From NCBI GenBank assembly GCA_039188975.1, contig JBCCYT010000006.1, positions 1-60,593 of the forward strand: a stretch of 60,593 nt of DNA. The letters are read 5' to 3'. Below, one piece after another: positions 1 to 60,593 of the stretch. This DNA is from Actinomycetota bacterium (GTDB lineage Bacteria > Actinomycetota > Acidimicrobiia > Acidimicrobiales > Aldehydirespiratoraceae). The notes below the pieces were generated by a model, which had not been told where the DNA came from, did no database searches, and was given only the letters and a program-made list of their open reading frames with translations. Position numbers and translations under genes: made by a program. Position 1 is the first letter of the stretch. Every line of letters starts with the position of its first letter.

Positions 1-687
1 GGATGCGTCATCGACGAGTCGCACGGCGCTGTGGCGCATGTCGGGTTCGAAGAGGAGCGGACCCGGCTCGAAACCGGTCCGACCATCGCGTGAACGGAGA
101 AACCGACCGGGCATCGCAAGGGCGTACCACCAGCCATCGAAGGAGAACACTCGAAAGTACGACGGTCCGAGGAGTTCGGGTTGCGCTTGGAAGTGCACGC
201 CGTCCGCCGACACCGCGACCCGGGTGTGTTGGGCGCCGACCGATTCGAGCCCATGAAAGTACATGACGATCTCCCGGCGGCCGTCATCGACGTGCACATC
301 GGGCGATGCGATGTGCGGGTGAACCAGGTCGTCGCGAAGGTCGGCCGGCAGCAGATCATCACCGAGTGCCGCGCGGTAGCGGCTCACGATCCGTTCGAAG
401 GTTGCGTCGTCGAGCGGCGGCGGTTCGGTCAAGAAATGGGAGGCCGCCAACTGCAACGAGCCAGGTGGGTGAACCGTCCACGGTCCCGCGACTTCGTCGG
501 CATAGGCCAGGCGGATATGGCCACCCTTGTGGTCTGCGAAGTACAGCAGATAGCGGCCGAGCGGCGATGGGAGCCAGTCCGGGGTCCGGATGACCGACGG
601 TCCTTGGATGTTGGTCCCGATACTCGGGTGCGTGTCCGGACCGATGATCGGCTGATCGTGCAGCCGTCGGGCCCGGAGGGCCGTCAC
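1..687 (-). CDS. Conserved hypothetical protein, five-bladed beta-propeller/glycoside hydrolase-like (partial, runs off window start)
   Basis: Not in the ORF track. I translated it from GTG at 687, which overlaps the upstream stop (GTGA): VTALRARRLHDQPII...NIQGPSVIRTPDWLPSPLGRYLLYFADHKGGHIRLAYAD...PHIASPDVHVD...MYFHG. The frame is open to position 1. Confidence 0.75.
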   Translation of the reverse strand, partial: MTALRARRLHDQPIIGPDTHPSIGTNIQGPSVIRTPDWLPSPLGRYLLYFADHKGGHIRLAYADEVAGPWTVHPPGSLQLAASHFLTEPPPLDDATFERIVSRYRAALGDDLLPADLRDDLVHPHIASPDVHVDDGRREIVMYFHGLESVGAQHTRVAVSADGVHFQAQPELLGPSYFRVFSFDGWWYALAMPGRFLRSRDGRTGFEPGPLLFEPDMRHSAVRLVDDAS

Positions 688-2183
688 GCTTCGAGCTCGC
701 GACGCAAGATCTTGCCCCCGAGACCCCGCGGGATCTCATCGACCACATCCACCTTCGTTGGGCACTTGTACCGGGCGAGTTCGGTGGCGCACCACTCGAT
801 CAGGTCATCCTCCTCGAGCACCCGGCCGGGCTCGGCGACGACAAACGCCTTCACCGACTCGCCCGTGTGGGGATGAGGAACACCGACCACGCCGGACTCG
901 ACCACGCCGGGATGGGCGTTGAGAACCCGCTCGACCTCGGCCGGGAAGACGTTGAAGCCCGACACGATGATGAGGTCCTTGGCTCGGTCGACGAGGTAGA
1001 CGAATCCGTCATCGTCGACGACGCCGATGTCGCCGGTGCGCAGCCAACCCTCGGGATCGAGCGCCTTGGCGGTCGCTTCGGGATCGTCGAGGTAGCCGAC
1101 GAAGACGTTTGGGCCCCGAACGATGATCTCGCCCTCATCACCGATGTACACATCATCGCCGGCGGCATCGACGATTCGTACTTCCATGTCGACCATCGGC
1201 CGGCCGATCGATCCGATCGGGGTGTCGTCTTGGCGGGCGACCGTGACGCCGGGTGAGGCCTCGGTCAGGCCGTATCCTTCGAGAATCCGAACGCCGAAGC
1301 GGGCCATCATCTCTTCGACGATGCGGTTCGGCAGCATCGCCGCACCGGACACGGCGATACGAACCGATTCGAGGGCGTCGGCACCCATGATGTCGATGCC
1401 GGCGAGCGCAGACCAGAACGTCGGAGGTCCGACGAGGACCGTGATCTGCTCCTCCTTGACGGTCTCATAGACGGTGATCGGGTCGAAGCGTTCCTGGAGG
1501 ACGAGCGTTGCCCCGACGTACAAGCTCAGGTCGAGGATCGAGTTGAGCCCCATGATGTGAAAGAGCGGGAGGACGCAGAGGCCGATGTCGTCGGGTCGAA
1601 TCGTCTTGCCGCCGGTCGTCATGTTCTGCCGGAGGTTTGCCGCCAGATTGCCGTGGGTCAGCATTGCCGCCTTCGGCGAGCCGGCCGTACCGCTGGTGAA
1701 CAGCAACGCAGCGAGATCGTCGTCGCTGCGCTCAACCATCGGCGTGGGTTCGACGGTGTCTCGCATCTCGTCGAGATCGAGCGAGTCGGGCAGCGCAACC
1801 CCGCTCGGCCGCAAGACGTGTTCCAGGGTCGGCACGAGGCTGCGATCGATCTGCTCGAGCACGGCGATGCCGGCCGGGCCGGAGATGACGGCCTTGGCCC
1901 CCACTGCTGCGAGCTCGCGTTCGATCTCCGGCGCTGGGCTCTGGGGGTTGAGCGGAACCGCAACCAGGCCGGCGCCGAGGATGCCGAACCAGGCTCGCAC
2001 GAACCGAAAGTTGGTGGCGCACACGATGGCGACCCGATCGCCCGGCTCGAGCCCGAGCGAGGTCAATGCGCCTCTCGTCTTGGCCACCTCATCGGTCAGC
2101 TGGCCATAGGTGATCCGGTCACCGGCAGCGACGATCGCCGTGCGATCGGCCGGATGGTCAGCAAAGAGCGTCGCGAGATTCAC
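684..2183 (-). CDS. Long-chain acyl-CoA synthetase / AMP-binding enzyme
   Basis: Motifs LLFTSGTAGSPK, GYGLTE, WLRTGD, DRAKDLIIVSGFNVFP, and C-terminal GKILRR. Confidence 0.93.
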   Translation of the reverse strand: MNLATLFADHPADRTAIVAAGDRITYGQLTDEVAKTRGALTSLGLEPGDRVAIVCATNFRFVRAWFGILGAGLVAVPLNPQSPAPEIERELAAVGAKAVISGPAGIAVLEQIDRSLVPTLEHVLRPSGVALPDSLDLDEMRDTVEPTPMVERSDDDLAALLFTSGTAGSPKAAMLTHGNLAANLRQNMTTGGKTIRPDDIGLCVLPLFHIMGLNSILDLSLYVGATLVLQERFDPITVYETVKEEQITVLVGPPTFWSALAGIDIMGADALESVRIAVSGAAMLPNRIVEEMMARFGVRILEGYGLTEASPGVTVARQDDTPIGSIGRPMVDMEVRIVDAAGDDVYIGDEGEIIVRGPNVFVGYLDDPEATAKALDPEGWLRTGDIGVVDDDGFVYLVDRAKDLIIVSGFNVFPAEVERVLNAHPGVVESGVVGVPHPHTGESVKAFVVAEPGRVLEEDDLIEWCATELARYKCPTKVDVVDEIPRGLGGKILRRELEA

Positions 2184-2297
2184 AGTCGACCATCTTTACA
2201 CAACGCAGGCGCATTCCCCCAGGGAACAGTGGCGCAAGATGACCTCTGACCTCTTGCGACCTCAAGTGCGGTGGGGCCGCAGCCGACGGGAGAGGCA

Positions 2298-2999
2298 ATG
2301 CGACGTGCGCCCGACCCCTCGCGGCCGAGGAACCACCAACGATTCCGACGCCAGATCGGCGTTCTGGCGCTCCTCGCGCTCGCCTTGGTCGGGCCGCTCA
2401 CCAGTCGCGAAACCGCACCGGCCGCTGCGAATGCAGACGAAGAAGCCGCCTTCGTCGATGCCCTGAATGAGGTTCGCGCCGCCGTTGGTCTTCCTCCGTT
2501 CACCGTCAACGGCCAGCTCGCCGATCTCGCCCGAGACCATGCCCAGGAAATGGCCGACGCCGGAGAGATCTTCCACGCCAGTCCGATCAGCGAAGGGTAC
2601 GTGGGCCCATGGTCGAAGATCGGCGAGAACGTCGGCGTCGGCGCCGCAGTCGACGTCCTGGTTGACGCGTTCGTCGCCAGTCCGGGCCACTACGCCAACA
2701 TCATCGATCCGGCCTTCACCGAAATCGGTGTCGGCGTGGTGTGGCGCGACAACGCGATGTACACGACCCACCGCTTCTTGCAGCTTCCCGGCGCACCGGT
2801 GACCACCGCGCCGCCGGTGCCATCGACGACCGCACCTGCCCGTCCCACAACCAGCGTGGTCCCCTCGACCTCGAGCACGGTGCCGGCGCTCCCGCCGAGC
2901 ACGAGCGGGGAGCCGCCGGCCGCGCCGTTGGCGGCGCCACCGATCGAGGCTGCACGGGTCCTGGCGCTTCTCGACCTGCTCGACCAGGTCGGTACCTGA
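2298..2999 (+). CDS. Secreted CAP (SCP/PR-1) domain protein with Pro/Thr-rich tail
   Basis: Signal-like hydrophobic stretch; LNEVRAAVGLPP, HAQEM, GENVG, SPGHYANI and EIGVG motifs. Start could be 2271 or 2298. Confidence 0.88.
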   Translation: MRRAPDPSRPRNHQRFRRQIGVLALLALALVGPLTSRETAPAAANADEEAAFVDALNEVRAAVGLPPFTVNGQLADLARDHAQEMADAGEIFHASPISEGYVGPWSKIGENVGVGAAVDVLVDAFVASPGHYANIIDPAFTEIGVGVVWRDNAMYTTHRFLQLPGAPVTTAPPVPSTTAPARPTTSVVPSTSSTVPALPPSTSGEPPAAPLAAPPIEAARVLALLDLLDQVGT

Positions 3000-3007
3000 T
3001 CCGCCCG

Positions 3008-3988
3008 ATGAGCCATGAACGTCCGGCGATCATCGCCGAGGGACTCACCCGTCGATTCGATGGCCGGCTCGCCCTCGATCATCTCGACCTCGTCGTACCG
3101 CACGGCGAGGTGTTGGCGCTCCTTGGCCCGAACGGCGCGGGCAAGACCACGACGGTCCGACTCCTCAATGGCATCCTTCGCCCCGACAGCGGGACCGCAA
3201 CCGTGCTCGACCTCGACCCGGCCACCGACGGCGACGCGGTCCGTCGTCGGACCGGTGTGCTGACCGAGAACGCGGGGCTCGACGATCGCCTGACCGCACG
3301 CGAGAACCTCGAGTTCGCGGCTCAGGTTCGGGGCATGAGCCGCCACGATGCCCACCGTCTCGTTGCCGATCATCTCGATCGATTCGGCATGGCCGACACG
3401 GCCGACCTCTTCACCGCCGGCTTTTCGACCGGTCAGCGCAAGCGTCTGGCGCTGGCCCGGGCGCTCGTGCACGCCCCCGAGGTGCTGTTTCTCGACGAGC
3501 CGACCAGCGGCCTCGACCCCACCGCAACCCGCGACGTCACCGACCTCATCAGCAGCCTCGCACGAGAACAGGGCCGCACGGTCGTGCTCGCCACCCACTT
3601 CCTTGGCGAGGCGGGTCGCGTCGCCGATCGCATGGCCGTGCTCGACAAGGGGCGGTTGCGAGCGATCGGCCGACCGGACGAACTCGCGGCGAAGCTCTGG
3701 GAGGGCATCCCCGCCGACATCGACCTCGGCCGCCCCGCGACCGACCGAGAGCGATCGATCGTCGACGCCATCGGCGGGGTGACCCGTTCGGAGCTCCGGG
3801 CGACGGGCTTGACGATCGGGGTTCGCGATCGTGACGTCATCCCTGCGGTGCTTCGTTCCCTCCACGACGACGGCGTGTCGATCTACGGGGCGCAGCTGCG
3901 ACAGGCCTCGATGGAAGACGTCTATTTCGCGTTGGAGCAGAGCTTCGTGACCGAGGGGGTCGCCACGAGCGAGGTCGCAGGCGCATGA
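3008..3988 (+). CDS. ABC transporter ATP-binding protein (exporter type)
   Basis: Walker A GPNGAGKTT, signature FSTGQ, Walker B LFLDEPT, H-loop. ATG at 3008 chosen over the overlapping 2741 start. Confidence 0.93.
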   Translation: MSHERPAIIAEGLTRRFDGRLALDHLDLVVPHGEVLALLGPNGAGKTTTVRLLNGILRPDSGTATVLDLDPATDGDAVRRRTGVLTENAGLDDRLTARENLEFAAQVRGMSRHDAHRLVADHLDRFGMADTADLFTAGFSTGQRKRLALARALVHAPEVLFLDEPTSGLDPTATRDVTDLISSLAREQGRTVVLATHFLGEAGRVADRMAVLDKGRLRAIGRPDELAAKLWEGIPADIDLGRPATDRERSIVDAIGGVTRSELRATGLTIGVRDRDVIPAVLRSLHDDGVSIYGAQLRQASMEDVYFALEQSFVTEGVATSEVAGA

Positions 3989-4806
3989 TCGATGGTGCCG
4001 ATTGGCCGGTCATCTGGGCGGTCGTCCGTCGCGACCTCACCGCGGTTCGCCGCAGCAAACCGGTGATCTTGCCGATGTTGCTGGTGCCGTTCCTGCTCAT
4101 GGTCGTGCTGCCCCTCGTCGTGGGCTGGGCGGCGCGCTCGGTCGAGTCGAGTGAGATCGGCGCCGAGGCGTTCCTCGACTCCGTCCCTCGTCAGCTGGCC
4201 GAACCAATCGAGGCGTTGCCGCCCCAGGCACAGCTGCTGACGCTCGTGCTCGGGTTCTTGTTGGCGCCGCTGTTCATGATCGTCCCGTTGATGGTTTCGG
4301 CGGTGATCGCGGCCGACACCTTCGCCGGCGAGAAGGAGCGACGCACGATGGAGACGTTGCTGCATCTGCCGATTTCGGACCGCGACCTGTTCCTGGCCAA
4401 GCTGCTCACCGGCATCATTCCCGCCCTCACCATCTCCTGGACCGGCTTCCTTGCCTTCGCGGTGGTCGCCAACGCCGTCTCCTATGGAAAGGTCGACGGG
4501 CTGCTGATCCCGAACCAGTTGTGGCTCATCATGATCTTCTGGGTGGCACCGGCTGTCGCCATGCTCGGGCTTGGGGTGATGGTGCGAGTCTCCGCTCGCA
4601 GTCGCACCAGCCAAGAGGCGAACCAACTCGGCGGGGCGGTGATCTTGCCGTTGATTTTCATCGCGGTTGCCCAGGCCACCGGGGTGTTGTTGATCAGCGC
4701 GACGCTTGCGGCGGGTGTCGGATCGGCGATCTGGCTCCTCGCCATCTTTCTCGTGTGGCGCGGCGCTCACCAGTTCAGCCGCGACCGCATTGCGTCGGCG
4801 GGTTGA
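3985..4806 (+). CDS. ABC-2 type transporter permease
   Basis: About 6 TM segments, FAGEKERRTMETLLHLP motif, ATGA overlap with the ATPase gene. Confidence 0.9.
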   Translation: MIDGADWPVIWAVVRRDLTAVRRSKPVILPMLLVPFLLMVVLPLVVGWAARSVESSEIGAEAFLDSVPRQLAEPIEALPPQAQLLTLVLGFLLAPLFMIVPLMVSAVIAADTFAGEKERRTMETLLHLPISDRDLFLAKLLTGIIPALTISWTGFLAFAVVANAVSYGKVDGLLIPNQLWLIMIFWVAPAVAMLGLGVMVRVSARSRTSQEANQLGGAVILPLIFIAVAQATGVLLISATLAAGVGSAIWLLAIFLVWRGAHQFSRDRIASAG

Positions 4807-4810
4807 ACGC

Positions 4811-4897
4811 TCAGGCGAGGATCACGAGTTGCAGCACGGCTGCGCCCAGGATCATCAACAGCAAAATGCCAACGACCAGCGTGGTTCCAGCGCGCAT
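4811..4897 (-). CDS. Small single-pass membrane protein (28 aa, MRAGTTLVVGILLLMILGAAVLQLVILA)
   Basis: Below the ORF-track cutoff. GGAGG Shine-Dalgarno just upstream, TGATG overlap with the DUF62 stop, and an entirely hydrophobic helix. Confidence 0.65.
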   Translation of the reverse strand: MRAGTTLVVGILLLMILGAAVLQLVILA

Positions 4898-5820
4898 CAC
4901 TGACCTCCTGTGGGGTTGGGGCGGCGGCCCAACTGAACGGGCGTGCTGACGTTTGGACCGCGATCACCCTCGCTGAGCGATCGAATCCGGATCTCGATGC
5001 CTTCACCGAGGCGGAGATCTTCCGCGGCGGAACCTCGGGCAACCGCCAACGACAGCAGTCCACTCGAGTCGACAACGAGTCCGATCCGACCGGTCGGGAT
5101 GTCGTCGTAGGCGTCGGCACGAACGCCGACGCGTTCGTCCGGGGTGGCCGAGCCGGCGCCGATCTCGACGATGACCTCGCCGCCCGGTCCGGCAAGATCG
5201 ATGATCTCGAGCGGGTCGACGTTGAGTTGGCAGTTGCCGAAGTGGTCAATCCAGAGCACTTCGCATACGAGCTCCGGGCCTGACGCGCCGTCTTCGAAGC
5301 GCGAGATCGGCAGGACCCCAGGCATCAGCGTCGCCGGGTCGATCTCGGTCCCGATGTCGGTGATGGGTACACCGTTGCAGAGGTGCGCAGCAGCGGGGGC
5401 AAAGACGTCGCGTCCGTCGAACGTGGCGCCACCACCAGCGGCCAACTGGAAGTCGGGGTTCGTGAGTTCGAATGCACGCGTCGCACCACCGACGAGACCG
5501 ACGGCCGGTGCGAGCAGTCCGTTGTCGGGACCGATCAGGACCGACATGCCATCGCCTACTTCCAGGGCAACCGGTCGGCGAGCGGTGCCCACCCCCGGGT
5601 CGACGACCGCGACGACAACACCGGGACACAGATAGTTGGCCGCCCGGGCGAGGGCGAGGCCGCCGGCACGGGTGTCGTAGCGACGGATGCCGTGGGCAAC
5701 ATCAATGATGCCGGCCTGGGGCGCAATGGACCGGATGACGGAGTGGACGACGCCGACAAACTCGTCGGCGTGGCCGAAGTCGGACAGGAACGAGATGGTG
5801 TCGTAGCGGCGACCGGTCAC
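4897..5820 (-). CDS. SAM hydrolase / SAM-dependent halogenase family protein (DUF62)
   Basis: SDFG, VVDPGVG, GPDNGLL, TFDGRDVFAP and IDHFGN motifs. GTG start at 5820 is likely. Confidence 0.9.
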   Translation of the reverse strand: MTGRRYDTISFLSDFGHADEFVGVVHSVIRSIAPQAGIIDVAHGIRRYDTRAGGLALARAANYLCPGVVVAVVDPGVGTARRPVALEVGDGMSVLIGPDNGLLAPAVGLVGGATRAFELTNPDFQLAAGGGATFDGRDVFAPAAAHLCNGVPITDIGTEIDPATLMPGVLPISRFEDGASGPELVCEVLWIDHFGNCQLNVDPLEIIDLAGPGGEVIVEIGAGSATPDERVGVRADAYDDIPTGRIGLVVDSSGLLSLAVARGSAAEDLRLGEGIEIRIRSLSEGDRGPNVSTPVQLGRRPNPTGGQ

Positions 5821-5830
5821 GGCGACGACG

Positions 5831-6625
5831 CTATCCGCCAAGCTCGATGGATCTCGCCGTGGCCGCCGCGACCACCGCATCGATGAGACCGGCAAAGTCG
5901 CGTTCGGCCATCACCTCGAGACCCGCCTGGGTGGTGCCTCCCGGGGAGGTGACATTGCTCCGGAGCTGAGCCGGGTCCTCTCCCGACTCGCTGAGCAGGG
6001 TTGCGGCGCCGAGGAGTGTCTGCCGAGTGAGGGTGTCAGCGACCTCAGGCGCCAAGCCTTGGGCGATCCCTGCGGCGGTGAGCGCCTCGGCCAGACGGAA
6101 GACATACGCCGGGCCCGAGCCGCTGACGCCGGTAACGGCGTCGAGATCGGCTTCCGAGACGATGACGACCTGGCCCACTGCGGCGAGGATCGACGACGCC
6201 CAGTCGAGATCGGCGCGGTCCGCGGCGGTACCCGCCGCGATGGCTGCCATTCCCTGGCCCACGAGTGCGGGGGTGTTCGGCATGGACCGGACGACGACCG
6301 CGTCGGGGGACAACGCCTCCTCCATCGATGCAATCGTGATGCCCGCAGCGATGGACAACAGCCGAGGCACCGCTGCCGTGGCGAGCGACGGCAAGACGTC
6401 GGGCGCGACTTGCGGCTTCACCGCAAGGACGGCATCAACACCCGGGATCGGCGCATTCCCCATCGACACATCCGGGTGCATGTCGGCCAACACGGCCCGC
6501 CGCTCAGGCGACGGTTCGACGACGTGCAGGGCGTTTGCGGGTGCCCATGCTCGGGCGATCATGCCGCCGAGCAGGGCTTCGGCCATCTTGCCGCCACCGA
6601 TGAACTGGAGCTGGACGTCGCTCAT
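5831..6625 (-). CDS. proC: Pyrroline-5-carboxylate reductase
   Basis: IGGGKMA, LAVKPQ, MPNTP, SGSGPAY and VTSPGGTT motifs. Confidence 0.96.
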   Translation of the reverse strand: MSDVQLQFIGGGKMAEALLGGMIARAWAPANALHVVEPSPERRAVLADMHPDVSMGNAPIPGVDAVLAVKPQVAPDVLPSLATAAVPRLLSIAAGITIASMEEALSPDAVVVRSMPNTPALVGQGMAAIAAGTAADRADLDWASSILAAVGQVVIVSEADLDAVTGVSGSGPAYVFRLAEALTAAGIAQGLAPEVADTLTRQTLLGAATLLSESGEDPAQLRSNVTSPGGTTQAGLEVMAERDFAGLIDAVVAAATARSIELGG

Positions 6626-6704
6626 GACCGGTCACGGTAGCCGGACGCCGACAGCGGGGCAGACCACACTTCCCCGAGCGATCGCCCCGCCGCCGACTGA
6701 AGTC

Positions 6705-6732
6705 AGAATACATGGAAAGATATGAAAAGCAA
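6705..6732 (-). promoter_or_regulatory. Candidate sigma70-type promoter for the proC-DUF62-small ORF unit
   Basis: AT-rich island; the minus strand reads TTGCTT-N16-TATTCT about 80 nt upstream of proC. Confidence 0.35.
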
Positions 6733-7218
6733 TTAGATGTCGACGCGAGATGCGAACCCAATCCGCAACGCGGGACGGAACACCTTCTCGACATAGGCCC
6801 ACATCGAGCCGAGCACCCGGTCGAGCTCGGCATCGGTCACGGCACGGACCGGCAGCGACCCGGCCAGAAAGATCGCGTGCTCGTCACCGATCTCGAGATG
6901 CATACCGGTCAGCTCGCGATTGCGAACGAGGAGATGTTGATAGAACACCCCTTCGTTCTCCTCGGGTGCGGGCATCAGAAAGGTCTCGAAACGAAACGTG
7001 CGCTGGTTGATGGTCCACCAGGCCGTCCAGACATCTTTCTCGTCGCCCCGCAGCCGCACGTACCAACGTCGCTCGTCCTTCTCGCCTCGCTCGATCGCAT
7101 CGATCATCGGGTTGTCGCGGGCTTCGGCCCGCAACCAGGTGTCGATGTGTGCTTCGAGCGTGTCCAGCTCGTCGGGGGTGAACGGCGGAAGAAGTTCGGC
7201 ACTCGACATGACCGCCAT
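6733..7218 (-). CDS. YbjN domain / type III chaperone-like protein
   Basis: VRLRGDEK, PEENEGVFYQHLL and ELDRVLG pattern; position directly after mshA as in other actinobacteria. Confidence 0.8.
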   Translation of the reverse strand: MAVMSSAELLPPFTPDELDTLEAHIDTWLRAEARDNPMIDAIERGEKDERRWYVRLRGDEKDVWTAWWTINQRTFRFETFLMPAPEENEGVFYQHLLVRNRELTGMHLEIGDEHAIFLAGSLPVRAVTDAELDRVLGSMWAYVEKVFRPALRIGFASRVDI

Positions 7219-7253
7219 GCTGGCACGCGCTCAGCCCCAACGACGTGCTGGGA

Positions 7254-8498
7254 TCACGCCAGACAGTCGACCAGGGCTCGCTCCGAGAGATCGGCATAGA
7301 CCCGCCGCAAGCGAGCCGCCATCGACGTCCAGGTGTAGGCAGCAGCCGCCTCTGCGCCTCGCCGCGACAACGAGTCGGCAAAGATCGGATCGCTGATGAT
7401 GCGATCAACGGCCGCCGCGTAGTCGTCGGGGTCGCGGCCGGGAACCCGAAGGCCCGTGCGGCCATGGTCGACGAGGGTGCGCAGCCCGCCGACGTCGGAG
7501 GCGACGACGGGCGTACCGCAGGCCGCGGATTCGAGCGCAACCAAGCCGAACGACTCGCTGCGCGAGGGCACGATCGTGAGATCGGCGGCCCGGTAGTAGG
7601 TCGACAGCACATGGTGAGGCTGAGGCGGCACCATGGTGATGCGCTCGGTCAGACCTCGGTCGGCGATGAGCTTCAACACGTCGGTGACGTAGTCGTCGCC
7701 TTCCATCCCGCTCGATCCGCCGACGATCAGCAGACGAGCCCGATGGTCGCGGAGCTGGGCGAGCGCTTCGACGGCCACGTCGACGCCCTTGAGTGGCTGG
7801 ATCCGGCCGACGAACAACAGCACCGGCTCCTCGCCGAGCCCCAGAGCCTGCCGCGCGCCACGACGAGAACCAGGAGAGAAGAACGCATGATCGACGCCTG
7901 GCGGCACGACCTCGATGCGGGTCGAGTCGGCGCCGTAGTGGGTGACGAGCTCGTGCATCTCCACCACCGAGTTGGCGGTGATGATGTCGCTGCACGCGAC
8001 GACGTCGGACTCTGCGTCGATGCGGGACTGCGGCTCGGGATCGCCGGTTTCGGCTTTCACCCGCGCCAGCGTGTGGAAGGTCGAGACCAGCGGCAGATCG
8101 AGTTCGTGCTTGAGGCGATGGGCGGCCACACCGCTCAACCAGTAGTTGGCGTGCAAGACATCGGCAGGATCGAGGGCCAGATGGTCACGGACGCCATCGG
8201 CGAACTCGTCGACGATCGCCGGCAGGGCTTCTTTCGCAAGGTCGATTGGACCGGCGTCGATGTGCACGACCTCAAAGCCGGGCTCAACCGTCATCCGCTT
8301 CGGCAGATCGTTGTTCCATCGGCGGACGTAGACCGTGGTGTCGGTGCCGCCATGGGCAAGAGCCGCCACGAGCTCGCGCACGTACACGTTCATGCCTCCT
8401 GCATCGCCGCCGCCGGGTTGCACCAGCGGCGACGTGTGGAGCGAGAGCATCGCAACCTTCGTCACCGAGTCATTCAACCAGTCGAGCGGCTCGGGCAT
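7254..8498 (-). CDS. mshA: D-inositol-3-phosphate glycosyltransferase (mycothiol biosynthesis, GT4)
   Basis: HTSPLVQPGGGDAGGMNVYV, HANYWLSG, GRIQPLKG and SESFGLVALE motifs. Alternative start GTG 8465. Confidence 0.85.
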   Translation of the reverse strand: MPEPLDWLNDSVTKVAMLSLHTSPLVQPGGGDAGGMNVYVRELVAALAHGGTDTTVYVRRWNNDLPKRMTVEPGFEVVHIDAGPIDLAKEALPAIVDEFADGVRDHLALDPADVLHANYWLSGVAAHRLKHELDLPLVSTFHTLARVKAETGDPEPQSRIDAESDVVACSDIITANSVVEMHELVTHYGADSTRIEVVPPGVDHAFFSPGSRRGARQALGLGEEPVLLFVGRIQPLKGVDVAVEALAQLRDHRARLLIVGGSSGMEGDDYVTDVLKLIADRGLTERITMVPPQPHHVLSTYYRAADLTIVPSRSESFGLVALESAACGTPVVASDVGGLRTLVDHGRTGLRVPGRDPDDYAAAVDRIISDPIFADSLSRRGAEAAAAYTWTSMAARLRRVYADLSERALVDCLA

Positions 8499-8540
8499 TC
8501 CATCTGGACGGGAAACGCCGCGACGGCACGGGGGGTCGGG

Positions 8541-9071
8541 TTACTCGAGCCCGGCGGGCGACGCGCCGCCAGCGATGCGCCGAGCGAGCTCGTTGTTCAC
8601 CGAATCGATCGTCTCGTGGAGCGAATGGCGGGCCGCCGAGAGCTCCTCTTCGAAGTCGCGTAGCCCAATGATTGCGGTCGCCAGCGAGTCATCGTCGAGG
8701 TCGGCCACCGAGGTCACGACCGACGGTGGGACCCGCTCGTCGAGCACCTCCGTGAGGGGGTCGACGACCTGTTCGGGCGGCTCGAGCTCCTGATCGGCTC
8801 GCCCCGAGCCGGGGCCTGCAACCGAGCCATCGGAGAGCGTGCTCGCGAGGCTGTCGATGAGTTCGCCGAGGCTGCCCCCGCCGCCTTCGGCGCGCCGCTT
8901 GGTCTCCGCGAGCAGCACATCGATCCGCCCCTGCGCGAGTCGACGAACGAAGGAGGCGCCGTTCTCGAGATCAGCGCACTCCACTCGCATCGAACGCACC
9001 TGATCGATCGGCGCAGCGGCCAAGTCGGTCAGATAGCTGGGGTCGAGAACACGGGTCAGCTCAGGAATCAC
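8541..9071 (-). CDS. rsiG: RsiG/AmfC-family c-di-GMP-binding anti-sigma factor
   Basis: Exact E-X3-S-X2-R-X3-Q-X3-D motif (ENGASFVRRLAQGRID) and a second copy, EEELSAARHSLHETID, in coiled-coil helices. Confidence 0.8.
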   Translation of the reverse strand: MIPELTRVLDPSYLTDLAAAPIDQVRSMRVECADLENGASFVRRLAQGRIDVLLAETKRRAEGGGGSLGELIDSLASTLSDGSVAGPGSGRADQELEPPEQVVDPLTEVLDERVPPSVVTSVADLDDDSLATAIIGLRDFEEELSAARHSLHETIDSVNNELARRIAGGASPAGLE

Positions 9072-9119
9072 GTCGCCGATCCTACCTGGCCGGCACCTGC
9101 GCCTCTGTCGACACGACCC

Positions 9120-9365
9120 TCATCCTCCCGAGACTGGGGGCAGCACCGCGACCTCATCGGTGTCGTTGACCGAATGGTCGCGGTCGGCCGGTTCGCCGTT
9201 GCACCAGACATTGCAGGTGGCAAGCAGACCAGCGAAGTCACCGTCAGGGCCGCCGTATTCGGTGATTGCCGCGTCGAGCACCTCGCCCACGGTCTCCCCG
9301 GCGATCGACGCCGAACCGGTGCCGGCGGCTTCCCGAATGGAGGCGAAGAGACGCAGGTGAGCCAT
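9120..9365 (-). CDS. MoaD/ThiS family sulfur carrier protein
   Basis: 81 aa; LRLFASIREAAG at the N-terminus and C-terminal EVAVLPPVSGG diglycine. Confidence 0.9.
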   Translation of the reverse strand: MAHLRLFASIREAAGTGSASIAGETVGEVLDAAITEYGGPDGDFAGLLATCNVWCNGEPADRDHSVNDTDEVAVLPPVSGG

Positions 9366-9489
9366 GCCCTCATCCTGCCCGATCGCCGACCAGAAGCGGT
9401 AGCGCTCGGCGACCGAACCGCGCTCGACGATTTCCACAGGGGAGGATCCCCAGCGGTGTCACAGGCCGTCGATACGGTCGGCGACCGCA

Positions 9490-10086
9490 ATGCTCAACCT
9501 TCTTCTCGCCCGGCACGGACAATCTGAATGGAACGCCGTCGGACGTTGGCAGGGCCAAGAAGACCCGCCTCTCACCGACCTCGGCAAGGCGCAGGCGCGC
9601 GGCGCGGCCCGGCAGTCCGGCAGCTTCGACGCCATCTTCGCCAGCGATCTCGAGCGGGCGTTGCACACGGCGACGATCATCTCCTCCGGCATCGGAATCG
9701 GGCCGGTGATCGTCGACCCGCGACTCAAGGAGCGGTTCGCGGGCGAGTACCAAGGGCTGACGCGAGACGAGATCGAGGCCCAGTTTCCGGGAAACCTGGA
9801 GGCGGGTATCTGGCCTCCGAGCTGGGAAGACGACGAGTCGGTCCTCGACCGGGTCATGGCATCGCTGGCCGACATCGTGGAGCACCTCGGCGGCCATGGC
9901 GATGTGTTGGCCGTCAGCCACGGCGGTGTGATCTACACCCTCGAAACGCACTTCGTGGGTGGTCATGAGCGGATTGAGAATCTGGGCGGGCGTTGGTTGC
10001 ACTTCGACGGGTCGAGGTGGCGACTCGGCGATCGACTGCTGCTCGCGCCCGACAACATCACCATCGACACCGAGGACATTGTCTGA
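9490..10086 (+). CDS. Histidine phosphatase (phosphoglycerate mutase-like) family protein
   Basis: RHGQSEWN, SDLERA and VSHGG motifs. Confidence 0.92.
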   Translation: MLNLLLARHGQSEWNAVGRWQGQEDPPLTDLGKAQARGAARQSGSFDAIFASDLERALHTATIISSGIGIGPVIVDPRLKERFAGEYQGLTRDEIEAQFPGNLEAGIWPPSWEDDESVLDRVMASLADIVEHLGGHGDVLAVSHGGVIYTLETHFVGGHERIENLGGRWLHFDGSRWRLGDRLLLAPDNITIDTEDIV

Positions 10087-10131
10087 TGGAGACCGTCTGA
10101 TGGAGACCGTCTGATGGAGACCGTCTGATGG
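10081..10131 (+). repeat. Tandem repeat, 14-bp unit GTCTGATGGAGACC, 3 full copies plus a partial copy
   Basis: Read directly: units at 10081, 10095 and 10109, then GTCTGATGG at 10123. Confidence 0.95.
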
Positions 10132-10688
10132 CCGGTGTGGCCGATGCGTCGGTGCCGCACGACCCCAGTCATCCTGTGCATGGCGCCCGACGGATGTCGT
10201 CGCGGTATCCGGTGGAGGTCATCCGTTCGGATCGCCGCAACAAGACGGTGTCGGCTCGCATCGTCGACGGTGTGATTCGTGTCCGGATACCGGCGTGGAT
10301 GACGCCCGAGGACGAAGCCAAGTTTGTTGACGATGTCGTCAACCGCATCGAACGAGAGCGTCGCTCGGCTGCGATCGACCTGACGGCCCGGGCCCGCTCG
10401 CTGGCCGATCGCTACGGATTGCCGTATCCGGCATCGGTCACCTGGTCGAAGATCCAGCGCCAGCGGTGGGGGTCATGCACGATCGGCACTGGCGAGATCC
10501 GCATCTCTGACCGCCTCGTCGATGTGCCGCCATGGGTGCTCGACAGTGTGTTGATCCATGAGCTCGCTCATCTGGTGGTGGCCGACCACGGTCCTGACTT
10601 CGAACGAATCATGTCCCGGTATCCGCTGCATGAGCGTGCGACGGGCTACCTGATGGCGGTCAGCGACCGGATCAACCAGCAGGGCTGA
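10128..10688 (+). CDS. M48/YgjP-like (DUF45) zinc metallopeptidase family protein
   Basis: RSDRRNKTVSAR, QRQRWGSCT and VLIHELAHL (HExxH). Start may be the internal Met near 10194. Confidence 0.88.
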   Translation: MAGVADASVPHDPSHPVHGARRMSSRYPVEVIRSDRRNKTVSARIVDGVIRVRIPAWMTPEDEAKFVDDVVNRIERERRSAAIDLTARARSLADRYGLPYPASVTWSKIQRQRWGSCTIGTGEIRISDRLVDVPPWVLDSVLIHELAHLVVADHGPDFERIMSRYPLHERATGYLMAVSDRINQQG

Positions 10689-10691
10689 CGG

Positions 10692-12227
10692 TCAGGCGTC
10701 GTCGGCGTAGAACCGGGCTGCACCATCGGCATGGGTCTGCGCCGCGTTGCTGACCCCGCTCTCGATCCAAGCCACCTCGGCCTCACCCATGGGGGTTGAG
10801 GGCGGCGCGTCGGTCCAAAGCCAGAGTTCCTCGCTGATCGCTCGCCAGTTGGCGGTCGCTTCGAGTTTGCCCATCAACGAAAAGAGGCCGAGGTTGATGC
10901 GCTGGATCAAGGCGAAGGTCGGTGGGACGTTCGCGTGCTTGAGAATCTCGTTGGTCCGGGCGTCGAAGGTCTTGTAGAGCAGGCGACCGGCATACTCCGA
11001 CGTGACCGTCATCTCCTGGTTGTCGAGGATCAGTTCGTAGTAGGCGGTGAACCAGTCGTAGATCTCGTCGTCGGTGAACGGCGCGTTGGGGCGCAGAACA
11101 TTGACCTCTTCGGCGGTGCGGCGAAACTCCGCGGCATCGCGATCGAGCATCGCCCGGATGAGGCGGGCGAACTGGCCGACCTCATCGGCTTCGAAGTGCT
11201 TCACCAACCCGAAGTCGATGAACGCAACGCGGCCGTCGGCGGCGAGCAAGTAGTTCCCGGGGTGGGGGTCGCCGTTGAAGACGTATTGGCGATTGAGGCT
11301 GCGAAACACGAATCGGTAGAGCGTTTCGGCGACACGATCGCGCTCTTCTTGGCTGCGATCGTAGATCGCCTCGAACCGTTCACCTTCGACGAACTCGGTC
11401 GTGAGAACGGTGCCACTCGACAGTTCGTCGATCACGTCCGGGATCCAGATGGTGGGGTGGCCCCGGTAGTACGCAGCGAAGAGGCCGACGTTGGCCGCCT
11501 CGTTTCGATAGTCGAGTTCTTCGTTGATCCGAGCTCGCAGTTCCTCGACGAGGTCGATCGGCTCGAGGCCGGGGAACACAACGCTGAGCATCATGGCAAG
11601 CGTTTCGGAGTTGTCGAGATCAGCCGCGATTGCCGCGGCGATGCCCGGGTACTGAACCTTCACGGCGACGGGGCGGCCGTCGATGGTGACGGCCTTGTGG
11701 ACCTGGCCGATCGACGCCGACGCGATCGGTGTCGGGTCGATCGAGTCGAACAGTTCATGCAGCGGGCGGCCGAGTCCCGCTTCGATCTCGCTGAGCGCCA
11801 GGTCTCCAGGCATCGGCGGGGCGTCGCTTCGGAGGCCGGCCAACGCCTCCCGCATCGGCTCGGGCATGCCTTCGTCGAGATAGCTGGCCATCTGGCCGAG
11901 CTTCATCATCGCGCCCTTCATGTGACCGAGGGCCGCGACGACGTCTTCGGCGTCGCGTCGCTCGAGATCGGCCTGCAGCCGCCGACGCTCCTCGTCACTC
12001 GCGAGGCGCTGGCGCGCCTTGGTCCAGGTCCGGTCGCGAGCTCGCCGGACGGCCAGCTTTGCCATCGCGGCGCTGCGGGCGCCGCGGCTGGTTGAGGTCA
12101 GGGGCGAATGCGGGTCCCCGCCTGACGCGGCGGTGAGCCGTTGCCGCACCGCAGCGACCGCCGCGAGGGCAGCACCCGCCAGCGCAAGGCGAGTCAGTCC
12201 CTTGATGACCGTTCGCCCACGTGCCAT
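10692..12227 (-). CDS. ABC1/UbiB/AarF family atypical kinase
   Basis: MKLGQ, ASASIGQVHKA, VAVKVQYPG, GDPHPGN and IDFG motifs. Start trimmed to ATG 12227. Confidence 0.93.
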   Translation of the reverse strand: MARGRTVIKGLTRLALAGAALAAVAAVRQRLTAASGGDPHSPLTSTSRGARSAAMAKLAVRRARDRTWTKARQRLASDEERRRLQADLERRDAEDVVAALGHMKGAMMKLGQMASYLDEGMPEPMREALAGLRSDAPPMPGDLALSEIEAGLGRPLHELFDSIDPTPIASASIGQVHKAVTIDGRPVAVKVQYPGIAAAIAADLDNSETLAMMLSVVFPGLEPIDLVEELRARINEELDYRNEAANVGLFAAYYRGHPTIWIPDVIDELSSGTVLTTEFVEGERFEAIYDRSQEERDRVAETLYRFVFRSLNRQYVFNGDPHPGNYLLAADGRVAFIDFGLVKHFEADEVGQFARLIRAMLDRDAAEFRRTAEEVNVLRPNAPFTDDEIYDWFTAYYELILDNQEMTVTSEYAGRLLYKTFDARTNEILKHANVPPTFALIQRINLGLFSLMGKLEATANWRAISEELWLWTDAPPSTPMGEAEVAWIESGVSNAAQTHADGAARFYADDA

Positions 12228-12228
12228 G

Positions 12229-12483
12229 TCACCCCTCGCCGGTGGGCGACTCCGGGTGACCGGGGCGGCCCTGGTCGTCGTCTCCAACCGCGCCGTCGAG
12301 TGATGCTGCGAGGGCCTCGGCCTGGTCGAGATCTTCGGCGTCGATCGCCTGCATCGCTGCTTCGACCGTGTCGAACGCAGCTGCGATTTCGTCGAGTTGC
12401 GGCTCACGAGCTTCAGGTTCCCCGGCATCGATGTCGGCACCGGGTTCGGGTGTGTCGGTCTCGTCGAGCGGGGCGTCGTGCAT
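12229..12483 (-). CDS. Small acidic hypothetical protein (84 aa)
   Basis: MHDAPLDETD...QLDEIAAAFDTVEAAMQAIDAEDLDQAEALAASL. It fills the gap upstream of the ABC1 kinase and its stop lies just before the kinase ATG. Confidence 0.55.
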   Translation of the reverse strand: MHDAPLDETDTPEPGADIDAGEPEAREPQLDEIAAAFDTVEAAMQAIDAEDLDQAEALAASLDGAVGDDDQGRPGHPESPTGEG

Positions 12484-12543
12484 CGCGCCCGAGGCTAGCC
12501 ACCACGATGTGGTTTGGGCGCACGGTCGTTTAGGGTCTTCGAC

Positions 12544-13704
12544 ATGGCCTCTCCTGAGCTGATCCCTACTGCAACGATCGCCGAACGCATCGGCGATCTG
12601 GTCCGCATCCCCAGCGTCAATCCGTTGCAAGCAGGCGCACTCTCGGGTCACGACGGTGAGGTGGCCATGTCGAACTGGCTCGCCGAGCGAGCAGCGGATC
12701 TCGGCGCCGACGTCACTACCGACGAGGTCATCGATGGCCGCAAGAACGTCTATGCACGATTTGAAGGCCAGTCCGACAAGACGATCGTGGTGGACGTCCA
12801 CATCGACACCGTCGGCGTCGAGCACATGACTGACCCTCCATTCGACGGACGCATCGAAGACGACCGGGTGTATGGCCGCGGATCGGTCGACACCAAGGCA
12901 AGCCTTGCGATCGTGCTGTCGGTGATCGAGGAAATGCGACGCACGGGTGAACGTCCGATGCCCACGATCAATGTGGTCGGGACGGTAGCTGAGGAGGTTG
13001 GCGGACTGCTCGGTGCCGGCCGCTTTGCCACCTGGCTGGCGATGAACAACGAACGGGTTGACCAGATGATCGTCGCCGAGCCAACCAACTGTGCTCCGGT
13101 CTACGGCCACAAGGGTGGCGTCGGCATGGAAGTGACCGTGCACGGTCACGCCTGCCATTCATCGCAGCCTCACCTCGGTGTCAATGCGATCAGCGGTGCC
13201 GGTCGAGTCATCGATGCGATCGACGCCGAGCAAGAACGCATCGATGCCATGGAACCCGCAACCGAGGTCGGGAACGGTTCGGTCGCCGTTCTCACCATGG
13301 AGGGCGGCGTGGCCCGCAACATCATTCCACCCCACGCATCGATGTACATCGGGCGCCGGGTGGCACCGCTCGAAGACCCCGAGGAGATCTTCGAACATCT
13401 CGCTGCGATCACGCGTGCAGCAGCCGACCCTTGCGCGGTCGACATCTCGCTCGAGGCTGCATTCAAGGGCTTCTACCAAAGCCCAGACTCACCGCTGATT
13501 CGATGGTTGGCCGAGCAGGGCGAGACCGATCCCGATGTCGTGACCTATGGCAGCAACGCGTTGCAGTACGGCGACACAGGCGCGGAGATCGTCGTGTTTG
13601 GCCCCGGCTCCATCGATCAGGCCCACCAGGCCGTCGAGTGGATCGACATCGACGAAGTCGACAAAGCCGCTCGTCTTTACCGGCGCCTCTTCCGCGCCGC
13701 GTAG
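12544..13704 (+). CDS. M20/ArgE-DapE family metallohydrolase
   Basis: HIDTV, GRGSVDTK, AEEVG, AEPT, GHACHSS and QAHQAVEW motifs. Confidence 0.9.
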   Translation: MASPELIPTATIAERIGDLVRIPSVNPLQAGALSGHDGEVAMSNWLAERAADLGADVTTDEVIDGRKNVYARFEGQSDKTIVVDVHIDTVGVEHMTDPPFDGRIEDDRVYGRGSVDTKASLAIVLSVIEEMRRTGERPMPTINVVGTVAEEVGGLLGAGRFATWLAMNNERVDQMIVAEPTNCAPVYGHKGGVGMEVTVHGHACHSSQPHLGVNAISGAGRVIDAIDAEQERIDAMEPATEVGNGSVAVLTMEGGVARNIIPPHASMYIGRRVAPLEDPEEIFEHLAAITRAAADPCAVDISLEAAFKGFYQSPDSPLIRWLAEQGETDPDVVTYGSNALQYGDTGAEIVVFGPGSIDQAHQAVEWIDIDEVDKAARLYRRLFRAA

Positions 13705-13720
13705 GACATCGTTGGCTGCG

Positions 13721-14617
13721 TCAGGTGTGTTGGCGGAGCCAATCGACCAGAAGATCGGCACCTGCCGTCCGGCGGTCGTGTGGCCAGGTGACGTAGTAGC
13801 CGCGACCAGACGCCACCTCGGGTCCCACAATTGTCAGCGCATCGCCATCGACGAGATCGTCGATGAGTCCTCGCCACCCCAGCGCAACGCCCCGGCCCAC
13901 GAGCGCCTGCTGGATCACCATCGGGTAGTTCTGGAAAAGCACCCGCCCGGGCAGTCGCTCGAGTGCCATGCCGCAACCGGCGAGCCAGTCGGACCACGCC
14001 ATCCAGGGGGCATCGCCATCGTCCATGTTGATGAAGGGAACCTGGTGAATGTCCTGCGGCGTACTGCCCGCGTGCAGGCCGTGCTCGGCCGCGAATGCGG
14101 GAGAGCAAACCGGAACCACTCGTTCAGTGAAGAGCAGCTCAGCATCGTGGCCGGGGAAGACGCCGTCGCCGATGCGGATGGCGGCGTCATACCCACCGCC
14201 GACGACGTCGGTGTCACGATCGAAGAGCCACAGTCGCAGATCGAGCGGGTGAAGCGCAGCGCTGAGTTCGTCGAGCCGAGGGACCAACCACAGCTGGGCA
14301 ACGCCGGGGTGGGTGGCGAGCACGAACGCACCGCTGACCGCCGTGAACTCGTTGACCCCGGCGTCGAGCCGATCGAGGCCCGCGGCGACATGGCCGTGCA
14401 AGCGACGGCCTGCCTCGCTGAGTTCGCTCCGATTCGATGACCGGATGAACAGATCGCGACCAAGGCTTCGTTCAAGCGCCCGAATCTGGCGGGTCACCGC
14501 CGGCTGGGTCATGCCGAGCTCGCGCGCCGCGGCGGAGAACCCGCCCAACCGGGCAGCTGCGTCGAAGACGGCGAGACGGTGGAGTCGGCCGACCTTGCGG
14601 GTCACCGGGCGTGCCAT
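13721..14617 (-). CDS. LysR family transcriptional regulator (GcvA-like)
   Basis: N-terminal HTH FSAAARELGMTQPAVTRQIRALE, WLVPRL; divergent from the TauD-family gene. Confidence 0.93.
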   Translation of the reverse strand: MARPVTRKVGRLHRLAVFDAAARLGGFSAAARELGMTQPAVTRQIRALERSLGRDLFIRSSNRSELSEAGRRLHGHVAAGLDRLDAGVNEFTAVSGAFVLATHPGVAQLWLVPRLDELSAALHPLDLRLWLFDRDTDVVGGGYDAAIRIGDGVFPGHDAELLFTERVVPVCSPAFAAEHGLHAGSTPQDIHQVPFINMDDGDAPWMAWSDWLAGCGMALERLPGRVLFQNYPMVIQQALVGRGVALGWRGLIDDLVDGDALTIVGPEVASGRGYYVTWPHDRRTAGADLLVDWLRQHT

Positions 14618-14687
14618 GCCTTCAGGTTATGGCAGCTTCACAAAAAGGAGGCTGTTCGAGCCCTAACCCCGCTGTCAGAGTCATGCC

Positions 14688-15839
14688 ATGACGTTGCTCA
14701 CCTCTCGCACCTCCGCCGTCGTTGCGATCAACGGACATGTCGATCTTCACCTCAACGGCCGTTCCGCTCGGCTTCATCCCCAGTGGCTCCGGGAGCAGTC
14801 GACCGAGCCGGGCCAGATCGAAGCTACCAACCGCCAACGCCTGTTCACGCCACTCGACATCGAGCCCGGAATGGTGGCCGTCGCAGCAGAACTCCACGGC
14901 GAGACCGTGACCGTGACCTTCTCCGATGGCCATCGCTGTGAGCTCTCGATCACCACGCTCACCCATCGGCTCGGTTGGATCGACGACCCTGAGGCACCGC
15001 CCGCTCCCGTCGCATGGAGCCACACCGCACCGTTCCCGACCGTCTCGTGGCCAACGATCGCCGGCTCGCTCGCCGAACCCGGGGTCGCCGCTGCCACCGC
15101 ATCGTTCCTCGCCGACTTCGCCCGTCACGGGTTCGTGATCATCACCAACACGCCGACGGTCGAGGGCACCGTGGCCGAGATCGCCAACCACATCGGGTAC
15201 ATCTCCGGCAACAACTTCGGGTGGGTCTTCAACGTCCGCACCGAGCCCAAACCGACCGACCTGGCATACACGGCGATCGAACTGAAGGCGCACACCGACC
15301 AGCCGTACCGCAAAGCCCAGCCGGGCCTGCAGCTCCTTCATTGTCTGGCGAACGAGGCCGAGGGTGGCGACTCCGTGCTCGTCGACGGACTCGCCGCGAC
15401 CGAAGCGCTCCGGCAAACGCGGCCTGACCTTCACCACGTCCTGGCCACCACCGACGTCGAGTTCCGCTACGACATGGGCAGCGACGTCGTCGTCGACTCG
15501 GGACCTGTCATCGAACTCGACCCGACCGGACGGTTCCGTCAACTGCGATTCAACACCAAGCTCGACCTTCCCGTTCCGGTCGACGGTGTCGACCTCGACT
15601 CGTGGTACGAGGGCCGACGCTGGCTGGCTGCGTGGATGGACGACCGAGCGCACCAGGTGGCGTTCCGACTGGGGACCGGCGACCTCATGTTCATGGACAA
15701 CCATCGGGTCTTGCACGGACGAACTTCGTTCGACCCGACGTCGGGCCTCCGGCACCTCCAAGGCTGCTACATCGAACACAACGGTCCCGATACCCGGTAC
15801 CGCCTCGCCATGCGCCACCTCGCAGGCGACGCGCACTGA
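14688..15839 (+). CDS. TauD/TfdA family Fe(II)/2-oxoglutarate dioxygenase, gamma-butyrobetaine hydroxylase-like
   Basis: N-terminal WLRE...FSDGH module, HTD (HxD), DNHRVLHGR and RHLQGCY motifs. Confidence 0.88.
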   Translation: MTLLTSRTSAVVAINGHVDLHLNGRSARLHPQWLREQSTEPGQIEATNRQRLFTPLDIEPGMVAVAAELHGETVTVTFSDGHRCELSITTLTHRLGWIDDPEAPPAPVAWSHTAPFPTVSWPTIAGSLAEPGVAAATASFLADFARHGFVIITNTPTVEGTVAEIANHIGYISGNNFGWVFNVRTEPKPTDLAYTAIELKAHTDQPYRKAQPGLQLLHCLANEAEGGDSVLVDGLAATEALRQTRPDLHHVLATTDVEFRYDMGSDVVVDSGPVIELDPTGRFRQLRFNTKLDLPVPVDGVDLDSWYEGRRWLAAWMDDRAHQVAFRLGTGDLMFMDNHRVLHGRTSFDPTSGLRHLQGCYIEHNGPDTRYRLAMRHLAGDAH

Positions 15840-15861
15840 TCCAGAGAGGCGACCGATCAAA

Positions 15862-16809
15862 TCAGGACGGATCGACCGATCTGTCCACAAACGTCGCCGG
15901 GTCGAGGCGACGGCGATCGACGCGGAGATCGAGAACATCGGGCCGCGAGTAGTGGCCGGCCGGATCGAAGTTGTGGCGGGCGCGATGGACGTCAGCGAGC
16001 TCGAGATCAGCGAAGACGATCACCTCGGCATGGCGTTCGGCTTGGGCAACCACCTCGCCGCCCGCCGCACAGATCATCGTGCCGCCGTTGTAGTAGCGGT
16101 TGCGCATGGCCAGCATTTCGTTGCGCAGCGGGAAGTCGGTGGGAATGTGTTCCTCCCGCAGGACAGCACCGACAGACAGCACGTGGCACCGTCCCTCCAT
16201 GGCGATGAAGTGCGTGATGCTCTCCGTGAGTTGGGTGGATCCCGGCCACACGGCGACGTGGAGCTGCGTTCCTTGGGCGTACATGGCCGTGCGAGCGAGC
16301 GGCATCCAGTTCTCCCAGCAGTTCAACCCGCTGACTCGCCAGCCGTTCGTTTCGTGAACCCGAAGCCCATGGCCATCGCCATCACTCCACACCATGCGTT
16401 CGCCGAACGTCGGCTTCAGCTTGCGATGGACGCCAACGATGCCGTCGGCTGGGTCGATCGCCACGAGTGAGCAGTACACCGATTCCGCCGACGCCGCCCG
16501 TTCGACCACGCCGACATATGCGAACACGCCAAGGTCGCGACAGGCAGTGGTCACCGCGTCGAGTTGGCCACCGTCGATGTCGACCGCCGACTCGACATAC
16601 CAGCGGAACGCATCCTGTTGATCGGCCTTTTCCCATGCGGAGGCGTCGGTGATGTCGACCCACGCCGGGTAGCCGGCGATGAAGGTCTCCGGGAACGCCA
16701 CCAGCTCGGCTCCACCCGCTGCCGCCTCATGCAACGAATCGATCACGAGCGAGGTCGTGGCTTCCCGATCGAGCCAGACCGGCGCAGCTTGAACTCCGGC
16801 AACACGCAT
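15862..16809 (-). CDS. Nitrilase (carbon-nitrogen hydrolase family)
   Basis: FPET, HRKLKPT, CWENWMP catalytic E-K-C triad, and DPAGHYSRPD. Confidence 0.93.
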   Translation of the reverse strand: MRVAGVQAAPVWLDREATTSLVIDSLHEAAAGGAELVAFPETFIAGYPAWVDITDASAWEKADQQDAFRWYVESAVDIDGGQLDAVTTACRDLGVFAYVGVVERAASAESVYCSLVAIDPADGIVGVHRKLKPTFGERMVWSDGDGHGLRVHETNGWRVSGLNCWENWMPLARTAMYAQGTQLHVAVWPGSTQLTESITHFIAMEGRCHVLSVGAVLREEHIPTDFPLRNEMLAMRNRYYNGGTMICAAGGEVVAQAERHAEVIVFADLELADVHRARHNFDPAGHYSRPDVLDLRVDRRRLDPATFVDRSVDPS

Positions 16810-16830
16810 GGCCGGACGGTAGTCGGGCGA

Positions 16831-18033
16831 TCAGCGCAAGGCCTGATAGACGGTCGCCTTGAGTTCCCGACGTATCGGATAGGCGGAGCTCGGCATGAAC
16901 TGCGTCATGAACACGCACGTGACCTCCTCGACCGGATCGACCCAGAAGGCGGTGCTCGCGGCACCGCCCCACGCGAACTCCCCGAACGAACTGACAGCGC
17001 CGTTGCGAGCGGGGTCGACCAGACTCGAGAAGCCGAGGCCGAACCCCATGCCATCCATCACCGCTTCGGAGAACGTCGACTGGCCGAGCTCGTTCAGCGT
17101 CTTGCCCCCGGGCAGGTGGTTGAGGGTCATGTACTCAAGGGTCTTGCGGCCGATGATCCGGTGGCCGTCGAGTTCACCGCCGTTGCCCAACATGTCGACG
17201 AAGCGCTGGTAGTCGTCGATCGTCGAGACCAGCCCACCGCCCCCGGAGAGAAAGGTCGCCGGCTGCAGATACCGGCTGGAATCGAAACTCTCGACGAGCG
17301 TGAGGTCGGCCGCTGCCGTCCGCATGTAATTCGAGGTGAACCGGTCGGCCTTGTCGGCCGGAACGTCGAACGCCGTGTCGATCATGCCGAGGGGCCCAAG
17401 GACGTGCTCGTTCAGATACGTATCGAGCGAGGAATCCGAAAGCACCTCCACGAGCCGACCGCACACGTCGGTTGACATCGAGTAGTTCCATGCCGTGCCC
17501 GGATCGAAGACGAGCGGCTTGGCCGCCAGTTGCTTCATGCCTTCCTCGAGCGTCACCTCGGGAAGGCCGAAGTTGCCGAGATTGTCGTCGCGATACATCG
17601 CATCGACATTGTTCTGGAAGAAGAAGCCATAGGTCAGACCGGAGGTGTGCGCGAGCACATCCTTCACGGTCATCACCGTCTGCGCCGGCCGGGTCTGAGG
17701 TGCGGTCAGCGAACCGCCGACATAGACCTGAGGTTCGGCGAACTCCGGAATGTACGCCGCCACCGGATCCTCGAGCAGCACGTCGCCCTGCTCGTACAGC
17801 TGCATCAACGCAACCGACGTGATCGGTTTCGTCATCGAATAGATGCGATACAGCGCATCGTCAGCAAGAGGTCGGTCGGTCGCCACATCGGCTCGGCCAA
17901 CGGTGTGCCGAAGCGCAACCTCGCCACGGTGGGCGACCTGGACCTGCGCACCCGCGAACTTCCCGTCTGCGACATAGCGATCAGCCAGGGCCGCGACCCG
18001 CCGAAGCCGATCCTGATCGAACCCATCGCTCAT
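16831..18033 (-). CDS. Serine hydrolase (beta-lactamase/esterase family VIII)
   Basis: YSMTKP (SxxK), HTSGLTY, WNYS and WGGAAST motifs. Confidence 0.92.
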   Translation of the reverse strand: MSDGFDQDRLRRVAALADRYVADGKFAGAQVQVAHRGEVALRHTVGRADVATDRPLADDALYRIYSMTKPITSVALMQLYEQGDVLLEDPVAAYIPEFAEPQVYVGGSLTAPQTRPAQTVMTVKDVLAHTSGLTYGFFFQNNVDAMYRDDNLGNFGLPEVTLEEGMKQLAAKPLVFDPGTAWNYSMSTDVCGRLVEVLSDSSLDTYLNEHVLGPLGMIDTAFDVPADKADRFTSNYMRTAAADLTLVESFDSSRYLQPATFLSGGGGLVSTIDDYQRFVDMLGNGGELDGHRIIGRKTLEYMTLNHLPGGKTLNELGQSTFSEAVMDGMGFGLGFSSLVDPARNGAVSSFGEFAWGGAASTAFWVDPVEEVTCVFMTQFMPSSAYPIRRELKATVYQALR

Positions 18034-18076
18034 ATTCCCCCCTCGTGTTCCACCGCGAGACAGCTTCGCGTCGTGA

Positions 18077-19348
18077 TCACTTGGCGGCGAAAACGATGTC
18101 GTCGGGAAGCGTGTTGGTATCGGCCGTGATCATCTCGCCGTCACCGAAGACGCTCTCGAGGAACGTCACCGCAAACGTGTTGGTGAGCTCCTTGACTCGT
18201 TCGATCGGCATGTCTCCGTCCGAGCAGCCCTCCTGCGCCATCAGCGTGATCGTCTCGACGACGATCTCGGTAGCACCTTCGCGGCCGGGCAGAACCTCGA
18301 CGTAGTCGCACAAGTCGGTGAAGGACTGGTGCTCACCGGCGATGAGCTCGACTCGGTAGTGCCCCACCGCATTGGATGCTTCCCATGCGTCCTCGACGTG
18401 CGGGTCGACAGGGGTTGTCTTGTCGTCGGCGCCGACGATGATGAGCGTGGGCTGATCGATCAACGCGAGGGTGTCGTCGGGCAACAGACCCGTGACCGCA
18501 GGCGCAAGGGGGATGAGGGCATCGATGCGATCGTCGGCGGGAGTGTCGCCGTTCGGGTTCCCCGTGGTACCCGACGCAACGGCATAGGTGGTGTAGCCGC
18601 CAAAGCTGTGGCCGGTCACCGCGATCGACTCCGGGTCGACGAGCGCGGCATAGGGTCCAGCCTCGGCGTTGGCCGGGTCGACCATGGCGTCGATGACCGT
18701 GATGACGTCGAGCGGTCGGTTGTACGCGATGAGCTCTGCATCGTCGGCCGTGCCCAGCACCCGCTCCACCGATGTATTGCCGGTGTGGTCCGGGGCGACA
18801 ACCACATAGCCATGGCTGGCGATCGTCTCGGTGTAGTCGGAGTGGATGTAGCGAATGCCGCCCGAGCCGTGCGAGTAGACAACGAGCGGGAACGGACCAT
18901 CGGTCGACGCCGACGACACGTCGACGGCGAGTGCCCGCGCCGACTCGAAGAAGTCGCCCGTGACGAAGGTGTATTGCACCAGGTCGCCGGCGCTGTCGTC
19001 AGCCAGCGGGAACCACACGTCGACGGTCAGCGGCCGGTTTCGTGTCCCGTCGGTGATGGTGATCGTCTGCACCCCGACCCCGTAGGGCCCGAGACCGACG
19101 CTGCCGAGCTCTGGTAGAGCCGGCGCCGCCGTGGTTGTGGTGGGCGCGGCCGTGGTCGTCGTTGGCGCTGTCGTCGTGGTGGTGTCGGTCGCCTCGGTTG
19201 TCGTTGACGCGGTTCCCGTCGTCGTGGTCGACGCTTGCGTGCTCGCACCTGCTCCCGCCGTGTCGTCGGATCCGCCGTCGTCATCGCCGCATGCGGCAGC
19301 GATGAGCACGAGAACCAACAGGATCGACATGATTCGACGAAACGACAT
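18077..19348 (-). CDS. Lipoprotein alpha/beta hydrolase with Thr-rich linker
   Basis: Lipobox LIAAAC, TTTT linker, YSHGSGG, GHSFGG nucleophile elbow, GADDKTTP, GEHQSF. Confidence 0.85.
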   Translation of the reverse strand: MSFRRIMSILLVLVLIAAACGDDDGGSDDTAGAGASTQASTTTTGTASTTTEATDTTTTTAPTTTTAAPTTTTAAPALPELGSVGLGPYGVGVQTITITDGTRNRPLTVDVWFPLADDSAGDLVQYTFVTGDFFESARALAVDVSSASTDGPFPLVVYSHGSGGIRYIHSDYTETIASHGYVVVAPDHTGNTSVERVLGTADDAELIAYNRPLDVITVIDAMVDPANAEAGPYAALVDPESIAVTGHSFGGYTTYAVASGTTGNPNGDTPADDRIDALIPLAPAVTGLLPDDTLALIDQPTLIIVGADDKTTPVDPHVEDAWEASNAVGHYRVELIAGEHQSFTDLCDYVEVLPGREGATEIVVETITLMAQEGCSDGDMPIERVKELTNTFAVTFLESVFGDGEMITADTNTLPDDIVFAAK

Positions 19349-19503
19349 GGCCGCCATGCTGGCACGATCCCAACGGCCAGTCCTCGTTGGCGCCCTCGGG
19401 TCCTGTGCCGTCGGGTCTTGTGTCAGCGAGCTGACTGATACGGTGCTGCCCCATCAGCGCTGACGGCAGCTGGTTCGGTCGCAGCCGGGGAAGTCTTTTC
19501 ACC

Positions 19504-19893
19504 ATGCCCTTCGAGATTCGTGCCACATCGACGGGTGGCTTGGCCATCGGTTCGGATTCCGTCACCGAGGACGACGGCCTGGCCGTGCTGGGACTCCTCA
19601 TCGACAACCCTGACTGGGCCCATCTCATCGCCGATGTCTCGGGTTCGGACTCTCCGCTCGTACTCCCTCGAACCGAGGAACTCGATGTGATGCATCTCCT
19701 CGCGCGCACAGTCCGGGACCTGCGACTTCCTCGCGGTTTCAAGATCGCCATCGTCCGATCACCACGAACCGCGGCTCGGGTGGCCGACTTCGTCGACCTG
19801 GTCCGGTCCGTTGTGGTCGACCTCGAGGTCGAGACCTTCGACACGTTGGACACGGCGTTGGCGTGGGTCGATGCCTCCTTGCCAACCGACTGA
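19504..19893 (+). CDS. Hypothetical protein, SpoIIAA-like/STAS-like fold suspected
   Basis: 129 aa; KIAIV strand and C-terminal FDTLDTALAWV, which is typical of SpoIIAA-like proteins. Confidence 0.55.
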   Translation: MPFEIRATSTGGLAIGSDSVTEDDGLAVLGLLIDNPDWAHLIADVSGSDSPLVLPRTEELDVMHLLARTVRDLRLPRGFKIAIVRSPRTAARVADFVDLVRSVVVDLEVETFDTLDTALAWVDASLPTD

Positions 19894-19963
19894 CGCGCCG
19901 ATCAACCATTTCCATCGTCTGAAGACTGTCCGTCGACGCCTTCTCCACCGACCGCCCCGCAGG

Positions 19964-19978
19964 TTTACAATCTGTCAA
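19964..19978 (+). promoter_or_regulatory. Palindromic operator TTTACA-ATC-TGTCAA overlapping a TACAAT -10 element and the start codon (probably leaderless)
   Basis: TACAAT at 19966-19971 lies 6 nt before ATG 19978. The same motif occurs at 36772. Confidence 0.6.
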
Positions 19979-21435
19979 TGACGGTTGACTGCCTCCATCC
20001 CGTCCAGCGCCTCGGGCGATCGATCGACCGGATCATCCGGCCGACGTCGCTCGACGATGCGCTCGCCGCGCTCGATGCCGATCCGACGATCAAGCCCATC
20101 GCCGGCGGAACCGATCTCCTGCTCGACCTCCATCGAGGCGGCCCGGGTGAACCGGTCACCCTGCTCGACCTCACCGCCATCGGAGAGCTCGACGGCATCA
20201 CCGTCGAACGCGGCATGGTCCGACTCGGGGCCCTCACCACCCACAACGATGTTGTCGGCCATCCCGAACTCCCGATCGTGGCGCTACCGCTCGCCCAGGC
20301 GTGTCTCGAAGTTGGGTCGGCCCAGCTCCGCAACCGAGCGACGATCGCCGGCAACCTGGCAACCGCCAGCCCTGCCAACGACACCATCTCCGCGCTCCTT
20401 GCACTCGACGCATTGGTGACGGTTCGTTCGGTGCAAGGCGAGCGGACCATCCGCCTCGACGACTTCGTGACAGGCTTTCGCACAACGGCGCTCGAGCCGG
20501 GCGAGATCATCACGGCGATCGAATTCCCGAGCCTCGACGACACGACCATCGGGATCTGGGTCAAGCTGGGAAACCGGGCCGCCCAAGCGATCTCGGTGGT
20601 GCACCTCGGGATCGTGATCGACCGGACGAGCGACGGCATCGTCCGAGATGCCCGAATCGCGATCGGCAGCGTTGCCGCCCGCGTTGAACTTCTCCCCAAC
20701 GCGGCACGCAATCTGATCAACCACACACTCGATGACGACACGATCGAGACGTGCGCGCAGCAAGCGGCTGCTGCCATCACTCCGCTCGACGATGTGCGTG
20801 CGACCGCCAGCTACCGCAGGGCGCTCGTTCCGACACTGGTCCGGCGGGCCCTCGAAGCCCTCCGTGACGACGCCGCCGCCAGCCGATGGCCCGGGCGGGT
20901 GCCACGCCTCACCAACCAGGAACGCCCGGTCCGCGTTCCGGCAGCGGACACGAGCGACCGTGCCGTCATTTCGATCACGGTCAACGGTGCCGAACAGGCC
21001 GGCCCACGAGGTGCATCTCGCACACTGCTCGACTGGCTCCGCGAGGAGCTCGCGCTCACCGGTGCAAAGGAAGGTTGTGCGGAGGGCGAATGCGGCGCAT
21101 GCACCGTGCAGCTCGACGGTGACGCGGTCATGAGCTGTCTGGTGCCCGCGGCACAGGCCGCCGACCGCTCCGTCACCACCGTCGAAGGGCTCGGCACCGC
21201 CCACCAACCCCACACGCTGCAGCAGGCATTCATCGACGAGTTCGCCGTGCAGTGCGGTTTCTGCATTCCCGGTTTCATCGTTGCCGGCGCAACCCTGATC
21301 GATGAACTTGCGGATCCGTCGGTCGATGACATCCGTCTCGGCCTTGCCGGCAACCTCTGCCGGTGCACCGGCTACTACCCGATCATGCAGGCCGTGCAAC
21401 GAGCAAGCGTCGTGCCGGTGGAACTCGAGCCATGA
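19978..21435 (+). CDS. Xanthine dehydrogenase-family FAD-binding subunit fused to a [2Fe-2S] subunit
   Basis: IAGGTDL and RNRATIAGN (FAD part); GCAEGECGAC, QCGFCIPG and GNLCRCTGY (two Fe-S clusters). Confidence 0.92.
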   Translation: MTVDCLHPVQRLGRSIDRIIRPTSLDDALAALDADPTIKPIAGGTDLLLDLHRGGPGEPVTLLDLTAIGELDGITVERGMVRLGALTTHNDVVGHPELPIVALPLAQACLEVGSAQLRNRATIAGNLATASPANDTISALLALDALVTVRSVQGERTIRLDDFVTGFRTTALEPGEIITAIEFPSLDDTTIGIWVKLGNRAAQAISVVHLGIVIDRTSDGIVRDARIAIGSVAARVELLPNAARNLINHTLDDDTIETCAQQAAAAITPLDDVRATASYRRALVPTLVRRALEALRDDAAASRWPGRVPRLTNQERPVRVPAADTSDRAVISITVNGAEQAGPRGASRTLLDWLREELALTGAKEGCAEGECGACTVQLDGDAVMSCLVPAAQAADRSVTTVEGLGTAHQPHTLQQAFIDEFAVQCGFCIPGFIVAGATLIDELADPSVDDIRLGLAGNLCRCTGYYPIMQAVQRASVVPVELEP

Positions 21436-23687
21436 GCGTCGGCCACTCCTCCGTCCGACGCGACGCCGCGGCGAAAGTCGACGGTTCCGCGGCCTACGCC
21501 GCCGACGTTGTGCCGCCCGAGGCACTGCACGCGGTGATCGTGTTCTCCGGACGCGCCCACGCCCGCATGATCTCAATGTCGACCACAGCCGCCCGGGCCA
21601 TCGATGGCGTCGTCGACGTCATCACCGCCGCCGACGCGCCGGTCAACGAGTACGGGCTGACCATGCTCGACCAGCCGGCGCTCGTCGGCGTCGATCACAC
21701 CGGCATGGCGCCCGTCGACGCATCGATCAGCCGGTGGGAAGCTGACCAGATCGCCGTCGTGATCGGGGAGACGGCCGCCGCAGCGCGAGCGGGCGCGGCC
21801 GCCCTCGACGTCATCTGGGAAGACCTCCCGCTTGTGACCGACATCGATCAGGCCCTCGAACCGGCCGCCCCCCTCCTCCACCCCGAGAACGGCCTCGACA
21901 CCAACGCCTACCACCACCTCAAGATCCGCAAAGGTGACATCGACTTCGGCTGGGCGGTCGCTGACGTCGTCGTCGACGACACCTACGAGGTGCCCCACCA
22001 AGAACACGCCTACCTGCAGCCCGAGGCGGGTACGTCCTACATCGACGACGAGGGGCGGGTCACGATCGAGGTCGGCGGCCAATGGACAACCGAAGATCGC
22101 GAACAAGTTGCCCACGTGCTCGGCCTACCCGAGGCCCAGGTCCGCATTGTCTACAAAGCGGTCGGCGGTGCGTTCGGCGGCAAAGAAGACATGTCGATCC
22201 AGATCGCGCTCGGGCTCGCCACACTGAGGCTTGCCGAGCGCGGCGAGCACCGACCCATCCACTGTCGCTGGTCGCGGGAAGAATCGATCGTTGGCCACCA
22301 CAAACGTCACCGCGGGCGTATCCGACTACGACTCGGAGCAACCAGCGAGGGAGAAATCACCGCCCTCGAGGCCGACGTCGATCTCGATGCCGGCGCGTAC
22401 AACTACACGTCCAACAAGGTGCTCGGCAACGCCCACCTGTCGGTCGCGGGCCCGTACCGGATACCCAACGCCCGCATCGACTCACGGGCGATCTACACGA
22501 CCAGCGTGCCGGGCGGCGCATTTCGCGGCTTCGGTGGCCCACAGGGGCACTTCGCCATCGAAACGGCACTGAACAAACTGGCGGAGCGCCTCGGTATCGA
22601 CCCGGTCGAGCTTCGGCTCCGCAATGCGCTCCGAGACGGCGACGCGAGCATCACCCAAGCCCCCATGCCGGACGGTGTCAGTATCCGCGAGGTCATCACG
22701 GCGTGCTCGATGCGAGCCGACCTCGGCGAGCCCTTCGGCGAACCCGAGCCATTCTCGCCCATTGCATCGCTGCCGTCCGCGCCGGACGCACTCCGCAACG
22801 GTAGGGGCTTCGCAGCCGGCTTCAAGAACGTCGGCTTCTCGTTTGGCTTCCCGGAACGGTGCGAAGCAGAGATCGTGCTCCACGGTTCGCCAGACGACGA
22901 AACGCCGACGCACGTCGACCTCTATCACGGAGGGGCCGAGGTCGGGCAGGGGCATCACCACGCAATGTTGCAGATCGCCGCTGACGCCACGGGCGTCGAA
23001 CTCGATCTCGTCGACGGGCACTTCAGCGACACCGCGACATCGGGCGACCCGGGGTCAGCATCGGCGAGCCGGTTGACGTTCATGGCCGGCAACTCGATCC
23101 TCGGGGCCGCAGAGGAGGCCGAGAAAGCATGGCGAGACGGCAGCCGGCCGGCTCGCGGCTTCTTTCGCTACACACCGCCACCAACCGAAGCACTCGACGC
23201 TGACACGGGGACTGGCGCCCCCAACTTCTGTATCGGTTACCTCGCGCAGTGTGTCGAGGTCACGGTCGACATCGACACCGGTCACATTCGAGTCGACCGG
23301 GTCACGTCAACTCACGACGTCGGCGCCGCGATCAACCCTCGACTCGTGCAGGGCCAGATCGAAGGCGCAGTGGTGCAAGCGCATGGCTACACGCTCAGCG
23401 AAGACCTTCAACTTGTCGATGGCTTCATCACCAACCCCCGTTTCTCGGGCTACTTGATTCCCGGTATCGGTGACATCCCCCTCGAGGTCGACAGCCAGAT
23501 CCTCGAGTTCGCCGATCCGCTCGGTCCGTTCGGTGCCCGCGGCGTCGCCGAGATGCCGTTCATCGCCTATGCACCAGCATTGATCGCGGCGGTCCACGAC
23601 GCGACCGGCGTGTGGTTCGACTCGTTCCCACTCACGCCGAGCCGGGTCCTCGAGGGACTGCGAGGGCTCTCGACCCCCACCGTCTGA
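21432..23687 (+). CDS. Xanthine dehydrogenase-family molybdopterin-binding subunit
   Basis: QEHAYLQPE, GGAFGGKE, AFRGFGGPQ, GQIEG and GARGVAE motifs; ATGA overlap. Confidence 0.93.
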   Translation: MSVGHSSVRRDAAAKVDGSAAYAADVVPPEALHAVIVFSGRAHARMISMSTTAARAIDGVVDVITAADAPVNEYGLTMLDQPALVGVDHTGMAPVDASISRWEADQIAVVIGETAAAARAGAAALDVIWEDLPLVTDIDQALEPAAPLLHPENGLDTNAYHHLKIRKGDIDFGWAVADVVVDDTYEVPHQEHAYLQPEAGTSYIDDEGRVTIEVGGQWTTEDREQVAHVLGLPEAQVRIVYKAVGGAFGGKEDMSIQIALGLATLRLAERGEHRPIHCRWSREESIVGHHKRHRGRIRLRLGATSEGEITALEADVDLDAGAYNYTSNKVLGNAHLSVAGPYRIPNARIDSRAIYTTSVPGGAFRGFGGPQGHFAIETALNKLAERLGIDPVELRLRNALRDGDASITQAPMPDGVSIREVITACSMRADLGEPFGEPEPFSPIASLPSAPDALRNGRGFAAGFKNVGFSFGFPERCEAEIVLHGSPDDETPTHVDLYHGGAEVGQGHHHAMLQIAADATGVELDLVDGHFSDTATSGDPGSASASRLTFMAGNSILGAAEEAEKAWRDGSRPARGFFRYTPPPTEALDADTGTGAPNFCIGYLAQCVEVTVDIDTGHIRVDRVTSTHDVGAAINPRLVQGQIEGAVVQAHGYTLSEDLQLVDGFITNPRFSGYLIPGIGDIPLEVDSQILEFADPLGPFGARGVAEMPFIAYAPALIAAVHDATGVWFDSFPLTPSRVLEGLRGLSTPTV

Positions 23688-23802
23688 CGGTTCCCGTCTC
23701 GTCCCCTGCGAGCATCATCAGCGGGCCCACGGCCGAAGATCCGACGTTGGCTCTCTCATACCGCAGCGCAGATCGCCGAGCCTTCCAGGGACCCTCGGAA
23801 GG

Positions 23803-25812
23803 ATGACGGACCCAATGACCGAGATTGCCCCGCAGTCGCCAACGGCGCGATTCCACATTCCCCTGCGCGTGCGATTCGCGGCGCTCGCGATCGTGCCCCT
23901 GCTGGGCATGGTCGTCTTCGCCAGCATCAACATCGGTCGCCAGGCCGACCAACGAGCCGAAGCAGAACAGTCAGAAACGCTGGCTCTGCTGAGCGTTCGC
24001 ATCGGCGACCTGCTTCACGAGACGCAGAAAGAGCGGGGCGCAACGGCGCTGTACCTCGGATCCGGCGGCGAGCGATTCCTCGAGGAACTGCCCGCCCAAC
24101 GCGACACCACCGACGGCCCGCGCACGGCGTTCCTCGAGTTCTTCGACCAACACGAAGGCGACCTGCCCGACGACCTGATCGCGGTTCTGCAGGCCCCGCT
24201 GGCATCGGTGGCTCAGCTCGATCAGCAGCGCGCGTTGGCCTGGGACCTTGCGGTGACCGCTCCCGAATCGATCGGGTTCTACACCGCGATGAACAGCGAG
24301 CTCCTGGATGCGGTCGCCGCCACGGCGACGTACTCGAAAGACCCGGCGCGCAAAGGCGCGATCATCACCTACGCCACCTTCCTCAACGCCAAGGAGCGGA
24401 CCGGCATCGAACGGGCCCAGGTCTCGTCGTTGTTCGCCCGCGGTGAGCCGGTGCCGGGCCAAATCAACGCGATCGTCGCCTTGGTCTCCGCCCAAGCCTC
24501 CTACCTCGACCTCTTCTCTGACCTTGCCGACGACGCCACCCTGGCGACCTTCGAGACGGCCCAGGCCGATCCGATCGTGGCTGAAGTCGCACGCATGGAA
24601 GCCATTGCGCTCGAAACCGACGTCAACGACCCGGCCTTCGACGGTTACGGCGAGGAACCGGAGTACTGGTTCGACACGATCACGGCCCGCATCAACCTGC
24701 TCAAAGGGGTCGAGGACTTCCAGGCCGATGCGATCATCTCAAGCGCCCAAGCCGCAGCAGCCAGCGCATCGAGCACGTACAACCGATCCTTGGCCTTCGC
24801 CCTCTTCGCCGGGCTGGCGACGCTCGCCGTTGCGGCGTGGACGACCCTCGACCATGTCCGGCGTCTGCGCCATCTCGCCGATGTCGCCGACTCGATCGCC
24901 AAGGGCCATCTCGCCGTCGAGGTTCCTGAACCCGTCGGCAACGATGACATCGCTCGCCTCACCCGAGGTTTCGCCAACATGGCCGAAGCCACGGGCGCGT
25001 CGGTCCGTCATCTCCAGGCATCGTCGGGCCGCCTCGGTGACACCGCTCACGATCTCGCGATGATGTCGGGCGCCGTCACCTCCCAAGCCGAGCAGGCCGC
25101 GTCTCAAGCTCAGGTCGCCAACGAGCTGTGCGCCAACGTCGGGGAGTCGATGGGGCGAGCGAACGACGCCATCACCACCATGGACAACTCGATCCGCCAG
25201 GTCGCCGATCGAGCAGCAACCGCCAATCGGGTTGCCGACGACGCCGTGCAAATCGCGGGCGAGTCGACCGCATCGATCGAGCAGTTGGGTGAATCGTCAA
25301 ACCGCATCGGCGAGGTGATCGACACGATCAATGCCATCGCCGAGCAAACGAACATGCTGGCGCTCAACGCCACCATCGAAGCGGCCCGAGCGGGCGACGC
25401 AGGCAAGGGATTTGCCGTCGTTGCGACCGAGGTGAAGGAACTCGCCAGCCAGACCGCCAATGCGACCCAGGAAATCAGCGAGCGGGTGGACACGATTCAA
25501 CGTGATGTCGCCACGGCAGTCGATGCCAACGGCAAGATCGCCGACACGATCCACCGAATCAACGAGATCAACGCATCGATCTCCGAGGCCGTCTCCGACC
25601 AAACGTCGGCGGTCGACGAGATCCGCGGCTCGATCGGTGTTGCAGCCGACGGCACAACCGCAATTCGCACGACGATGGAAGAGGTCACCGCCGCCGCGGC
25701 CGACACGCTGCAGGCCGGATCGAACGCTCAATCAGCTGCCAGCAACACAACATCGATTGCCGACGAGCTCGCCGATCTCGTCGATGCCTACCACCTCGAA
25801 CCCACCTCGTGA
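23803..25812 (+). CDS. Methyl-accepting chemotaxis protein with NIT (nitrate/nitrite-sensing) domain
   Basis: TM1, NIT-type repeats HETQKERG and [12 protein letters not shown]2, HAMP, and the signalling tip [20 protein letters not shown]. Confidence 0.9.
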
Positions 25813-25900
25813 CGACGATCGGCACCGGTTCTTATCCGGCCTTCCGTCGTACCGAGACTGCACTCACCTTCCCTCCACCAGCAGATTTCAAGGCCCAGCA

Positions 25901-27508
25901 ATGAATTCCTCCGCGCTTTCCAGCATCGTGCGACCAACCGTCGGACGAAAGATCGGCGTCTGCCTCGCCGCTGTCGTGGTCGTATCGATTTCGGTGTCGT
26001 TCTGGGAGGCCTCGAAGGCGGCCGAGGTGAACGACAAGGTCCATGACTTCGTCGATGCCGACGCACCGGCCGAAGCACTCTTGCTCAACATCGACCGCGA
26101 CGCCTATCAAGCTCAAATCGCCATCGAACAGATGGTGACAGCCTCGCCGGCTGCGATCGCAGCGCTGCTCGACGACTACGCGGGCAACCGCGATCAGACG
26201 CAAAGCCGGTGGGACGAGTACAAGGCAACCGCTCGTGGGCTCGGCGACGAGCAGGCTCGGTGGCCAGCATTCGATGCGGCGCGATCCGCCTGGGTCGCCG
26301 CGACCGACGACCTTGCTGAACGTCTGGCCGCGGGCGAGCGGGCACCGGACCCGGCACTCATCGCGGATGTCGCCGCAAGCCGCGAACTCTTCAACGGTGT
26401 CCGGGACGTGATCGATCCGATCGTCGAAGAGATCTACGTCCCCAACCACGCGGACTTCAGCAGCAGTGTGGACTCCACCACGGACTCCGGAGAGCGCGCC
26501 GCGTGGATCGCCGCCGTCTTCACGCTGGCCGTCTTCGCCGTTGGGCTCTGGGTCGCCAACCGCATCTCGACGACGATTCGCCGCATGGAGCGTCACGCCG
26601 ATCGAATCGCCAGCGGCGACCTTTCCGAAACCGAGATCACCGTGACCAGCAACGATGAACTCGGCGATCTCGCCACCTCGTTCTCCCGGATGGGCGAGTC
26701 GGTGAAGACCATGGTGACACGGGTGAAGGACTCTGCGGAGGGGCTGCAGAGCGCGTCGGAACGTCTCACCCAGATGTCGAGCAGCATGAACGAGAGCGCC
26801 ACGCTCACCTCTGACCAGGCCAAGAGCTCGTCAGGCACCAGTGAGAACGTCAGCATGAGCGTGGCGTCGGTGGCCTCGGCCGTCGAACAGGTGAACTCGA
26901 CCATCCGTGAGGTCTCCGCAAGCGCAAGCGAAGCCGCTGCGGTCGCCGGCGAGGCGGTTCACCTCGCCCGTGCGTCGTCCAGCTCGATCGGCAAGCTGGG
27001 CGAATCATCAGAACAGATCGGTGCTGTCATCGAGGTGATCTCATCGATCGCCGAGCAGACCAACCTGCTCGCGTTGAACGCCACGATCGAAGCAGCCCGG
27101 GCCGGCGAGGCAGGCAAGGGATTCGCCGTCGTCGCCAGCGAAGTCAAGGATCTCGCCAACCAGACCGCGGTTGCCACCGAGGAGATCGCGGCTCGAATCC
27201 AAGCGATCCAAACCGACACCGCCGGTGCCGTCAGCGCCAACGAACACATCGGCGAGATCATCGATCGCATCAATCAGATCTCCGCGACCATCGCCGCCGC
27301 AGTCGAAGAGCAGTCGATCACTACCCAAGAGATCGGCCGCAGCGTCGAGGACGCGGCCACCGGCTCCCAAGACATCAGTACGTCGATCTCACACGTTGCT
27401 GCCGCCGCCGAGTCGACCCGCTCCACGACCGTCGAGACCCGCACCTCAGCCGAGGAGATGGCCGCGATGGCCGACGAACTCACCGCCCTCGCGAGCAACT
27501 ACCGCTGA
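25901..27508 (+). CDS. Methyl-accepting chemotaxis protein with helical-bundle sensor
   Basis: Two TMs, HAMP (NDELGDL), [30 protein letters not shown]. Start ATG 25901. Confidence 0.92.
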
Positions 27509-27612
27509 TCACACGCACCACCCACCACTCCCACGCACAACCTGACCCACCCCGCACTCGTCACCGGTAGCGACCGGCGCGACGAACCCCAAACCACAAC
27601 AGGGACATCACC

Positions 27613-30021
27613 ATGGATGACGACATCATCGAAGAGTTCCTGGTCGAAGCCTTCGAAGGGCTCGACCAACTCGAACACAACTTCGTGACGCTCGAGTCGA
27701 CCCCCGACGACGAGATGACCCTGAAGGAGGCATTCCGGACCCTTCACACCATCAAAGGCACGTGTGGATTCCTCGGCTTCGAGCAACTCGAGATCGTTGC
27801 CCACCGGGGTGAGAACCTCATGAGCCAGCTTCGAGAGGGTGCGCTCTCGATGAACCAGGCGATCACCGACGCCTTGCTCGCAACCGCCGACCGGATTCGA
27901 TTGATTCTCGAACAGATCGAGTCGACAGGCGCCGAAGGGACCCACGACAGTACCGAGCTCATCGCTCGTCTCGAGGGGCTTGCAGCCGGCGAGGAAGGCT
28001 CGACGACCACCACCGACGACGGACCGGTCGAAGCCACACCGGCGGCGCCGGCGGAGATGACCGAGGCCCCGACGAGCGAAACCAGTGAGACCAACGAGAC
28101 CGACCAGCCCGAGGCCGCCGTCCCCGTCGCCGCCGACGACACCACTGCGACCGACGAGACCACTGCGACCGACGACTCGAACCGGATCGGTGACCTGCTC
28201 GTGAGCACCGGCGCGGTCGACCGGACCGACGTCGAGTTCGCCGCCACTCGCCAAGAGGAGTTCGGCGACCACCGAAAGCTCGGAAAGATCCTCGTCGCAG
28301 ACGGGCGCACCTCCCAGGCCGAAGTCGATCAGGCGGCCGCAAAACAACGCGGCAGCGAAGGCAGCGGCTCCATTCGAGTCGATGTCGCCGTACTCGATGA
28401 ACTGATGAACCTGGTGGGTGAGCTCGTGCTCTCCCGCAATCAGATCATGCAGCTGGCTGGACTCGAACACCTCAAGGAGTTCACGGCGCCAGCGCAGCGA
28501 CTCAACCTGATCACGAGCGAACTCCAGGAAGGCTTCATGCAGACCCGCATGCAGCCCATCGGCAATGTGTGGAACAAGCTTCCTCGCGTCATCCGAGACT
28601 TGTCCGGGCAGCTCGACAAGCAGATTCGTGTCGAGATGCACGGTGAAGAGACCGAGCTCGACCGCACGATTCTCGAGGCCATCAAGGACCCGCTGACCCA
28701 CATGGTCCGCAACACGGCCGACCACGGGATCGAGTCGCCCACCGAACGCCGCGATGCAGGCAAGGACGCCGAAGGTGTCCTGAAGCTCTCGGCCTGGCAC
28801 GAAGCCGGGCAGGTCCACATCGAAATCGCCGACGATGGACGCGGTATCAGTGCTGATGTCATGCGGGTCAAGTGTGTCGAGAAAGGCTTGATCACCGCCG
28901 ACGAAGCCGACCGAATGACCGACGCGCAGGCCATCCAGTTGATCTTCCGACCCGGGTTCTCCACCGCCCAGGCGGTGAGCAACGTCTCCGGTCGAGGCGT
29001 CGGTATGGACGTTGTACGGACCAACATCGAACGGATCGGCGGCTCCGTCGAGGTCAAGACGTCGCCCGGCGAAGGCACAACCTTCCGCATCACGATCCCG
29101 CTCACCCTCGCGATCATCCAGGCGATCATCGTGCAGTGCGACGGCACCCGATATGCCGTGCCCCAACTCAGTCTGCAGGAACTCGTCCGACTCGACGTCG
29201 GCGAACGCATCGAAGAGGTTCGCGGCGTACCGGTCTTTCGACTCCGCGACCGGCTGTTGCCGATCGTGGATCTTCGAGAGCAACTCAGCGCGGAGTCGGT
29301 TGAGCGAGGGGTTGGGACGAGCATCGTCGTCCTCCGGGCCGAAGGCCATGCGTTCGGTCTCGTCGTGGACGCGATCGAGGACACCGAAGAGATCGTGGTC
29401 AAGCCACTGGGTCGTTCGGTCAAAGACATCGACCGCTTCTCCGGCGCCACGATCATGGGCGACGGTTCCGTTGCCCTCATCCTCGATGTCACCGGCATCG
29501 CCAACGCCAGTCGAGTCCTGTCAGCGGGTTCTCCGGCACTCGAGGAGGCGGCTGACCTGTTCGAGAACGCTGACCGGGGCGTCGATGATCGCACGATCCT
29601 GACGGTGTCGCTCGGCGATGGCTCCGAGGCTGCGCTCTCGCTCAGTCAGATCGACCGGCTCGAAGAGTTCGCCGCCGATCGAGTCGAGTCGAGCGCCAAC
29701 AGCAACATCGTGCAGTACCGCGGAGAGATCATGCCGCTCTTGGATCTTGGACCACAGACCGGCCGCGGACGCTCAGCGTTCGCCGATCGAGACCGCGTCA
29801 ACGTCGTGGTGTGCAAGGTCGATGGCGTGTCCGTCGGGATCGCCGTGGACCGCGTCCTCGACATTGTGTCCGACCCGGAGATTCGCTGGAACGCCGAAGG
29901 CAACACCGAGACGGCCATCGTCAAGGGCCACGTCGTCGACGTGCTCGACCTCTTCGCCCTGATCCAGCGTTATGTGCCGTTGTCCGAGAAGCCCGAAAAC
30001 CTCACAGGAGCCGCATCATGA
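27613..30021 (+). CDS. cheA: Chemotaxis histidine kinase CheA (Hpt, MshEN-like insert, kinase, two CheW-like domains)
   Basis: FRTLHTIKG (Hpt), IRVDV, HMVRNTADHGIE and GRGVGMDVV motifs; C-terminal CheW-like repeats. Confidence 0.95.
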   Translation: MDDDIIEEFLVEAFEGLDQLEHNFVTLESTPDDEMTLKEAFRTLHTIKGTCGFLGFEQLEIVAHRGENLMSQLREGALSMNQAITDALLATADRIRLILEQIESTGAEGTHDSTELIARLEGLAAGEEGSTTTTDDGPVEATPAAPAEMTEAPTSETSETNETDQPEAAVPVAADDTTATDETTATDDSNRIGDLLVSTGAVDRTDVEFAATRQEEFGDHRKLGKILVADGRTSQAEVDQAAAKQRGSEGSGSIRVDVAVLDELMNLVGELVLSRNQIMQLAGLEHLKEFTAPAQRLNLITSELQEGFMQTRMQPIGNVWNKLPRVIRDLSGQLDKQIRVEMHGEETELDRTILEAIKDPLTHMVRNTADHGIESPTERRDAGKDAEGVLKLSAWHEAGQVHIEIADDGRGISADVMRVKCVEKGLITADEADRMTDAQAIQLIFRPGFSTAQAVSNVSGRGVGMDVVRTNIERIGGSVEVKTSPGEGTTFRITIPLTLAIIQAIIVQCDGTRYAVPQLSLQELVRLDVGERIEEVRGVPVFRLRDRLLPIVDLREQLSAESVERGVGTSIVVLRAEGHAFGLVVDAIEDTEEIVVKPLGRSVKDIDRFSGATIMGDGSVALILDVTGIANASRVLSAGSPALEEAADLFENADRGVDDRTILTVSLGDGSEAALSLSQIDRLEEFAADRVESSANSNIVQYRGEIMPLLDLGPQTGRGRSAFADRDRVNVVVCKVDGVSVGIAVDRVLDIVSDPEIRWNAEGNTETAIVKGHVVDVLDLFALIQRYVPLSEKPENLTGAAS

Positions 30022-30488
30022 CCGCCACCCAGATCCACACCGGTCTGCAGGTCTGCACCTTTCGCCTCGGCGAGTTGCTGTTCGGTGTCGACGTCCTCGA
30101 CGTGCAAGAGGTGTTGTATCACGCCGACATCACGCCAGTGCCGCATGCGCCCGAGGCGGTCAGCGGCTTGATCAACCTTCGCGGCCAGATCGCGACGACG
30201 CTCGACCTCCGGACCCGACTCGGAGAGATGACCGACGACAGCGACGAGCCGAACCCCAACCCAACCCATGTCGTGGTTCGGTCGAGCTACGAACCGGTTT
30301 CGCTGCTCGTCGACCGGATCGGCGACGTACTCGACATCGAAGCAGACCGGTTCGAAGAACCGCCGCCCACGATGCACGACGAGGCCACGCAAGCAATCCT
30401 CGGCGCCTACCGCCTGGACGACGAGATCCTCTTGATCCTCGATGTCGACCATCTGATCGAGCTCGAACTCCCGACCGAAGAGAGCTGA
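30018..30488 (+). CDS. cheW: Chemotaxis coupling protein CheW
   Basis: TFRLG, VQEV, TPVPHAP, GLINLRGQI and LLVDRIGDV motifs; ATGA overlap with cheA. Confidence 0.94.
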   Translation: MTATQIHTGLQVCTFRLGELLFGVDVLDVQEVLYHADITPVPHAPEAVSGLINLRGQIATTLDLRTRLGEMTDDSDEPNPNPTHVVVRSSYEPVSLLVDRIGDVLDIEADRFEEPPPTMHDEATQAILGAYRLDDEILLILDVDHLIELELPTEES

Positions 30489-30516
30489 CGCAGTCGGAAC
30501 CGGGACGGGCTCACGA

Positions 30517-33036
30517 TCAAACGTCGAGGCGAAGCTCGACGTCCATCGACATGGTGCACGCGCCAGCGAACTCTCGAGACGAACGACCGAGATGGATCAG
30601 GTAGTCGCCTGGGTCGATGTACCAACCCGCCGCCTCTCGGTGTCGGCCGCCACCACCGGCGGGGACGAGGCTGTTCGCCGCCAGCTCGGCATACACCGGG
30701 TCGCCCGGATCGAACGATGCGAACGCCCGAGCGTCGAGATCGAGGGTGACGGTCATCGACTCACCAGGATCGAGGGTGACCTTCGCAAAGGCCTTCAACT
30801 CGCGGACCGGTCGCGGCACCGGACCGGTTGGCGGCTCGACGTAGGCCTGCACCACCTCACTCCCCCGGCGGTCTCCGGTGTTGGTCACGGTGACGTCGAT
30901 TGACGCACCGTCATCGAACGTGATCGACGAGGGCATGTCGCTGAGTTCGAAGGTCGTGTAACCGAGCCCAGATCCGAACGCAACGGCTGGTTCGATGCCA
31001 AGCGCGTCGTGCCAGCGGTGGCCGCAGTACACGCCCTCTCCGTAGCGAACGACACCGTTCTCGCCGGGGTAGTTCGTGAAGGCGGCGAAATGCTCGTAGC
31101 GGGCGCCGATGGTTGTCGGTGCCCGCCCCGAGGGTTCGAGCAAACCGGTCACCATGTCGACCACCGCTTCACCCAGCTCCTGGCCGGCGAAGCCAACACT
31201 GAGAACCGCAGCGGGTTCGTCGATCCAGTCGACCGCATGAGGCGAACCCACGTTCATCACGACGATGGTGCGCGGGTTGGCAGCTGCCACGGACCGGATG
31301 AGTTCGGGCTGGCCCCCGGGGAGCTCCCACAGGTCCCGGTCGCGGCCTTCGGTCTCCCAGTCGTCGTTCGTGCCGACGACCACGAGAGCCACGTCGCATT
31401 CGGCTGCCAAACGAGCGGCGTCGCCGATCAAGTCCCGTTCAACGAGCGGTCGAGCACCGACGATCACGCCGGACAACAAGATCGCTCCCTCGTTGGTGAA
31501 GTCGATCTCGACGGTGGTCGCTCGGCCGGCGGTGAGCGTGGCCTGCGCTGACAGTTCGATCGAGCCGAACCCGAAGAAGGCGTCGCCGCGCTCGATGTTG
31601 GAATCGGTGGCATCGATCACCACCTCGCCATCGACCCGCAAGATGGCCCGCCCCGACTCGGTGAGCGTGAAGACGTGAGGCCCATCCACCTCCGGCACGA
31701 TCGTGGCCGTGATGCGTGCGCTCCATCGTTCCGCATCGATTCCGTCGACCGGCGACCCGAACGCAAGCAGCGACGTCCGCCCCTCATGTCCGACGGCATC
31801 GGCCGTACCGTCAAAGCTCCATCCGTTGCGATATTCGACCGTCGTCGTCCCGTCCAGGAGCGGCCGAGCGATCGGTGGCACCGTCCGGTCGATGTCGGCG
31901 CCTTGGGCAAACCGGATGTCGAGATCGGGGTATCGCGCCTCGAGCGCATCGAGTGGAGACGTGTCGTGATACGCCCGCACGGTCGCAGAACCGCCGCCCA
32001 TCACTTTGGCGTTGCGAGCATTCGGACCGATCACGGCAACCGACCCGAGAGAACCCGGATCGAGCGGCAAAATCCCGTCGTTGCGCAACAACACCGACCC
32101 TGCGGCCGCGGCGCGGCGATTCAGCACCCGATCTTCGGGCCGGTCGAGCGGCTTCTCTGGCTCGTTGCCCCGCCCATCGAGCGCACCGGTTCGTTCGAGG
32201 AGCACGAGCAGATCGTCGACCAGGGCATCGACCGCGGTTTCCTCGACCTCACCGGCCTCCATGGCCGCAACGAGCGCTTCACCGTAGAACCGGCCTGGCC
32301 CGGGCATCTCGAGGGTCATCTGCGCGGTGACCGATCCGGACGTTGAACCGTTCGCAAACCAGTCGGTGACGACAAAGCCGTCGAATCCCCACTCGTCTCG
32401 CAGGACCGTCTTCAGGAGCCACTCGTGCTCAGAGCAGTATGTTCCATTGAGTCGGTTGTAGGCCGTCATCAACCCCCATGCACCGCCCTCCTTGACCGCC
32501 AATTCGAACGGCAACAGGGCGACCTCGCGCAGCGTGCGTTCGTCGATCTGGGAATCGATGGTGTTGCGTTCGAACTCGCTGTCGTTCCCGACGAAGTGTT
32601 TGGCGGTGACCGCAACCGCTTCCGACTGGACGCCGCGAACGAACGCGGCGGCGATCTTGCCGGTGAGCAGTGGGTCTTCGCTGTAGCACTCGAAGTTGCG
32701 GCCGCCCTTCGGTGACCGGTGGAGGTTGATCGTCGGCGCCAGCAGCACGTGTGAGCCCTTTGCTCGTGCCTCTTCACCGAGGAGGTGGCCAAGCTGTTCG
32801 ACCAGCGCCGGGTCCCAAGTCGCGCCGAGCGCGGCACCCGACGGAATACACGCGGTCGGCGTGCCGGTGCCCATGAGACCATCACCTCGGGCACCGTTGG
32901 GGCCGTCGGTCACCTTCAGGGCCGGGATCCCGAGCCGTTCGATTGGGGCGGTGTGCCACATGTCGACGCCGGCGACGAACATCGCCTTTTCGTGCGGGGT
33001 CATCTGGGCGCGTAGCGACTCGGTGCGTTGCGACAT
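30517..33036 (-). CDS. GH3 beta-glucosidase with PA14-like and Fn3-like domains
   Basis: TDGPNGARG, GRNFECYSEDP, KHF, VVTDW nucleophile, ETEGRDR, RELKAFAKV. Confidence 0.93.
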   Translation of the reverse strand: MSQRTESLRAQMTPHEKAMFVAGVDMWHTAPIERLGIPALKVTDGPNGARGDGLMGTGTPTACIPSGAALGATWDPALVEQLGHLLGEEARAKGSHVLLAPTINLHRSPKGGRNFECYSEDPLLTGKIAAAFVRGVQSEAVAVTAKHFVGNDSEFERNTIDSQIDERTLREVALLPFELAVKEGGAWGLMTAYNRLNGTYCSEHEWLLKTVLRDEWGFDGFVVTDWFANGSTSGSVTAQMTLEMPGPGRFYGEALVAAMEAGEVEETAVDALVDDLLVLLERTGALDGRGNEPEKPLDRPEDRVLNRRAAAAGSVLLRNDGILPLDPGSLGSVAVIGPNARNAKVMGGGSATVRAYHDTSPLDALEARYPDLDIRFAQGADIDRTVPPIARPLLDGTTTVEYRNGWSFDGTADAVGHEGRTSLLAFGSPVDGIDAERWSARITATIVPEVDGPHVFTLTESGRAILRVDGEVVIDATDSNIERGDAFFGFGSIELSAQATLTAGRATTVEIDFTNEGAILLSGVIVGARPLVERDLIGDAARLAAECDVALVVVGTNDDWETEGRDRDLWELPGGQPELIRSVAAANPRTIVVMNVGSPHAVDWIDEPAAVLSVGFAGQELGEAVVDMVTGLLEPSGRAPTTIGARYEHFAAFTNYPGENGVVRYGEGVYCGHRWHDALGIEPAVAFGSGLGYTTFELSDMPSSITFDDGASIDVTVTNTGDRRGSEVVQAYVEPPTGPVPRPVRELKAFAKVTLDPGESMTVTLDLDARAFASFDPGDPVYAELAANSLVPAGGGGRHREAAGWYIDPGDYLIHLGRSSREFAGACTMSMDVELRLDV

Positions 33037-33106
33037 GCCCCGGAAGCTAGTCGCCTCGGCCCGCGTCGAGTTGCGCTCGACCGCACCGGTTCCCCAGACT
33101 CGGGGC

Positions 33107-34894
33107 ATGGCTGACTCCGCCGACGACACCGCTGACATCGATGCCCAGATCGCTGCGGCGCGCGATCGCTACGCCGAGGAGCGAGCCAAGCGAGTGAAGC
33201 CCAAGGGCGACACGCAGTACAACCTGCTGTCGGGGAAGTTCGCCGACTTCGACACCGACCCGTACGTCGAGCCGGGTTTCCGTCGAGACCCGATCGTCGA
33301 GGAGTTCACCGCCGTGATTCTCGGCGGCGGTTTCGCCGGGATGATGACTGCGGTTGAACTCACCAAACACGGCATACGCGACTTCCGAATCATCGAGAAG
33401 GGCGGCGACTTCGGCGGCACCTGGTACTGGAACCGCTACCCGGGCTGCATGTGCGACGTCGAGTCCTACACCTATTTGCCGCTGCTCGAAGAGACCGGCT
33501 TCATGCCGTCGGAGAAGTACGCCAGCGCACCAGAGATCTTCCGGTACTGCCAGACGATCGGCGAGCACTTCGATCTGTACCCCCACGCGATCTTTCAGAC
33601 CGAGGTCACCGATGCGACGTGGAGCGACGAGACCGGTCGCTGGTCGATTGCGACAACACGAGACGACGAGATCACCGCCACCTTCTTCGTCACCGCTGGG
33701 GGGATTCTGCACAAGGCAAAGCTGCCCGGCATCCCCGGCATCGAAGACTTCGAAGGACACGCGTTCCACACCAGCCGATGGGACTACGGCTACACCGGCG
33801 GTTCGCCGACCGAACCAATGGACAAGCTCGCCGACAAGCGGGTCGGCATCGTCGGCACCGGCGCAACAGCAGTGCAAGCCGTCCCCAAGCTCGCCGCGAC
33901 CGCCAAAGAGCTCTACGTCTTCCAACGCACACCAGCCGCGGTCGGGTTCCGCGGCAACGGGCCAACCGACGCCACCTGGTTCACCACCCAGGAGGAAGGC
34001 TGGCACGAGAAGCGGGTGGTGAACTTCACCCACTGTGTGACCGGCGTGAAACCCGACGAGGTGTTGGTCAACGACGAATGGGTCGGGGCCAACTGGGACA
34101 ACACGCAGCTGGCGGCCGACACGCCCGAGGAACAGGCCGAGCTCGACCGGCTCGACTTCGCGGTCATGGACGGTATTCGTCAACGCATCGACGATCTGGT
34201 CGACGACCCCGAGACCGCCGACAAGTTGAAGCCGTGGTACGGCAAGCACTGCAAGCGGCTCACCTTCCACGACGAGTACCTGCCCGCGTTCAACCAGCCC
34301 AACGTGCACCTCGTGGACACCGACGGGCAGGGCCTCCAGCAGATCAACGCCGCAGGAGCCGTGGTCGACGGGGTCGACTACCCGCTCGACTGCATCGTGT
34401 TCGCATCCGGGTTCGAGATCATGGCCGACTTCAAGACCCGGCTCGGGTTCGATCCGGCCGGCCGGGACGGTGTGCGCTTGAGCGAGCGCTGGCACGACGG
34501 CGCTCACTCACTGCACGGCGTGCTCTCACACGACTTTCCGAACATGATGATGATCTCGATCATTCAGGCCGGCTTCGGTGTGAACTTCGTGCACTTTCTC
34601 GGCAAATCGGCGCAGCACGTGGCGTGGCTGATCAATGAATGCGTGTCGCGTGAGATCGAACGCATCGAGCCGAGTGTCGAGGCCGAGGAGGAGTGGCTGA
34701 TGCTGTTGTTCGGTCAAGCGGGCCGGATGGGTGCGTACTCGATCAACTGCACGCCGAGCTACTACAACAACGAGTCGAACTTCGAGGACATGAAAGTCCG
34801 CAACCTCGTCTACACCGGCAGTTTGCTCGACTACGCCGGCTTCCTTGAGGACTGGCGCAACGCCGGCGACCTCCCCGGCACTGTCACCCAGTAA
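33107..34894 (+). CDS. Baeyer-Villiger monooxygenase (flavin-containing)
   Basis: GGGFAG, GGTWYWNRYPG, BVMO fingerprint FEGHAFHTSRW, and GTGATAVQ. Confidence 0.93.
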   Translation: MADSADDTADIDAQIAAARDRYAEERAKRVKPKGDTQYNLLSGKFADFDTDPYVEPGFRRDPIVEEFTAVILGGGFAGMMTAVELTKHGIRDFRIIEKGGDFGGTWYWNRYPGCMCDVESYTYLPLLEETGFMPSEKYASAPEIFRYCQTIGEHFDLYPHAIFQTEVTDATWSDETGRWSIATTRDDEITATFFVTAGGILHKAKLPGIPGIEDFEGHAFHTSRWDYGYTGGSPTEPMDKLADKRVGIVGTGATAVQAVPKLAATAKELYVFQRTPAAVGFRGNGPTDATWFTTQEEGWHEKRVVNFTHCVTGVKPDEVLVNDEWVGANWDNTQLAADTPEEQAELDRLDFAVMDGIRQRIDDLVDDPETADKLKPWYGKHCKRLTFHDEYLPAFNQPNVHLVDTDGQGLQQINAAGAVVDGVDYPLDCIVFASGFEIMADFKTRLGFDPAGRDGVRLSERWHDGAHSLHGVLSHDFPNMMMISIIQAGFGVNFVHFLGKSAQHVAWLINECVSREIERIEPSVEAEEEWLMLLFGQAGRMGAYSINCTPSYYNNESNFEDMKVRNLVYTGSLLDYAGFLEDWRNAGDLPGTVTQ

Positions 34895-34918
34895 TCCTCG
34901 TCGTCGACGACGCGACAC

Positions 34919-36286
34919 TCACTCCGGGCGGAATCGGCGGGCAGCAGCGCCATGAGCCGCGAGCTTGTCGTCGAGGTCGGGGGCGACAAGGAGACCCGAC
35001 TCGACGATCGAACGACCGGCGACGATGGTGTGCCATGCCGCATGAGGACCGGTGCGCAACCAGCCTTCGATGAGGTCCTCGACCACGCCGGCAAAGATCG
35101 GGCCGTCGAGCTTCCACACGGCAATGTCGCCGACCGCACCAACGGACAACTCGCCGATCTCACCAACCCGACCCAAGCAGCCGGCACCACCGCGGGTGGC
35201 AACTTCGAGCGCCGTCCGAGCGTCCATCGCCGCCGCGCCGCTCTTCAGTTTGCCTTGCAACATCGAGAGCCGAGCCTCTTGCCACAGCGATGCCGAGTCG
35301 GCTGACGACGAGCCGTCGCAACCCAAACCGACATGGCACCCCGCTGCCCGAAGATCGACGACTGGGGCGATACCCGAAGACAGGATCATGTTGGAGCTCG
35401 GGCAGTGCGCAATCCCCACACCCGCTGCGCCGAGCCGAGTCACTTCCTCCGGGTTCGGCATGACGACGTGCGCACCCCAACTGCGGTCCGACATCCAGCC
35501 GCAGTGCTCGTAGTAGTCGACCGGCCGCATCCCGAACCGGGCCAGGGCGAACTCGTCGTCCTCCGCGTTCTCGGCGAGGTGGGTGTGCAACCGAACGTCG
35601 AGCTGCTCCGCCAGCTCTGCGCTGCGAATCATCAGATCGGTGGTGACGGTGAAAGGTGAGCACGGCGCCAACGCAATCTGCACCATCGAGCCATGGGTCG
35701 GGTCGTGGTGGCGCTCCACCGCCCGCTGTGACTCGGCGAGGATGTCGTCCTCGTCGCGCACCGCGGCGTCGGGGGGCAAGCCGCCCTTGCTCTCGCCGAG
35801 CGACATCGAGGCGTACGTCGGGTGAAAGCGCATGCCGAGATCGCGGGCGGCTCGGATCTCTGCGCCGAGGAGATCACCCGCCCGTACAGGGTGGAGGTAG
35901 TGATGATCAGACGACGTGGTGCATCCGGAGAGAGCCAGCTCGGCAAGCCCCACCCAGGCCGCGAGGTACTCCGCTTCCTCGTCGATTGCGTCGGTCCAGA
36001 GCGGATACAGCGACTGCAACCAGCCGAACAGAGGCGCCGAGGTCATCGGCGGGTATGCACGGGTCAGATTCTGGAAGAGATGGTGGTGGGTGTTGACCAG
36101 GCCCGGGGTGACGAGCCCGCCGTCGGCGTCGATCACGCGCGCCGCACTCGGCTCCGGGTCGAGCGACGTGCCCACCCCCGACACAAGGCCATCGGTTACC
36201 GCCACCCAGCCACCGGAAAGCTCTCGTCGCTCCGAGTCGACCGTTGCGACCAGCCCTGCGTTGCGGATCAGCAGATCAGCTGTCAT
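34919..36286 (-). CDS. 8-oxoguanine deaminase-like amidohydrolase
   Basis: PGLVNTHHHLFQNLTR, GGLPPD, APCSPF, HTHLAE, HCPSSNM and GCDGS motifs. Confidence 0.85.
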   Translation of the reverse strand: MTADLLIRNAGLVATVDSERRELSGGWVAVTDGLVSGVGTSLDPEPSAARVIDADGGLVTPGLVNTHHHLFQNLTRAYPPMTSAPLFGWLQSLYPLWTDAIDEEAEYLAAWVGLAELALSGCTTSSDHHYLHPVRAGDLLGAEIRAARDLGMRFHPTYASMSLGESKGGLPPDAAVRDEDDILAESQRAVERHHDPTHGSMVQIALAPCSPFTVTTDLMIRSAELAEQLDVRLHTHLAENAEDDEFALARFGMRPVDYYEHCGWMSDRSWGAHVVMPNPEEVTRLGAAGVGIAHCPSSNMILSSGIAPVVDLRAAGCHVGLGCDGSSSADSASLWQEARLSMLQGKLKSGAAAMDARTALEVATRGGAGCLGRVGEIGELSVGAVGDIAVWKLDGPIFAGVVEDLIEGWLRTGPHAAWHTIVAGRSIVESGLLVAPDLDDKLAAHGAAARRFRPE

Positions 36287-36767
36287 CGGCGATGGCGTTC
36301 AGGTAGTTGTAGATGGTGATGCGGCTGACGCCCATCATGTCGCCGACCGACTCAACGGCCTTGCGAAGCAGGAACGCACCGCGCTGATCGAGGATTCGGA
36401 CCGCCGCCTGCTTCTGCTCGCGGCTGAGCTCCGCAAGCGGTGCGCCGAGTTGTTCTTCGACCGCAGCAACCATCTGGCCGAGGGCATCGTGGAGATCCCC
36501 GAATCGAGCGACGGAGGGCGAATCACCCATCCGGACCTGCACGGCCGTTGCGCCGTGCTCGAGCGCGACGCGACTCATGTCTCGGATTGCGTCGGTGACC
36601 AACCCGGCGGGACCGTGAATCGTGGTCGCAAACGGCCCGAGTTCGGGTTCGAGCCCGTGGCTGCGGCACGCGTCGAGGGCCATCCGTACGTGATGACCGG
36701 GGGCGCCTTCAACGAACGGTTCGACGATGAACTCGGCCCGAATGTCGGCGGTCCCAGCAGTGGTCAT
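36276..36767 (-). CDS. Transcriptional regulator: thiamine-binding/YkoF-like ferredoxin-fold domain fused to a C-terminal HTH (YheO/HTH_22-like)
   Basis: N-terminal EFIVEPF...LGPFATTIHG; C-terminal KQAAVRILDQRGAFLLRKAVESVGDMMGVSRITIYNYL. Confidence 0.75.
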   Translation of the reverse strand: MTTAGTADIRAEFIVEPFVEGAPGHHVRMALDACRSHGLEPELGPFATTIHGPAGLVTDAIRDMSRVALEHGATAVQVRMGDSPSVARFGDLHDALGQMVAAVEEQLGAPLAELSREQKQAAVRILDQRGAFLLRKAVESVGDMMGVSRITIYNYLNAIADDS

Positions 36768-36770
36768 GGC

Positions 36771-36787
36771 TTTGACAGTTTGTTAAA
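36771..36787. promoter_or_regulatory. Palindromic operator TTTGACA-GTT-TGTTAAA in the 31-bp divergent intergenic region
   Basis: Near-perfect inverted repeat; matches the 19964 box. Confidence 0.65.
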
Positions 36788-36798
36788 TTCGGCGGTTC

Positions 36799-38058
36799 AT
36801 GGCAAGTCTCGCAGCCGAGCTTCGTGTCGACGTCGATCGACTCACCAGCCGGCTTGCCGCGCTTGCGGAGATCGGCGCAATCGAGGGCACGGAGGGGTGC
36901 GCCCGGCTGGCGTTGACCGACGAAGACAAGGCCGGACGCGATCTCGTCGTCTCCTGGATGCGCGATCTGGGGCTTGCGGTGAGCATCGACGGCATCGGCA
37001 ACGTCGTTGCGGTGATGAGCGGTGAAGCCGCCGGCGCTCCGGTCATGACGGGATCTCACATCGACACCGTCCGAACCGGTGGCCGCTACGACGGCAACCT
37101 CGGCGTACTCGCCGGTCTCGAGATCATCGAGTGCCTGCAGCAGGCCGACATCACGCCTCCCCGAGACCTGGCCGTTGCGTTCTTCACCGACGAAGAAGGC
37201 GCCCGGTTCCCACCCGACATGTTGGGCAGCTTGGTGTACGTCGGTGGGATGAGCGTCGAGGAGGCCCACGCGATCGAAGGCATCGATGGGGCGATCCTCG
37301 GCACTGAGCTCGACCGCATCGGCTACCTGGGCAGCGCGCCACTGCCCGCGCAACCTCCCCATGCGTTCGTCGAACTTCACATCGAACAGGGCCCTGTCCT
37401 CGAGGCCGAAGCCATCACGATCGGCGCAGTCACCGGCGTCCAGGGCATCAGTTGGACGGAAGTGTCGGTCAACGGTCAGTCGAACCATGCGGGGACGACC
37501 CCGATGGCGCTCCGCAAGGACCCGGGCGTCGTCGCCTTTCGCACCGCAGCCTTCGTCCGAGAGCTCGCCACCGAGCTGGGCGCACCGCAAGTCGCGACGG
37601 TTGGGCGGATGGAGCTGCATCCGAACCTCGTCAACGTCGTTCCGGCGACGGCACGCTTCACCATCGATCTCCGCCACACCGACAACGACGTCCTGGTCGA
37701 TGCAGAGGAGCGCACGATCGCGTTCCTTCGTGAGGCAGCCGCTGACGAGGGCTGCACGTTCGAAACGCGGCGCCTCGCCCGGTTCGACCCCGTGGTCTTC
37801 GACGAACGTGTCGTCGAATCGGTCGAACACGCTGCGCTCACCCACGGCCTGACGGTTCGACGGATGCCGTCCGGGGCCGGCCACGATGCGCAAATGCTGG
37901 CGCGGGTCTGCCCAACGGGGATGGTCTTCGTACCCAGCGTGAACGGCCTCAGCCACAACCCGGCCGAGTACACCGCCGCGGCCGACCTCGCGGCCGGTGC
38001 CAATGTGTTGATGCAGGTCATGCTCGACCTCGCTGCCGATCGGCCCCCACCCGCTTGA
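36799..38058 (+). CDS. Zn-dependent amidohydrolase, allantoate amidohydrolase / N-carbamoyl-L-amino acid hydrolase / beta-ureidopropionase family
   Basis: GSHIDTV, GGRYDG, DEEGARF, ELHIEQGP, NHAGTTPM, SGAGHDA and SHNP motifs. Confidence 0.92.
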   Translation: MASLAAELRVDVDRLTSRLAALAEIGAIEGTEGCARLALTDEDKAGRDLVVSWMRDLGLAVSIDGIGNVVAVMSGEAAGAPVMTGSHIDTVRTGGRYDGNLGVLAGLEIIECLQQADITPPRDLAVAFFTDEEGARFPPDMLGSLVYVGGMSVEEAHAIEGIDGAILGTELDRIGYLGSAPLPAQPPHAFVELHIEQGPVLEAEAITIGAVTGVQGISWTEVSVNGQSNHAGTTPMALRKDPGVVAFRTAAFVRELATELGAPQVATVGRMELHPNLVNVVPATARFTIDLRHTDNDVLVDAEERTIAFLREAAADEGCTFETRRLARFDPVVFDERVVESVEHAALTHGLTVRRMPSGAGHDAQMLARVCPTGMVFVPSVNGLSHNPAEYTAAADLAAGANVLMQVMLDLAADRPPPA

Positions 38059-38071
38059 TGGACATGAACCC

Positions 38072-39097
38072 ATGACGCACGAGATCGACCTGACCACACC
38101 GGACAAGGATGCTGCCGCCGACGGGGCTCACAACGCCCCTCCGCCTCGGGTGCTGCGAGTGTCGGCCGCCCAGCTCGGACCGATCGGGCGTCACGAACCG
38201 CGCGAGTCGGTCGTCGACCGACTGATCCGGCTGCTCGAGAAAGCCCACAGCGAGGGTTCGGAACTCGTGGCGTTCCCCGAGCTCGCACTGACGACGTTCT
38301 TTCCTCGGTGGTACGTCGAAGGGGAGCCTGATCTCGACCTCGATTCGTTCTACGAACGGTCGATGCCCAACAAAGTCACCCAACGCCTCTTCGATCGGGC
38401 CGCGCAACTACGCATTGGCATGTCGCTCGGCTACGCCGAACTCACCCCGACCGGCAAACGGTTCAACACCCAGATCCTGGTGGAGCGAGACGGCTCACTC
38501 GTCGGCTGGTACCGAAAGGTGCACCTGCCGGGGCACCGCGAGCACGAACCATGGCGTGAGTTCCAGCACCTCGAACGCCGCTACTTCGACCCGGGCGATT
38601 CCTTCGACACGTGGTCGTGCTTCGGAGGCGTCGTCGGGTTGGCCACCTGCAACGATCGACGGTGGCCCGAGACGTATCGGGTCCTCGCCCTCAAGGGCGC
38701 CGAGCTGATCCTGATCGGCTACAACACGCCGAAGCACTACGCCCCCGATCCGAGCCAGAACCCCCTCCAGGGATTCCACCACCGCTTGGTGATGCAAGCC
38801 GGGGCGTACCAGAACGGCTGCTACGTCATCGGTGTGGGCAAAGGCGGCGTCGAGGAAGGCGTTCCGTCGTTGGCCGAGAGCTGCATCATCGCGCCCAGCG
38901 GCCAGATCATCCTCGACTGCCGCACCGAAGCTGACGAGGTCATCACGGCCGAGATCGACCTGAGCCTCACCACCAAATACAAAGAGACACTCTTCGACTT
39001 CGATCGCTATCGCCGCCCGGAGGTCTACGGGCCGATCACCGAACAAAAAGGCGCCATTCCTCCCCCGCCCCCATTCCAGGAGCCGTACCTTGGCTGA
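38072..39097 (+). CDS. N-carbamoyl-D-amino acid hydrolase (nitrilase superfamily)
   Basis: FPELALTTFFPRW, YRKVHLPGH, QHLERRYF, CNDRRWPE, GYNTP and GAYQN motifs. Confidence 0.88.
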   Translation: MTHEIDLTTPDKDAAADGAHNAPPPRVLRVSAAQLGPIGRHEPRESVVDRLIRLLEKAHSEGSELVAFPELALTTFFPRWYVEGEPDLDLDSFYERSMPNKVTQRLFDRAAQLRIGMSLGYAELTPTGKRFNTQILVERDGSLVGWYRKVHLPGHREHEPWREFQHLERRYFDPGDSFDTWSCFGGVVGLATCNDRRWPETYRVLALKGAELILIGYNTPKHYAPDPSQNPLQGFHHRLVMQAGAYQNGCYVIGVGKGGVEEGVPSLAESCIIAPSGQIILDCRTEADEVITAEIDLSLTTKYKETLFDFDRYRRPEVYGPITEQKGAIPPPPPFQEPYLG

Positions 39098-41681
39098 CTT
39101 CACCGTCAACGGCGCCGCCGTCTCGGTCGGCGATCACCATGATCATCTGCTCGCCGCATTGCGCGACGAACTGCAGATCACGTCACCCAAGGATGGGTGC
39201 TCCCCGTCGGGACAGTGCGGTTGCTGCACGATCATCATCGACGGCAAAGCGCGAGTGTCGTGCCAGATTCCGCTGCGCAAGGCCGAGGGGAAACAGATCA
39301 CGACCCTCGAAGGGGTGAGCGAACGAGAACGGGACCGGATCGCCGCCTCCTTCGCAGCGCACGGTGCGCTGCAGTGCGGCTTCTGCACCCCGGGGATCGT
39401 GATGCGCACGATCTCGTTGCTGGGGCGTGACGAGCCGCTGACCCGGGAGGACGCCACCCGTCATCTCGGCGGCCATCTTTGCCGGTGCACCGGCTATGTG
39501 AAGATCCTCGATGCGATCGAGTCGCTCGGTCGCGGTGAAACACCGGTAGCGATTCGCGATGGCGGCGTCGGTGGTCGCGGCGTCAAATACGAGGGCGAAG
39601 CGCTGACGCTCGGCGATCGTGAGTTCATCGACGACATGCACCCCGACGGCTGCCTGCACGGCGCCGTCACGCTCACCGAGCACGCCCGAGCCGACATCGT
39701 GGCGATCGATCTCACTCCCGCCTTGCGTATGCCCGGCGTGGTCACCGTGCTCACCGCCGACGATGTTCCGATGGAGCTGCGCAGTGGGCTGATCCACAAG
39801 GACTGGCCGATCTTCATTCCGGTCGGGGGACGAACCTCCTACCTCGGCGATGTCGTGGCGCTCGTCGTCGCCGAGACCCGTGCGCAAGCTCGGGCCGCAG
39901 CCCTCGCCGTCGATGTCACCTACGACGTCCACCGGCCGTTGACCAACCCGATCGAGGCGCTCGCGTCCCATGAGGATGCCGTGTGGACCCTCGACGGGAA
40001 CGAACTCAGCCGCTCGGCGTACGCCCGCGGTGACGTCGACGAGGCGCTCGCGCGCTCGGCCCATGTCGTCCAGCAGACGTTCCAAACCCAGCGGGTAGAG
40101 CACGCATTCATCGAGCCCGAGTCGACCCTGGCCGTGCCGACCGTCGACGACGAGGGTTTCACGACCTCGTTGTATGTGTATTCGGGTGGGCAGGGGGTCT
40201 GGGACGACCGCAACGACATCGCCCGCCAGCTCGGGGTTCCGACCGATCTCATCACGGTCGAGCTCGTCTCCAACGGTGGCGCGTTCGGCGGCAAAGAAGA
40301 CATGTCGAACCAGGGCCAAACGGCGCTTGCTGCGTGGCTGATGGGTCGACCGGTGAAGACGACGTTCTCGCGCAAAGAATCGCTGCTGGTTCACGCCAAA
40401 CGTCATCCGATCCGCATGGAGTACGAGGTCGGCTGCGATGCAGACGGCAAGCTGCTGGCGGTCCGGTCTCGGATGATCGGTGACTCCGGCCCCTACGCAT
40501 CGGTGGGCATGAAGGTGCTCGAGCGGGCAGCCGGTCACGCGAGCGGTCCCTATGTCACCGAGACCATCGACATCGAGGCGGTTGCGGTCCGCACCAACAA
40601 CTCGGTCTGTGGCGCGTTCCGCGGGTTTGGTGCCAATCAGGCACAGTTCGCGATGGAGGGGATGATGGACCGTCTCGCCGAGATGGTCGGCATCTCAGGC
40701 TGGGAGATCCGCAACCGCAACGTGATCGAGCCGGGCGTGGTTTGGGGCCCGGGCCAGATCATGGACGACGGTTGCCGCGGCGCTCGAGCGTGTCTCGACG
40801 CGGTGAAGCCCGCGTGGGACGCCGCGATTGCTTCAGGACGGCCAGTGGGGATCGGGCTGGGCTTGAAGAACTCGGGACTTGGCAACGGCGCCAACGAGGT
40901 GAGCCGGTCGACGGTTCGCTTCGACCCCGACGGCACCATCGAGGTCCGGCACTGCTGGACGGAGATGGGGCAGGGCATCCACACGGTCGCCCGCCAGGTC
41001 GCGGTCGAAGAACTCCGCGTCGATCCGGACCGCATCAGGGTGGTGGTCGACACGAGCCGCGAGCTCGGTGCGGGACAAACGACCGGCTCTCGGGGCACCG
41101 TGATGGGTGCCGGTTCAGTTGCCGACGCATGCCGCAACGCGGTTGCCGATGGCTGCAAAGCGGGCGTCGAGTACGAAGGCGTCTACGTCGTCGACTGGAC
41201 CAACTCGATCAACGACGATGTCGAGAATCCGATCATCCATTCGACGTTCGGGTATGCCGCTCAGCTCGTGGAACTCGATCCCGACAGTGGCGAGATCGCG
41301 CAGGTCGTTGCGGCCCACGATGTCGGACGGGCCGTGAACCCGCTGCTGTGCGAAGGTCAGATCGAGGGTGCGGTCCACATGGGGCTGGGCTACGCACTCA
41401 CCGAGGGCTTCCCGTGCGATGAGAACGGCAAACCCCTCAACGACACGCTCCGCGGGCTCGACATCATCCGACCCAAGGACATGCCGCCGACCGAGGTCAT
41501 CCTGGTCGAATCACCCGATCCGAACTCGCCCTACGGCATCAAGGGCGTCGGCGAGATCGGGCTCGTCCCAACCGCTGGAGCGGTTGCCGGGGCGCTGCAC
41601 GCCCATGACGGCCAGTGGCGCAACGAACTCCCGATGCGCACCGAGCGAAACCAGGAGCGAGCTGCCGCCTGGCAGGGATAG
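39090..41681 (+). CDS. Xanthine dehydrogenase-family molybdoenzyme with fused [2Fe-2S] domain (resembles selenium-dependent Xdh)
   Basis: TTG start; GCSPSGQCGCC, QCGFCTPG, CRCTGY, GGAFGGKED, AFRGFGANQ, GQTTGSR and KGVGEIG motifs; no FAD domain. Confidence 0.88.
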   Translation: MADFTVNGAAVSVGDHHDHLLAALRDELQITSPKDGCSPSGQCGCCTIIIDGKARVSCQIPLRKAEGKQITTLEGVSERERDRIAASFAAHGALQCGFCTPGIVMRTISLLGRDEPLTREDATRHLGGHLCRCTGYVKILDAIESLGRGETPVAIRDGGVGGRGVKYEGEALTLGDREFIDDMHPDGCLHGAVTLTEHARADIVAIDLTPALRMPGVVTVLTADDVPMELRSGLIHKDWPIFIPVGGRTSYLGDVVALVVAETRAQARAAALAVDVTYDVHRPLTNPIEALASHEDAVWTLDGNELSRSAYARGDVDEALARSAHVVQQTFQTQRVEHAFIEPESTLAVPTVDDEGFTTSLYVYSGGQGVWDDRNDIARQLGVPTDLITVELVSNGGAFGGKEDMSNQGQTALAAWLMGRPVKTTFSRKESLLVHAKRHPIRMEYEVGCDADGKLLAVRSRMIGDSGPYASVGMKVLERAAGHASGPYVTETIDIEAVAVRTNNSVCGAFRGFGANQAQFAMEGMMDRLAEMVGISGWEIRNRNVIEPGVVWGPGQIMDDGCRGARACLDAVKPAWDAAIASGRPVGIGLGLKNSGLGNGANEVSRSTVRFDPDGTIEVRHCWTEMGQGIHTVARQVAVEELRVDPDRIRVVVDTSRELGAGQTTGSRGTVMGAGSVADACRNAVADGCKAGVEYEGVYVVDWTNSINDDVENPIIHSTFGYAAQLVELDPDSGEIAQVVAAHDVGRAVNPLLCEGQIEGAVHMGLGYALTEGFPCDENGKPLNDTLRGLDIIRPKDMPPTEVILVESPDPNSPYGIKGVGEIGLVPTAGAVAGALHAHDGQWRNELPMRTERNQERAAAWQG

Positions 41682-41722
41682 CGGTACCCCGGGGGTCGCA
41701 GCTCCCCCGAGGTACCGACGAA
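41682..41722. repeat. REP-like hairpin copy 1 (CGGTACC-C-CGGGGG-TCGCAGCT-CCCCCG-A-GGTACCG-ACGAA)
   Basis: Inverted arms read directly; sits between convergent genes, so it may also act as a terminator. Confidence 0.85.
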
Positions 41723-41732
41723 TGTGGGTGGA

Positions 41733-42611
41733 TCAGCCCGCGGCGCCGAGGACCGCCTCGACCAGCGACGGCGGCACCAGGAGGCCGGCGATCACGTGGG
41801 CGATCCCGTTGGCGGCCATGAGGTCAGCGGTCGCAACCGTGGCCTGGCCGCCGTTGAGGACGACGGTGTCACCGTCGACGGTGACCATGATCGACTCGCC
41901 CTGAACCGTGACGAGTTCGCCGGCCGCGATGACCGCTTCGGCGTTGAACTCGCCCTCGACCGCGTGGTAGGCGAGCACGGCGTCGAGGGCCTCGAAGTCC
42001 GATGTCAGCACGCCGAGCACGGCAGGATCGATGCCCGCAACCGATGCATCGTCGGGAAGGAACACCGTGACCGGGCCCTCGCCGTTGATCGCCCCATCAA
42101 GACCGGGCGAGAACGATGCGTATTGACCGATCTGGGTGGAGCCACCGGCGACCGCTGCGGCCAGCACGTTCTCGGGCGGACCATCTTCAGCTGCCGTTTC
42201 CTCTTCGACGGCCTCTTCTTCGACGGCGGCTTCCTCAGCAACCTCTTCTTCGGCCATCTCCGAAGCGGACGCGGAAGCTGACGATTCCTCTTCGGCCATC
42301 TCCGACGCAGAGGCGGAGTCCGATGCGTCTTCCTCAGCCATGTCGGCATCGGCCGTCTCGTCGTCGTGATCGTGATCTTCGTCGTCGTGATCGTGTTCCT
42401 CTTCGGCCATCTCCGAAGCGGACGCAGAGGCAGATGCAGAGGCTGAGGCAGATGCAGACGCCGAGTCGGACGCTGACGCGGAGTCTGACGCCGACGCGCT
42501 TGCGCCGGCCTCGGTTTCGCTGTCGTCGTCACCGCACGAGGCGGCAAAGAGGGCGAGGGCCGCAATCAACGCAACGGCGACGCGGCGGGTGGGAGACGTG
42601 TGCAGTGGCAT
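41733..42611 (-). CDS. Fasciclin (FAS1) domain lipoprotein with Ser/Ala, His/Asp and Glu-rich low-complexity stalk
   Basis: Lipobox FAASC; (SA)n; HDHDDEDHDHDD; FAS1 motifs TVFLPDD, LAYHAV and ANGIAHVI. Confidence 0.85.
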   Translation of the reverse strand: MPLHTSPTRRVAVALIAALALFAASCGDDDSETEAGASASASDSASASDSASASASASASASASASEMAEEEHDHDDEDHDHDDETADADMAEEDASDSASASEMAEEESSASASASEMAEEEVAEEAAVEEEAVEEETAAEDGPPENVLAAAVAGGSTQIGQYASFSPGLDGAINGEGPVTVFLPDDASVAGIDPAVLGVLTSDFEALDAVLAYHAVEGEFNAEAVIAAGELVTVQGESIMVTVDGDTVVLNGGQATVATADLMAANGIAHVIAGLLVPPSLVEAVLGAAG

Positions 42612-42639
42612 GGGGCGAGAAGCTATCCAGCTCCCCTCC

Positions 42640-42655
42640 GTAAGGCAACCCTTAC
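42640..42655. promoter_or_regulatory. 16-bp palindrome GTAAGGCAACCCTTAC, copy 1 (DtxR/IdeR-like operator candidate)
   Basis: Perfect 6-bp arms, 28 nt upstream of the fasciclin ATG; identical copy at 42847. Confidence 0.55.
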
Positions 42656-42696
42656 GACGAGCACCCCGCGGTCGCCGAACGGGCCCAAAACGCGTT

Positions 42697-42728
42697 CGTG
42701 CCCCCGGGTCGCAGCTCCCAGGGGCACG
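42697..42728. repeat. REP-like hairpin copy 2 (CGTGCCCC-C-GGG-TCGCAGCT-CCC-A-GGGGCACG)
   Basis: Same loop and C.A mismatch as the other copies, different stem sequence. Confidence 0.8.
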
Positions 42729-42763
42729 TACGCTGTCTTTCCGGTCGGAGAGACCAGAGTCAG

Positions 42764-42804
42764 CGGCACCCCGGGGGTCGCAGCTCCCCCGAGGTGCCGA
42801 CGAA
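42764..42804. repeat. REP-like hairpin copy 3 (CGGCACC-C-CGGGGG-TCGCAGCT-CCCCCG-A-GGTGCCG-ACGAA)
   Basis: Identical to copy 1 apart from one compensatory T-A to C-G pair. Confidence 0.85.
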
Positions 42805-42846
42805 CTATTCGCCATCGGCTTGGGGCAAGGTACACAATCAGGCGTT

Positions 42847-42862
42847 GTAAGGCAACCCTTAC
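42847..42862. promoter_or_regulatory. 16-bp palindrome GTAAGGCAACCCTTAC, copy 2
   Basis: Exact repeat of 42640-42655. Confidence 0.55.
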
Positions 42863-42943
42863 TTCTGAGAATCTTGGTGTCGGAGTTCGTGCTCGCCGGG
42901 CGGCGTCGGCGCGCCTCGAACCGAGACGTGGGACACTTCCTCC

Positions 42944-43972
42944 ATGACGGTGTCAACGCCCGGCTTGGTGTGTGCCCATCACCACCTCTACAGCTCGCTC
43001 GCACGGGGCATGCCGGCGCCACCACGAACACCCACTGATTTCCAGGAGATCTTGGACCTCGTGTGGTGGCGCCTCGACCTCGCACTCGATCTCGAAGCAA
43101 TCGAGTGGTCGGCCAAACTGGGAGCACTCGAAGCGCTCGAACGAGGCACCACGGCGATCATCGACCATCACGAATCCCCGAACGCCATCGAAGGTTCGCT
43201 GTCGGCGATCGCCGACGCCTGCCAAGAGGTCGGGGTCCGAGTGTCGTGCAGCTACGGCGTCACCGACCGCCACGGATCCGAAGGTGCCGCAGCGGGTCTG
43301 GCGGAAAACGATCGGTTTCTCGGGGATGGCGAAAACGAGGGTTACGTCGGCCTTCATGCCGCCTTCACCTGCTCCGACGACACGATCGCCGCCGCCGCCG
43401 AACTCGCCCGCAAACACGACGTCGGGGTCCATGTTCATGTGGCAGAAGGCGACGGCGACACGTGGCAACGCCTGGTCGAGTACAGCGACGACGACTGGCT
43501 GATCGTGCATGGCGTGCACCTTCCTGATGATCATGGCGTGCGAGGCACGCTGATTCACAACCCCCGTTCGAACATGAACAACTCAGTTGGGTACGCGCGA
43601 CCGGGTCGTTTCGACCAACCCGTCGGTTTGGGAACCGACGGCATCGGCGCGGACATGCTCGAAGAGTTCAGACTCGCCTATGTCGCCGCCCGGGCGCACG
43701 ACGTGACCGCAACGCCAGACCTCGCCTGGTCGTGGCTCGAGACCGGGTGGGACCTGATGCCTGCCGCGCTCGACGACCGGGTCTACTGGGCGGTCGATTC
43801 GAAGAACCCGTGGCATCTTGCCTTCACCCCCGGCACCTCACCGCTCGAAGTCGAGGTCGACGGCGAGGTGATCTGGGATGGTGAGCCAACCCTCGTAGAC
43901 GGCGATGAGATCCGGGCGAAAGCCGCCGAAGCAGCAGCCACACTCCACCGCCGTCTCGCCGAGCTCGAGTGA
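42944..43972 (+). CDS. SsnA-like amidohydrolase (short form)
   Basis: [52 protein letters not shown] and LGTDG motifs. Confidence 0.8.
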
Positions 43973-44706
43973 TCTCCTACGACGACGACCTACGGGATCG
44001 GCTGCGCACCAATCTCGCCGCGTTCGCCCCTCGGGATCACCCCCTCGAAGGCCGTCGGCATGCCGCCGTCAGCGTCGTCGTCATCGACTCCGATGCCGAG
44101 GAGCACGGCATCGATGCCGCCTGGTGGGCACTGCCCGAGGATGAGCGAGGGACACGGCTCGACCTGGTGCCGGGCCTCCCCCCAGACCATGGCCTGAGCG
44201 GGTCGATCGACGGCACGGCCGGGGGGGCTGCGTTCCTTCTCACTCGCCGAGCTCAGAAGATGAGCGCCCATCCCGGCCAATGGGCGTTCCCGGGTGGACG
44301 GATCGACGACGGCGAGACCCCGGAGGAGGCAGCTCGGCGCGAAGTCGAAGAAGAAGTAGGTCTTCACGATCTCGTCTTGCTCGGACGGCTCGACGACTAC
44401 CCGACCCGATCCGGATATGTGATCCGGCCGTTCGTCTTCTGGGCCGGAGACTCGGCATCGCCGATTGCCAACCCGGCCGAGGTTGCATCGATCCACCGCA
44501 TTGCGATCACCGAGTTGCTTCGCCCTGATTCACCGACGTTCGTCGAGATCCCCGAATCAGACCGACCCGTCATCCAGGTCCCGGTTGGGCAGGACCTCAT
44601 TCATGCGCCGACCGGCGCCGTCATGTACCAATTTCGCGCCGTTGCGTACGAGGGCCGTGATGAACGAGTCGATCACTACGATCAGCCAGTGTTCGCCTGG
44701 CGCTGA
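43969..44706 (+). CDS. Nudix hydrolase, CoA pyrophosphatase-like
   Basis: [14 protein letters not shown], Nudix box [16 protein letters not shown], and NPAEV. Confidence 0.9.
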
Positions 44707-44731
44707 GTATCACGTATGGGCTGCACCGTTT

Positions 44732-45736
44732 TCACAGCCGGTAGACCCGGTTGGCAGTGCCGCTGAACATCGCCGTTTGCTCATCGTCGGCGTACGCCGC
44801 GACGAGCTTCTGGAACATGTTCCACACCACCGAGGCAGGTGCGGAGAGTTTGTCGACCGGGAAGTTGCTTTCGAACATGCACCGGTCCGGACCGAAACAC
44901 TCGATGGTGTGCTCGTACCACCGTCGTTGATCGAAGAGGAGATCGTCGCTGGACGGGGGCCGATCGGCGCGGTGGTACCCGAACCCGTTGTCGGGCATCG
45001 CAAGCCCACCGAGCTTGGCGACGGTGTTCTCACACGCGGCGATCGCAGCGATGTCGTCACGCCACCGCTCGAAGATCTCATCGTGACGGCCTTCGAACCG
45101 GCCGACCCCGAGCGGAGTGCCGAAGTGATCGAGCACCATCGTTGTGCCGGGGCACGCTCGTGCGAGATCGAGAAATTCGTGATTCTGGTGGTGGTAGTGC
45201 CACGAGTCGTAGGTGAAACCCCGCTCACCGAGACGCGAGACGCCAGCCCGAAAGTCGGTATCCGCGAACAGGCCTTCTGGCGCGCCACCCGGGATCGACA
45301 GCTGGTCGGGTTCAAGCGCTCGAGACAACGCATGCCGAATGCCTCGAAAGAGGCCGTCGCTGGCCGCGTCGTGGGCATCGAGGGCTTCATCGAGTCGCGA
45401 AGATCGAAGGTCGGTGTGCGCAACGATTCCACCGATCGGCGCGGCGTCGAGATGTCGCGTTCGCAGATCAGCGGCTGCGGCCGCAACGAACCGAGTTTCG
45501 CCAACCGACTGCACCAGGGGATCGGCGTCTCGGTCATAGGCCGCGCCACACTCGACGAACACCGTTTTGACGATGTTGTGACCGGCCCCGGTGTCGCCGA
45601 CGAGGTCGTCGACGCCATAGGCAAGGCCGTGGCCCGTGGGCCAGAGGTGGTGGTGAGGGTCAACGATCGGTCGATGGGGATCGACAGGAGCTTCCGCTCG
45701 TGTTGCTAACCAGTCCAGGGGCAACGGCCGACTCAT
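44732..45736 (-). CDS. Amidohydrolase_2 family protein (lactonase-like)
   Basis: DPHHHLW, RGIRH, LDHFG, KLGG and FESNFPVD motifs. Confidence 0.9.
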   Translation of the reverse strand: MSRPLPLDWLATRAEAPVDPHRPIVDPHHHLWPTGHGLAYGVDDLVGDTGAGHNIVKTVFVECGAAYDRDADPLVQSVGETRFVAAAAADLRTRHLDAAPIGGIVAHTDLRSSRLDEALDAHDAASDGLFRGIRHALSRALEPDQLSIPGGAPEGLFADTDFRAGVSRLGERGFTYDSWHYHHQNHEFLDLARACPGTTMVLDHFGTPLGVGRFEGRHDEIFERWRDDIAAIAACENTVAKLGGLAMPDNGFGYHRADRPPSSDDLLFDQRRWYEHTIECFGPDRCMFESNFPVDKLSAPASVVWNMFQKLVAAYADDEQTAMFSGTANRVYRL

Positions 45737-45794
45737 GACCCGATCGTGACACGGGCCCGCCGGTGAGACGAGCCCGATCTGGCCACCGAACGAA

Positions 45795-46151
45795 TCAGAC
45801 GCCGGCGAAGAGGGTGCGCTCGACCTCGTTGGCGAGCAGCGTCTGCTGCGCCTCGGTCAGTTCGACTCGAGCAAAACCGACCCATGGAAGCGACGCGTCG
45901 TTCGCCATGTCCCAGACCCGCTGGAGTCGATCACTCCCACCAGGCCAGGCCGAGATGGGCCGACCGCTGTGGATCAACGCTCGTGCCATCAACAGATCGT
46001 CGAGGAGCGCAATGCCGGCGGGCGTGAGGCCCGGCACCCCTTCGTCGGGCCACACGAGGCAACCCTTCAGCGCTTCATAGGTCGGCGCGGCATCCGCGCT
46101 GGGTGTCGCCGCCTCGAAACAGGCCCAGTCTTCTTCGGTGATCCACGTCAT
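45795..46151 (-). CDS. Hypothetical protein (118 aa)
   Basis: Plausible composition; fills the gap between co-oriented genes; no motif recognised. Confidence 0.6.
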   Translation of the reverse strand: MTWITEEDWACFEAATPSADAAPTYEALKGCLVWPDEGVPGLTPAGIALLDDLLMARALIHSGRPISAWPGGSDRLQRVWDMANDASLPWVGFARVELTEAQQTLLANEVERTLFAGV

Positions 46152-46163
46152 GGGTTCCCGTCG

Positions 46164-46200
46164 GCGGCTCGGTCACGGAATCAAGCCGTGACCGAGCCGC
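46164..46200 (-). terminator. GC-rich hairpin, 15-bp perfect stem, downstream of the MMPL gene
   Basis: GCGGCTCGGTCACGG-N7-CCGTGACCGAGCCGC, 11 nt after the MMPL stop; no U-tract. Confidence 0.65.
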
Positions 46201-46211
46201 AGGGGAACTGC

Positions 46212-48383
46212 TCAGGCGTAGAGCTCGGTGGCGTCGACGGAGGGCGCCGCGTCGGCGCGGTCGGAACGCCGCCCGGGCATCCACCACGCCCGCTCACCCA
46301 GCAGCTTCATCAGGGCGGGCAACAGTGTGACCCGCACGAAGAAGGCATCGGCGACAACAGCGACGGCGAGACCGAGGCCGAACAACTTGATGAAGGTCGT
46401 GCCGCCTGCGGCGAAGGCGCCAAAGGTGATGGCCAGGAGCAGGGCAGAAGCGGTGACGATGCCTCCCGTGCGCTGGATGCCCATCGCCGTCGCCGTCTCG
46501 GTGTCGGCACCGGCGTCGTACTCCTCCTTGATGCGAGAGAGCAGGAAGACCTCGTAGTCGATGCTCAGACCAAAGGCGACGCAGAACATCAGAATCGGCA
46601 TGGTCGTGTCGATCGCCCCGGTGGGGGTGAAGCCGAGGAGGTCGGCACCATTTCCATCCTGGAAGATCCAGACCATCGAGCCATAGGTGGCGGTGAGGCT
46701 GAGCAGGTTGAGCACGATGGCCTTGATCGGCAGGAGCACGGAGCGAAGCATCGCGAACAAGATGACCAACCCGGTTGCCGCGATGATTGCGCCGGCGAGT
46801 GGAAGCCGGTCAGCGATCGCACTCTTGGTGTCGATCAAGAAGGCGCCCTCACCGGTGACGAGCAGTTCGGGGCCATCGAGGTTGCGGATCGTCTCGATGA
46901 TGTCTTGACCGCTTCGCGACACCGGTTCGACCTCGGGAACGACGCTCCATCGGGTGGCCGTGGGCGAGGTGAACGCGTCGACCGCGCCGTTGTCGGCAAC
47001 CCGTTGCCCGTCAACGAACACGCCGCTTGGGGCGTCGACCCGAGCGACGTCGTCGAGCAACGAGATCGTCGACGCGATGTCGGCTGCGTCGGTGTCGGTG
47101 AGGGCTTCGGGCGTGATCACATCGAAGGCGTTCGACTCGACGGTGGCAAAGTCGGTGCGAAGGTCGTCGTTGGCTTCGCGGGCCCAGTTGCCTTCCGGGA
47201 GCACCCGGTGATCCGGGGTTCCGAACTCGGCGCGGAGGAACGGGGTGCCGACCAGGAGCAACAGGGCAACAACGGCGACCGTGATGGCTGCGGGCCGCTT
47301 CATCACGCCCCGGGCGAGTCGGGCGAGACGGCCGTTCTCTCCGGCCGGCGCGGCCGGCTTGCGGATGGCGAGGCTGTTGATGCGATGCCCGGTGACGGCC
47401 AGGAGCGCAGGCAAGGTGATGACCGCAGCAGCGGTGGCAAGCGCAACCGTGGCGGCGCCGGCATAGGCGAAGGATCGCAGGAAGTAGAGCGGGAAGACGA
47501 CGAGCGCGGTCAACGACAGCATCGTGGTGAGCCCGGAGAAGGTGATGGTGCGACCAGAGGTCTCGACGGTGCGAACGACGGCGGCTTCGACCGAGAGCCC
47601 ATTGTCGAGTTCTTCTCGGAAGCGGCTGACCATGAACAGACTGAAGTCGATGCCGAGACCGAGCCCGAGGGCGGTCGTGAGGTTGATGGCGTAGATCGAG
47701 ACGTCGGTGATCGAACCAATGACGTAGAGCACGAAGAGGGTTCCGAAGATCGAGCCGACCCCGATCAGCAGCGGGAAGCTGGCCGCAATCAGCCCTCGAA
47801 AGATCACCAACAACAAGATGAGCGTGATGGGGATCGCGATCAGTTGGGCGATGGCGAGATCGTCGCCGACCTGTTCGTTGACCGCCGCAAAGACGGGTGA
47901 CTGGCCCGCGAACCCGATGTCCATGCCTTCGAACTCGCTGTAGGTGTCGCGCAGGTCGTAGACGAGCTGATCGACGTCATCGTCGGACAGCGACGGATCG
48001 ATGGTGACGAAGGCGAGGGTCGCTTCGCCATCGATCGATGCCAGCGCGTCGGGTTGGCCGAGTTCCCACCACGTCGACACGTCGAGCACGCCGGGGGTCG
48101 CGCTGATCGACGTGTCGAGCTGGTCGGCGGCGGCCTCGGCCGACGCGTCGAGCCCGGCGCCGGCATCGATGACGAGCACGACCGCGGGGTCGATGACACC
48201 GAGTTCGGACTCCAAGAGCGCTTCGGCCCGTACGGACTCGCTGTTGGGATCGTCGAAGCCACCGCCCTGCAGGACGGAGAACGCTCCGCCGCTCAACGCG
48301 ATGGCGATGACGAGGAGGAGGGTCGAGGCGGCGAGGACACCTTTGCGGCGCCGAAACAAGACATGACCGAGGGTTGTGAACAT
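46212..48383 (-). CDS. MMPL/RND family transporter
   Basis: GLGIDFSLFMVSRFREE and FGLSIDYEVFLLSRIKEE repeats, about 12 TMs. Start ATG 48383. Confidence 0.94.
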   Translation of the reverse strand: MFTTLGHVLFRRRKGVLAASTLLLVIAIALSGGAFSVLQGGGFDDPNSESVRAEALLESELGVIDPAVVLVIDAGAGLDASAEAAADQLDTSISATPGVLDVSTWWELGQPDALASIDGEATLAFVTIDPSLSDDDVDQLVYDLRDTYSEFEGMDIGFAGQSPVFAAVNEQVGDDLAIAQLIAIPITLILLLVIFRGLIAASFPLLIGVGSIFGTLFVLYVIGSITDVSIYAINLTTALGLGLGIDFSLFMVSRFREELDNGLSVEAAVVRTVETSGRTITFSGLTTMLSLTALVVFPLYFLRSFAYAGAATVALATAAAVITLPALLAVTGHRINSLAIRKPAAPAGENGRLARLARGVMKRPAAITVAVVALLLLVGTPFLRAEFGTPDHRVLPEGNWAREANDDLRTDFATVESNAFDVITPEALTDTDAADIASTISLLDDVARVDAPSGVFVDGQRVADNGAVDAFTSPTATRWSVVPEVEPVSRSGQDIIETIRNLDGPELLVTGEGAFLIDTKSAIADRLPLAGAIIAATGLVILFAMLRSVLLPIKAIVLNLLSLTATYGSMVWIFQDGNGADLLGFTPTGAIDTTMPILMFCVAFGLSIDYEVFLLSRIKEEYDAGADTETATAMGIQRTGGIVTASALLLAITFGAFAAGGTTFIKLFGLGLAVAVVADAFFVRVTLLPALMKLLGERAWWMPGRRSDRADAAPSVDATELYA

Positions 48384-48413
48384 GGGGGAATCTCCAACAG
48401 TGGTGAATGTTCT

Positions 48414-48457
48414 AACAGTGTTCGAGGAACGATTGTCAGCTAACCTCGAACACCGTT
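48414..48457. promoter_or_regulatory. Inverted repeat operator (AACAGTGTTCGAGG ... CCTCGAACACCGTT), probable TetR site
   Basis: 14-bp arms with one mismatch between the divergent MMPL and TetR genes. Confidence 0.65.
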
Positions 48458-48478
48458 GGAAAAGCAAGAGGTGTTCAC

Positions 48479-49255
48479 ATGTCATCGGTCACACCCGACG
48501 CGGCTGCCGCTCCCCCACTCACCCGACGCGAACGCCTGCGCGCCGAACTGACCGCCGAAATCAAAGCGGTCGCCCGGCGCCAGCTCGACGAGGGCGGTCC
48601 AAGCGCGGTGAGCTGGCGAGGCATCGCCCGGGCCGTCGGTATGAGCCCCGCTTCGCTCTACACCTACTTCGAGAGCCTCGACGACCTCTACACGAGTCTC
48701 ATCGCCGAGAGCTACTCCGGCCATGCGGCCGCGCTCCAACGCGCGGTCGACGCGATGGCCGGCCGCCCCCTGCCCGACCGGCTGTTTGCCAGCATGATCG
48801 GCTATCGGGAGTGGGGCGTGCGGCGGCCGGGCGAGTTTCGACTGCTCTACAACAACCCGATCCCGGAGTACCAGGCCCCCGAGGACGGCCCGACGACCGA
48901 TGCGACGCTCGCCGTCGGCGCGGTCTTTCTCACCCTGCTGCAGGAAGGATGGCGAAGTGGCGAGATCGACCCCGCACCCCCCGGCCCGCCCGTCGATACC
49001 GACAAGATCTACGAGGCCTACGGCATCGAGATCACCAGCGACGAGTTCCGAACGGCGATCGGGGCCTGGGGCACGATCCACGGTCTGACCTCACTCGAGG
49101 TCCACAACAATCTGAGCGACGACTGGATCGATGCACCAGCGGTCTTCCTCGCGGAGATGCGGACACTCAGTCGTTCGTGGGGTCTCGCCGACGCGGGAGA
49201 CGATGTCGCGGCTCTGGCGGCCACCGCTGCGGCCGCCAGCGATGACGACCGCTGA
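48479..49255 (+). CDS. TetR/AcrR family regulator with WHG-type C-terminal domain
   Basis: RGIARAVGMSPASLYTYF HTH and WGTIHGLTSLE. Confidence 0.92.
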   Translation: MSSVTPDAAAAPPLTRRERLRAELTAEIKAVARRQLDEGGPSAVSWRGIARAVGMSPASLYTYFESLDDLYTSLIAESYSGHAAALQRAVDAMAGRPLPDRLFASMIGYREWGVRRPGEFRLLYNNPIPEYQAPEDGPTTDATLAVGAVFLTLLQEGWRSGEIDPAPPGPPVDTDKIYEAYGIEITSDEFRTAIGAWGTIHGLTSLEVHNNLSDDWIDAPAVFLAEMRTLSRSWGLADAGDDVAALAATAAAASDDDR

Positions 49256-49264
49256 CCCTGATGC

Positions 49265-49903
49265 TCAGGCGATGAATCCCTCGAGCGGGGTTGCCTCCGG
49301 CACGTCCCAGTCGCTGGGCATACGAGCGAAGTCGAAGAAGGGGGCGGTGTCCCCATTGTCGATCGCATCTTGCACCTGGTCATAGAAGCCCTTGCCGGTC
49401 TCTTCGGCGAAGGTGATCGCAATCTCTTCAGCCGAGTCACCGGGCTCGGGGCGCTGGCAGTACTCGGGGAACGAAGCTTCGCCCGCATCGCCTTCCTCGT
49501 ACCCGCGCGCGAAGAGCTGCTTGAGCACACCGAAGCCATCGTTGCGGACGAGCATCTCGCCGCGAGGGTCCCCACCCATCGACTTGAGGTGCTCGACGAA
49601 CTTGTCGAGATCATGGGTGTCGAACGCAACATGCTGGACGCTGTGATCGCCGTGGCGATCGGTGAACGCCGTCACCTGGCTCTTCTCGGCCCGGTCGATG
49701 CCCTCGATCAACGCGACGCCGAAGTCGCCGTAGTCGATGCACCAGATCTTCATCGACGAACCAAGGTCGTCGGGCCGGACGTCATCGATGCGATTGATGA
49801 GGGTGCCGCCTTCGACCTCGATGTGAAACCACGCCCACTTCTCGATCTGGCCCTTGGCGCAGGCGTAGGTGATGTGGTCGACCTTCTTGAGCATCGAGGG
49901 CAT
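49265..49903 (-). CDS. Single-domain 4-hydroxyphenylpyruvate dioxygenase-like VOC protein
   Basis: VDHITY, SQVTAF..HG..VQHVAF, LKQLF and FPEYCQR match the HPPD catalytic-domain His/His/Glu pattern; only 212 aa. Confidence 0.75.
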   Translation of the reverse strand: MPSMLKKVDHITYACAKGQIEKWAWFHIEVEGGTLINRIDDVRPDDLGSSMKIWCIDYGDFGVALIEGIDRAEKSQVTAFTDRHGDHSVQHVAFDTHDLDKFVEHLKSMGGDPRGEMLVRNDGFGVLKQLFARGYEEGDAGEASFPEYCQRPEPGDSAEEIAITFAEETGKGFYDQVQDAIDNGDTAPFFDFARMPSDWDVPEATPLEGFIA

Positions 49904-49951
49904 GAGAGATCCTTCGTCGTGAGCGAACTGTCACCCTCGTTGTACGATGAT

Positions 49952-50062
49952 TGAACGATCTGACTCAACGGATCTCGGCAAATCAGACGCAATGACTGCT
50001 GAGACTGAGCAGATCGCTCGATTTTGCCTGTATTGCGATGTCTGGAGTGAACAGATGGCCCA
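49952..50062. promoter_or_regulatory. Repeated TGARCAGAT-like sites, candidate Lrp/AsnC operators
   Basis: TGAACGATCTGACTCA (49952), TGAGCAGATCGCTCG (50006) and TGAACAGATGGCCCA (50048) in the divergent intergenic region. Confidence 0.4.
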
Positions 50063-50510
50063 CCCGCTCGATGACACCGACCGGTCGATTCTGCGCAACC
50101 TTCGGCTCCATCCCCGAGCATCGATTGCCGAGATCGCCCGCCGAGCGGGCATCGCCCGCGGCACCGTCTACAGCCGTCTCGAACGCATGGAACGGGACCG
50201 GGTCATCACCGGATGGGGGCCCGAGCTCGACACGCGTGCAGCGGGCTATGACGTGCTCGCATTCGTGTGGTTGCAGATCGCCCAGGGCGCCCACGACGAG
50301 ACGATCGACGCACTCGCCGAGATCGACGAGGTGCTGGAGATCCACACCATCACCGGCGACGCCGACCTGTTGTGCAAGGTCGTCGCTCGGTCGAACGACC
50401 ACCTGCACGAGATCGTGCTAGCCGTGACCTCGCTTCCTCCGGTGCGCCACAGCCAAACCCAACTGGCGCTGCATACCAGCCATCGCCGCGGCCTCGTCGA
50501 CGTGCTGTAA
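50055..50510 (+). CDS. Lrp/AsnC family transcriptional regulator
   Basis: LDDTDRSIL, EIARRAGIARGTVYSRLERM and EIHTITGDADLL motifs. Confidence 0.93.
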   Translation: MAHPLDDTDRSILRNLRLHPRASIAEIARRAGIARGTVYSRLERMERDRVITGWGPELDTRAAGYDVLAFVWLQIAQGAHDETIDALAEIDEVLEIHTITGDADLLCKVVARSNDHLHEIVLAVTSLPPVRHSQTQLALHTSHRRGLVDVL

Positions 50511-50552
50511 CCGCGGGCCCACCGTGAAGCTAGGTTCTCGCCTTCTGAGCCA

Positions 50553-50867
50553 TCAGTCGATGGCCAGATCAAAGACGAGGATCCCATCGGTACCACCCAG
50601 GGCGGCGGCCACCAGCCGGTCGCCGAAGGCTCGGTGCGCCTGGTCGACGAGATAGGCATCTCGATCCGTCTCCGTAGCAAAGTCGATCACGAAGCCGTGC
50701 CGAAAGCCATGCACCACCGGATCCTCCGGACTCACGTTTGCACCGATCCGGAGTTCGAGCACGCCCTCGAGCGGCCGACACACGTCATGCAGTCCATCGA
50801 GCACCTGATCGATCGCCGCGTCATCGGTATCGGCGGGGAAGCGGACGAAGACATGGTGGCGAATCAC
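50553..50867 (-). CDS. Dabb (stress-responsive A/B barrel) family protein
   Basis: IRHHVFVRF, GANVSPE, GFVIDF, RDAYLVDQAH. GTG start at 50867. Confidence 0.88.
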   Translation of the reverse strand: MIRHHVFVRFPADTDDAAIDQVLDGLHDVCRPLEGVLELRIGANVSPEDPVVHGFRHGFVIDFATETDRDAYLVDQAHRAFGDRLVAAALGGTDGILVFDLAID

Positions 50868-51066
50868 GACTGTCGTTCTAATCCAGTGACGGACGTTGAT
50901 GCTCGTGCCACACTGACGACACGGTCGACAGGAACCGAGGCGTCGCTGGCCCACCGGGCTCGCTAAACCCTGTCATCAACCTCACGGCACTACGAGCGTC
51001 TCCATCCGTGCTCGTCGCCAAGTCAGCGACCCGCGACCACCTGCTGCACGGAAGAGAGATCTTGCC

Positions 51067-51612
51067 ATGTCCCGTGAAACCGTTCCCCTCCCCATCGACG
51101 ATCTGTCGCGTTTCGCTCGCCGGCTCGGCACCGAACTCGGTGACACCGCACCGACGCACCTGACGTTGCTCAACATGCTCGCCAAAGCCGCCGGCTATCG
51201 GAACTACCAGCATCTGCGAGCCGACGCGCAGGCCAAGCATCGGCTCGACCAGCCGGCCGCTCCCGGGCCGGCCGTCGACCACAAGCAGATCGAACGGACC
51301 CTCAACCACTTCGATGACAACGGCGACCTCGTTCGCTGGCCCACCCGCAACGCAATCCAGAAGCTCGCGGTGTGGACGTTCTGGGCCGACCTGCCCGTCG
51401 GCGAGTCACTCGCAGAAGCGGAGATCAACGAACGATTCAACACCCGCCATCACTTCGGCGATCCCGCGACGATCCGCCGGATGCTGGTCGGCCTCGGCCG
51501 GGTCGAACGCACACGAGATGGTTCGGCTTACACGAGAGTCGAAGGACCATTGCCGCCCGAAGCTGAACAACTCATTCGCCGAGTTCGCGAGCGGCGTCCA
51601 TCGCCAGCGTGA
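51067..51612 (+). CDS. DUF2087 domain-containing protein
   Basis: HLTLLNMLAKAAGYRNYQH, RWP, EAEINE, DPATIRRML and RTRDGSAY pattern. Confidence 0.75.
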   Translation: MSRETVPLPIDDLSRFARRLGTELGDTAPTHLTLLNMLAKAAGYRNYQHLRADAQAKHRLDQPAAPGPAVDHKQIERTLNHFDDNGDLVRWPTRNAIQKLAVWTFWADLPVGESLAEAEINERFNTRHHFGDPATIRRMLVGLGRVERTRDGSAYTRVEGPLPPEAEQLIRRVRERRPSPA

Positions 51613-51685
51613 GTTTCGAGGGTCGTGGCGAGCGTCACCACCCTCGGATCTCTCCCACATCCTGAGACGCCGATAGGGTGCGGGC

Positions 51686-52129
51686 ATGAGCGATCTCCGT
51701 GTGGCATTCGTGATGGCAACCTGGCACGACGATCTCGTCGACCGCACCAAGCTGGGCTTCTTCGAGCGCATGGCCGAGCTCGGCTACGGCGAAGACGTCA
51801 TCGACGTCCACAAGCTGCCGGGTGCGCTCGAGTTCCCTCTGCACTGCAAGAAGCTGGCCCAGACCGGGACGTACGACGTGATCGTCACCGCCGCGCTCGT
51901 CGTCGACGGCGGCATCTACGAGCACCGCTTCGTCGCTCACGCCGTGTTGCAGGGGATGATGAACGTGATGCTCGAAACCGATGTGCCCATCATGTCGGCC
52001 GTTCTGACGCCACAGCAGTTCCACGAACACGACGTGCACCACGCCTTCTTCTTCGACCACCTCGTCAAGAAGGGCCGAGAAGCCGCAGACGCAGCAGTGA
52101 AAACGGTCGAGAACCTTCGGGCCATCTGA
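51686..52129 (+). CDS. ribH: 6,7-dimethyl-8-ribityllumazine synthase (type II, RibH2-like)
   Basis: WHDDLV, PGALEFPL, VVDGGIYEHRFVA, SAVLTP and HLVKKGREAA motifs. Confidence 0.88.
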   Translation: MSDLRVAFVMATWHDDLVDRTKLGFFERMAELGYGEDVIDVHKLPGALEFPLHCKKLAQTGTYDVIVTAALVVDGGIYEHRFVAHAVLQGMMNVMLETDVPIMSAVLTPQQFHEHDVHHAFFFDHLVKKGREAADAAVKTVENLRAI

Positions 52130-52521
52130 TGGCGAGGGCTCCCGAGCCCACCGACCTCGACCACGAGTTCGCGGCGCTGCGGTTTCTTCCCGAACGTTCT
52201 CATGACTCGACGCCCGACGAGCTTGCTGGGGCCTTCGCCCGGCTGGCCGACACCGAGATGGGCGCGGTGTTCATCGGCCACTACGGCGGCGATTCCCAAT
52301 GGGAACGCCACATCGGTGACGAGTACGTGTCGGTCGTCGCCGGCTCGACGGAAATGACGATGATCATCGACGGCGCCGACGTGACCCGCACGATGACCGC
52401 CGGTCAATTCGTGATCGTGCCGAAGGGCACGTGGCATCGTTTCCACACGCCGGACGAAGTCAAGGTGATGACGATCTCGCCCCAGCCGACAGAGCACTCA
52501 CGGGAGCGCCCGGTCGACTGA
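52129..52521 (+). CDS. Cupin domain protein
   Basis: WERH.GDE and IVPKGTWHR cupin motifs; TGATG coupling to ribH. Confidence 0.88.
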   Translation: MARAPEPTDLDHEFAALRFLPERSHDSTPDELAGAFARLADTEMGAVFIGHYGGDSQWERHIGDEYVSVVAGSTEMTMIIDGADVTRTMTAGQFVIVPKGTWHRFHTPDEVKVMTISPQPTEHSRERPVD

Positions 52522-52525
52522 GTGG

Positions 52526-54238
52526 TCACTGTCCCCGACTGTCGGGATCCACGCCCGCAAGCGTGAGAAAGTCGGTCGTGCGATAGCCCGCATCGGGATT
52601 GGCCATCGGGAGCGACGGTGTCCAGCCCGGTTCAGCGTTCACATACGCCTCCGCATCGAGCTGGAGCAACCCGATGAACACCTCGGCGACGATCCGCCCA
52701 CCGACCGGCCCGAGATGCAGGCCATCAGCGACCACTTCGGCTTCTTTCAAGATGTAGTAGAAGAGCGGCGTACTCTCGTCGAGGTTGGCTCCGAGGTCCG
52801 AGAGCTCGGGCAGGTCACCGGCGAGCAGTTGCGGTTCCCCCATCACGTTGGCGATGCGCTGGCCCGAGGGGATCGACCAGGTGATGTGACGCAGCAGATT
52901 GCGGCTGGCGAGCGACGTCGGCCCGATCTCCTCACCCCGGGTCACCGGCAAGGTCGACAGTGGCAGGTTGAACAGCGGCGTCGAGATCTTGGTGTCGACT
53001 CGCTTGTTGTTGCGAACCTCACCGTCACCGAAGTCGAAGAACGTTTGCCAGCCAATGAACCGCCGCGGCGCGCGATGGCCGCCAGCCAGCGAGTCGGGAT
53101 CGTCTTGGCCGAACGTCGACGGATCGAACACGAAGGCGAAGAACGGATCGCCGCTGTCGCCCGCGAGGTTGGCTCGGTACGACGGCCGGATCATCGAGTG
53201 GCCCATGCGGTAGGCCGAGGTTTGGAACTCGACCGGGATGCGAGCCCGGTCCGGGTTGTAGATCCGGCGCCCGTTGCTGAGGATGTCGTCCACCATGGCC
53301 TGCCCAACCATTGCCGGAAGCCACTCGTTGAGGATCATCCACTGGTAGTGCCAACGCACGATCCGCTGCGTTTCCGCGAACGCCGCCTGGTCGTCGAGAC
53401 CGGTTGCGAGAACTCGGTCAAGCACGGCGTTGTGCCAGAGCAGGAAGGCGCAGTGCAGGCCAGAGATGATCATGTTCTCGTCGTTGCGGTTGTCGCCGAG
53501 GATCGCCGAGCCATCGACGGCTCGAGGAATGTCCTCGAACAGTCCGCCGGACTCGACCCGGAACCGGATCGGATCGTCATCGAGGTAGAGCTCCGGCATC
53601 TCGTTCGGACCACCGCCGTACACCGAGTCGAGATCGAACCTTGCGGTGCGGAGATTGAGCGAAGTGCGCAGCCCCTGGCGTCGGCCCAGCTGCGAGCCGG
53701 CGTCTCGAGTGATGTCGTGGTCGAGAAACTGACCGACAAACGTGATGCCGGCGGTATTGGTCGGGTTGTCGGGATTGTTGATGCTCAACGAGGGGTCGAG
53801 GATGAGGTCGACCGGACCGCGTTCGAGTGGGTCGTTGGCATCCATCAGGCCGCCCGGTCGGCCGAGCTCGATGAGTGCCTCGGTGAGTTCGTCGCTCTCT
53901 CGAGCGAATGGGCGCTCGTCGAACAGCCGGGAGAACCGATCGAGGGCGACGTCGCCATTGTCTTGGCCACCGCGGACGTTTCCGCCGCCGCCGTTGTTGC
54001 CGCGCCGGTTGTTGCCCGGGCCGTTCTGAGCCGGGGCGGCCGGGCCGTCGGCCCCGCCTCGCCCGCCTCGACGGCGGGGCCGAGCGAGGGCGACGCCGGT
54101 GCCGCTGACGGCGGCGACACCGACGCCCACCCCAGCGGCTCCGAGCAGGCGACGACGGCTGAGCCCCGGGCGGGGCGACTCGGAGTTGGGGTGCGAATCG
54201 TTCTGGTCAGGGTTGGGGTTGGCAGTGGGGGTTTCCAT
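52526..54238 (-). CDS. Tat-exported haem peroxidase (peroxidase-cyclooxygenase superfamily)
   Basis: SRRRLL Tat motif; GQFLDHDIT (distal His), DNRNDEN, YRMGHS (proximal His), LGPVGGRIVAE. Confidence 0.88.
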   Translation of the reverse strand: METPTANPNPDQNDSHPNSESPRPGLSRRRLLGAAGVGVGVAAVSGTGVALARPRRRGGRGGADGPAAPAQNGPGNNRRGNNGGGGNVRGGQDNGDVALDRFSRLFDERPFARESDELTEALIELGRPGGLMDANDPLERGPVDLILDPSLSINNPDNPTNTAGITFVGQFLDHDITRDAGSQLGRRQGLRTSLNLRTARFDLDSVYGGGPNEMPELYLDDDPIRFRVESGGLFEDIPRAVDGSAILGDNRNDENMIISGLHCAFLLWHNAVLDRVLATGLDDQAAFAETQRIVRWHYQWMILNEWLPAMVGQAMVDDILSNGRRIYNPDRARIPVEFQTSAYRMGHSMIRPSYRANLAGDSGDPFFAFVFDPSTFGQDDPDSLAGGHRAPRRFIGWQTFFDFGDGEVRNNKRVDTKISTPLFNLPLSTLPVTRGEEIGPTSLASRNLLRHITWSIPSGQRIANVMGEPQLLAGDLPELSDLGANLDESTPLFYYILKEAEVVADGLHLGPVGGRIVAEVFIGLLQLDAEAYVNAEPGWTPSLPMANPDAGYRTTDFLTLAGVDPDSRGQ

Positions 54239-54345
54239 GAGGTTGACCGTCGGGGAGCTGCGCGAATCTCAACCCAACACAAGTCAAGAATTCGCAAAGA
54301 ACGACCGAACCGAATTAGCCACCGATCGAGTCGTACCGTGACGGT

Positions 54346-55521
54346 GTGTCGACCCCCCAAACGGTTCTGATCCGGGTCAACGGCCCCGACAAGCCCGGCA
54401 TCAACGCTGGCCTCATGGGGGTGTTGGCCGAGTGCGGCGCCGCGGTACAAGACGTCGAACAGATCGTCATCCGTGGGCAGATCGCGCTCGGCGTCGTCGT
54501 CGAGGTTCCGAAAGGCAAAGACCTGCTTCGTGATGTGTTGCTCTGGGGTTGGGAAGAAGGCATCGACGTCGACTTCGACGTCGTTCCCACGACACCGACA
54601 CCGGCCACGCCAGGGATGGTCGTGACCGTGCTGGGGCCGAACCTCACACCGACCGAGCTCGGTGCCGTAACTCGAGCGATCGCCGATGTGGGGGCCAACA
54701 TCGACCGGATCGTGCGCCTCTCTCGTTACCCGGTGATGAGTTACGAGCTGGTTGTTCGCACATCGGCCGAACCGACACTTCGGCGGGCGCTGCTGACAGC
54801 CACAACCGACCTCCCCGACGTCGACATCGCCGTGCAACGCGAGGGGCTGGGCCGGCGAGCCAAACGACTCGTCGTGCTCGACGTCGACTCGACCTTGATC
54901 CAGGACGAGGTGATCGAGCTCCTGGCAGCCGAGGCCGGTTGTCTTGCCGAGGTCAAAGCGATGACCGACGCCGCCATGGCCGGAGACGTCGACTTCGAGA
55001 CATCACTGCGTTCCCGAGTCCAACTACTGACCGGCCTCGACGTCCAGGCGGTCGATCGGGCGTGGGCCAACCTCCGCTACACCCCTGGCGCGGCAACGTT
55101 TCTCCGCACGCTCAAACGGCTCGGCTATGTCGTGGCGGTCGTGTCGGGAGGTTTCACGGTGTTCACCGATCGGTTGCGGGACGATCTCGGGCTCGACGCG
55201 GCGTTCGCGAATGAACTCGAGGTGATCGACGGTCGGTTCACTGGCAACGTCGTGGGCGAGATCGTCGATCGAGAACGCAAGGCGACCTTGCTCGGTTCGA
55301 TCGCAGCCGACGCCGGCGTGCCGATCGAGCAGACGGTGGCGGTCGGCGACGGCGCCAACGACCTCGCCATGCTGGAAGCGGCCGGGCTGGGGGTGGCGTT
55401 CAACGCCAAGCCCGTGGTCACCGCCGCCGCCGACACATCGATCAACGTTCCCTATCTGGACGCCGTGTTGTTCATGCTCGGGATCCGACGAGAGGACATC
55501 GAGGCAGCCGACCAAGGGTGA
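54346..55521 (+). CDS. serB: Phosphoserine phosphatase with ACT domains
   Basis: GPDKPG ACT domain, DVDSTL HAD motif, SGGF, GDGANDL and FNAKP. Confidence 0.95.
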   Translation: MSTPQTVLIRVNGPDKPGINAGLMGVLAECGAAVQDVEQIVIRGQIALGVVVEVPKGKDLLRDVLLWGWEEGIDVDFDVVPTTPTPATPGMVVTVLGPNLTPTELGAVTRAIADVGANIDRIVRLSRYPVMSYELVVRTSAEPTLRRALLTATTDLPDVDIAVQREGLGRRAKRLVVLDVDSTLIQDEVIELLAAEAGCLAEVKAMTDAAMAGDVDFETSLRSRVQLLTGLDVQAVDRAWANLRYTPGAATFLRTLKRLGYVVAVVSGGFTVFTDRLRDDLGLDAAFANELEVIDGRFTGNVVGEIVDRERKATLLGSIAADAGVPIEQTVAVGDGANDLAMLEAAGLGVAFNAKPVVTAAADTSINVPYLDAVLFMLGIRREDIEAADQG

Positions 55522-55537
55522 CGGTCGGTCCGGCGGC

Positions 55538-56443
55538 TCAGTCGACCCAGCGCTCCGCCGCCGCGAGAGCACGAATCACCGCACGTTCGAGCACCTGCTG
55601 AACGCCGCCGAGCGTGATCCGAGCGCCGAACCCGGCGGCGTTCAGTATCGGCTCCAGCCGATCGACGCCAGCCAGCCATTCGAGGTCCCAGAGCGGATGC
55701 CACGCGAGCCCAGCGTCTCGGCATCGACCGAGGAAGCGATCGGCGAGGGCAAAACCGTCCACGCCATCTTCGGCAACCGCAATGTTCATTCGTGCGCAGG
55801 CCAGGTCGGATTCGATCGGCCCGATGCACCCGTTGACCCAGTCGACCAATCCGACCGGCGCGGCACCGTCCCACAGCACGTTGAGCTGATGGAAGTCACG
55901 GTGGATGAACCCGCTCGGACCGGTGGGGATCGGATTGGCGAGGGCCTCGTTCATCGCTCGCCACGGACCAGGATCCGACGCCCACAGGGGTGCGGCGACG
56001 GGCAGAGCGAACCATGGCCGTCGTTGATGAAGCGGCTCGATCGGCATGCGAGCCGAAGCCACGCCAATCAAGGTGTCGGCCAGCCCGTCGACCCACGCCG
56101 TTGGTTCCGGACGTCCATGCGCACGAGGGTGGCCCCGAAGACGAGTCATGATGATTGCGGGAGACCCCAGACGGTCGCCTCGATCGTCTGCCGCAAGCAG
56201 ACGCGGAGCAACGAGGCCGACCTCTGCGGCGGCTCGCATCGCAGCCGCGTCGCGCCGCACATCGTCGGCGCCAACCCCGTCGATACCGAGGTCGTACACC
56301 TTGACGATCAGCTGCTGTCCGCTCGCCACGATCGGCCAGATCGTGGCGGTGGAGGCACCGGCCAGCGGCGCACCGACCGATTCGATCGTGCTCCCGATCG
56401 CCTCGGCAATCCAGTCAGCCAGGGAAGCGGGCGGGGTGGCCAT
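55538..56443 (-). CDS. Aminoglycoside phosphotransferase (APH)-like kinase
   Basis: IHRDFHQLNVL and VDW motifs. Confidence 0.85.
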   Translation of the reverse strand: MATPPASLADWIAEAIGSTIESVGAPLAGASTATIWPIVASGQQLIVKVYDLGIDGVGADDVRRDAAAMRAAAEVGLVAPRLLAADDRGDRLGSPAIIMTRLRGHPRAHGRPEPTAWVDGLADTLIGVASARMPIEPLHQRRPWFALPVAAPLWASDPGPWRAMNEALANPIPTGPSGFIHRDFHQLNVLWDGAAPVGLVDWVNGCIGPIESDLACARMNIAVAEDGVDGFALADRFLGRCRDAGLAWHPLWDLEWLAGVDRLEPILNAAGFGARITLGGVQQVLERAVIRALAAAERWVD

Positions 56444-56470
56444 GGGGTCACCCTAGATAGCGTGCGAGCC

Positions 56471-57292
56471 ATGGCCGGGCAGTTCGAAACCGAGACCACG
56501 ATCCAGTCGGCCGGAGACGGCCGGTGGACAGCCGACATCTCCGACGAGTGGAGCATCGGGCCCAACGCCAACGGCGGCTACCTGATGACCCCGGTCTTGC
56601 GGGCGGCACAAGAGCTGGCGGGCCAGCCCGACCCGTTGACGGTCACCACGCATTTCTTTCGTCCTGGCATCGGCGACGAGACCGCGGAGATCACCGCCGA
56701 GGTGTTGAAGCCGGGCCGCACCATGACGACCGTCTCGGCGCAGCTCGCCCAGCAGGGCAAGACCCGGCTCCACATGGTGGTCGGGTTCGGCGACATCGAC
56801 GCCACGACCGAGCACGATGCCGAGTGGACGATTCCAATGCCGGACATGCCCGGCCCGGAGGAGTGCATCGATCGGCGAGGCCTCAACCAGGGGGTCGAAA
56901 TCAAGCTGATGAACCGCTGCGAAATTCGGGTCGATCCCGCGATCCAGCGCGACCCAGCCGAGGTCGAGACCGCTGAGGTCTTCGGCTGGACCCGCTTCCG
57001 CGACGAGTCCGACGCCGATGCGCTGGCACTGCCGTTCTTCGCCGACGCATTCCCACCCACCGTCTTCACTCGGCTCGGCCCGATCGGTTGGGTCCCGACC
57101 CTTGAACTCACGGTGCATGTACGGCGTCGACCCGCCCCGGGCTGGCTGGCGTGCCACGTGTGGACCGACGACGTGCACAACGGCAAGCTCATCGAGTCGG
57201 TGCGGCTCTGGGATTCGACGGGCGAGCTCGTCGCCCAAGGTCGCCAGCTGGGCTATCTGATCACCGGCAACATCGCCGGCATGGGCGGCTGA
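56471..57292 (+). CDS. Acyl-CoA thioesterase (TesB-like double hot-dog)
   Basis: ANGGYL, DAFPP, WVPTLELTVH and WDSTGELVAQGRQL motifs. Confidence 0.88.
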   Translation: MAGQFETETTIQSAGDGRWTADISDEWSIGPNANGGYLMTPVLRAAQELAGQPDPLTVTTHFFRPGIGDETAEITAEVLKPGRTMTTVSAQLAQQGKTRLHMVVGFGDIDATTEHDAEWTIPMPDMPGPEECIDRRGLNQGVEIKLMNRCEIRVDPAIQRDPAEVETAEVFGWTRFRDESDADALALPFFADAFPPTVFTRLGPIGWVPTLELTVHVRRRPAPGWLACHVWTDDVHNGKLIESVRLWDSTGELVAQGRQLGYLITGNIAGMGG

Positions 57293-57335
57293 CCAGCCTG
57301 CAGCGTTCAGCATCTGACAGCGCGAGACTGCCGAG

Positions 57336-58163
57336 ATGCCGATCGACGAGTACCGCGCCGCCAACCTCGCCAACTGGAACGAACGGGTCATCGGCCACAC
57401 CGCGCCCGACGGGTACGACATCGCCGGCCTCATCGCCGACCCTGATCGCATCACCGACGTCGTTCGCTTCGACCAAGACGTCTTCGGCGACGTGACCGGG
57501 AAGAACCTGTTGCACAGTCAGTGCCACATCGCGACAGACACCCTCTCGTGGGCTCGACTCGGTGCGACGGTGACCGGGCTGGACTTCTCGCCGGACGCGC
57601 TTGCGTCGGCCCGAGACACCGCCGCGAAGATGGGCATCGACGCCACGTTCGTCGAAACCGAGCTCTACGACGCGCCGAACCACATCGACCACGAGTTCGA
57701 CTGCGTCTACACGAGCGTCGGGGCCATCAACTGGCTGCCCGACATCGCCGAATGGGGCCGAGTCATGGCGGGGTTCGTGAAACCTGGCGGCCAGTTCTAC
57801 ATCCGTGACGGACATCCGGCCCTCTACTCACTCGACGACGAGCGAGACGACCGCGACCTTGTGATCACCCACCCCTACTTCCACGACGGACAGCCGCTGC
57901 GCTGGGAGGACGCCACCAGCTACGCCGGTTCGGCCACGATCGAGAACGACGTGATGTATGAGTGGATCCATCCGATCTCGTCGATCGTCATGGCACTCAT
58001 CAACGCCGGGCTCGTCGTCGACGAACTCCGCGAACTCGACCATCTCGACTGGCCGTTCTTTTCATTCATGGAATCGGTCGACGGTGAGCGGTATGTGCTG
58101 CCCGAGGCGCAACGTCGACTGGTGCCTTTGCAGTTCTCGATCCTGGCCCACAAGCCGGCATGA
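57336..58163 (+). CDS. Class I SAM-dependent methyltransferase
   Basis: LLHSQCHIATDTLS, TGLDFS, WLPD and KPGG..DGHP motifs. Confidence 0.9.
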   Translation: MPIDEYRAANLANWNERVIGHTAPDGYDIAGLIADPDRITDVVRFDQDVFGDVTGKNLLHSQCHIATDTLSWARLGATVTGLDFSPDALASARDTAAKMGIDATFVETELYDAPNHIDHEFDCVYTSVGAINWLPDIAEWGRVMAGFVKPGGQFYIRDGHPALYSLDDERDDRDLVITHPYFHDGQPLRWEDATSYAGSATIENDVMYEWIHPISSIVMALINAGLVVDELRELDHLDWPFFSFMESVDGERYVLPEAQRRLVPLQFSILAHKPA

Positions 58164-59176
58164 CGGTGCTCTCGGTCGACGCCGAGCAGATCATCGACTT
58201 CCGACTGCGCGCGAACGGGCTTCGCCAACGCGCCGCCAACTCGGCGCCGAGCCTTCAGGTGGCGGCAGCTGCCGGCCTCCAGGACTCGATGCCGCGAGCC
58301 GCCGTGCTGTCGCTTCACGCTCGCGTCCGCGGCGTCGATCCCTGCGTGCTCGACGACCCAACCCTCATACAGGTGTGGGGGCCGGGCTTCTCTGCCTATG
58401 TCGTCGCTGCCAACGATGTGGGTGTCTTCACGCTCGGCCGCTACCCCGAATCCGGCACGCGGCGCACCACCGCCGACACCGTCGCCGCCCGACTCTCCGA
58501 TGTCCTCGACGAAACCCCTCGCCGCTACCGCGACGTCGCCGCCGACCTCGGTATCCATCACGACGGGTTGCGCTACGCCGCATTGCTCGGAACGATCCGG
58601 CTGCACTGGGCAGGCTCCGGGAAACCGCTGATCAGCCTCCTCTCCCCACCCGCCATCGATTGGATGGAGGCGCGCTGCGAACTCGGTCGCCGCTTTCTTC
58701 ACGCCTATGGACCCGCGACGGCGGACGACTTTTCATCGTGGGCAGGGGTCAACAAGACCCATGCCCGGCGGACACTTGCCGAGCTCGATGACGAGACCAT
58801 TCACGTCACAACCCCGCTCGGATCTGCGCTGCTGCTCGCTTCCGACGAAGCGTTGCTTCGTTCCGCCGAGCGCCCCGAGGCAAGCATTCGCTTCCTTCCG
58901 AGCGGCGATCCGGTCACCCTGTGGACCGGCGAGCAACGCACCATCCTCCTTCCCGAAGCTCACCGCCGAGAACGTCTGTGGACGCCGCGGGTGTGGCCGG
59001 GCGCGCTGCTGGTCGGCGGCCGTATCGCTGGCGCGTGGCGACGCAGCGGTCCCGCCATGTCGATCGAGACATGGGATCAGCCAACCGAGGAGGTCCGGGT
59101 CGCCGTGGAGGCCGAGGCCGGGTCACTGCCCCTCGAAGAACAACCCCTCTCCGTGTCCTGGACGGTCGCCCGCTGA
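58160..59176 (+). CDS. AlkZ/YcaQ-like (HTH_42) winged-helix DNA glycosylase family protein
   Basis: GLQD..LHARV, RFLHAYGPAT..DF..WAG, FLPSGDP and GALLVGGRIAGAWR motifs. Confidence 0.8.
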   Translation: MTVLSVDAEQIIDFRLRANGLRQRAANSAPSLQVAAAAGLQDSMPRAAVLSLHARVRGVDPCVLDDPTLIQVWGPGFSAYVVAANDVGVFTLGRYPESGTRRTTADTVAARLSDVLDETPRRYRDVAADLGIHHDGLRYAALLGTIRLHWAGSGKPLISLLSPPAIDWMEARCELGRRFLHAYGPATADDFSSWAGVNKTHARRTLAELDDETIHVTTPLGSALLLASDEALLRSAERPEASIRFLPSGDPVTLWTGEQRTILLPEAHRRERLWTPRVWPGALLVGGRIAGAWRRSGPAMSIETWDQPTEEVRVAVEAEAGSLPLEEQPLSVSWTVAR

Positions 59177-59222
59177 CGCCCCAGCCCACTCGATGTCAGC
59201 GCGCCCGGCTACGGTCGGTTTC

Positions 59223-60533
59223 GTGTCCGACCAGACGCTCACCGTCTCCGAACTCGGGATCGTCATCCGCGCCGCGCTCGAACAGTCGATGCCGTACGGC
59301 GTCTGGGTCGAAGGCGAGATCCAAGGCATCAGCCGAAGCCGCAACGGGCACGTGTACTTCGACCTGATCGAACCGGCCGAAACCTCCGGCGCGGCACCGC
59401 TCGCAACCGTTCCGGTCGTGCTGTTCCGCGACAACCGCGACCGGGTCAACCGGTTGTTGAAACGCCACGGCGACCCGATCCGCATGACCGATGGCGTCCG
59501 TATCCGCATCCAAGGGATGGTCGACTACTACCCGCCGACCGGCAAGATCCAGCTCCGTATGTCGGCGATCGATCCGACCTACACACTCGGCGTGCTGGCC
59601 GCCGAACGAGAAGCGTTGCTCCGTGAGCTGTCGGAGTCAGGGCGGCTGCGAGCCAACGCCACCCGACCGCTCCCGGCGGTGCCGTTGCGCATCGGGGTGG
59701 TCACCTCGATCGGCTCGGCGGCGCACGCCGACGTCACGACCGTGTTCGAGCGCAGCGAGCGAGCGTTCACCCTTGTCGAAATCGACACGCCAGTGCAGGG
59801 GGCGGGCGCAGAGATTCCGATCGCTGCGGCGATTCGGGCCGCGACCGACGCACGCGTCGATCTCGTCCTTCTCGTGCGAGGCGGCGGCTCCAAAACCGAT
59901 CTTGCCGTCTTCGACCACGCGGTGGTGGCGCATGCGATCACCGAGGCGTCCGTTCCCGTGTACACCGGCGTCGGGCACGACATCGACCGATCGGTCGCCG
60001 ACGAGGTCGCCCACACCGCCCACACCACGCCAACCGCAGCTGCGCAGGCGGTCGTCGCCGCCGTCAACGCATGGCTCGATCGGCTCGCGGCAAACGAACG
60101 CGAGGTGGTGCACCGAAGCCGCAGGGCGGTCGAACGTGCCGATCAACGGGTCGCCCATGCCCGCCGAGACATTGCGCGAAATGCCACTCGAGCCACAGCC
60201 CGCGCCGACGAGCGTCTCAGCGCGGGCTCGATCCGGCTTCGGCGCAGCGCCGGCCGAGCCGAAACCGCCGCGTTCGCCGCGCTGGACCGGGCCGTCGATC
60301 GGCTCGAACTCGCGACCCGCCACGGCCTGCGGGCCGCCGAACTGCGACTCGACACCGCGGCCGCCCGCACCAACGCCCTCGACCCCGCCGTCGCCCTCGC
60401 CCGCGGCTGGTCGATCACTCGTCGTCCCGATGGCCGCGTCATCCGCTCGGTCGACGACGTTGCTGAGGGCGAGACCGTCACCACCCAGGTCGCCGACGGC
60501 ACGATCAGCAGTACGATCGACGACCGTGACTGA
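59223..60533 (+). CDS. xseA: Exodeoxyribonuclease VII large subunit
   Basis: VWVEGEI, GHVYFDL, RGGGS..DL, GVGHDID, TPTAAA and LARGWS motifs. Confidence 0.95.
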   Translation: MSDQTLTVSELGIVIRAALEQSMPYGVWVEGEIQGISRSRNGHVYFDLIEPAETSGAAPLATVPVVLFRDNRDRVNRLLKRHGDPIRMTDGVRIRIQGMVDYYPPTGKIQLRMSAIDPTYTLGVLAAEREALLRELSESGRLRANATRPLPAVPLRIGVVTSIGSAAHADVTTVFERSERAFTLVEIDTPVQGAGAEIPIAAAIRAATDARVDLVLLVRGGGSKTDLAVFDHAVVAHAITEASVPVYTGVGHDIDRSVADEVAHTAHTTPTAAAQAVVAAVNAWLDRLAANEREVVHRSRRAVERADQRVAHARRDIARNATRATARADERLSAGSIRLRRSAGRAETAAFAALDRAVDRLELATRHGLRAAELRLDTAAARTNALDPAVALARGWSITRRPDGRVIRSVDDVAEGETVTTQVADGTISSTIDDRD

Positions 60534-60593
60534 CGACATGGCGGACAGCACCGGCGATGCCGACACCCCACCCGACAGCATCGGCTACGCCGA
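60526..60593 (+). CDS. xseB: Exodeoxyribonuclease VII small subunit (partial)
   Basis: GTG overlapping the end of xseA; VTDDMADS...SIGYA, truncated by the window edge. The call rests mostly on synteny. Confidence 0.6.
   Translation, partial: MTDDMADSTGDADTPPDSIGYA

Follow-up and report, generated by a model that had tools for sequence, protein, structure and literature searches.

A 15-base palindrome as the likely operator of a DUF77-HTH_22 regulator of purine breakdown genes in Acidimicrobiia

Two molybdoenzyme loci

The window, a 60,593-nucleotide stretch of contig JBCCYT010000006.1 from an Actinomycetota bacterium of the class Acidimicrobiia, contains two loci encoding molybdoenzymes (Table 1). 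In locus 1, a flavoprotein/iron-sulfur gene, the orthologues of which align from residue 1, is followed by a gene for a molybdopterin-binding subunit whose ATG overlaps the preceding stop codon (ATGA at 21432), such that the two are translationally coupled. Locus 2 is divergently arranged, with the gene for a 163-aa regulator and an 8-oxoguanine-deaminase-like gene, overlapping by 11 bases in a single operon, on one strand, and genes for an M20 amidase, a candidate YgeY analogue, a carbon-nitrogen (CN) hydrolase and a fused FeS-Mo enzyme on the other. This last matches TIGR03311 across its full length with 789 bits, under the cut-off of 830, and has orthologues of 83-91% identity within the genus and 67-75% across the order. 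A short SsnA-like gene further downstream has no operator of its own in the source genome. These family matches bear out the gene content that the initial annotation had described at both loci.

Table 1. Coordinates of the genes, palindromes and promoter hexamers discussed in the text
Feature	Position	Strand	Description
Operator O1	19964-19978	.	TTTACAATCTGTCAA = TTTACA-ATC-TGTCAA; overlaps -10 box and start codon of FAD/Fe-S + Mo operon
Probable -10 hexamer TACAAT (TANNNT)	19966..19971	+	Starts at -12 from ATG; leaderless-transcript geometry
485-aa flavoprotein/iron-sulfur subunit	19978..21435	+	FAD_binding_5, CO_deh_flav_C, Fer2, Fer2_2 (2x[2Fe-2S])
Molybdopterin-binding subunit	21432..23687	+	PucD/XdhA-like by family matches
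455-aa amidohydrolase	34919..36286	-	Best match 8-oxoguanine deaminase (NF006055, 564 bits; cut-off 532)
163-aa regulator	36276..36767	-	DUF77 (YkoF-like) + HTH_22 fusion (Pfam)
Operator O2	36772-36786	.	TTGACAGTTTGTTAA = TTGACA-GTT-TGTTAA; inside 31-bp divergent promoter region
Possible -10 hexamer TAAATT, M20 promoter	36784-36789		Overlaps right half-site of O2
419-aa M20 hydantoinase/carbamoylase-family amidase	36799..38058	+	Allantoate amidohydrolase-like
341-aa carbon-nitrogen hydrolase	38072..39097	+	N-carbamoyl-amidase-like
863-aa fused 2x[2Fe-2S] + molybdopterin enzyme	39090..41681	+	XdhD/TIGR03311-like, without FAD domain
342-aa short SsnA-like amidohydrolase	42944..43972	+	Pathway link by synteny in G030

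A palindrome at four promoters

The two 15-mers singled out by the initial annotation, both of the form TTNACA-N3-TGTNAA, are indeed present in the window. O1 ends on the first base of the ATG with which the 485-aa gene starts. O2 accounts for 15 of the 31 bases that separate the regulator's start codon (CAT, 36765-36767, minus strand) from the M20 hydrolase ATG. A degenerate pattern allowing up to one mismatch matched only at these two places in the window, in each case on both strands; these four matches compare with a mean of 0.10 in 100 shuffles, of which none contained four or more. As this pattern was derived from O1 and O2 themselves, genome-wide tests are fairer: TTNACANNNTGTNAA, the pattern counted for TTNACA-N3-TGTNAA across the 4.73 Mb genome, occurs four times in 4,726,565 bases, where a third-order Markov model predicts 0.19 occurrences, and the stricter TTTACANNNTGTCAA three times against approximately 0.005 (both orientations together), which agrees with the earlier view that such palindromes are unlikely to arise by chance. 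Across the genome, a four-base spacer gave a single match and a two-base spacer none, while the six one-mismatch matches found besides the exact ones are at the chance level set by the reversed pattern (seven), so that only the four exact sites stand out. The regulon originally envisaged, comprising the two loci in the window, would therefore include both of these but be larger, as the third and fourth sites lie on other contigs, upstream of genes for a PLP-dependent enzyme (C154) and an F420-type luciferase-like oxidoreductase (LLM; C203).

Throughout the genome, the hexamer TANNNT shows a sharp maximum at position -12 relative to the start codon, where 242 of 4442 ORFs have it, compared with a background of around 6. 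TACAAT has this position upstream of the 485-aa gene, so that O1 overlaps a probable -10 box as well as the gene start, as proposed. Similarly, the PLP-enzyme gene has TAGCTT at -12 and its ATG inside the operator, and TAAAGT overlaps the right half-site at the LLM promoter. The -10 box of the regulator gene itself could not be placed, and a scan for two-hexamer promoters with an E. coli-type consensus found nothing at O1 or O2. The half-sites owe some of their conservation to promoter function, as parts of them also serve as -10 hexamers. The overlap or abutment of the sites with the TANNNT boxes of mostly leaderless genes makes repression the likely mode of action.

Distribution of the palindrome and the regulator gene

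When the motif was sought in this genome and its relatives, as the initial annotation had suggested, all 18 regulator-bearing genomes (G000, the source genome; G002-G015, G025, G028 and G030) were found to have two to four sites, although 15 of the 18 represent one genus and the counts hence overstate independence. By contrast, 11 of the 12 regulator-less genomes (G001, G016-G019, G021, G026, G027, G029 and G031-G033) have none and the other has one, with the reversed pattern yielding 0-2 matches per genome. Of 17 orthologous regulator loci, 16 have a site directly ahead of the gene, with varying spacer sequences, and the seventeenth has one with a single mismatch. Among 79 loci from other Acidimicrobiia species, the interval from -200 to +40 of the regulator start contains a strict site in 36 and a site with at most one mismatch in 53, compared with zero and two, respectively, for the reversed control; a further 15 strict sites occur elsewhere in these loci, against no control matches in 591 kb. 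The remaining 26 loci lack even a one-mismatch site within this interval, although sites occur 0.2-2.3 kb upstream in several. No site is near the regulator gene of G030.

Conservation upstream of orthologues is thus widespread for the regulator gene and varies by lineage for the FAD/Fe-S operon. At the latter, sites identical to O1 are present in G013 and G015, and TTTACACTTTGTAAA occupies the equivalent position in G007, G009, G011, G012 and G014; the palindrome is complete in 8 of the 15 regulator-bearing genomes of the genus, reduced to a half-site plus -10 box in six (G002-G005, G008 and G010) and absent from one (G006), a pattern of decay indicating that regulon membership of locus 1 is lineage-specific. 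The PLP-enzyme gene has a site in 13 of these 15 genomes, and the ORFs examined (10 loci from nine genomes) are 89-94% identical. Sites also precede the LLM gene in G000, G013, G015 and G028, YgfK-like genes in G006 and G014, and the FeS-Mo gene in G030. In this last, a complete genome, the M20 and CN-hydrolase genes, an operator, and the FeS-Mo, short SsnA-like, LLM, FAD, FeS and Mo genes form one co-directional block, clustering both molybdoenzymes behind a single operator. Of 80 regulator loci, 74 have at least one of these gene families within 4 kb. Comparative evidence thus supports the suggestion that O1 and O2 are operators of one type and that one regulon links the two molybdoenzyme loci, although the operator of locus 1 is lineage-variable.

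The candidate regulator

The 163-aa protein is the only HTH_22 protein of the genome, and its gene abuts O2. Together with its co-occurrence with the motif and the sites upstream of its gene across the class, this makes it the best candidate for the binding protein, as initially proposed. It combines a DUF77/Thiamine_BP (YkoF/MTH1187-like) domain at residues ~8-81 (26.6 bits; cut-off 24.9) with HTH_22 at residues ~97-157 (69 bits; cut-off 29.6). In the AF2 model (pLDDT 85.7), residues 8-81 resemble DUF77 structures in Foldseek comparisons (E 9e-6 to 4e-4; TM 0.54-0.62 on the target). A homodimer model scored 0.49 against 0.00 for the best control, passing a mark reached by 20 of 30 solved homo-pairs and one of 23 single chains, though solved DUF77 oligomers exist and the pass may reflect likeness to them. 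The runs shared at least 61% of contacts, the partner pLDDT was at least 73, and the predicted interface falls within residues 54-83 of the DUF77 domain.

The same fold is found in stand-alone DUF77/UPF0045/MTH1187/YkoF proteins (PDB 1yqh, 2eky, 1vk8, 1lxj and 1lxn), which span around 100 residues and lack a DNA-binding domain, whereas here it is fused to an HTH in a purine-catabolic context; YkoF itself binds thiamine and HMP. The C-terminal HTH_22 is shared with regulators of the YheO/DauR type (PAS_6 + HTH_22), such as E. coli YheO, C. jejuni Cj1387c and DauR. These are likewise one-component proteins with an N-terminal sensor preceding the HTH, but their sensor is a PAS domain rather than a YkoF-like ferredoxin fold. 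The literature searched yielded no operator for any HTH_22 protein, PAS_6 forms included, such that DNA motifs cannot be compared. In regulatory logic, the system resembles PucR of Bacillus subtilis and XdhR of Streptomyces, pathway-specific one-component regulators of xanthine dehydrogenase and ureide-degrading genes encoded alongside their targets; these belong to unrelated protein families (PucR-type and TetR-type) with different operators.

Proposed regulation and alternatives

Most likely, the palindrome at the four promoters serves as the docking site of one small regulator that would jointly switch breakdown genes for uric acid and other purines. The 163-aa protein may dimerise through its DUF77 domain so that one HTH_22 domain sits on each half-site. 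As all the operators overlap or adjoin a -10 box or transcription start, the bound dimer would then block RNA polymerase, and a small molecule derived from purines might, on binding to the DUF77 domain, release it from the DNA. The putative regulon would comprise the xanthine-dehydrogenase-type FAD/Fe-S + Mo operon, the divergent regulator-deaminase and M20-CN-hydrolase-FeS/Mo (XdhD-like) operons, the 514-aa PLP-dependent enzyme gene and the LLM gene. This complete reading, in which TTNACA-N3-TGTNAA is the operator through which the DUF77-HTH_22 protein represses a purine regulon of four promoters, appears quite likely from sequence comparisons, and it is the operator and the regulon that would be new.

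That the same protein acts at a genuine operator as an activator or dual regulator seems unlikely. In favour of this, the position relative to promoters is not uniform, the operator preceding the LLM start codon by 35 nt and regulator start codons by 4-100 nt depending on the lineage, and the -10 box of the regulator could not be placed. However, the -10 box, the leaderless start codon or both lie under the operator at the promoters of the FAD/Fe-S and PLP-enzyme genes, where bound protein would occlude RNA polymerase, and TANNNT overlaps a half-site at the other two as well. That the palindrome is bound by some other transcription factor co-inherited with the catabolic genes, with the DUF77-HTH_22 protein recognising something else, is a still weaker prospect: co-occurrence across related genomes cannot separate two co-travelling factors, and the G030 regulator gene, ~1 Mb from the sites, has none of its own, but the site adjoins the regulator gene in 53 of the 79 class-wide loci, even where the regulators are as little as ~47% identical, no other regulator-type Pfam family was detected among the scanned ORFs beside the four sites of the source genome, and members of the family that retain the FeS-Mo enzyme in the absence of the regulator (G016-G019 and G021) lack the motif.

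It is extremely unlikely that the motif is simply a promoter element (a -10 box, a -35 box or a site for an alternative sigma factor) whose palindromic look in AT-poor DNA is accidental. TTGACA is the textbook -35 consensus, TACAAT and TACACT are good -10 boxes, and in six relatives only the half containing the -10 box remains at the still present FAD/Fe-S gene. Nevertheless, conservation extends to both halves of the inverted repeat, around a spacer of fixed 3-bp length but variable sequence, the offset from start codons differs among targets, and the presence of the palindrome follows one regulator gene; moreover, ~460 ORFs have TANNNT at -15 to -12, yet the palindrome occurs in only four places.

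Flavoprotein use and comparison with known purine pathways

The initial annotation further suggested that the FAD-less 863-aa enzyme might pass electrons through the locus 1 flavoprotein. The two molybdoenzymes share the predicted regulon and co-occur almost constantly in these genomes, but such co-occurrence would be expected equally from consecutive steps of one pathway and from use of a common subunit, and so cannot settle the matter. A free-standing FAD subunit gene is present in the FeS-Mo cluster of G030, and E. coli XdhD uses a separate FAD subunit, YgfM, while published work has described FAD-less XdhD homologues in C. difficile with ferredoxin as the proposed electron donor. Against sharing, the locus 1 FAD domain is fused to its own [2Fe-2S] pair and coupled to its own Mo subunit, and the 863-aa protein has two [2Fe-2S] domains of its own in the FAD-less TIGR03311 architecture; with the C. 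difficile precedent, these leave the suggestion unsupported and very unlikely.

The E. coli cluster for reductive uric-acid degradation is controlled by the sigma-54 activator YgeV, a different kind of regulator from that proposed here. In gene content, the regulon nevertheless looks like a remodelled Acidimicrobiia version of this reductive uric-acid (2,8-dioxopurine) pathway, clusters for which are known from E. coli, C. difficile and C. sporogenes (bioRxiv 10.1101/2025.05.19.654654; 10.1101/2025.04.24.650524). Common components are an XdhD-like enzyme with fused FeS and Mo domains, which lacks FAD as its C. difficile counterpart does, together with an amidohydrolase resembling SsnA, a YgeY-like M20 ureido-hydrolase and a reductase, either YgfK-like or of the F420 luciferase family, the latter form having been noted for Chloroflexota in that work. 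The curated models score below cut-off here (TIGR03311, 789 against 830; SsnA, 229-250 against ~450), and the YgfK-specific half is lacking in the source genome. The place of YgeX is taken by the PLP-dependent enzyme, which is CysK-like rather than a YgeX orthologue, and the position of YgeW/UacY by the CN-hydrolase. Unlike in the known clusters, a conventional FAD-containing xanthine dehydrogenase and an 8-oxoguanine-deaminase-like gene are predicted to be co-regulated, and the host bacteria are marine members of the Acidimicrobiia, not anaerobes of the gut.

Four palindromic sites in the host genome

The initial annotation proposed that two 15 bp palindromes, O1 and O2, constitute one operator that joins two molybdoenzyme loci into a single regulon under a fused helix-turn-helix (HTH) protein. 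Both sequences were found in the window exactly where they had been placed (see table). A degenerate pattern allowing up to one mismatch matched only these two positions in the window, compared with 0.10 expected matches, and none of 100 shuffled sequences reached the observed count; as this pattern was derived from O1 and O2 themselves, reliance was placed on tests independent of both sites.

When the entire host assembly (4,726,565 bases in 328 contigs, 65.7% G+C) was scanned, the symmetric pattern TTNACANNNTGTNAA had exactly four matches, against 0.19 predicted by a third-order Markov model. Three of the four are of the form TTTACA-N3-TGTCAA, for which about 0.005 matches are expected in both orientations together, and variants with N2 or N4 spacers gave zero and one match respectively. 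A one-mismatch scan of the assembly for weaker operators returned six additional matches, compared with seven for the reversed pattern used as background, and none were accepted; hence weak sites do not stand out from the background, and the host regulon consists of the four exact sites.

Coordinates of the palindromic sites and associated features (window positions unless a contig or locus is named; C154 and C203 are other contigs of the host assembly, from which loci L001 and L002 were fetched)
Feature	Sequence	Position	Remark
O1	TTTACA-ATC-TGTCAA	19964-19978	last base is the A of the ATG of the 485 aa flavoprotein gene
O2	TTGACA-GTT-TGTTAA	36772-36786	15 of the 31 bases separating the regulator start from the M20 amidase ATG (36799)
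Third site	TTTACAGAATGTCAA	C154:9857	outside the window
Fourth site	TTTACAAAATGTCAA	C203:1379	outside the window
485 aa flavoprotein gene		19978-21435 (+)	
Mo subunit gene start	ATGA	21432	ATG overlaps the preceding stop codon
Regulator gene (163 aa)		36276-36767 (-)	
863 aa FeS-Mo enzyme gene		39090-41681 (+)	
Short SsnA-like amidohydrolase gene (342 aa)		42944-43972	4-base overlap with the NUDIX gene
NUDIX gene		43969-44706	
Third site and PLP-enzyme gene		L001 9857-10302	site contains the ATG; gene truncated by the contig end
Inverted repeat in LLM leader	CCTTGGATCG / 4 nt loop / CGATCCAAGG	C203 (L002) ~1341-1378	perfect, 10 bp arms
Genes upstream of O1		14688-19893	
Genes between the molybdoenzyme loci		23803-34894	

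Genes associated with the sites

The gene starting at O1 encodes a protein with FAD_binding_5, CO_deh_flav_C and two [2Fe-2S] domains (the FAD/Fe-S gene), and is followed by that of a PucD/XdhA-like Mo subunit. Two operons diverge from O2. That on the minus strand includes the regulator gene, which has an 11-base overlap with the gene of a 455 aa amidohydrolase scoring above the cut-off of the 8-oxoguanine deaminase model (564 vs 532 bits); the plus strand operon encodes an M20 hydantoinase/carbamoylase-family amidase, a carbon-nitrogen (CN) hydrolase and the 863 aa enzyme, a fusion of two [2Fe-2S] domains and a Mo domain. The latter matches TIGR03311 ('selenium-dependent xanthine dehydrogenase') along its full length with 789 bits, just below the cut-off of 830.45, and TIGR03313 (E. 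coli XdhD type) with 185 bits.

The third site precedes a PLP-dependent enzyme of the PALP fold, full-length orthologues of which are 514 aa long and include an N-terminal extension of ~120 aa without a Pfam match. It is weakly CysK-like (about 70 bits vs 351), its PDB matches are cysteine synthases, and it does not qualify as a YgeX diaminopropionate ammonia-lyase. The fourth site is 35 nt upstream of a gene for an F420-type luciferase-like oxidoreductase (LLM). Within this 35 nt leader is an inverted repeat that takes in the Shine-Dalgarno-like bases AAGGA; the LLM leaders of two relatives (G013 and G015) differ in sequence at this point, where the same repeat was not seen by eye, and it could either form a hairpin that controls translation or have arisen by chance.

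Co-occurrence of motif and regulator

Within the genus, 14 of the 15 remaining genomes have an orthologue of the regulator; orthologues also occur in two further genera of the family, and more distant matches extend across the order. All 18 regulator-bearing genomes scanned (the host, G000, with G002-G015, G025, G028 and G030) contain between two and four sites, 15 of them belonging to one genus and therefore not being independent. By contrast, the same scan found no sites in any of seven regulator-less genomes; the reversed-pattern control gave zero or one match per genome. Five more regulator-less members of the family, which have a close orthologue of the 863 aa enzyme (68-74% identity), yielded 0, 0, 0, 0 and 1 site, the single genome with a site having two control matches.

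Of 17 orthologous loci, 16 have a site directly preceding the regulator gene, and the seventeenth, in G023 (regulator identity 48%), has a one-mismatch site. Among the 16, the spacer varies (GTT, TTT or ATT) and the flanks drift, while the third and thirteenth positions are constant; the lack of variation at the ten fixed positions follows from the search itself, which used the strict pattern.

A class-wide scan of one genome per species yielded 344 regulator relatives. Of the 80 loci listed, nearly all are from metagenome-assembled genomes labelled as Acidimicrobiia-type. In the 79 of these loci with enough upstream sequence, the region from -200 to +40 of the regulator start harboured a strict site in 36 cases and a site with up to one mismatch in 53, compared with 0 and 2 for the reversed control; elsewhere in the same ±4 kb loci were 15 further strict sites, against no control matches in 591 kb. 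The pairing of motif and regulator thus holds down to about 47% regulator identity. The search of the genome and its relatives suggested by the initial annotation has yielded four exact sites in the host, and a motif that is kept alongside the regulator in other genomes.

Conservation and loss of targets

The site at the PLP-enzyme gene was found in 13 of the 15 regulator-bearing genomes of the genus, its spacer being fixed as GAA because these bases encode the start of the protein. PLP-enzyme ORFs fetched from 10 loci in nine genomes are 89-94% identical, making this enzyme more conserved across the genus than the regulator (67-86%). G011 carries a second copy, and both copies have an operator of their own; this could represent a genuine duplication or the presence of two strains in one bin.

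The FAD/Fe-S operon has the full palindrome in eight of the same 15 genomes, as TTTACAATCTGTCAA in G000, G013 and G015 and as TTTACACTTTGTAAA in G007, G009, G011, G012 and G014, with the final A of the operator being the A of the ATG in every case. In G002-G005, G008 and G010 (loci L070, L075 and L078-L081), it is reduced to the left half (gggTTTACACTC..ccgATG; TTTACACTC...), which doubles as the -10 box, while the regulator and other operators are retained; this looks like the loss of a target from the regulon within one genus. G006 has neither the palindrome nor this half-site with its -10 box, and G022, from another genus, has a one-mismatch site at the operon. Membership of the first locus is consequently evolutionarily labile, and is real in the host and its nearest relatives.

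The F420 enzyme carries a site in G000, G013, G015 and G028, the last from another family, and YgfK-like genes (382-436 bits vs 835) are found behind the operator in G006 and G014. In the complete 2.0 Mb genome of a member of a further family, G030, a single operator heads a co-directional block encoding the FeS-Mo enzyme, a short SsnA-like amidohydrolase, the F420 LLM and separate FAD, Fe-S and Mo subunits, with the M20 and CN-hydrolase genes immediately upstream. The clustering does not depend on the motif, and indicates that the dispersed loci of the host belong together. Of the 80 listed regulator loci, 74 have at least one of the pathway gene families within 4 kb of the regulator: CN-hydrolases in 51, FeS-Mo enzymes in 45, M20 amidases in 43, deaminases in 32, Mo subunits in 30, and FAD/Fe-S and YgfK-like proteins in 21 each.

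The palindrome hence has properties expected of a one-component repressor's operator, being an over-represented inverted repeat that is located in promoters and conserved beside the regulator gene. Statistics, co-occurrence, phylogenetic footprinting and synteny give strong support to the central proposal of one operator and one regulon, with the fused HTH protein as the predicted binder, and the palindrome is likely to be the operator of this protein's regulon.

The regulator protein

The N-terminal half of the regulator belongs to the Thiamine_BP/DUF77 family (PF01910; 26.6 bits, cut-off 24.9) and residues 97-157 to HTH_22 (PF13309; 69.1 bits, cut-off 29.6), of which it is the sole match in the host assembly. 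The HTH stretch from M145 to A158 is invariant among 34 homologues, in line with the conservation of the half-sites. Whereas YheO-like regulators combine HTH_22 with an N-terminal YheO-type PAS domain (PAS_6), Pfam detects Thiamine_BP and no PAS family in this protein, and a fold search with its N-terminal half recovers DUF77 structures, such that it does not fall into the YheO-like class.

In an AlphaFold2 model based on 34 homologues (pLDDT 85.7), residues 8-81 fold into a ferredoxin-like domain, followed by a poorly ordered linker and then three helices. The top Foldseek matches of the N-terminal domain are the DUF77 structures 1yqh, 2eky, 1vk8, 1lxj and 1lxn (E values from 9e-6 to 4e-4); a sequence-only PDB search gave only weak matches (1vk8, E 0.054). 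The homodimer model scored 0.49 (best control 0.00); among proteins solved as homo-pairs, 20 of 30 reached this mark, as did one of 23 solved as single chains. The result may reflect no more than likeness to DUF77 oligomers that have already been solved. At least 61% of contacts agreed between runs, with a partner pLDDT of at least 73 and an interface formed by DUF77 residues 54-83, and the predicted homodimer fits the two-fold symmetry of the operator.

YkoF binds thiamine/HMP. Based on this, and on the genomic context, the DUF77 domain of the regulator may bind a purine-derived inducer, with confidence in any particular ligand being low. The family comprises at least 822 homologous protein clusters, under generic public names ("HTH domain-containing", "YqgV/DUF77"). 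In the accessible portions of the HTH_22/YheO literature, including PMC10717218, no operator was found for any HTH_22 protein; among the titles listed for DUF77/UPF0045/MTH1187/YkoF, none concerns a transcription factor. Likewise, no title in the literature searched refers to a DUF77-HTH_22 regulator, and the supplements of the two 2025 preprints cited below could mention such proteins.

Promoter geometry and mode of action

The -10-like sequence TANNNT has a sharp peak at -12 from start codons in the host genome, occurring there in 242 of 4442 long ORFs (background, about 6). A further 98, 86 and 36 ORFs have it at -13, -14 and -15, so that positions -15 to -12 account for roughly a tenth of ORFs. 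These ORFs are presumably transcribed without a leader, which implies that leaderless transcription from -10-only promoters is common in this genome; leaderless transcription is also common in mycobacteria. O1 contains TACAAT at exactly -12, and TAGCTT at -12 of the PLP-enzyme gene abuts the operator, within which the ATG itself lies. The boxes of the M20 gene (TAAATT, at -15) and LLM gene (TAAAGT) overlap the right half-site of their operators. The -10 box of the regulator gene itself could not be placed, and scans of O1 and O2 for E. coli-type promoters and terminators, which are uninformative for actinobacterial promoters, found nothing.

A protein on the palindrome would occlude RNA polymerase at the FAD/Fe-S, PLP, M20 and LLM promoters, and this predicted occlusion makes repression the most likely mode of action. 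On the basis of this geometry, it is rather more probable than not that the protein acts specifically by repression. It appears to be an ordinary one-component regulator of the palindrome-binding, and probably repressing, type, with an uncharacterised sensor domain. The 6 bp AT-rich inverted repeat was also considered as an RNA element; this was rejected by reasoning, because a hairpin upstream of the inferred leaderless transcript start would not be transcribed. Positions 34900-41700 of the window are covered by three DNA runs of one marine-metagenome study, with no RNA run listed.

Comparison with the reductive urate route

In the available portions of two preprints (bioRxiv 10.1101/2025.05.19.654654; 10.1101/2025.04.24.650524), a reductive urate, or 2,8-dioxopurine, route is described in which urate is reduced by XdhD and the ring is dearomatised by YgfK or UacX; ring opening falls to SsnA and HyuA, removal of the ureido groups to YgeY with YgeW/UacY, and cleavage of diaminopropionate to YgeX. 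The first of these (Li et al., bioRxiv 10.1101/2025.05.19.654654), in the parts available, describes XdhD as acting with the FAD subunit YgfM in E. coli and as FAD-less in C. difficile, with ferredoxin the suggested donor; it also describes a putative F420 luciferase-family enzyme in place of YgfK in Chloroflexota, and the presence of SsnA in Actinomycetota.

The regulon can be aligned with this route if substitutions are allowed, the candidates being an XdhD-like FeS-Mo enzyme, a short SsnA-like protein and an M20 amidase, with the F420 LLM as the putative reductase in the host and YgfK-like proteins in that place in some relatives; the host assembly gave no match to the N-terminal half specific to YgfK. 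A CN-hydrolase stands where YgeW/UacY would act, and the PLP enzyme is no orthologue of YgeX. The regulon also adds to the gene list a conventional xanthine dehydrogenase (XDH) and the 8-oxoguanine-deaminase-like enzyme, which could feed urate into the route. As several curated models are only nearly reached, the regulon can be said to work like the reductive urate route, which falls short of proven membership. A literature search combining Acidimicrobiia, xanthine dehydrogenase and uric acid found no match.

The short SsnA-like protein matches positions 54-340 of the 441 in the SsnA profile with 229-250 bits (cut-offs 444-455), and so lacks both ends of the model. A 354 aa counterpart directly follows the FeS-Mo gene in G030, suggesting the short form is conserved rather than a broken gene.

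The initial annotation also raised the possibility that the FAD-less 863 aa enzyme draws on the 485 aa flavoprotein of the first locus. The two enzymes co-occur almost everywhere, but consecutive steps of one pathway would predict the same pattern, and co-occurrence therefore does not discriminate between sharing of the flavoprotein and a shared pathway. Each enzyme has its own pair of [2Fe-2S] domains, the flavoprotein is translationally coupled to its own Mo subunit, and the architecture of the 863 aa enzyme is known without a FAD partner. The free-standing FAD subunit in the same cluster as the FeS-Mo gene in G030 lends sharing a small possibility, and overall it is regarded as highly improbable.

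A more far-reaching reading, less likely than not, may tentatively be offered. DUF77 would be the ligand sensor of a transcription factor, and the DUF77-HTH_22 protein a dedicated sensor of a purine catabolite (urate, 2,8-dioxopurine or 8-oxoguanine) in uncultured marine Acidimicrobiia, co-repressing the urate-forming XDH and the urate-reducing XdhD-like enzyme, such that presumably aerobic hosts would run an oxidise-then-reduce purine route. If true, this would extend to presumably aerobic bacteria a route so far described only in gut anaerobes. DUF77 (UPF0045/MTH1187/YkoF-like), which is widespread and has no settled function, acquires a plausible part as a sensor. New here are the operator and a defined regulon, in uncultured marine actinobacteria, for a pathway that came to light only recently. 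A transcription factor family with generic public names gains a concrete operator and a predicted four-promoter regulon, and regulation and synteny together place genes on three contigs in one purine-degrading pathway of these abundant organisms. Searches with the motif can also recover pathway genes so far missing from relatives, those of the unusual PLP enzyme and of the F420 reductase being examples, and so help to trace how the reductive urate route is rebuilt outside gut anaerobes.

Neighbouring genes

Between the two molybdoenzyme loci of the host are genes for a NIT-domain methyl-accepting chemotaxis protein, a second such chemotaxis protein, a CheA-CheW fusion, a GH3/PA14 glycosidase and a Baeyer-Villiger-type monooxygenase (PtlE-like, 625 bits). 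The two loci are only 7-9 kb apart in relatives including G012, G007 and G009, and the intervening genes differ in relatives such as G012 (an enoyl-CoA hydratase and an AMP-dependent ligase); the 17 kb gap in the host thus looks like a later insertion or rearrangement.

Upstream of O1 are genes for a TauD-family dioxygenase, a second CN-hydrolase, a beta-lactamase-fold protein and a PAF-acetylhydrolase-like alpha/beta hydrolase, along with a 129 aa SpoIIAA-like ORF. In G007, G009, G011 and G012, the operator separates the FAD/Fe-S gene from a divergently oriented TauD-family gene, which may therefore belong to the regulon in these genomes.

Follow-up and report, generated by a model that had tools for sequence, protein, structure and literature searches.

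The window, a 60,593-nucleotide stretch of DNA from an Actinomycetota bacterium (GCA_039188975.1 JBCCYT010000006.1:1-60593), carries a compact group of hydrolase and molybdenum (Mo) enzyme genes between positions 34919 and 43972 (Table 1). The five genes that an earlier note had named in this region are all present at the positions it gave, as judged by profile and PDB matches. The source genome is an Acidimicrobiales MAG in 328 contigs (96.5% complete, 4.77% contamination), a status that means that absences are not proof and that genes on other contigs possibly come from another organism. We confirmed 582 relatives of the Mo enzyme and kept the best 80 of these 582 loci (68–86% identity); all but three are titled Acidimicrobiia, Actinomycetota or Actinomycetes MAGs, and the exceptions include loci titled Chthoniobacterales (L030) and "bacterium" (L057).

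Table 1 Features of the locus and of the neighboring conventional XDH-type gene pair.
Feature	Position	Strand	Details
XDH-type FAD-binding and 2Fe-2S subunit	19894–21435	+	PF00941, PF03450, PF01799
Mo-binding subunit of conventional XDH-type enzyme	21330–23687	+	PF02738, PF20256, PF01315; stop-to-stop frame, true start probably ~21430
8-oxoguanine deaminase	34919–36286	-	NF006055, 564.4 bits (cut-off 532)
Putative regulator, YkoF/thiamine-binding-like ligand domain and HTH_22	36276–36767	-	PF13309, 69.1 bits; PF01910, 26.6 bits
M20 Zn amidase, hydantoinase/carbamoylase family	36799–38058	+	TIGR01879, 412.7 bits (cut-off 204)
N-carbamoyl-D-amino-acid hydrolase, nitrilase superfamily (CN_hydrolase)	38072–39097	+	Full-length PDB matches
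FAD-less 2x[2Fe-2S]/Mo hydroxylase	39090–41681	+	TTG start; TIGR03311, 789 bits (cut-off 830.45)
50-nt direct repeat, left copy	41673–41722		Starts in last codons of Mo enzyme gene
Fasciclin-domain lipoprotein, 292 aa	41733–42611	-	PF02469, 72.4 bits; acidic Ser/Ala/Glu repeat
50-nt direct repeat, right copy	42755–42804		90% identical to left copy (repeat search, family D3)
Short SsnA homologue, 342 aa	42944–43972	+	NF005540, 249.9 bits (cut-off 444)
Nudix hydrolase	43969–44706	+	PF00293, 72.2 bits

The 8-oxoguanine deaminase has orthologues (at least 60% identity) in 18 of the best 80 of 582 loci, including the nearest relatives L013–L017 and L019–L021. The adjacent regulator gene, which is divergent from the hydrolase operon, is likewise kept in 18 of these 80. 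Within the operon, 13 bases separate the M20 amidase and D-carbamoylase genes, and the latter overlaps the Mo enzyme gene by 8 bases. The M20 amidase passes NF006771, the model of an "allantoate amidohydrolase" subfamily (427.3, cut-off 399), whereas its score of 293.8 against the AllC equivalog TIGR03176 lies below the cut-off of 597.75. In PDB searches, N-carbamoyl-β-alanine amidohydrolase (8c46, 1e-83) and an L-carbamoylase (8apz, 2e-83) outscore AllC (1z2l, 2.8e-64), and the BLASTP match to E. coli YgeY was not significant (E = 0.018). We propose the enzyme as a candidate 3-ureido (β-ureido) hydrolase that would replace YgeY. The D-carbamoylase matches 8i99 (2.1e-101), 1fo6 (6e-99) and 1erz (1.1e-98) over its full length and keeps the motifs FPELAL, YRKVHLPG and CNDRRW; it is proposed as a candidate 2-ureido hydrolase that would replace YgeW/YqeA or UacY. 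The two hydrolases are of the classes that the earlier note had named, namely a D-carbamoylase and a β/L-carbamoylase-type M20 enzyme.

The Mo enzyme combines 2Fe-2S and Mo-binding domains with no FAD domain, an architecture that is the same as that of D. gigas MOP (1sij, 4e-83). Its best NCBIfam model is TIGR03311, which we take to have been built around the E. faecalis enzyme; TIGR03313 (XdhD type) gave only 185 bits. The Mo domain is nearest to that of E. barkeri nicotinate dehydrogenase (3hrd, 1.5e-60), and the equivalents of Q197, E232, R310 and F344 of R. capsulatus XdhB are kept. On sequence grounds, we propose that the protein is a candidate urate/2,8-dioxopurine oxidoreductase resembling DOPDH. 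The earlier description of this enzyme as Se-type held in part: SelD and YqeC are encoded in the source genome, but YqeB was not found there and the TIGR03311 score is below cut-off. That score, 23% identity to E. coli XdhD and the absence of an FAD subunit weigh against the main reading given below.

The gene pair at 19.9–23.7 kb encodes a second, conventional XDH-type enzyme that would presumably catalyze the upstream step from hypoxanthine/xanthine to urate. Its FAD/2Fe-2S subunit scores 297.6 bits against TIGR02963 (cut-off 467) and its Mo-binding subunit 491 bits against the pucD model TIGR03196 (cut-off 784). Among the best 80 of 582 loci, 22 carry an orthologue of the former no more than 10 kb from the Mo enzyme, and 21 carry the latter.

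The SsnA homologue is 34% identical to residues 53–441 of E. coli SsnA and is missing the first ~52 residues. It scores 234.2 (cut-off 455.5) against TIGR03314, presumably the model of InterPro family IPR017700, and matches profile positions 58–340. The short form is the rule, with a median length of 351 aa in a cluster of 61 loci. An AF2 model (pLDDT 89.3) has amidine-hydrolysing deaminases (7ww2, 1p1m and 4f0r) as its nearest folds, and we propose that the protein hydrolytically opens the ring of reduced 2,8-dioxopurine. Its gene is separated from that of the Mo enzyme by a 1.26-kb gap; in the nearest relatives, only 23–262 bases intervene. The fasciclin lipoprotein gene within this gap is an insertion that interrupts the operon and lies outside the pathway. 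The two copies of a 50-nt direct repeat flank it, the left one containing a hairpin with a 13-bp stem; the 24-nt core of the repeat occurs at these two places only in the whole genome, and relatives L013 and L014 lack the repeat. Downstream, the Nudix gene overlaps the stop of the SsnA-homologue gene by 4 bases and is translationally coupled to it. The nearest solved structure to the Nudix protein is a CoA pyrophosphatase (1nqy, 2.4e-13), and only 8 of the best 80 of 582 loci, the eight of highest identity (L013–L020), have its gene directly after that of the SsnA homologue.

We consider it probable that the 34919–43972 region forms the core of a hydrolytic, F420-linked variant of the reductive urate (2,8-dioxopurine, "yanthine") pathway reported in 2025. 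The earlier note had called the route undescribed; what is new is the variant only, the reductive pathway itself having been published already. An unlikely alternative is that the Mo enzyme acts oxidatively on a 2- or 8-hydroxypurine, on C8 of hypoxanthine or on a pterin-type ring, and that a luciferase-like reductase (LLM), the SsnA homologue and the carbamoylases degrade a product not derived from urate. The organism encodes a heme-copper oxidase, the enzyme's closest Mo-domain relative is an oxidative hydroxylase, and its identity to XdhD is low. Moreover, the clostridial enzyme is described as reversible in part of one report (bioRxiv 10.1101/2025.04.24.650524), and passages of another state that the regiochemistry of the known enzymes on the purine ring is not predictable from sequence (PMC12990295). 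However, the equivalents of the purine-binding residues Glu232, Arg310 and Phe344 are kept, while the Glu position is occupied by Leu in nicotinate dehydrogenase. The cluster also has as neighbors a conventional XDH and an 8-oxoguanine deaminase that produces urate, and each step of the downstream set has a counterpart in the urate pathway, among them diaminopropionate ammonia-lyase (NF006058, 330, cut-off 276) in 9 of the best 80 of 582 loci.

The earlier note had stated beforehand that its proposal would be refuted by a gene set that was not co-conserved, or by enzymes that act only on allantoate or pyrimidine intermediates together with a canonical uricase pathway. The set proved to be co-conserved and the genome yielded no canonical uricase route, so that neither check refuted the proposal. 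Of the best 80 of 582 loci, 69 carry the short SsnA homologue, 54 the M20 amidase and 60 the D-carbamoylase, whose gene mostly sits immediately upstream of that of the Mo enzyme; recurrence on this scale is far beyond what chance would give. It is also highly improbable for the same reason that the Mo enzyme is a mere neighbor of a "hydantoinase process" or Pyd-type module for reductive pyrimidine or hydantoin use, in which the D-carbamoylase would be paired with a β-ureidopropionase-like M20 enzyme. Although both hydrolases are of classes used in such routes, translational packing ties their genes to that of the Mo enzyme, and searches of the genome turned up no dihydropyrimidinase, hydantoinase or PydA-type gene.

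In relatives, pathway members missing from the window join the set, namely a reductase of one of two kinds and either a pair of PLP enzymes or diaminopropionate ammonia-lyase. The best 80 of 582 loci include 34 with an F420-type LLM, 23 with a short YgfK and none with both; PLP enzymes designated PLP-512 and PLP-374 occur in 32 and 25, respectively. The short YgfK scores 428 bits against TIGR03315 (positions 4–398) and is 33% identical to residues 5–440 of E. coli YgfK, with an extra segment 41% identical to residues 898–979; it is without the FAD/NADPH middle part of the E. coli protein. A phylogenetic profile was built by cross-tabulating presence lists for a single fixed set of 201 genomes from the order; its counts overstate independence because the compared genomes are kin. 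The short SsnA is present in 68 of the 201. Orthologues of the LLM (at least 66% identity) occur in 54, all within those 68, and the short YgfK in 14, of which 13 are within the 68 and none has the LLM. Exactly one reductase is therefore present in 67 of the 68 short-SsnA genomes. PLP-512 is found in 59 genomes, 56 of them in the same group.

The earlier note had seen no equivalents of YgfK or hydantoinase in the window. In the source genome, a reductase equivalent lies on another contig (LLM at C203:364–1389, 74% identical to a cluster-linked LLM), accompanied by CofD for F420 synthesis (304, cut-off 257); across the whole genome, no gene reached the cut-off of hydantoinase, dihydropyrimidinase or allantoinase models. 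This leaves three dihydroorotase-family paralogues as the only candidates for one of the four hydrolytic steps, a point against the main reading. The PLP enzymes are located on contigs C154/C295, with a pair at C295, away from the cluster, and neither reductase nor PLP genes were found within 10 kb of the cluster in the source genome or in the nearest relatives L013–L020. This dispersal and the split of the operon by the inserted gene also count against the main reading, as does the NF006771 score of the M20 enzyme. That the cluster is a decaying, non-working remnant, split by the fasciclin insertion and deprived of its reductase and lower pathway, is the least probable account. The opposite-strand gene in the 1.26-kb gap and a window devoid of reductase and PLP genes would fit it, but every frame is intact and full length relative to relatives, and the SsnA homologue has kept its coupled Nudix gene. 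Furthermore, this genome still has the unlinked LLM, PLP pair and YqeC, as does genome G164 of the same genus, in which they likewise lie on contigs other than that of the SsnA homologue.

An ordinary ureide route, in which an unrecognised urate oxidase begins an oxidative urate-to-allantoin pathway that the cluster completes, with the M20 enzyme serving as allantoate amidohydrolase, is improbable. The NF006771 score and the AllC match favor this assignment; the low TIGR03176 score and the higher-scoring carbamoylases oppose it. As claimed earlier, the window has no uricase or allantoinase gene, and in the 96.5%-complete genome we found no uricase, HIU hydrolase, OHCU decarboxylase or allantoinase-grade amidohydrolase. 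In the order, uricase occurs in 5 and OHCU decarboxylase in 4 of the 201 genomes, and only one such genome has the short SsnA.

The reductive urate pathway that we favor as a template is best compared with the E. coli uric-acid cluster, which comprises xdhD-ygfM, ygfK, ssnA, hyuA, ygeW-yqeA, ygeY and ygeX according to passages of PMC12507026. In both systems, Mo hydroxylase and SsnA-type genes are neighbors, relatives of the source organism have a YgfK homologue and, in some loci, diaminopropionate ammonia-lyase, and both, as far as those passages describe the pathway, share a logic of two reductions, ring openings and two ureido cleavages. Unlike E. coli, the Acidimicrobiales system has a Mo enzyme of another subfamily with no YgfM, a truncated SsnA, and as reductase either an F420-type LLM or a YgfK that lacks the FAD/NADPH module. 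HyuA, YgeW (25 bits versus 500), carbamate kinase and a YgeY-type M20 enzyme were not found in the source genome, and tblastn with the E. coli proteins YqeA and YgeX yielded no hits there. In addition, hydrolysis presumably removes both ureido groups, the genes occupy three or more separate loci, and the host encodes an oxidase for aerobic respiration.

The clostridial/enterococcal form, as described in parts of two reports, includes C. sporogenes XdhAC (DOPDH) and, in C. difficile, XdhD without YgfM, UacX and UacY (bioRxiv 10.1101/2025.04.24.650524; PMC12507026). It shares with the present system a FAD-less Mo enzyme fused to Fe-S domains, along with the TIGR03311 affiliation and the presence of SelD and YqeC; it differs in that YqeB and a UacX/PydA-type reductase were not found in the source genome. 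The 2-ureido group is removed hydrolytically by UacY in C. difficile, as those parts describe, and may be here, but by a nitrilase-superfamily D-carbamoylase rather than a D-aminoacylase homologue. A published remark that an F420-type LLM takes the place of YgfK concerns neighborhoods of SsnA family IPR017700 and, in the passages that make it, names Chloroflexota; the 34 loci among our best 80 of 582 in which the LLM is a neighbor of the SsnA homologue agree with it. The short Acidimicrobiales SsnA falls far below the TIGR03314 cut-off and therefore may be missing from that IPR017700 network. The main-text passages on this substitution make no mention of carbamoylases or the PLP pair. The D-carbamoylase also resembles those of the Agrobacterium hydantoinase process (1fo6, 1erz) over its full length, with triad motifs kept, but it has no partner hydantoinase and is embedded in an operon of a purine-type Mo enzyme and SsnA.

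From homology and gene context, we infer the following route. The conventional XDH-type enzyme would oxidise purines to urate, with 8-oxoguanine presumably entering at urate through the deaminase. The FAD-less Mo enzyme would strip urate of its 6-oxo group, and the product, 2,8-dioxopurine, would be dearomatised by the F420H2-dependent luciferase-like reductase encoded on contig C203, and the short SsnA homologue would hydrolyse the resulting cyclic amidine. A second ring opening would precede cleavage of 2,3-diureidopropionate, in which the 2-ureido group would fall to the D-carbamoylase and the 3-ureido group to the M20 amidase. An R (D) configuration has been proposed for the ureido intermediates in passages of PMC12990295, which fits a D-specific carbamoylase. 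The ureido groups would leave as CO2 and NH3, without carbamoyl phosphate and without ATP, and 2,3-diaminopropionate or ureido-alanine would pass to the conserved fold-type-II PLP pair rather than to YgeX.

The hydrolytic, nitrogen-scavenging interpretation in the earlier note is supported by the sequence evidence. The host, which encodes the heme-copper oxidase, is an oxygen-respiring environmental actinobacterium. If the proposed route is true, two simple hydrolases would occupy the places of other enzymes in the gut-anaerobe route, and the net effect would be the scavenging of nitrogen from purines in an O2-respiring organism.

The gene set that the earlier note reported between 34919 and 43972 is present (see the table). 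The genome that carries it has a size of 4.73 Mb in 328 contigs (96.5% complete, 4.77% contamination), and the nearest public relatives of the window are Acidimicrobiales MAGs. On the forward strand the genes are closely packed. A gap of 13 bases separates the gene of the M20 amidase from that of the nitrilase-superfamily hydrolase (hereafter D-carbamoylase), which overlaps by 8 bases the gene of the FAD-less molybdenum hydroxylase (Mo enzyme); the genes of the SsnA homologue and the Nudix protein overlap by 4 bases. The window is marked by the attachment of a urate-producing 8-oxoguanine deaminase and a regulator, by the coupling of the Nudix gene to the SsnA homologue, and by an inserted fasciclin gene. 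This 1.08-kb insertion is flanked by a 50-nt direct repeat whose two copies are 90% identical and contain a hairpin with a 13-bp stem. The left copy begins within the final codons of the gene for the Mo enzyme; the insertion itself is absent from the closest relatives. The repeat is not a genome-wide REP element, as its core occurs only twice in the genome. A 464-aa ORF (41733–43127, −) that might be taken for an SsnA-like gene is the fasciclin lipoprotein gene, whose real start lies at 42611.

Features of the window and of other contigs (C-numbers) of its genome, with the number of the 80 related loci in which each was found
Feature	Position	Strand	Related loci (of 80)	Remarks
Second nitrogen-compound enzyme set	12499–18129			
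Conventional xanthine dehydrogenase, two subunit genes	19.9–23.7 kb		21 and 22	
Two chemoreceptor genes and CheA kinase gene	23584–30021			
8-oxoguanine deaminase	34919–36286	−	18	NF006055 564.4 bits, above curated cut-off 532
Regulator	36276–36767	−	18	YkoF-like and HTH_22 domains
M20 amidase	36799–38058	+	54	hydantoinase/carbamoylase family
D-carbamoylase	38072–39097	+	60	nitrilase superfamily
Mo enzyme, 863 aa	39090–41681	+		two 2Fe-2S domains and Mo-cofactor domains, no FAD domain
50-nt direct repeat	41673–41722 and 42755–42804			
Fasciclin lipoprotein gene	41733–42611	−		
SsnA homologue, 342 aa	42944–43972	+	69	
Nudix gene	43969–44706	+	8	L013–L020, the 8 loci of highest identity
Amidohydro_2 (PF04909) gene	44732–45736	−	2	
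580-aa ORF	52526–54268	−		animal-haem-peroxidase domain (71 bits)
Luciferase-like reductase	C203:364–1389			
490-aa PLP enzyme	C295:1186–2655			
Start of the same PLP enzyme, 127 residues	C154:9922–10302			
Type-II dihydroorotase paralogue	C103:116–1159			
Dihydroorotase-family gene	C222:5102–6214			contig end
Selenophosphate synthase (SelD)	C138:886–1812			locus L101
YqeC homologue, adjoining a MOSC-domain gene	C12:48658–49320	−		locus L107:6641–7975 and 8314–9114

A role of the Nudix protein as a MutT-type 8-oxo-dGTPase that feeds the 8-oxoguanine deaminase is unsupported; its nearest solved relative, at 53 bits, is a CoA pyrophosphatase, and MutT models score far under their cut-offs. The Amidohydro_2 gene that follows the Nudix gene has L-fucono-1,5-lactonase as its closest model, again far under cut-off. 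Farther upstream, the conventional xanthine dehydrogenase genes are directly followed by chemotaxis genes, one of whose two chemoreceptors has a NIT nitrate/nitrite-sensing domain. The second nitrogen-compound set contains an ArgE/DapE-type M20 enzyme, a LysR regulator, a Nit6803-type nitrilase homologue, a beta-lactamase-fold protein and a TauD-family dioxygenase, which is closest to 2-trimethylaminoethylphosphonate dioxygenase (302 bits vs a cut-off of 400).

We consider it probable that the Acidimicrobiales set is a version of the reductive urate (2,8-dioxopurine) pathway. In that pathway, as set out in the accessible parts of PMC12507026, bioRxiv 10.1101/2025.04.24.650524 and PMC12990295, urate is converted to 2,8-dioxopurine by XdhD-YgfM or XdhAC and then to the dihydro form by YgfK or UacX. 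SsnA converts the dihydro form to ureidomethyl-hydantoin, which HyuA opens to 2,3-diureidopropionate; YgeW or UacY together with YgeY yield diaminopropionate, from which YgeX forms pyruvate (accessible parts of the same sources). The Mo enzyme, a ring reductase and the SsnA homologue would take their steps by homology. The two carbamoylases, for which the earlier note proposed removal of the alpha- and beta-carbamoyl groups, may be placed by chemistry class: the D-carbamoylase would cleave the alpha-ureido group, in an intermediate proposed to be of R (D) configuration, and the beta-carbamoylase-type M20 amidase the beta-ureido group. The last step would fall to a diaminopropionate ammonia-lyase in some relatives and to a pair of fold-type-II PLP enzymes in most. 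For HyuA no counterpart was found in the Acidimicrobiales set, and the mapping fails at this step.

Over residues 53–441 of E. coli SsnA, the SsnA homologue shows 34% identity; it lacks the N-terminal ~52 residues. Its scores are 234 against TIGR03314 (cut-off 455.5) and 250 against NF005540 (cut-off 444). The motifs of the metal ligands (HxH, H, H and D) can be seen in the alignments. A truncated pseudogene is ruled out by a short N-terminus that is common to a cluster of orthologues from 61 related loci (median 351 aa) and by a confident structural model; a rival reading of the whole locus as a decaying remnant, for which the fasciclin insertion might speak, is improbable. In 25 cleanly starting members of 65–83% identity, the HxH motif falls in the first 10–30 residues, and the positions of HxH, His, His and Asp are invariant. 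The AlphaFold model built from this alignment (pLDDT 89.3, pTM 0.91) has as its nearest solved folds the amidine-hydrolysing deaminases 7ww2 (isocytosine deaminase), TM0936 and 4f0r, with TM scores of ~0.8 on the query. The N-terminal shortening characterises the family and does not reflect damage.

The best model for the Mo enzyme is TIGR03311 (selenium-dependent xanthine dehydrogenase), at 789 bits below the curated cut-off of 830.45; the XdhD-type model TIGR03313 gives only 185 bits, and identity to E. coli XdhD is 23%. The architecture is that of D. gigas aldehyde oxidoreductase. The Mo domain most resembles that of E. barkeri nicotinate dehydrogenase, a similarity that would fit a rival and less likely reading in which the enzyme works oxidatively or on a substrate other than urate. 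Against this stand the residues equivalent to the purine-site lining of R. capsulatus XdhB (Gln, Glu, Arg and Phe), all of which are kept; the E232Q variant entry 2w55 fixes the position of the Glu in the alignment. PMC12507026 proposes that Glu606 of E. coli XdhD orients urate. Its equation with Asp560 of the Mo enzyme comes from the alignment at 23% identity and is not trustworthy.

The selenium type that the earlier note assigned to the Mo enzyme is borne out in part by accessory genes elsewhere in the genome. SelD (368 bits) and a YqeC homologue (160.5 bits vs a cut-off of 73; 29% identical to E. coli YqeC), the latter a marker of selenium-dependent Mo hydroxylases, are present, as is an XdhC-family gene; no YqeB (TIGR03309) turned up in the genome. 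The selD reading frame contains a single TGA that probably encodes selenocysteine, as is also seen in many genomes of the order. Among 201 sampled genomes of the order, SelD is found in 135, including 60 of the 68 that carry the short SsnA homologue. YqeC is found in 22, 20 of which carry short SsnA, and is missing from 48 of the 68. On the basis of these SelD, YqeC and YqeB findings, selenium dependence is possible for the Mo enzyme of this genome and unlikely as a general property of the family.

The D-carbamoylase matches the solved structure 8i99 over its whole length (residues 26–327; E 2e-101). It conserves FPELAL, YRKVHLPG and CNDRRW, the motifs of the Glu-Lys-Cys triad. The enzyme belongs to the N-carbamoyl-D-amino-acid hydrolase class, and its D-specificity is predicted. 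The M20 amidase is a member of TIGR01879, not TIGR03526, and is without significant pairwise similarity to E. coli YgeY (BLASTP E 0.018). An allantoate route, in which the M20 amidase would act as AllC, is improbable and might draw on its similarity to that enzyme (E 3e-64); the amidase is nearer to N-carbamoyl-beta-alanine amidohydrolase (1e-83) and L-carbamoylases (2e-83), and no gene of the genome scores above 196 bits with the allantoinase model (cut-off 358). The classes of the two hydrolases would suit a pyrimidine or hydantoin route, likewise improbable, for which the amidohydrolases of the genome provide no partner: none reaches the hydantoinase, dihydropyrimidinase or allantoinase cut-off. 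No counterpart was found in this genome for the carbamoyltransferase YgeW (TIGR03316), which reaches 25 bits at best against a cut-off of 500, or for the E. coli carbamate kinase YqeA, which has no tblastn match.

A hydantoinase, which the earlier note stated to be absent from the window, did not turn up in the rest of the genome either. The best matches to E. coli HyuA are dihydroorotase-family genes at 25% identity, the hydantoinase model TIGR02033 reaches at most 153 bits (cut-off 393), and no HyuA-type enzyme is among the conserved neighbours of the 80 related loci. Three dihydroorotase-family genes were found. One, on C110, lies in a pyrB context; the others, on C103 and C222, are tentative candidates for the missing ring-opening step. 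The C222 gene escaped the Pfam search of the genome and came to light only with E. coli HyuA as the query. The C103 paralogue occurs in 15 of the 201 order genomes, 13 of which have short SsnA, is limited to a few families and has uninformative neighbours; as the missing hydantoinase it is a weak lead.

With one genome scanned per species, 582 relatives of the Mo enzyme were obtained, and the best 80 loci (68–86% identity, up to 10 kb on each side) were kept. Gene presence was scored by tblastn with identity thresholds, and the counts are lower bounds because many loci are cut by contig ends. Clustering of all ORFs in these loci revealed conserved neighbours that are absent from the window. 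A luciferase-like oxidoreductase (LLM), whose best models are F420-dependent, is present in 34 loci. Another 23 loci encode a 605-aa protein, designated short YgfK, that has a 4Fe-4S domain and matches positions 4–398 of the YgfK model (428 bits). It aligns with residues 5–440 of E. coli YgfK at 33% identity and with an extra segment, residues 898–979, at 41%; the FAD/NADPH middle part is missing. LLM and short YgfK occur together in none of the 80 loci. Fold-type-II PLP enzymes of ~510 aa (PLP-512) and ~375 aa are encoded in 32 and 25 loci, respectively, an amidase in 15, a Bmp-type ABC transporter in 14, and a diaminopropionate ammonia-lyase scoring above cut-off in 9.

Several of these parts lie outside the window, and the pathway genes of the genome are scattered over at least three loci. 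The window has no ring reductase. As for the YgfK-type reductase that the earlier note also stated to be absent there, its N-terminal part was not found in the genome, and its place may be taken by an LLM orthologue on C203 that is 74% identical to a cluster-linked LLM; the F420 biosynthesis gene cofD is present. Diaminopropionate ammonia-lyase was found in the 9 related loci and not in this genome, where E. coli YgeX gave nothing by tblastn and the lyase of a relative gave only a 61-residue match. The PLP pair is located on C295, one end of which adjoins C154. The N-terminal 127 residues of the 490-aa enzyme recur at the end of C154 with 99% identity, so these contigs are neighbours split by the assembly and a second PLP-512 paralogue is ruled out. 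In a protein atlas, PLP-512 falls only in unnamed PLP clusters. A genome of the same genus likewise has its LLM and PLP genes on contigs other than that of its SsnA homologue. The absence of a canonical uricase, noted earlier for the window, holds for the 96.5%-complete genome: uricase (PF01014), HIU hydrolase (PF00576) and OHCU decarboxylase (PF09349) have no match. E. coli MocA and NCS2 purine permease queries found no tblastn match there.

The distribution of these genes was followed in one fixed sample, the 201 genomes of the order, with marker lists cross-tabulated by hand. Short SsnA is present in 68 genomes (55 of the 154 of high quality). LLM orthologues of at least 66% identity occur in 54 genomes, all among these 68, and in none without short SsnA; three further genomes with only paralogue matches (47–49% identity) were left out. 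Short YgfK occurs in 14, 13 of them among the 68, and the fourteenth genome has a completeness of 84%. No genome has both LLM and short YgfK, and thus 67 of the 68 have exactly one of the two, an either/or pattern that is what non-orthologous replacement of one step predicts. PLP-512 is present in 59 genomes, 56 of them among the 68; the three outside, of 75–86% completeness, have further markers of the system. Uricase was found in five genomes, none among the 68, and OHCU decarboxylase in four, one among the 68. These counts overstate independence because the genomes are kin. Four unpublished genomes (G042, G065, G143 and G169) enter the tallies only as short-SsnA-negative, selD-positive rows.

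The reductive pathway was published in 2025 and is described as restricted to obligate and facultative anaerobes, mainly of the gut, in the accessible text of the commentary PMC12990295. PMC12507026 mentions Actinomycetota as carriers of SsnA (IPR017700) and, for Chloroflexota, an F420-type reductase. Among the literature found, no paper joins Acidimicrobiia or Acidimicrobiales with SsnA, F420, yanthine or carbamoylase in this context. In the accessible portions of these sources, short SsnA, short YgfK, the D-carbamoylase/M20 pair, the PLP pair and the occurrence in Acidimicrobiia are undescribed; supplements of the primary papers may show some of the neighbourhoods. It is tempting to speculate, although we judge the combination improbable, that aerobic environmental Acidimicrobiales use an O2-compatible, F420-driven urate route that dispenses with a hydantoinase. 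Hydrolysis at C4, first of the amidine and then of the ring amide, would in both cases fall to the shortened SsnA, or the PLP pair would act after the first ureido cleavage. Electron exchange between the conventional xanthine dehydrogenase and the Mo enzyme would in effect isomerise xanthine to 2,8-dioxopurine at no net redox cost.

The core recurs in a third of the sampled environmental actinobacterial order, and this host has a respiratory oxidase, as indicated by heme-copper oxidase subunit I. If the urate reading is true, the reductive route, not uricase, would be the main means of purine-nitrogen recycling in these abundant marine, soil and sludge bacteria. The steps that have undergone non-orthologous replacement would then number four or five: ring reduction, the two ureido cleavages, the closing PLP reaction and the opening of the second ring. 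The D-carbamoylase would bear on the stereochemistry and order of ureido cleavage, and the clean split between LLM and short YgfK would offer a ready test of which enzymes reduce 2,8-dioxopurine.
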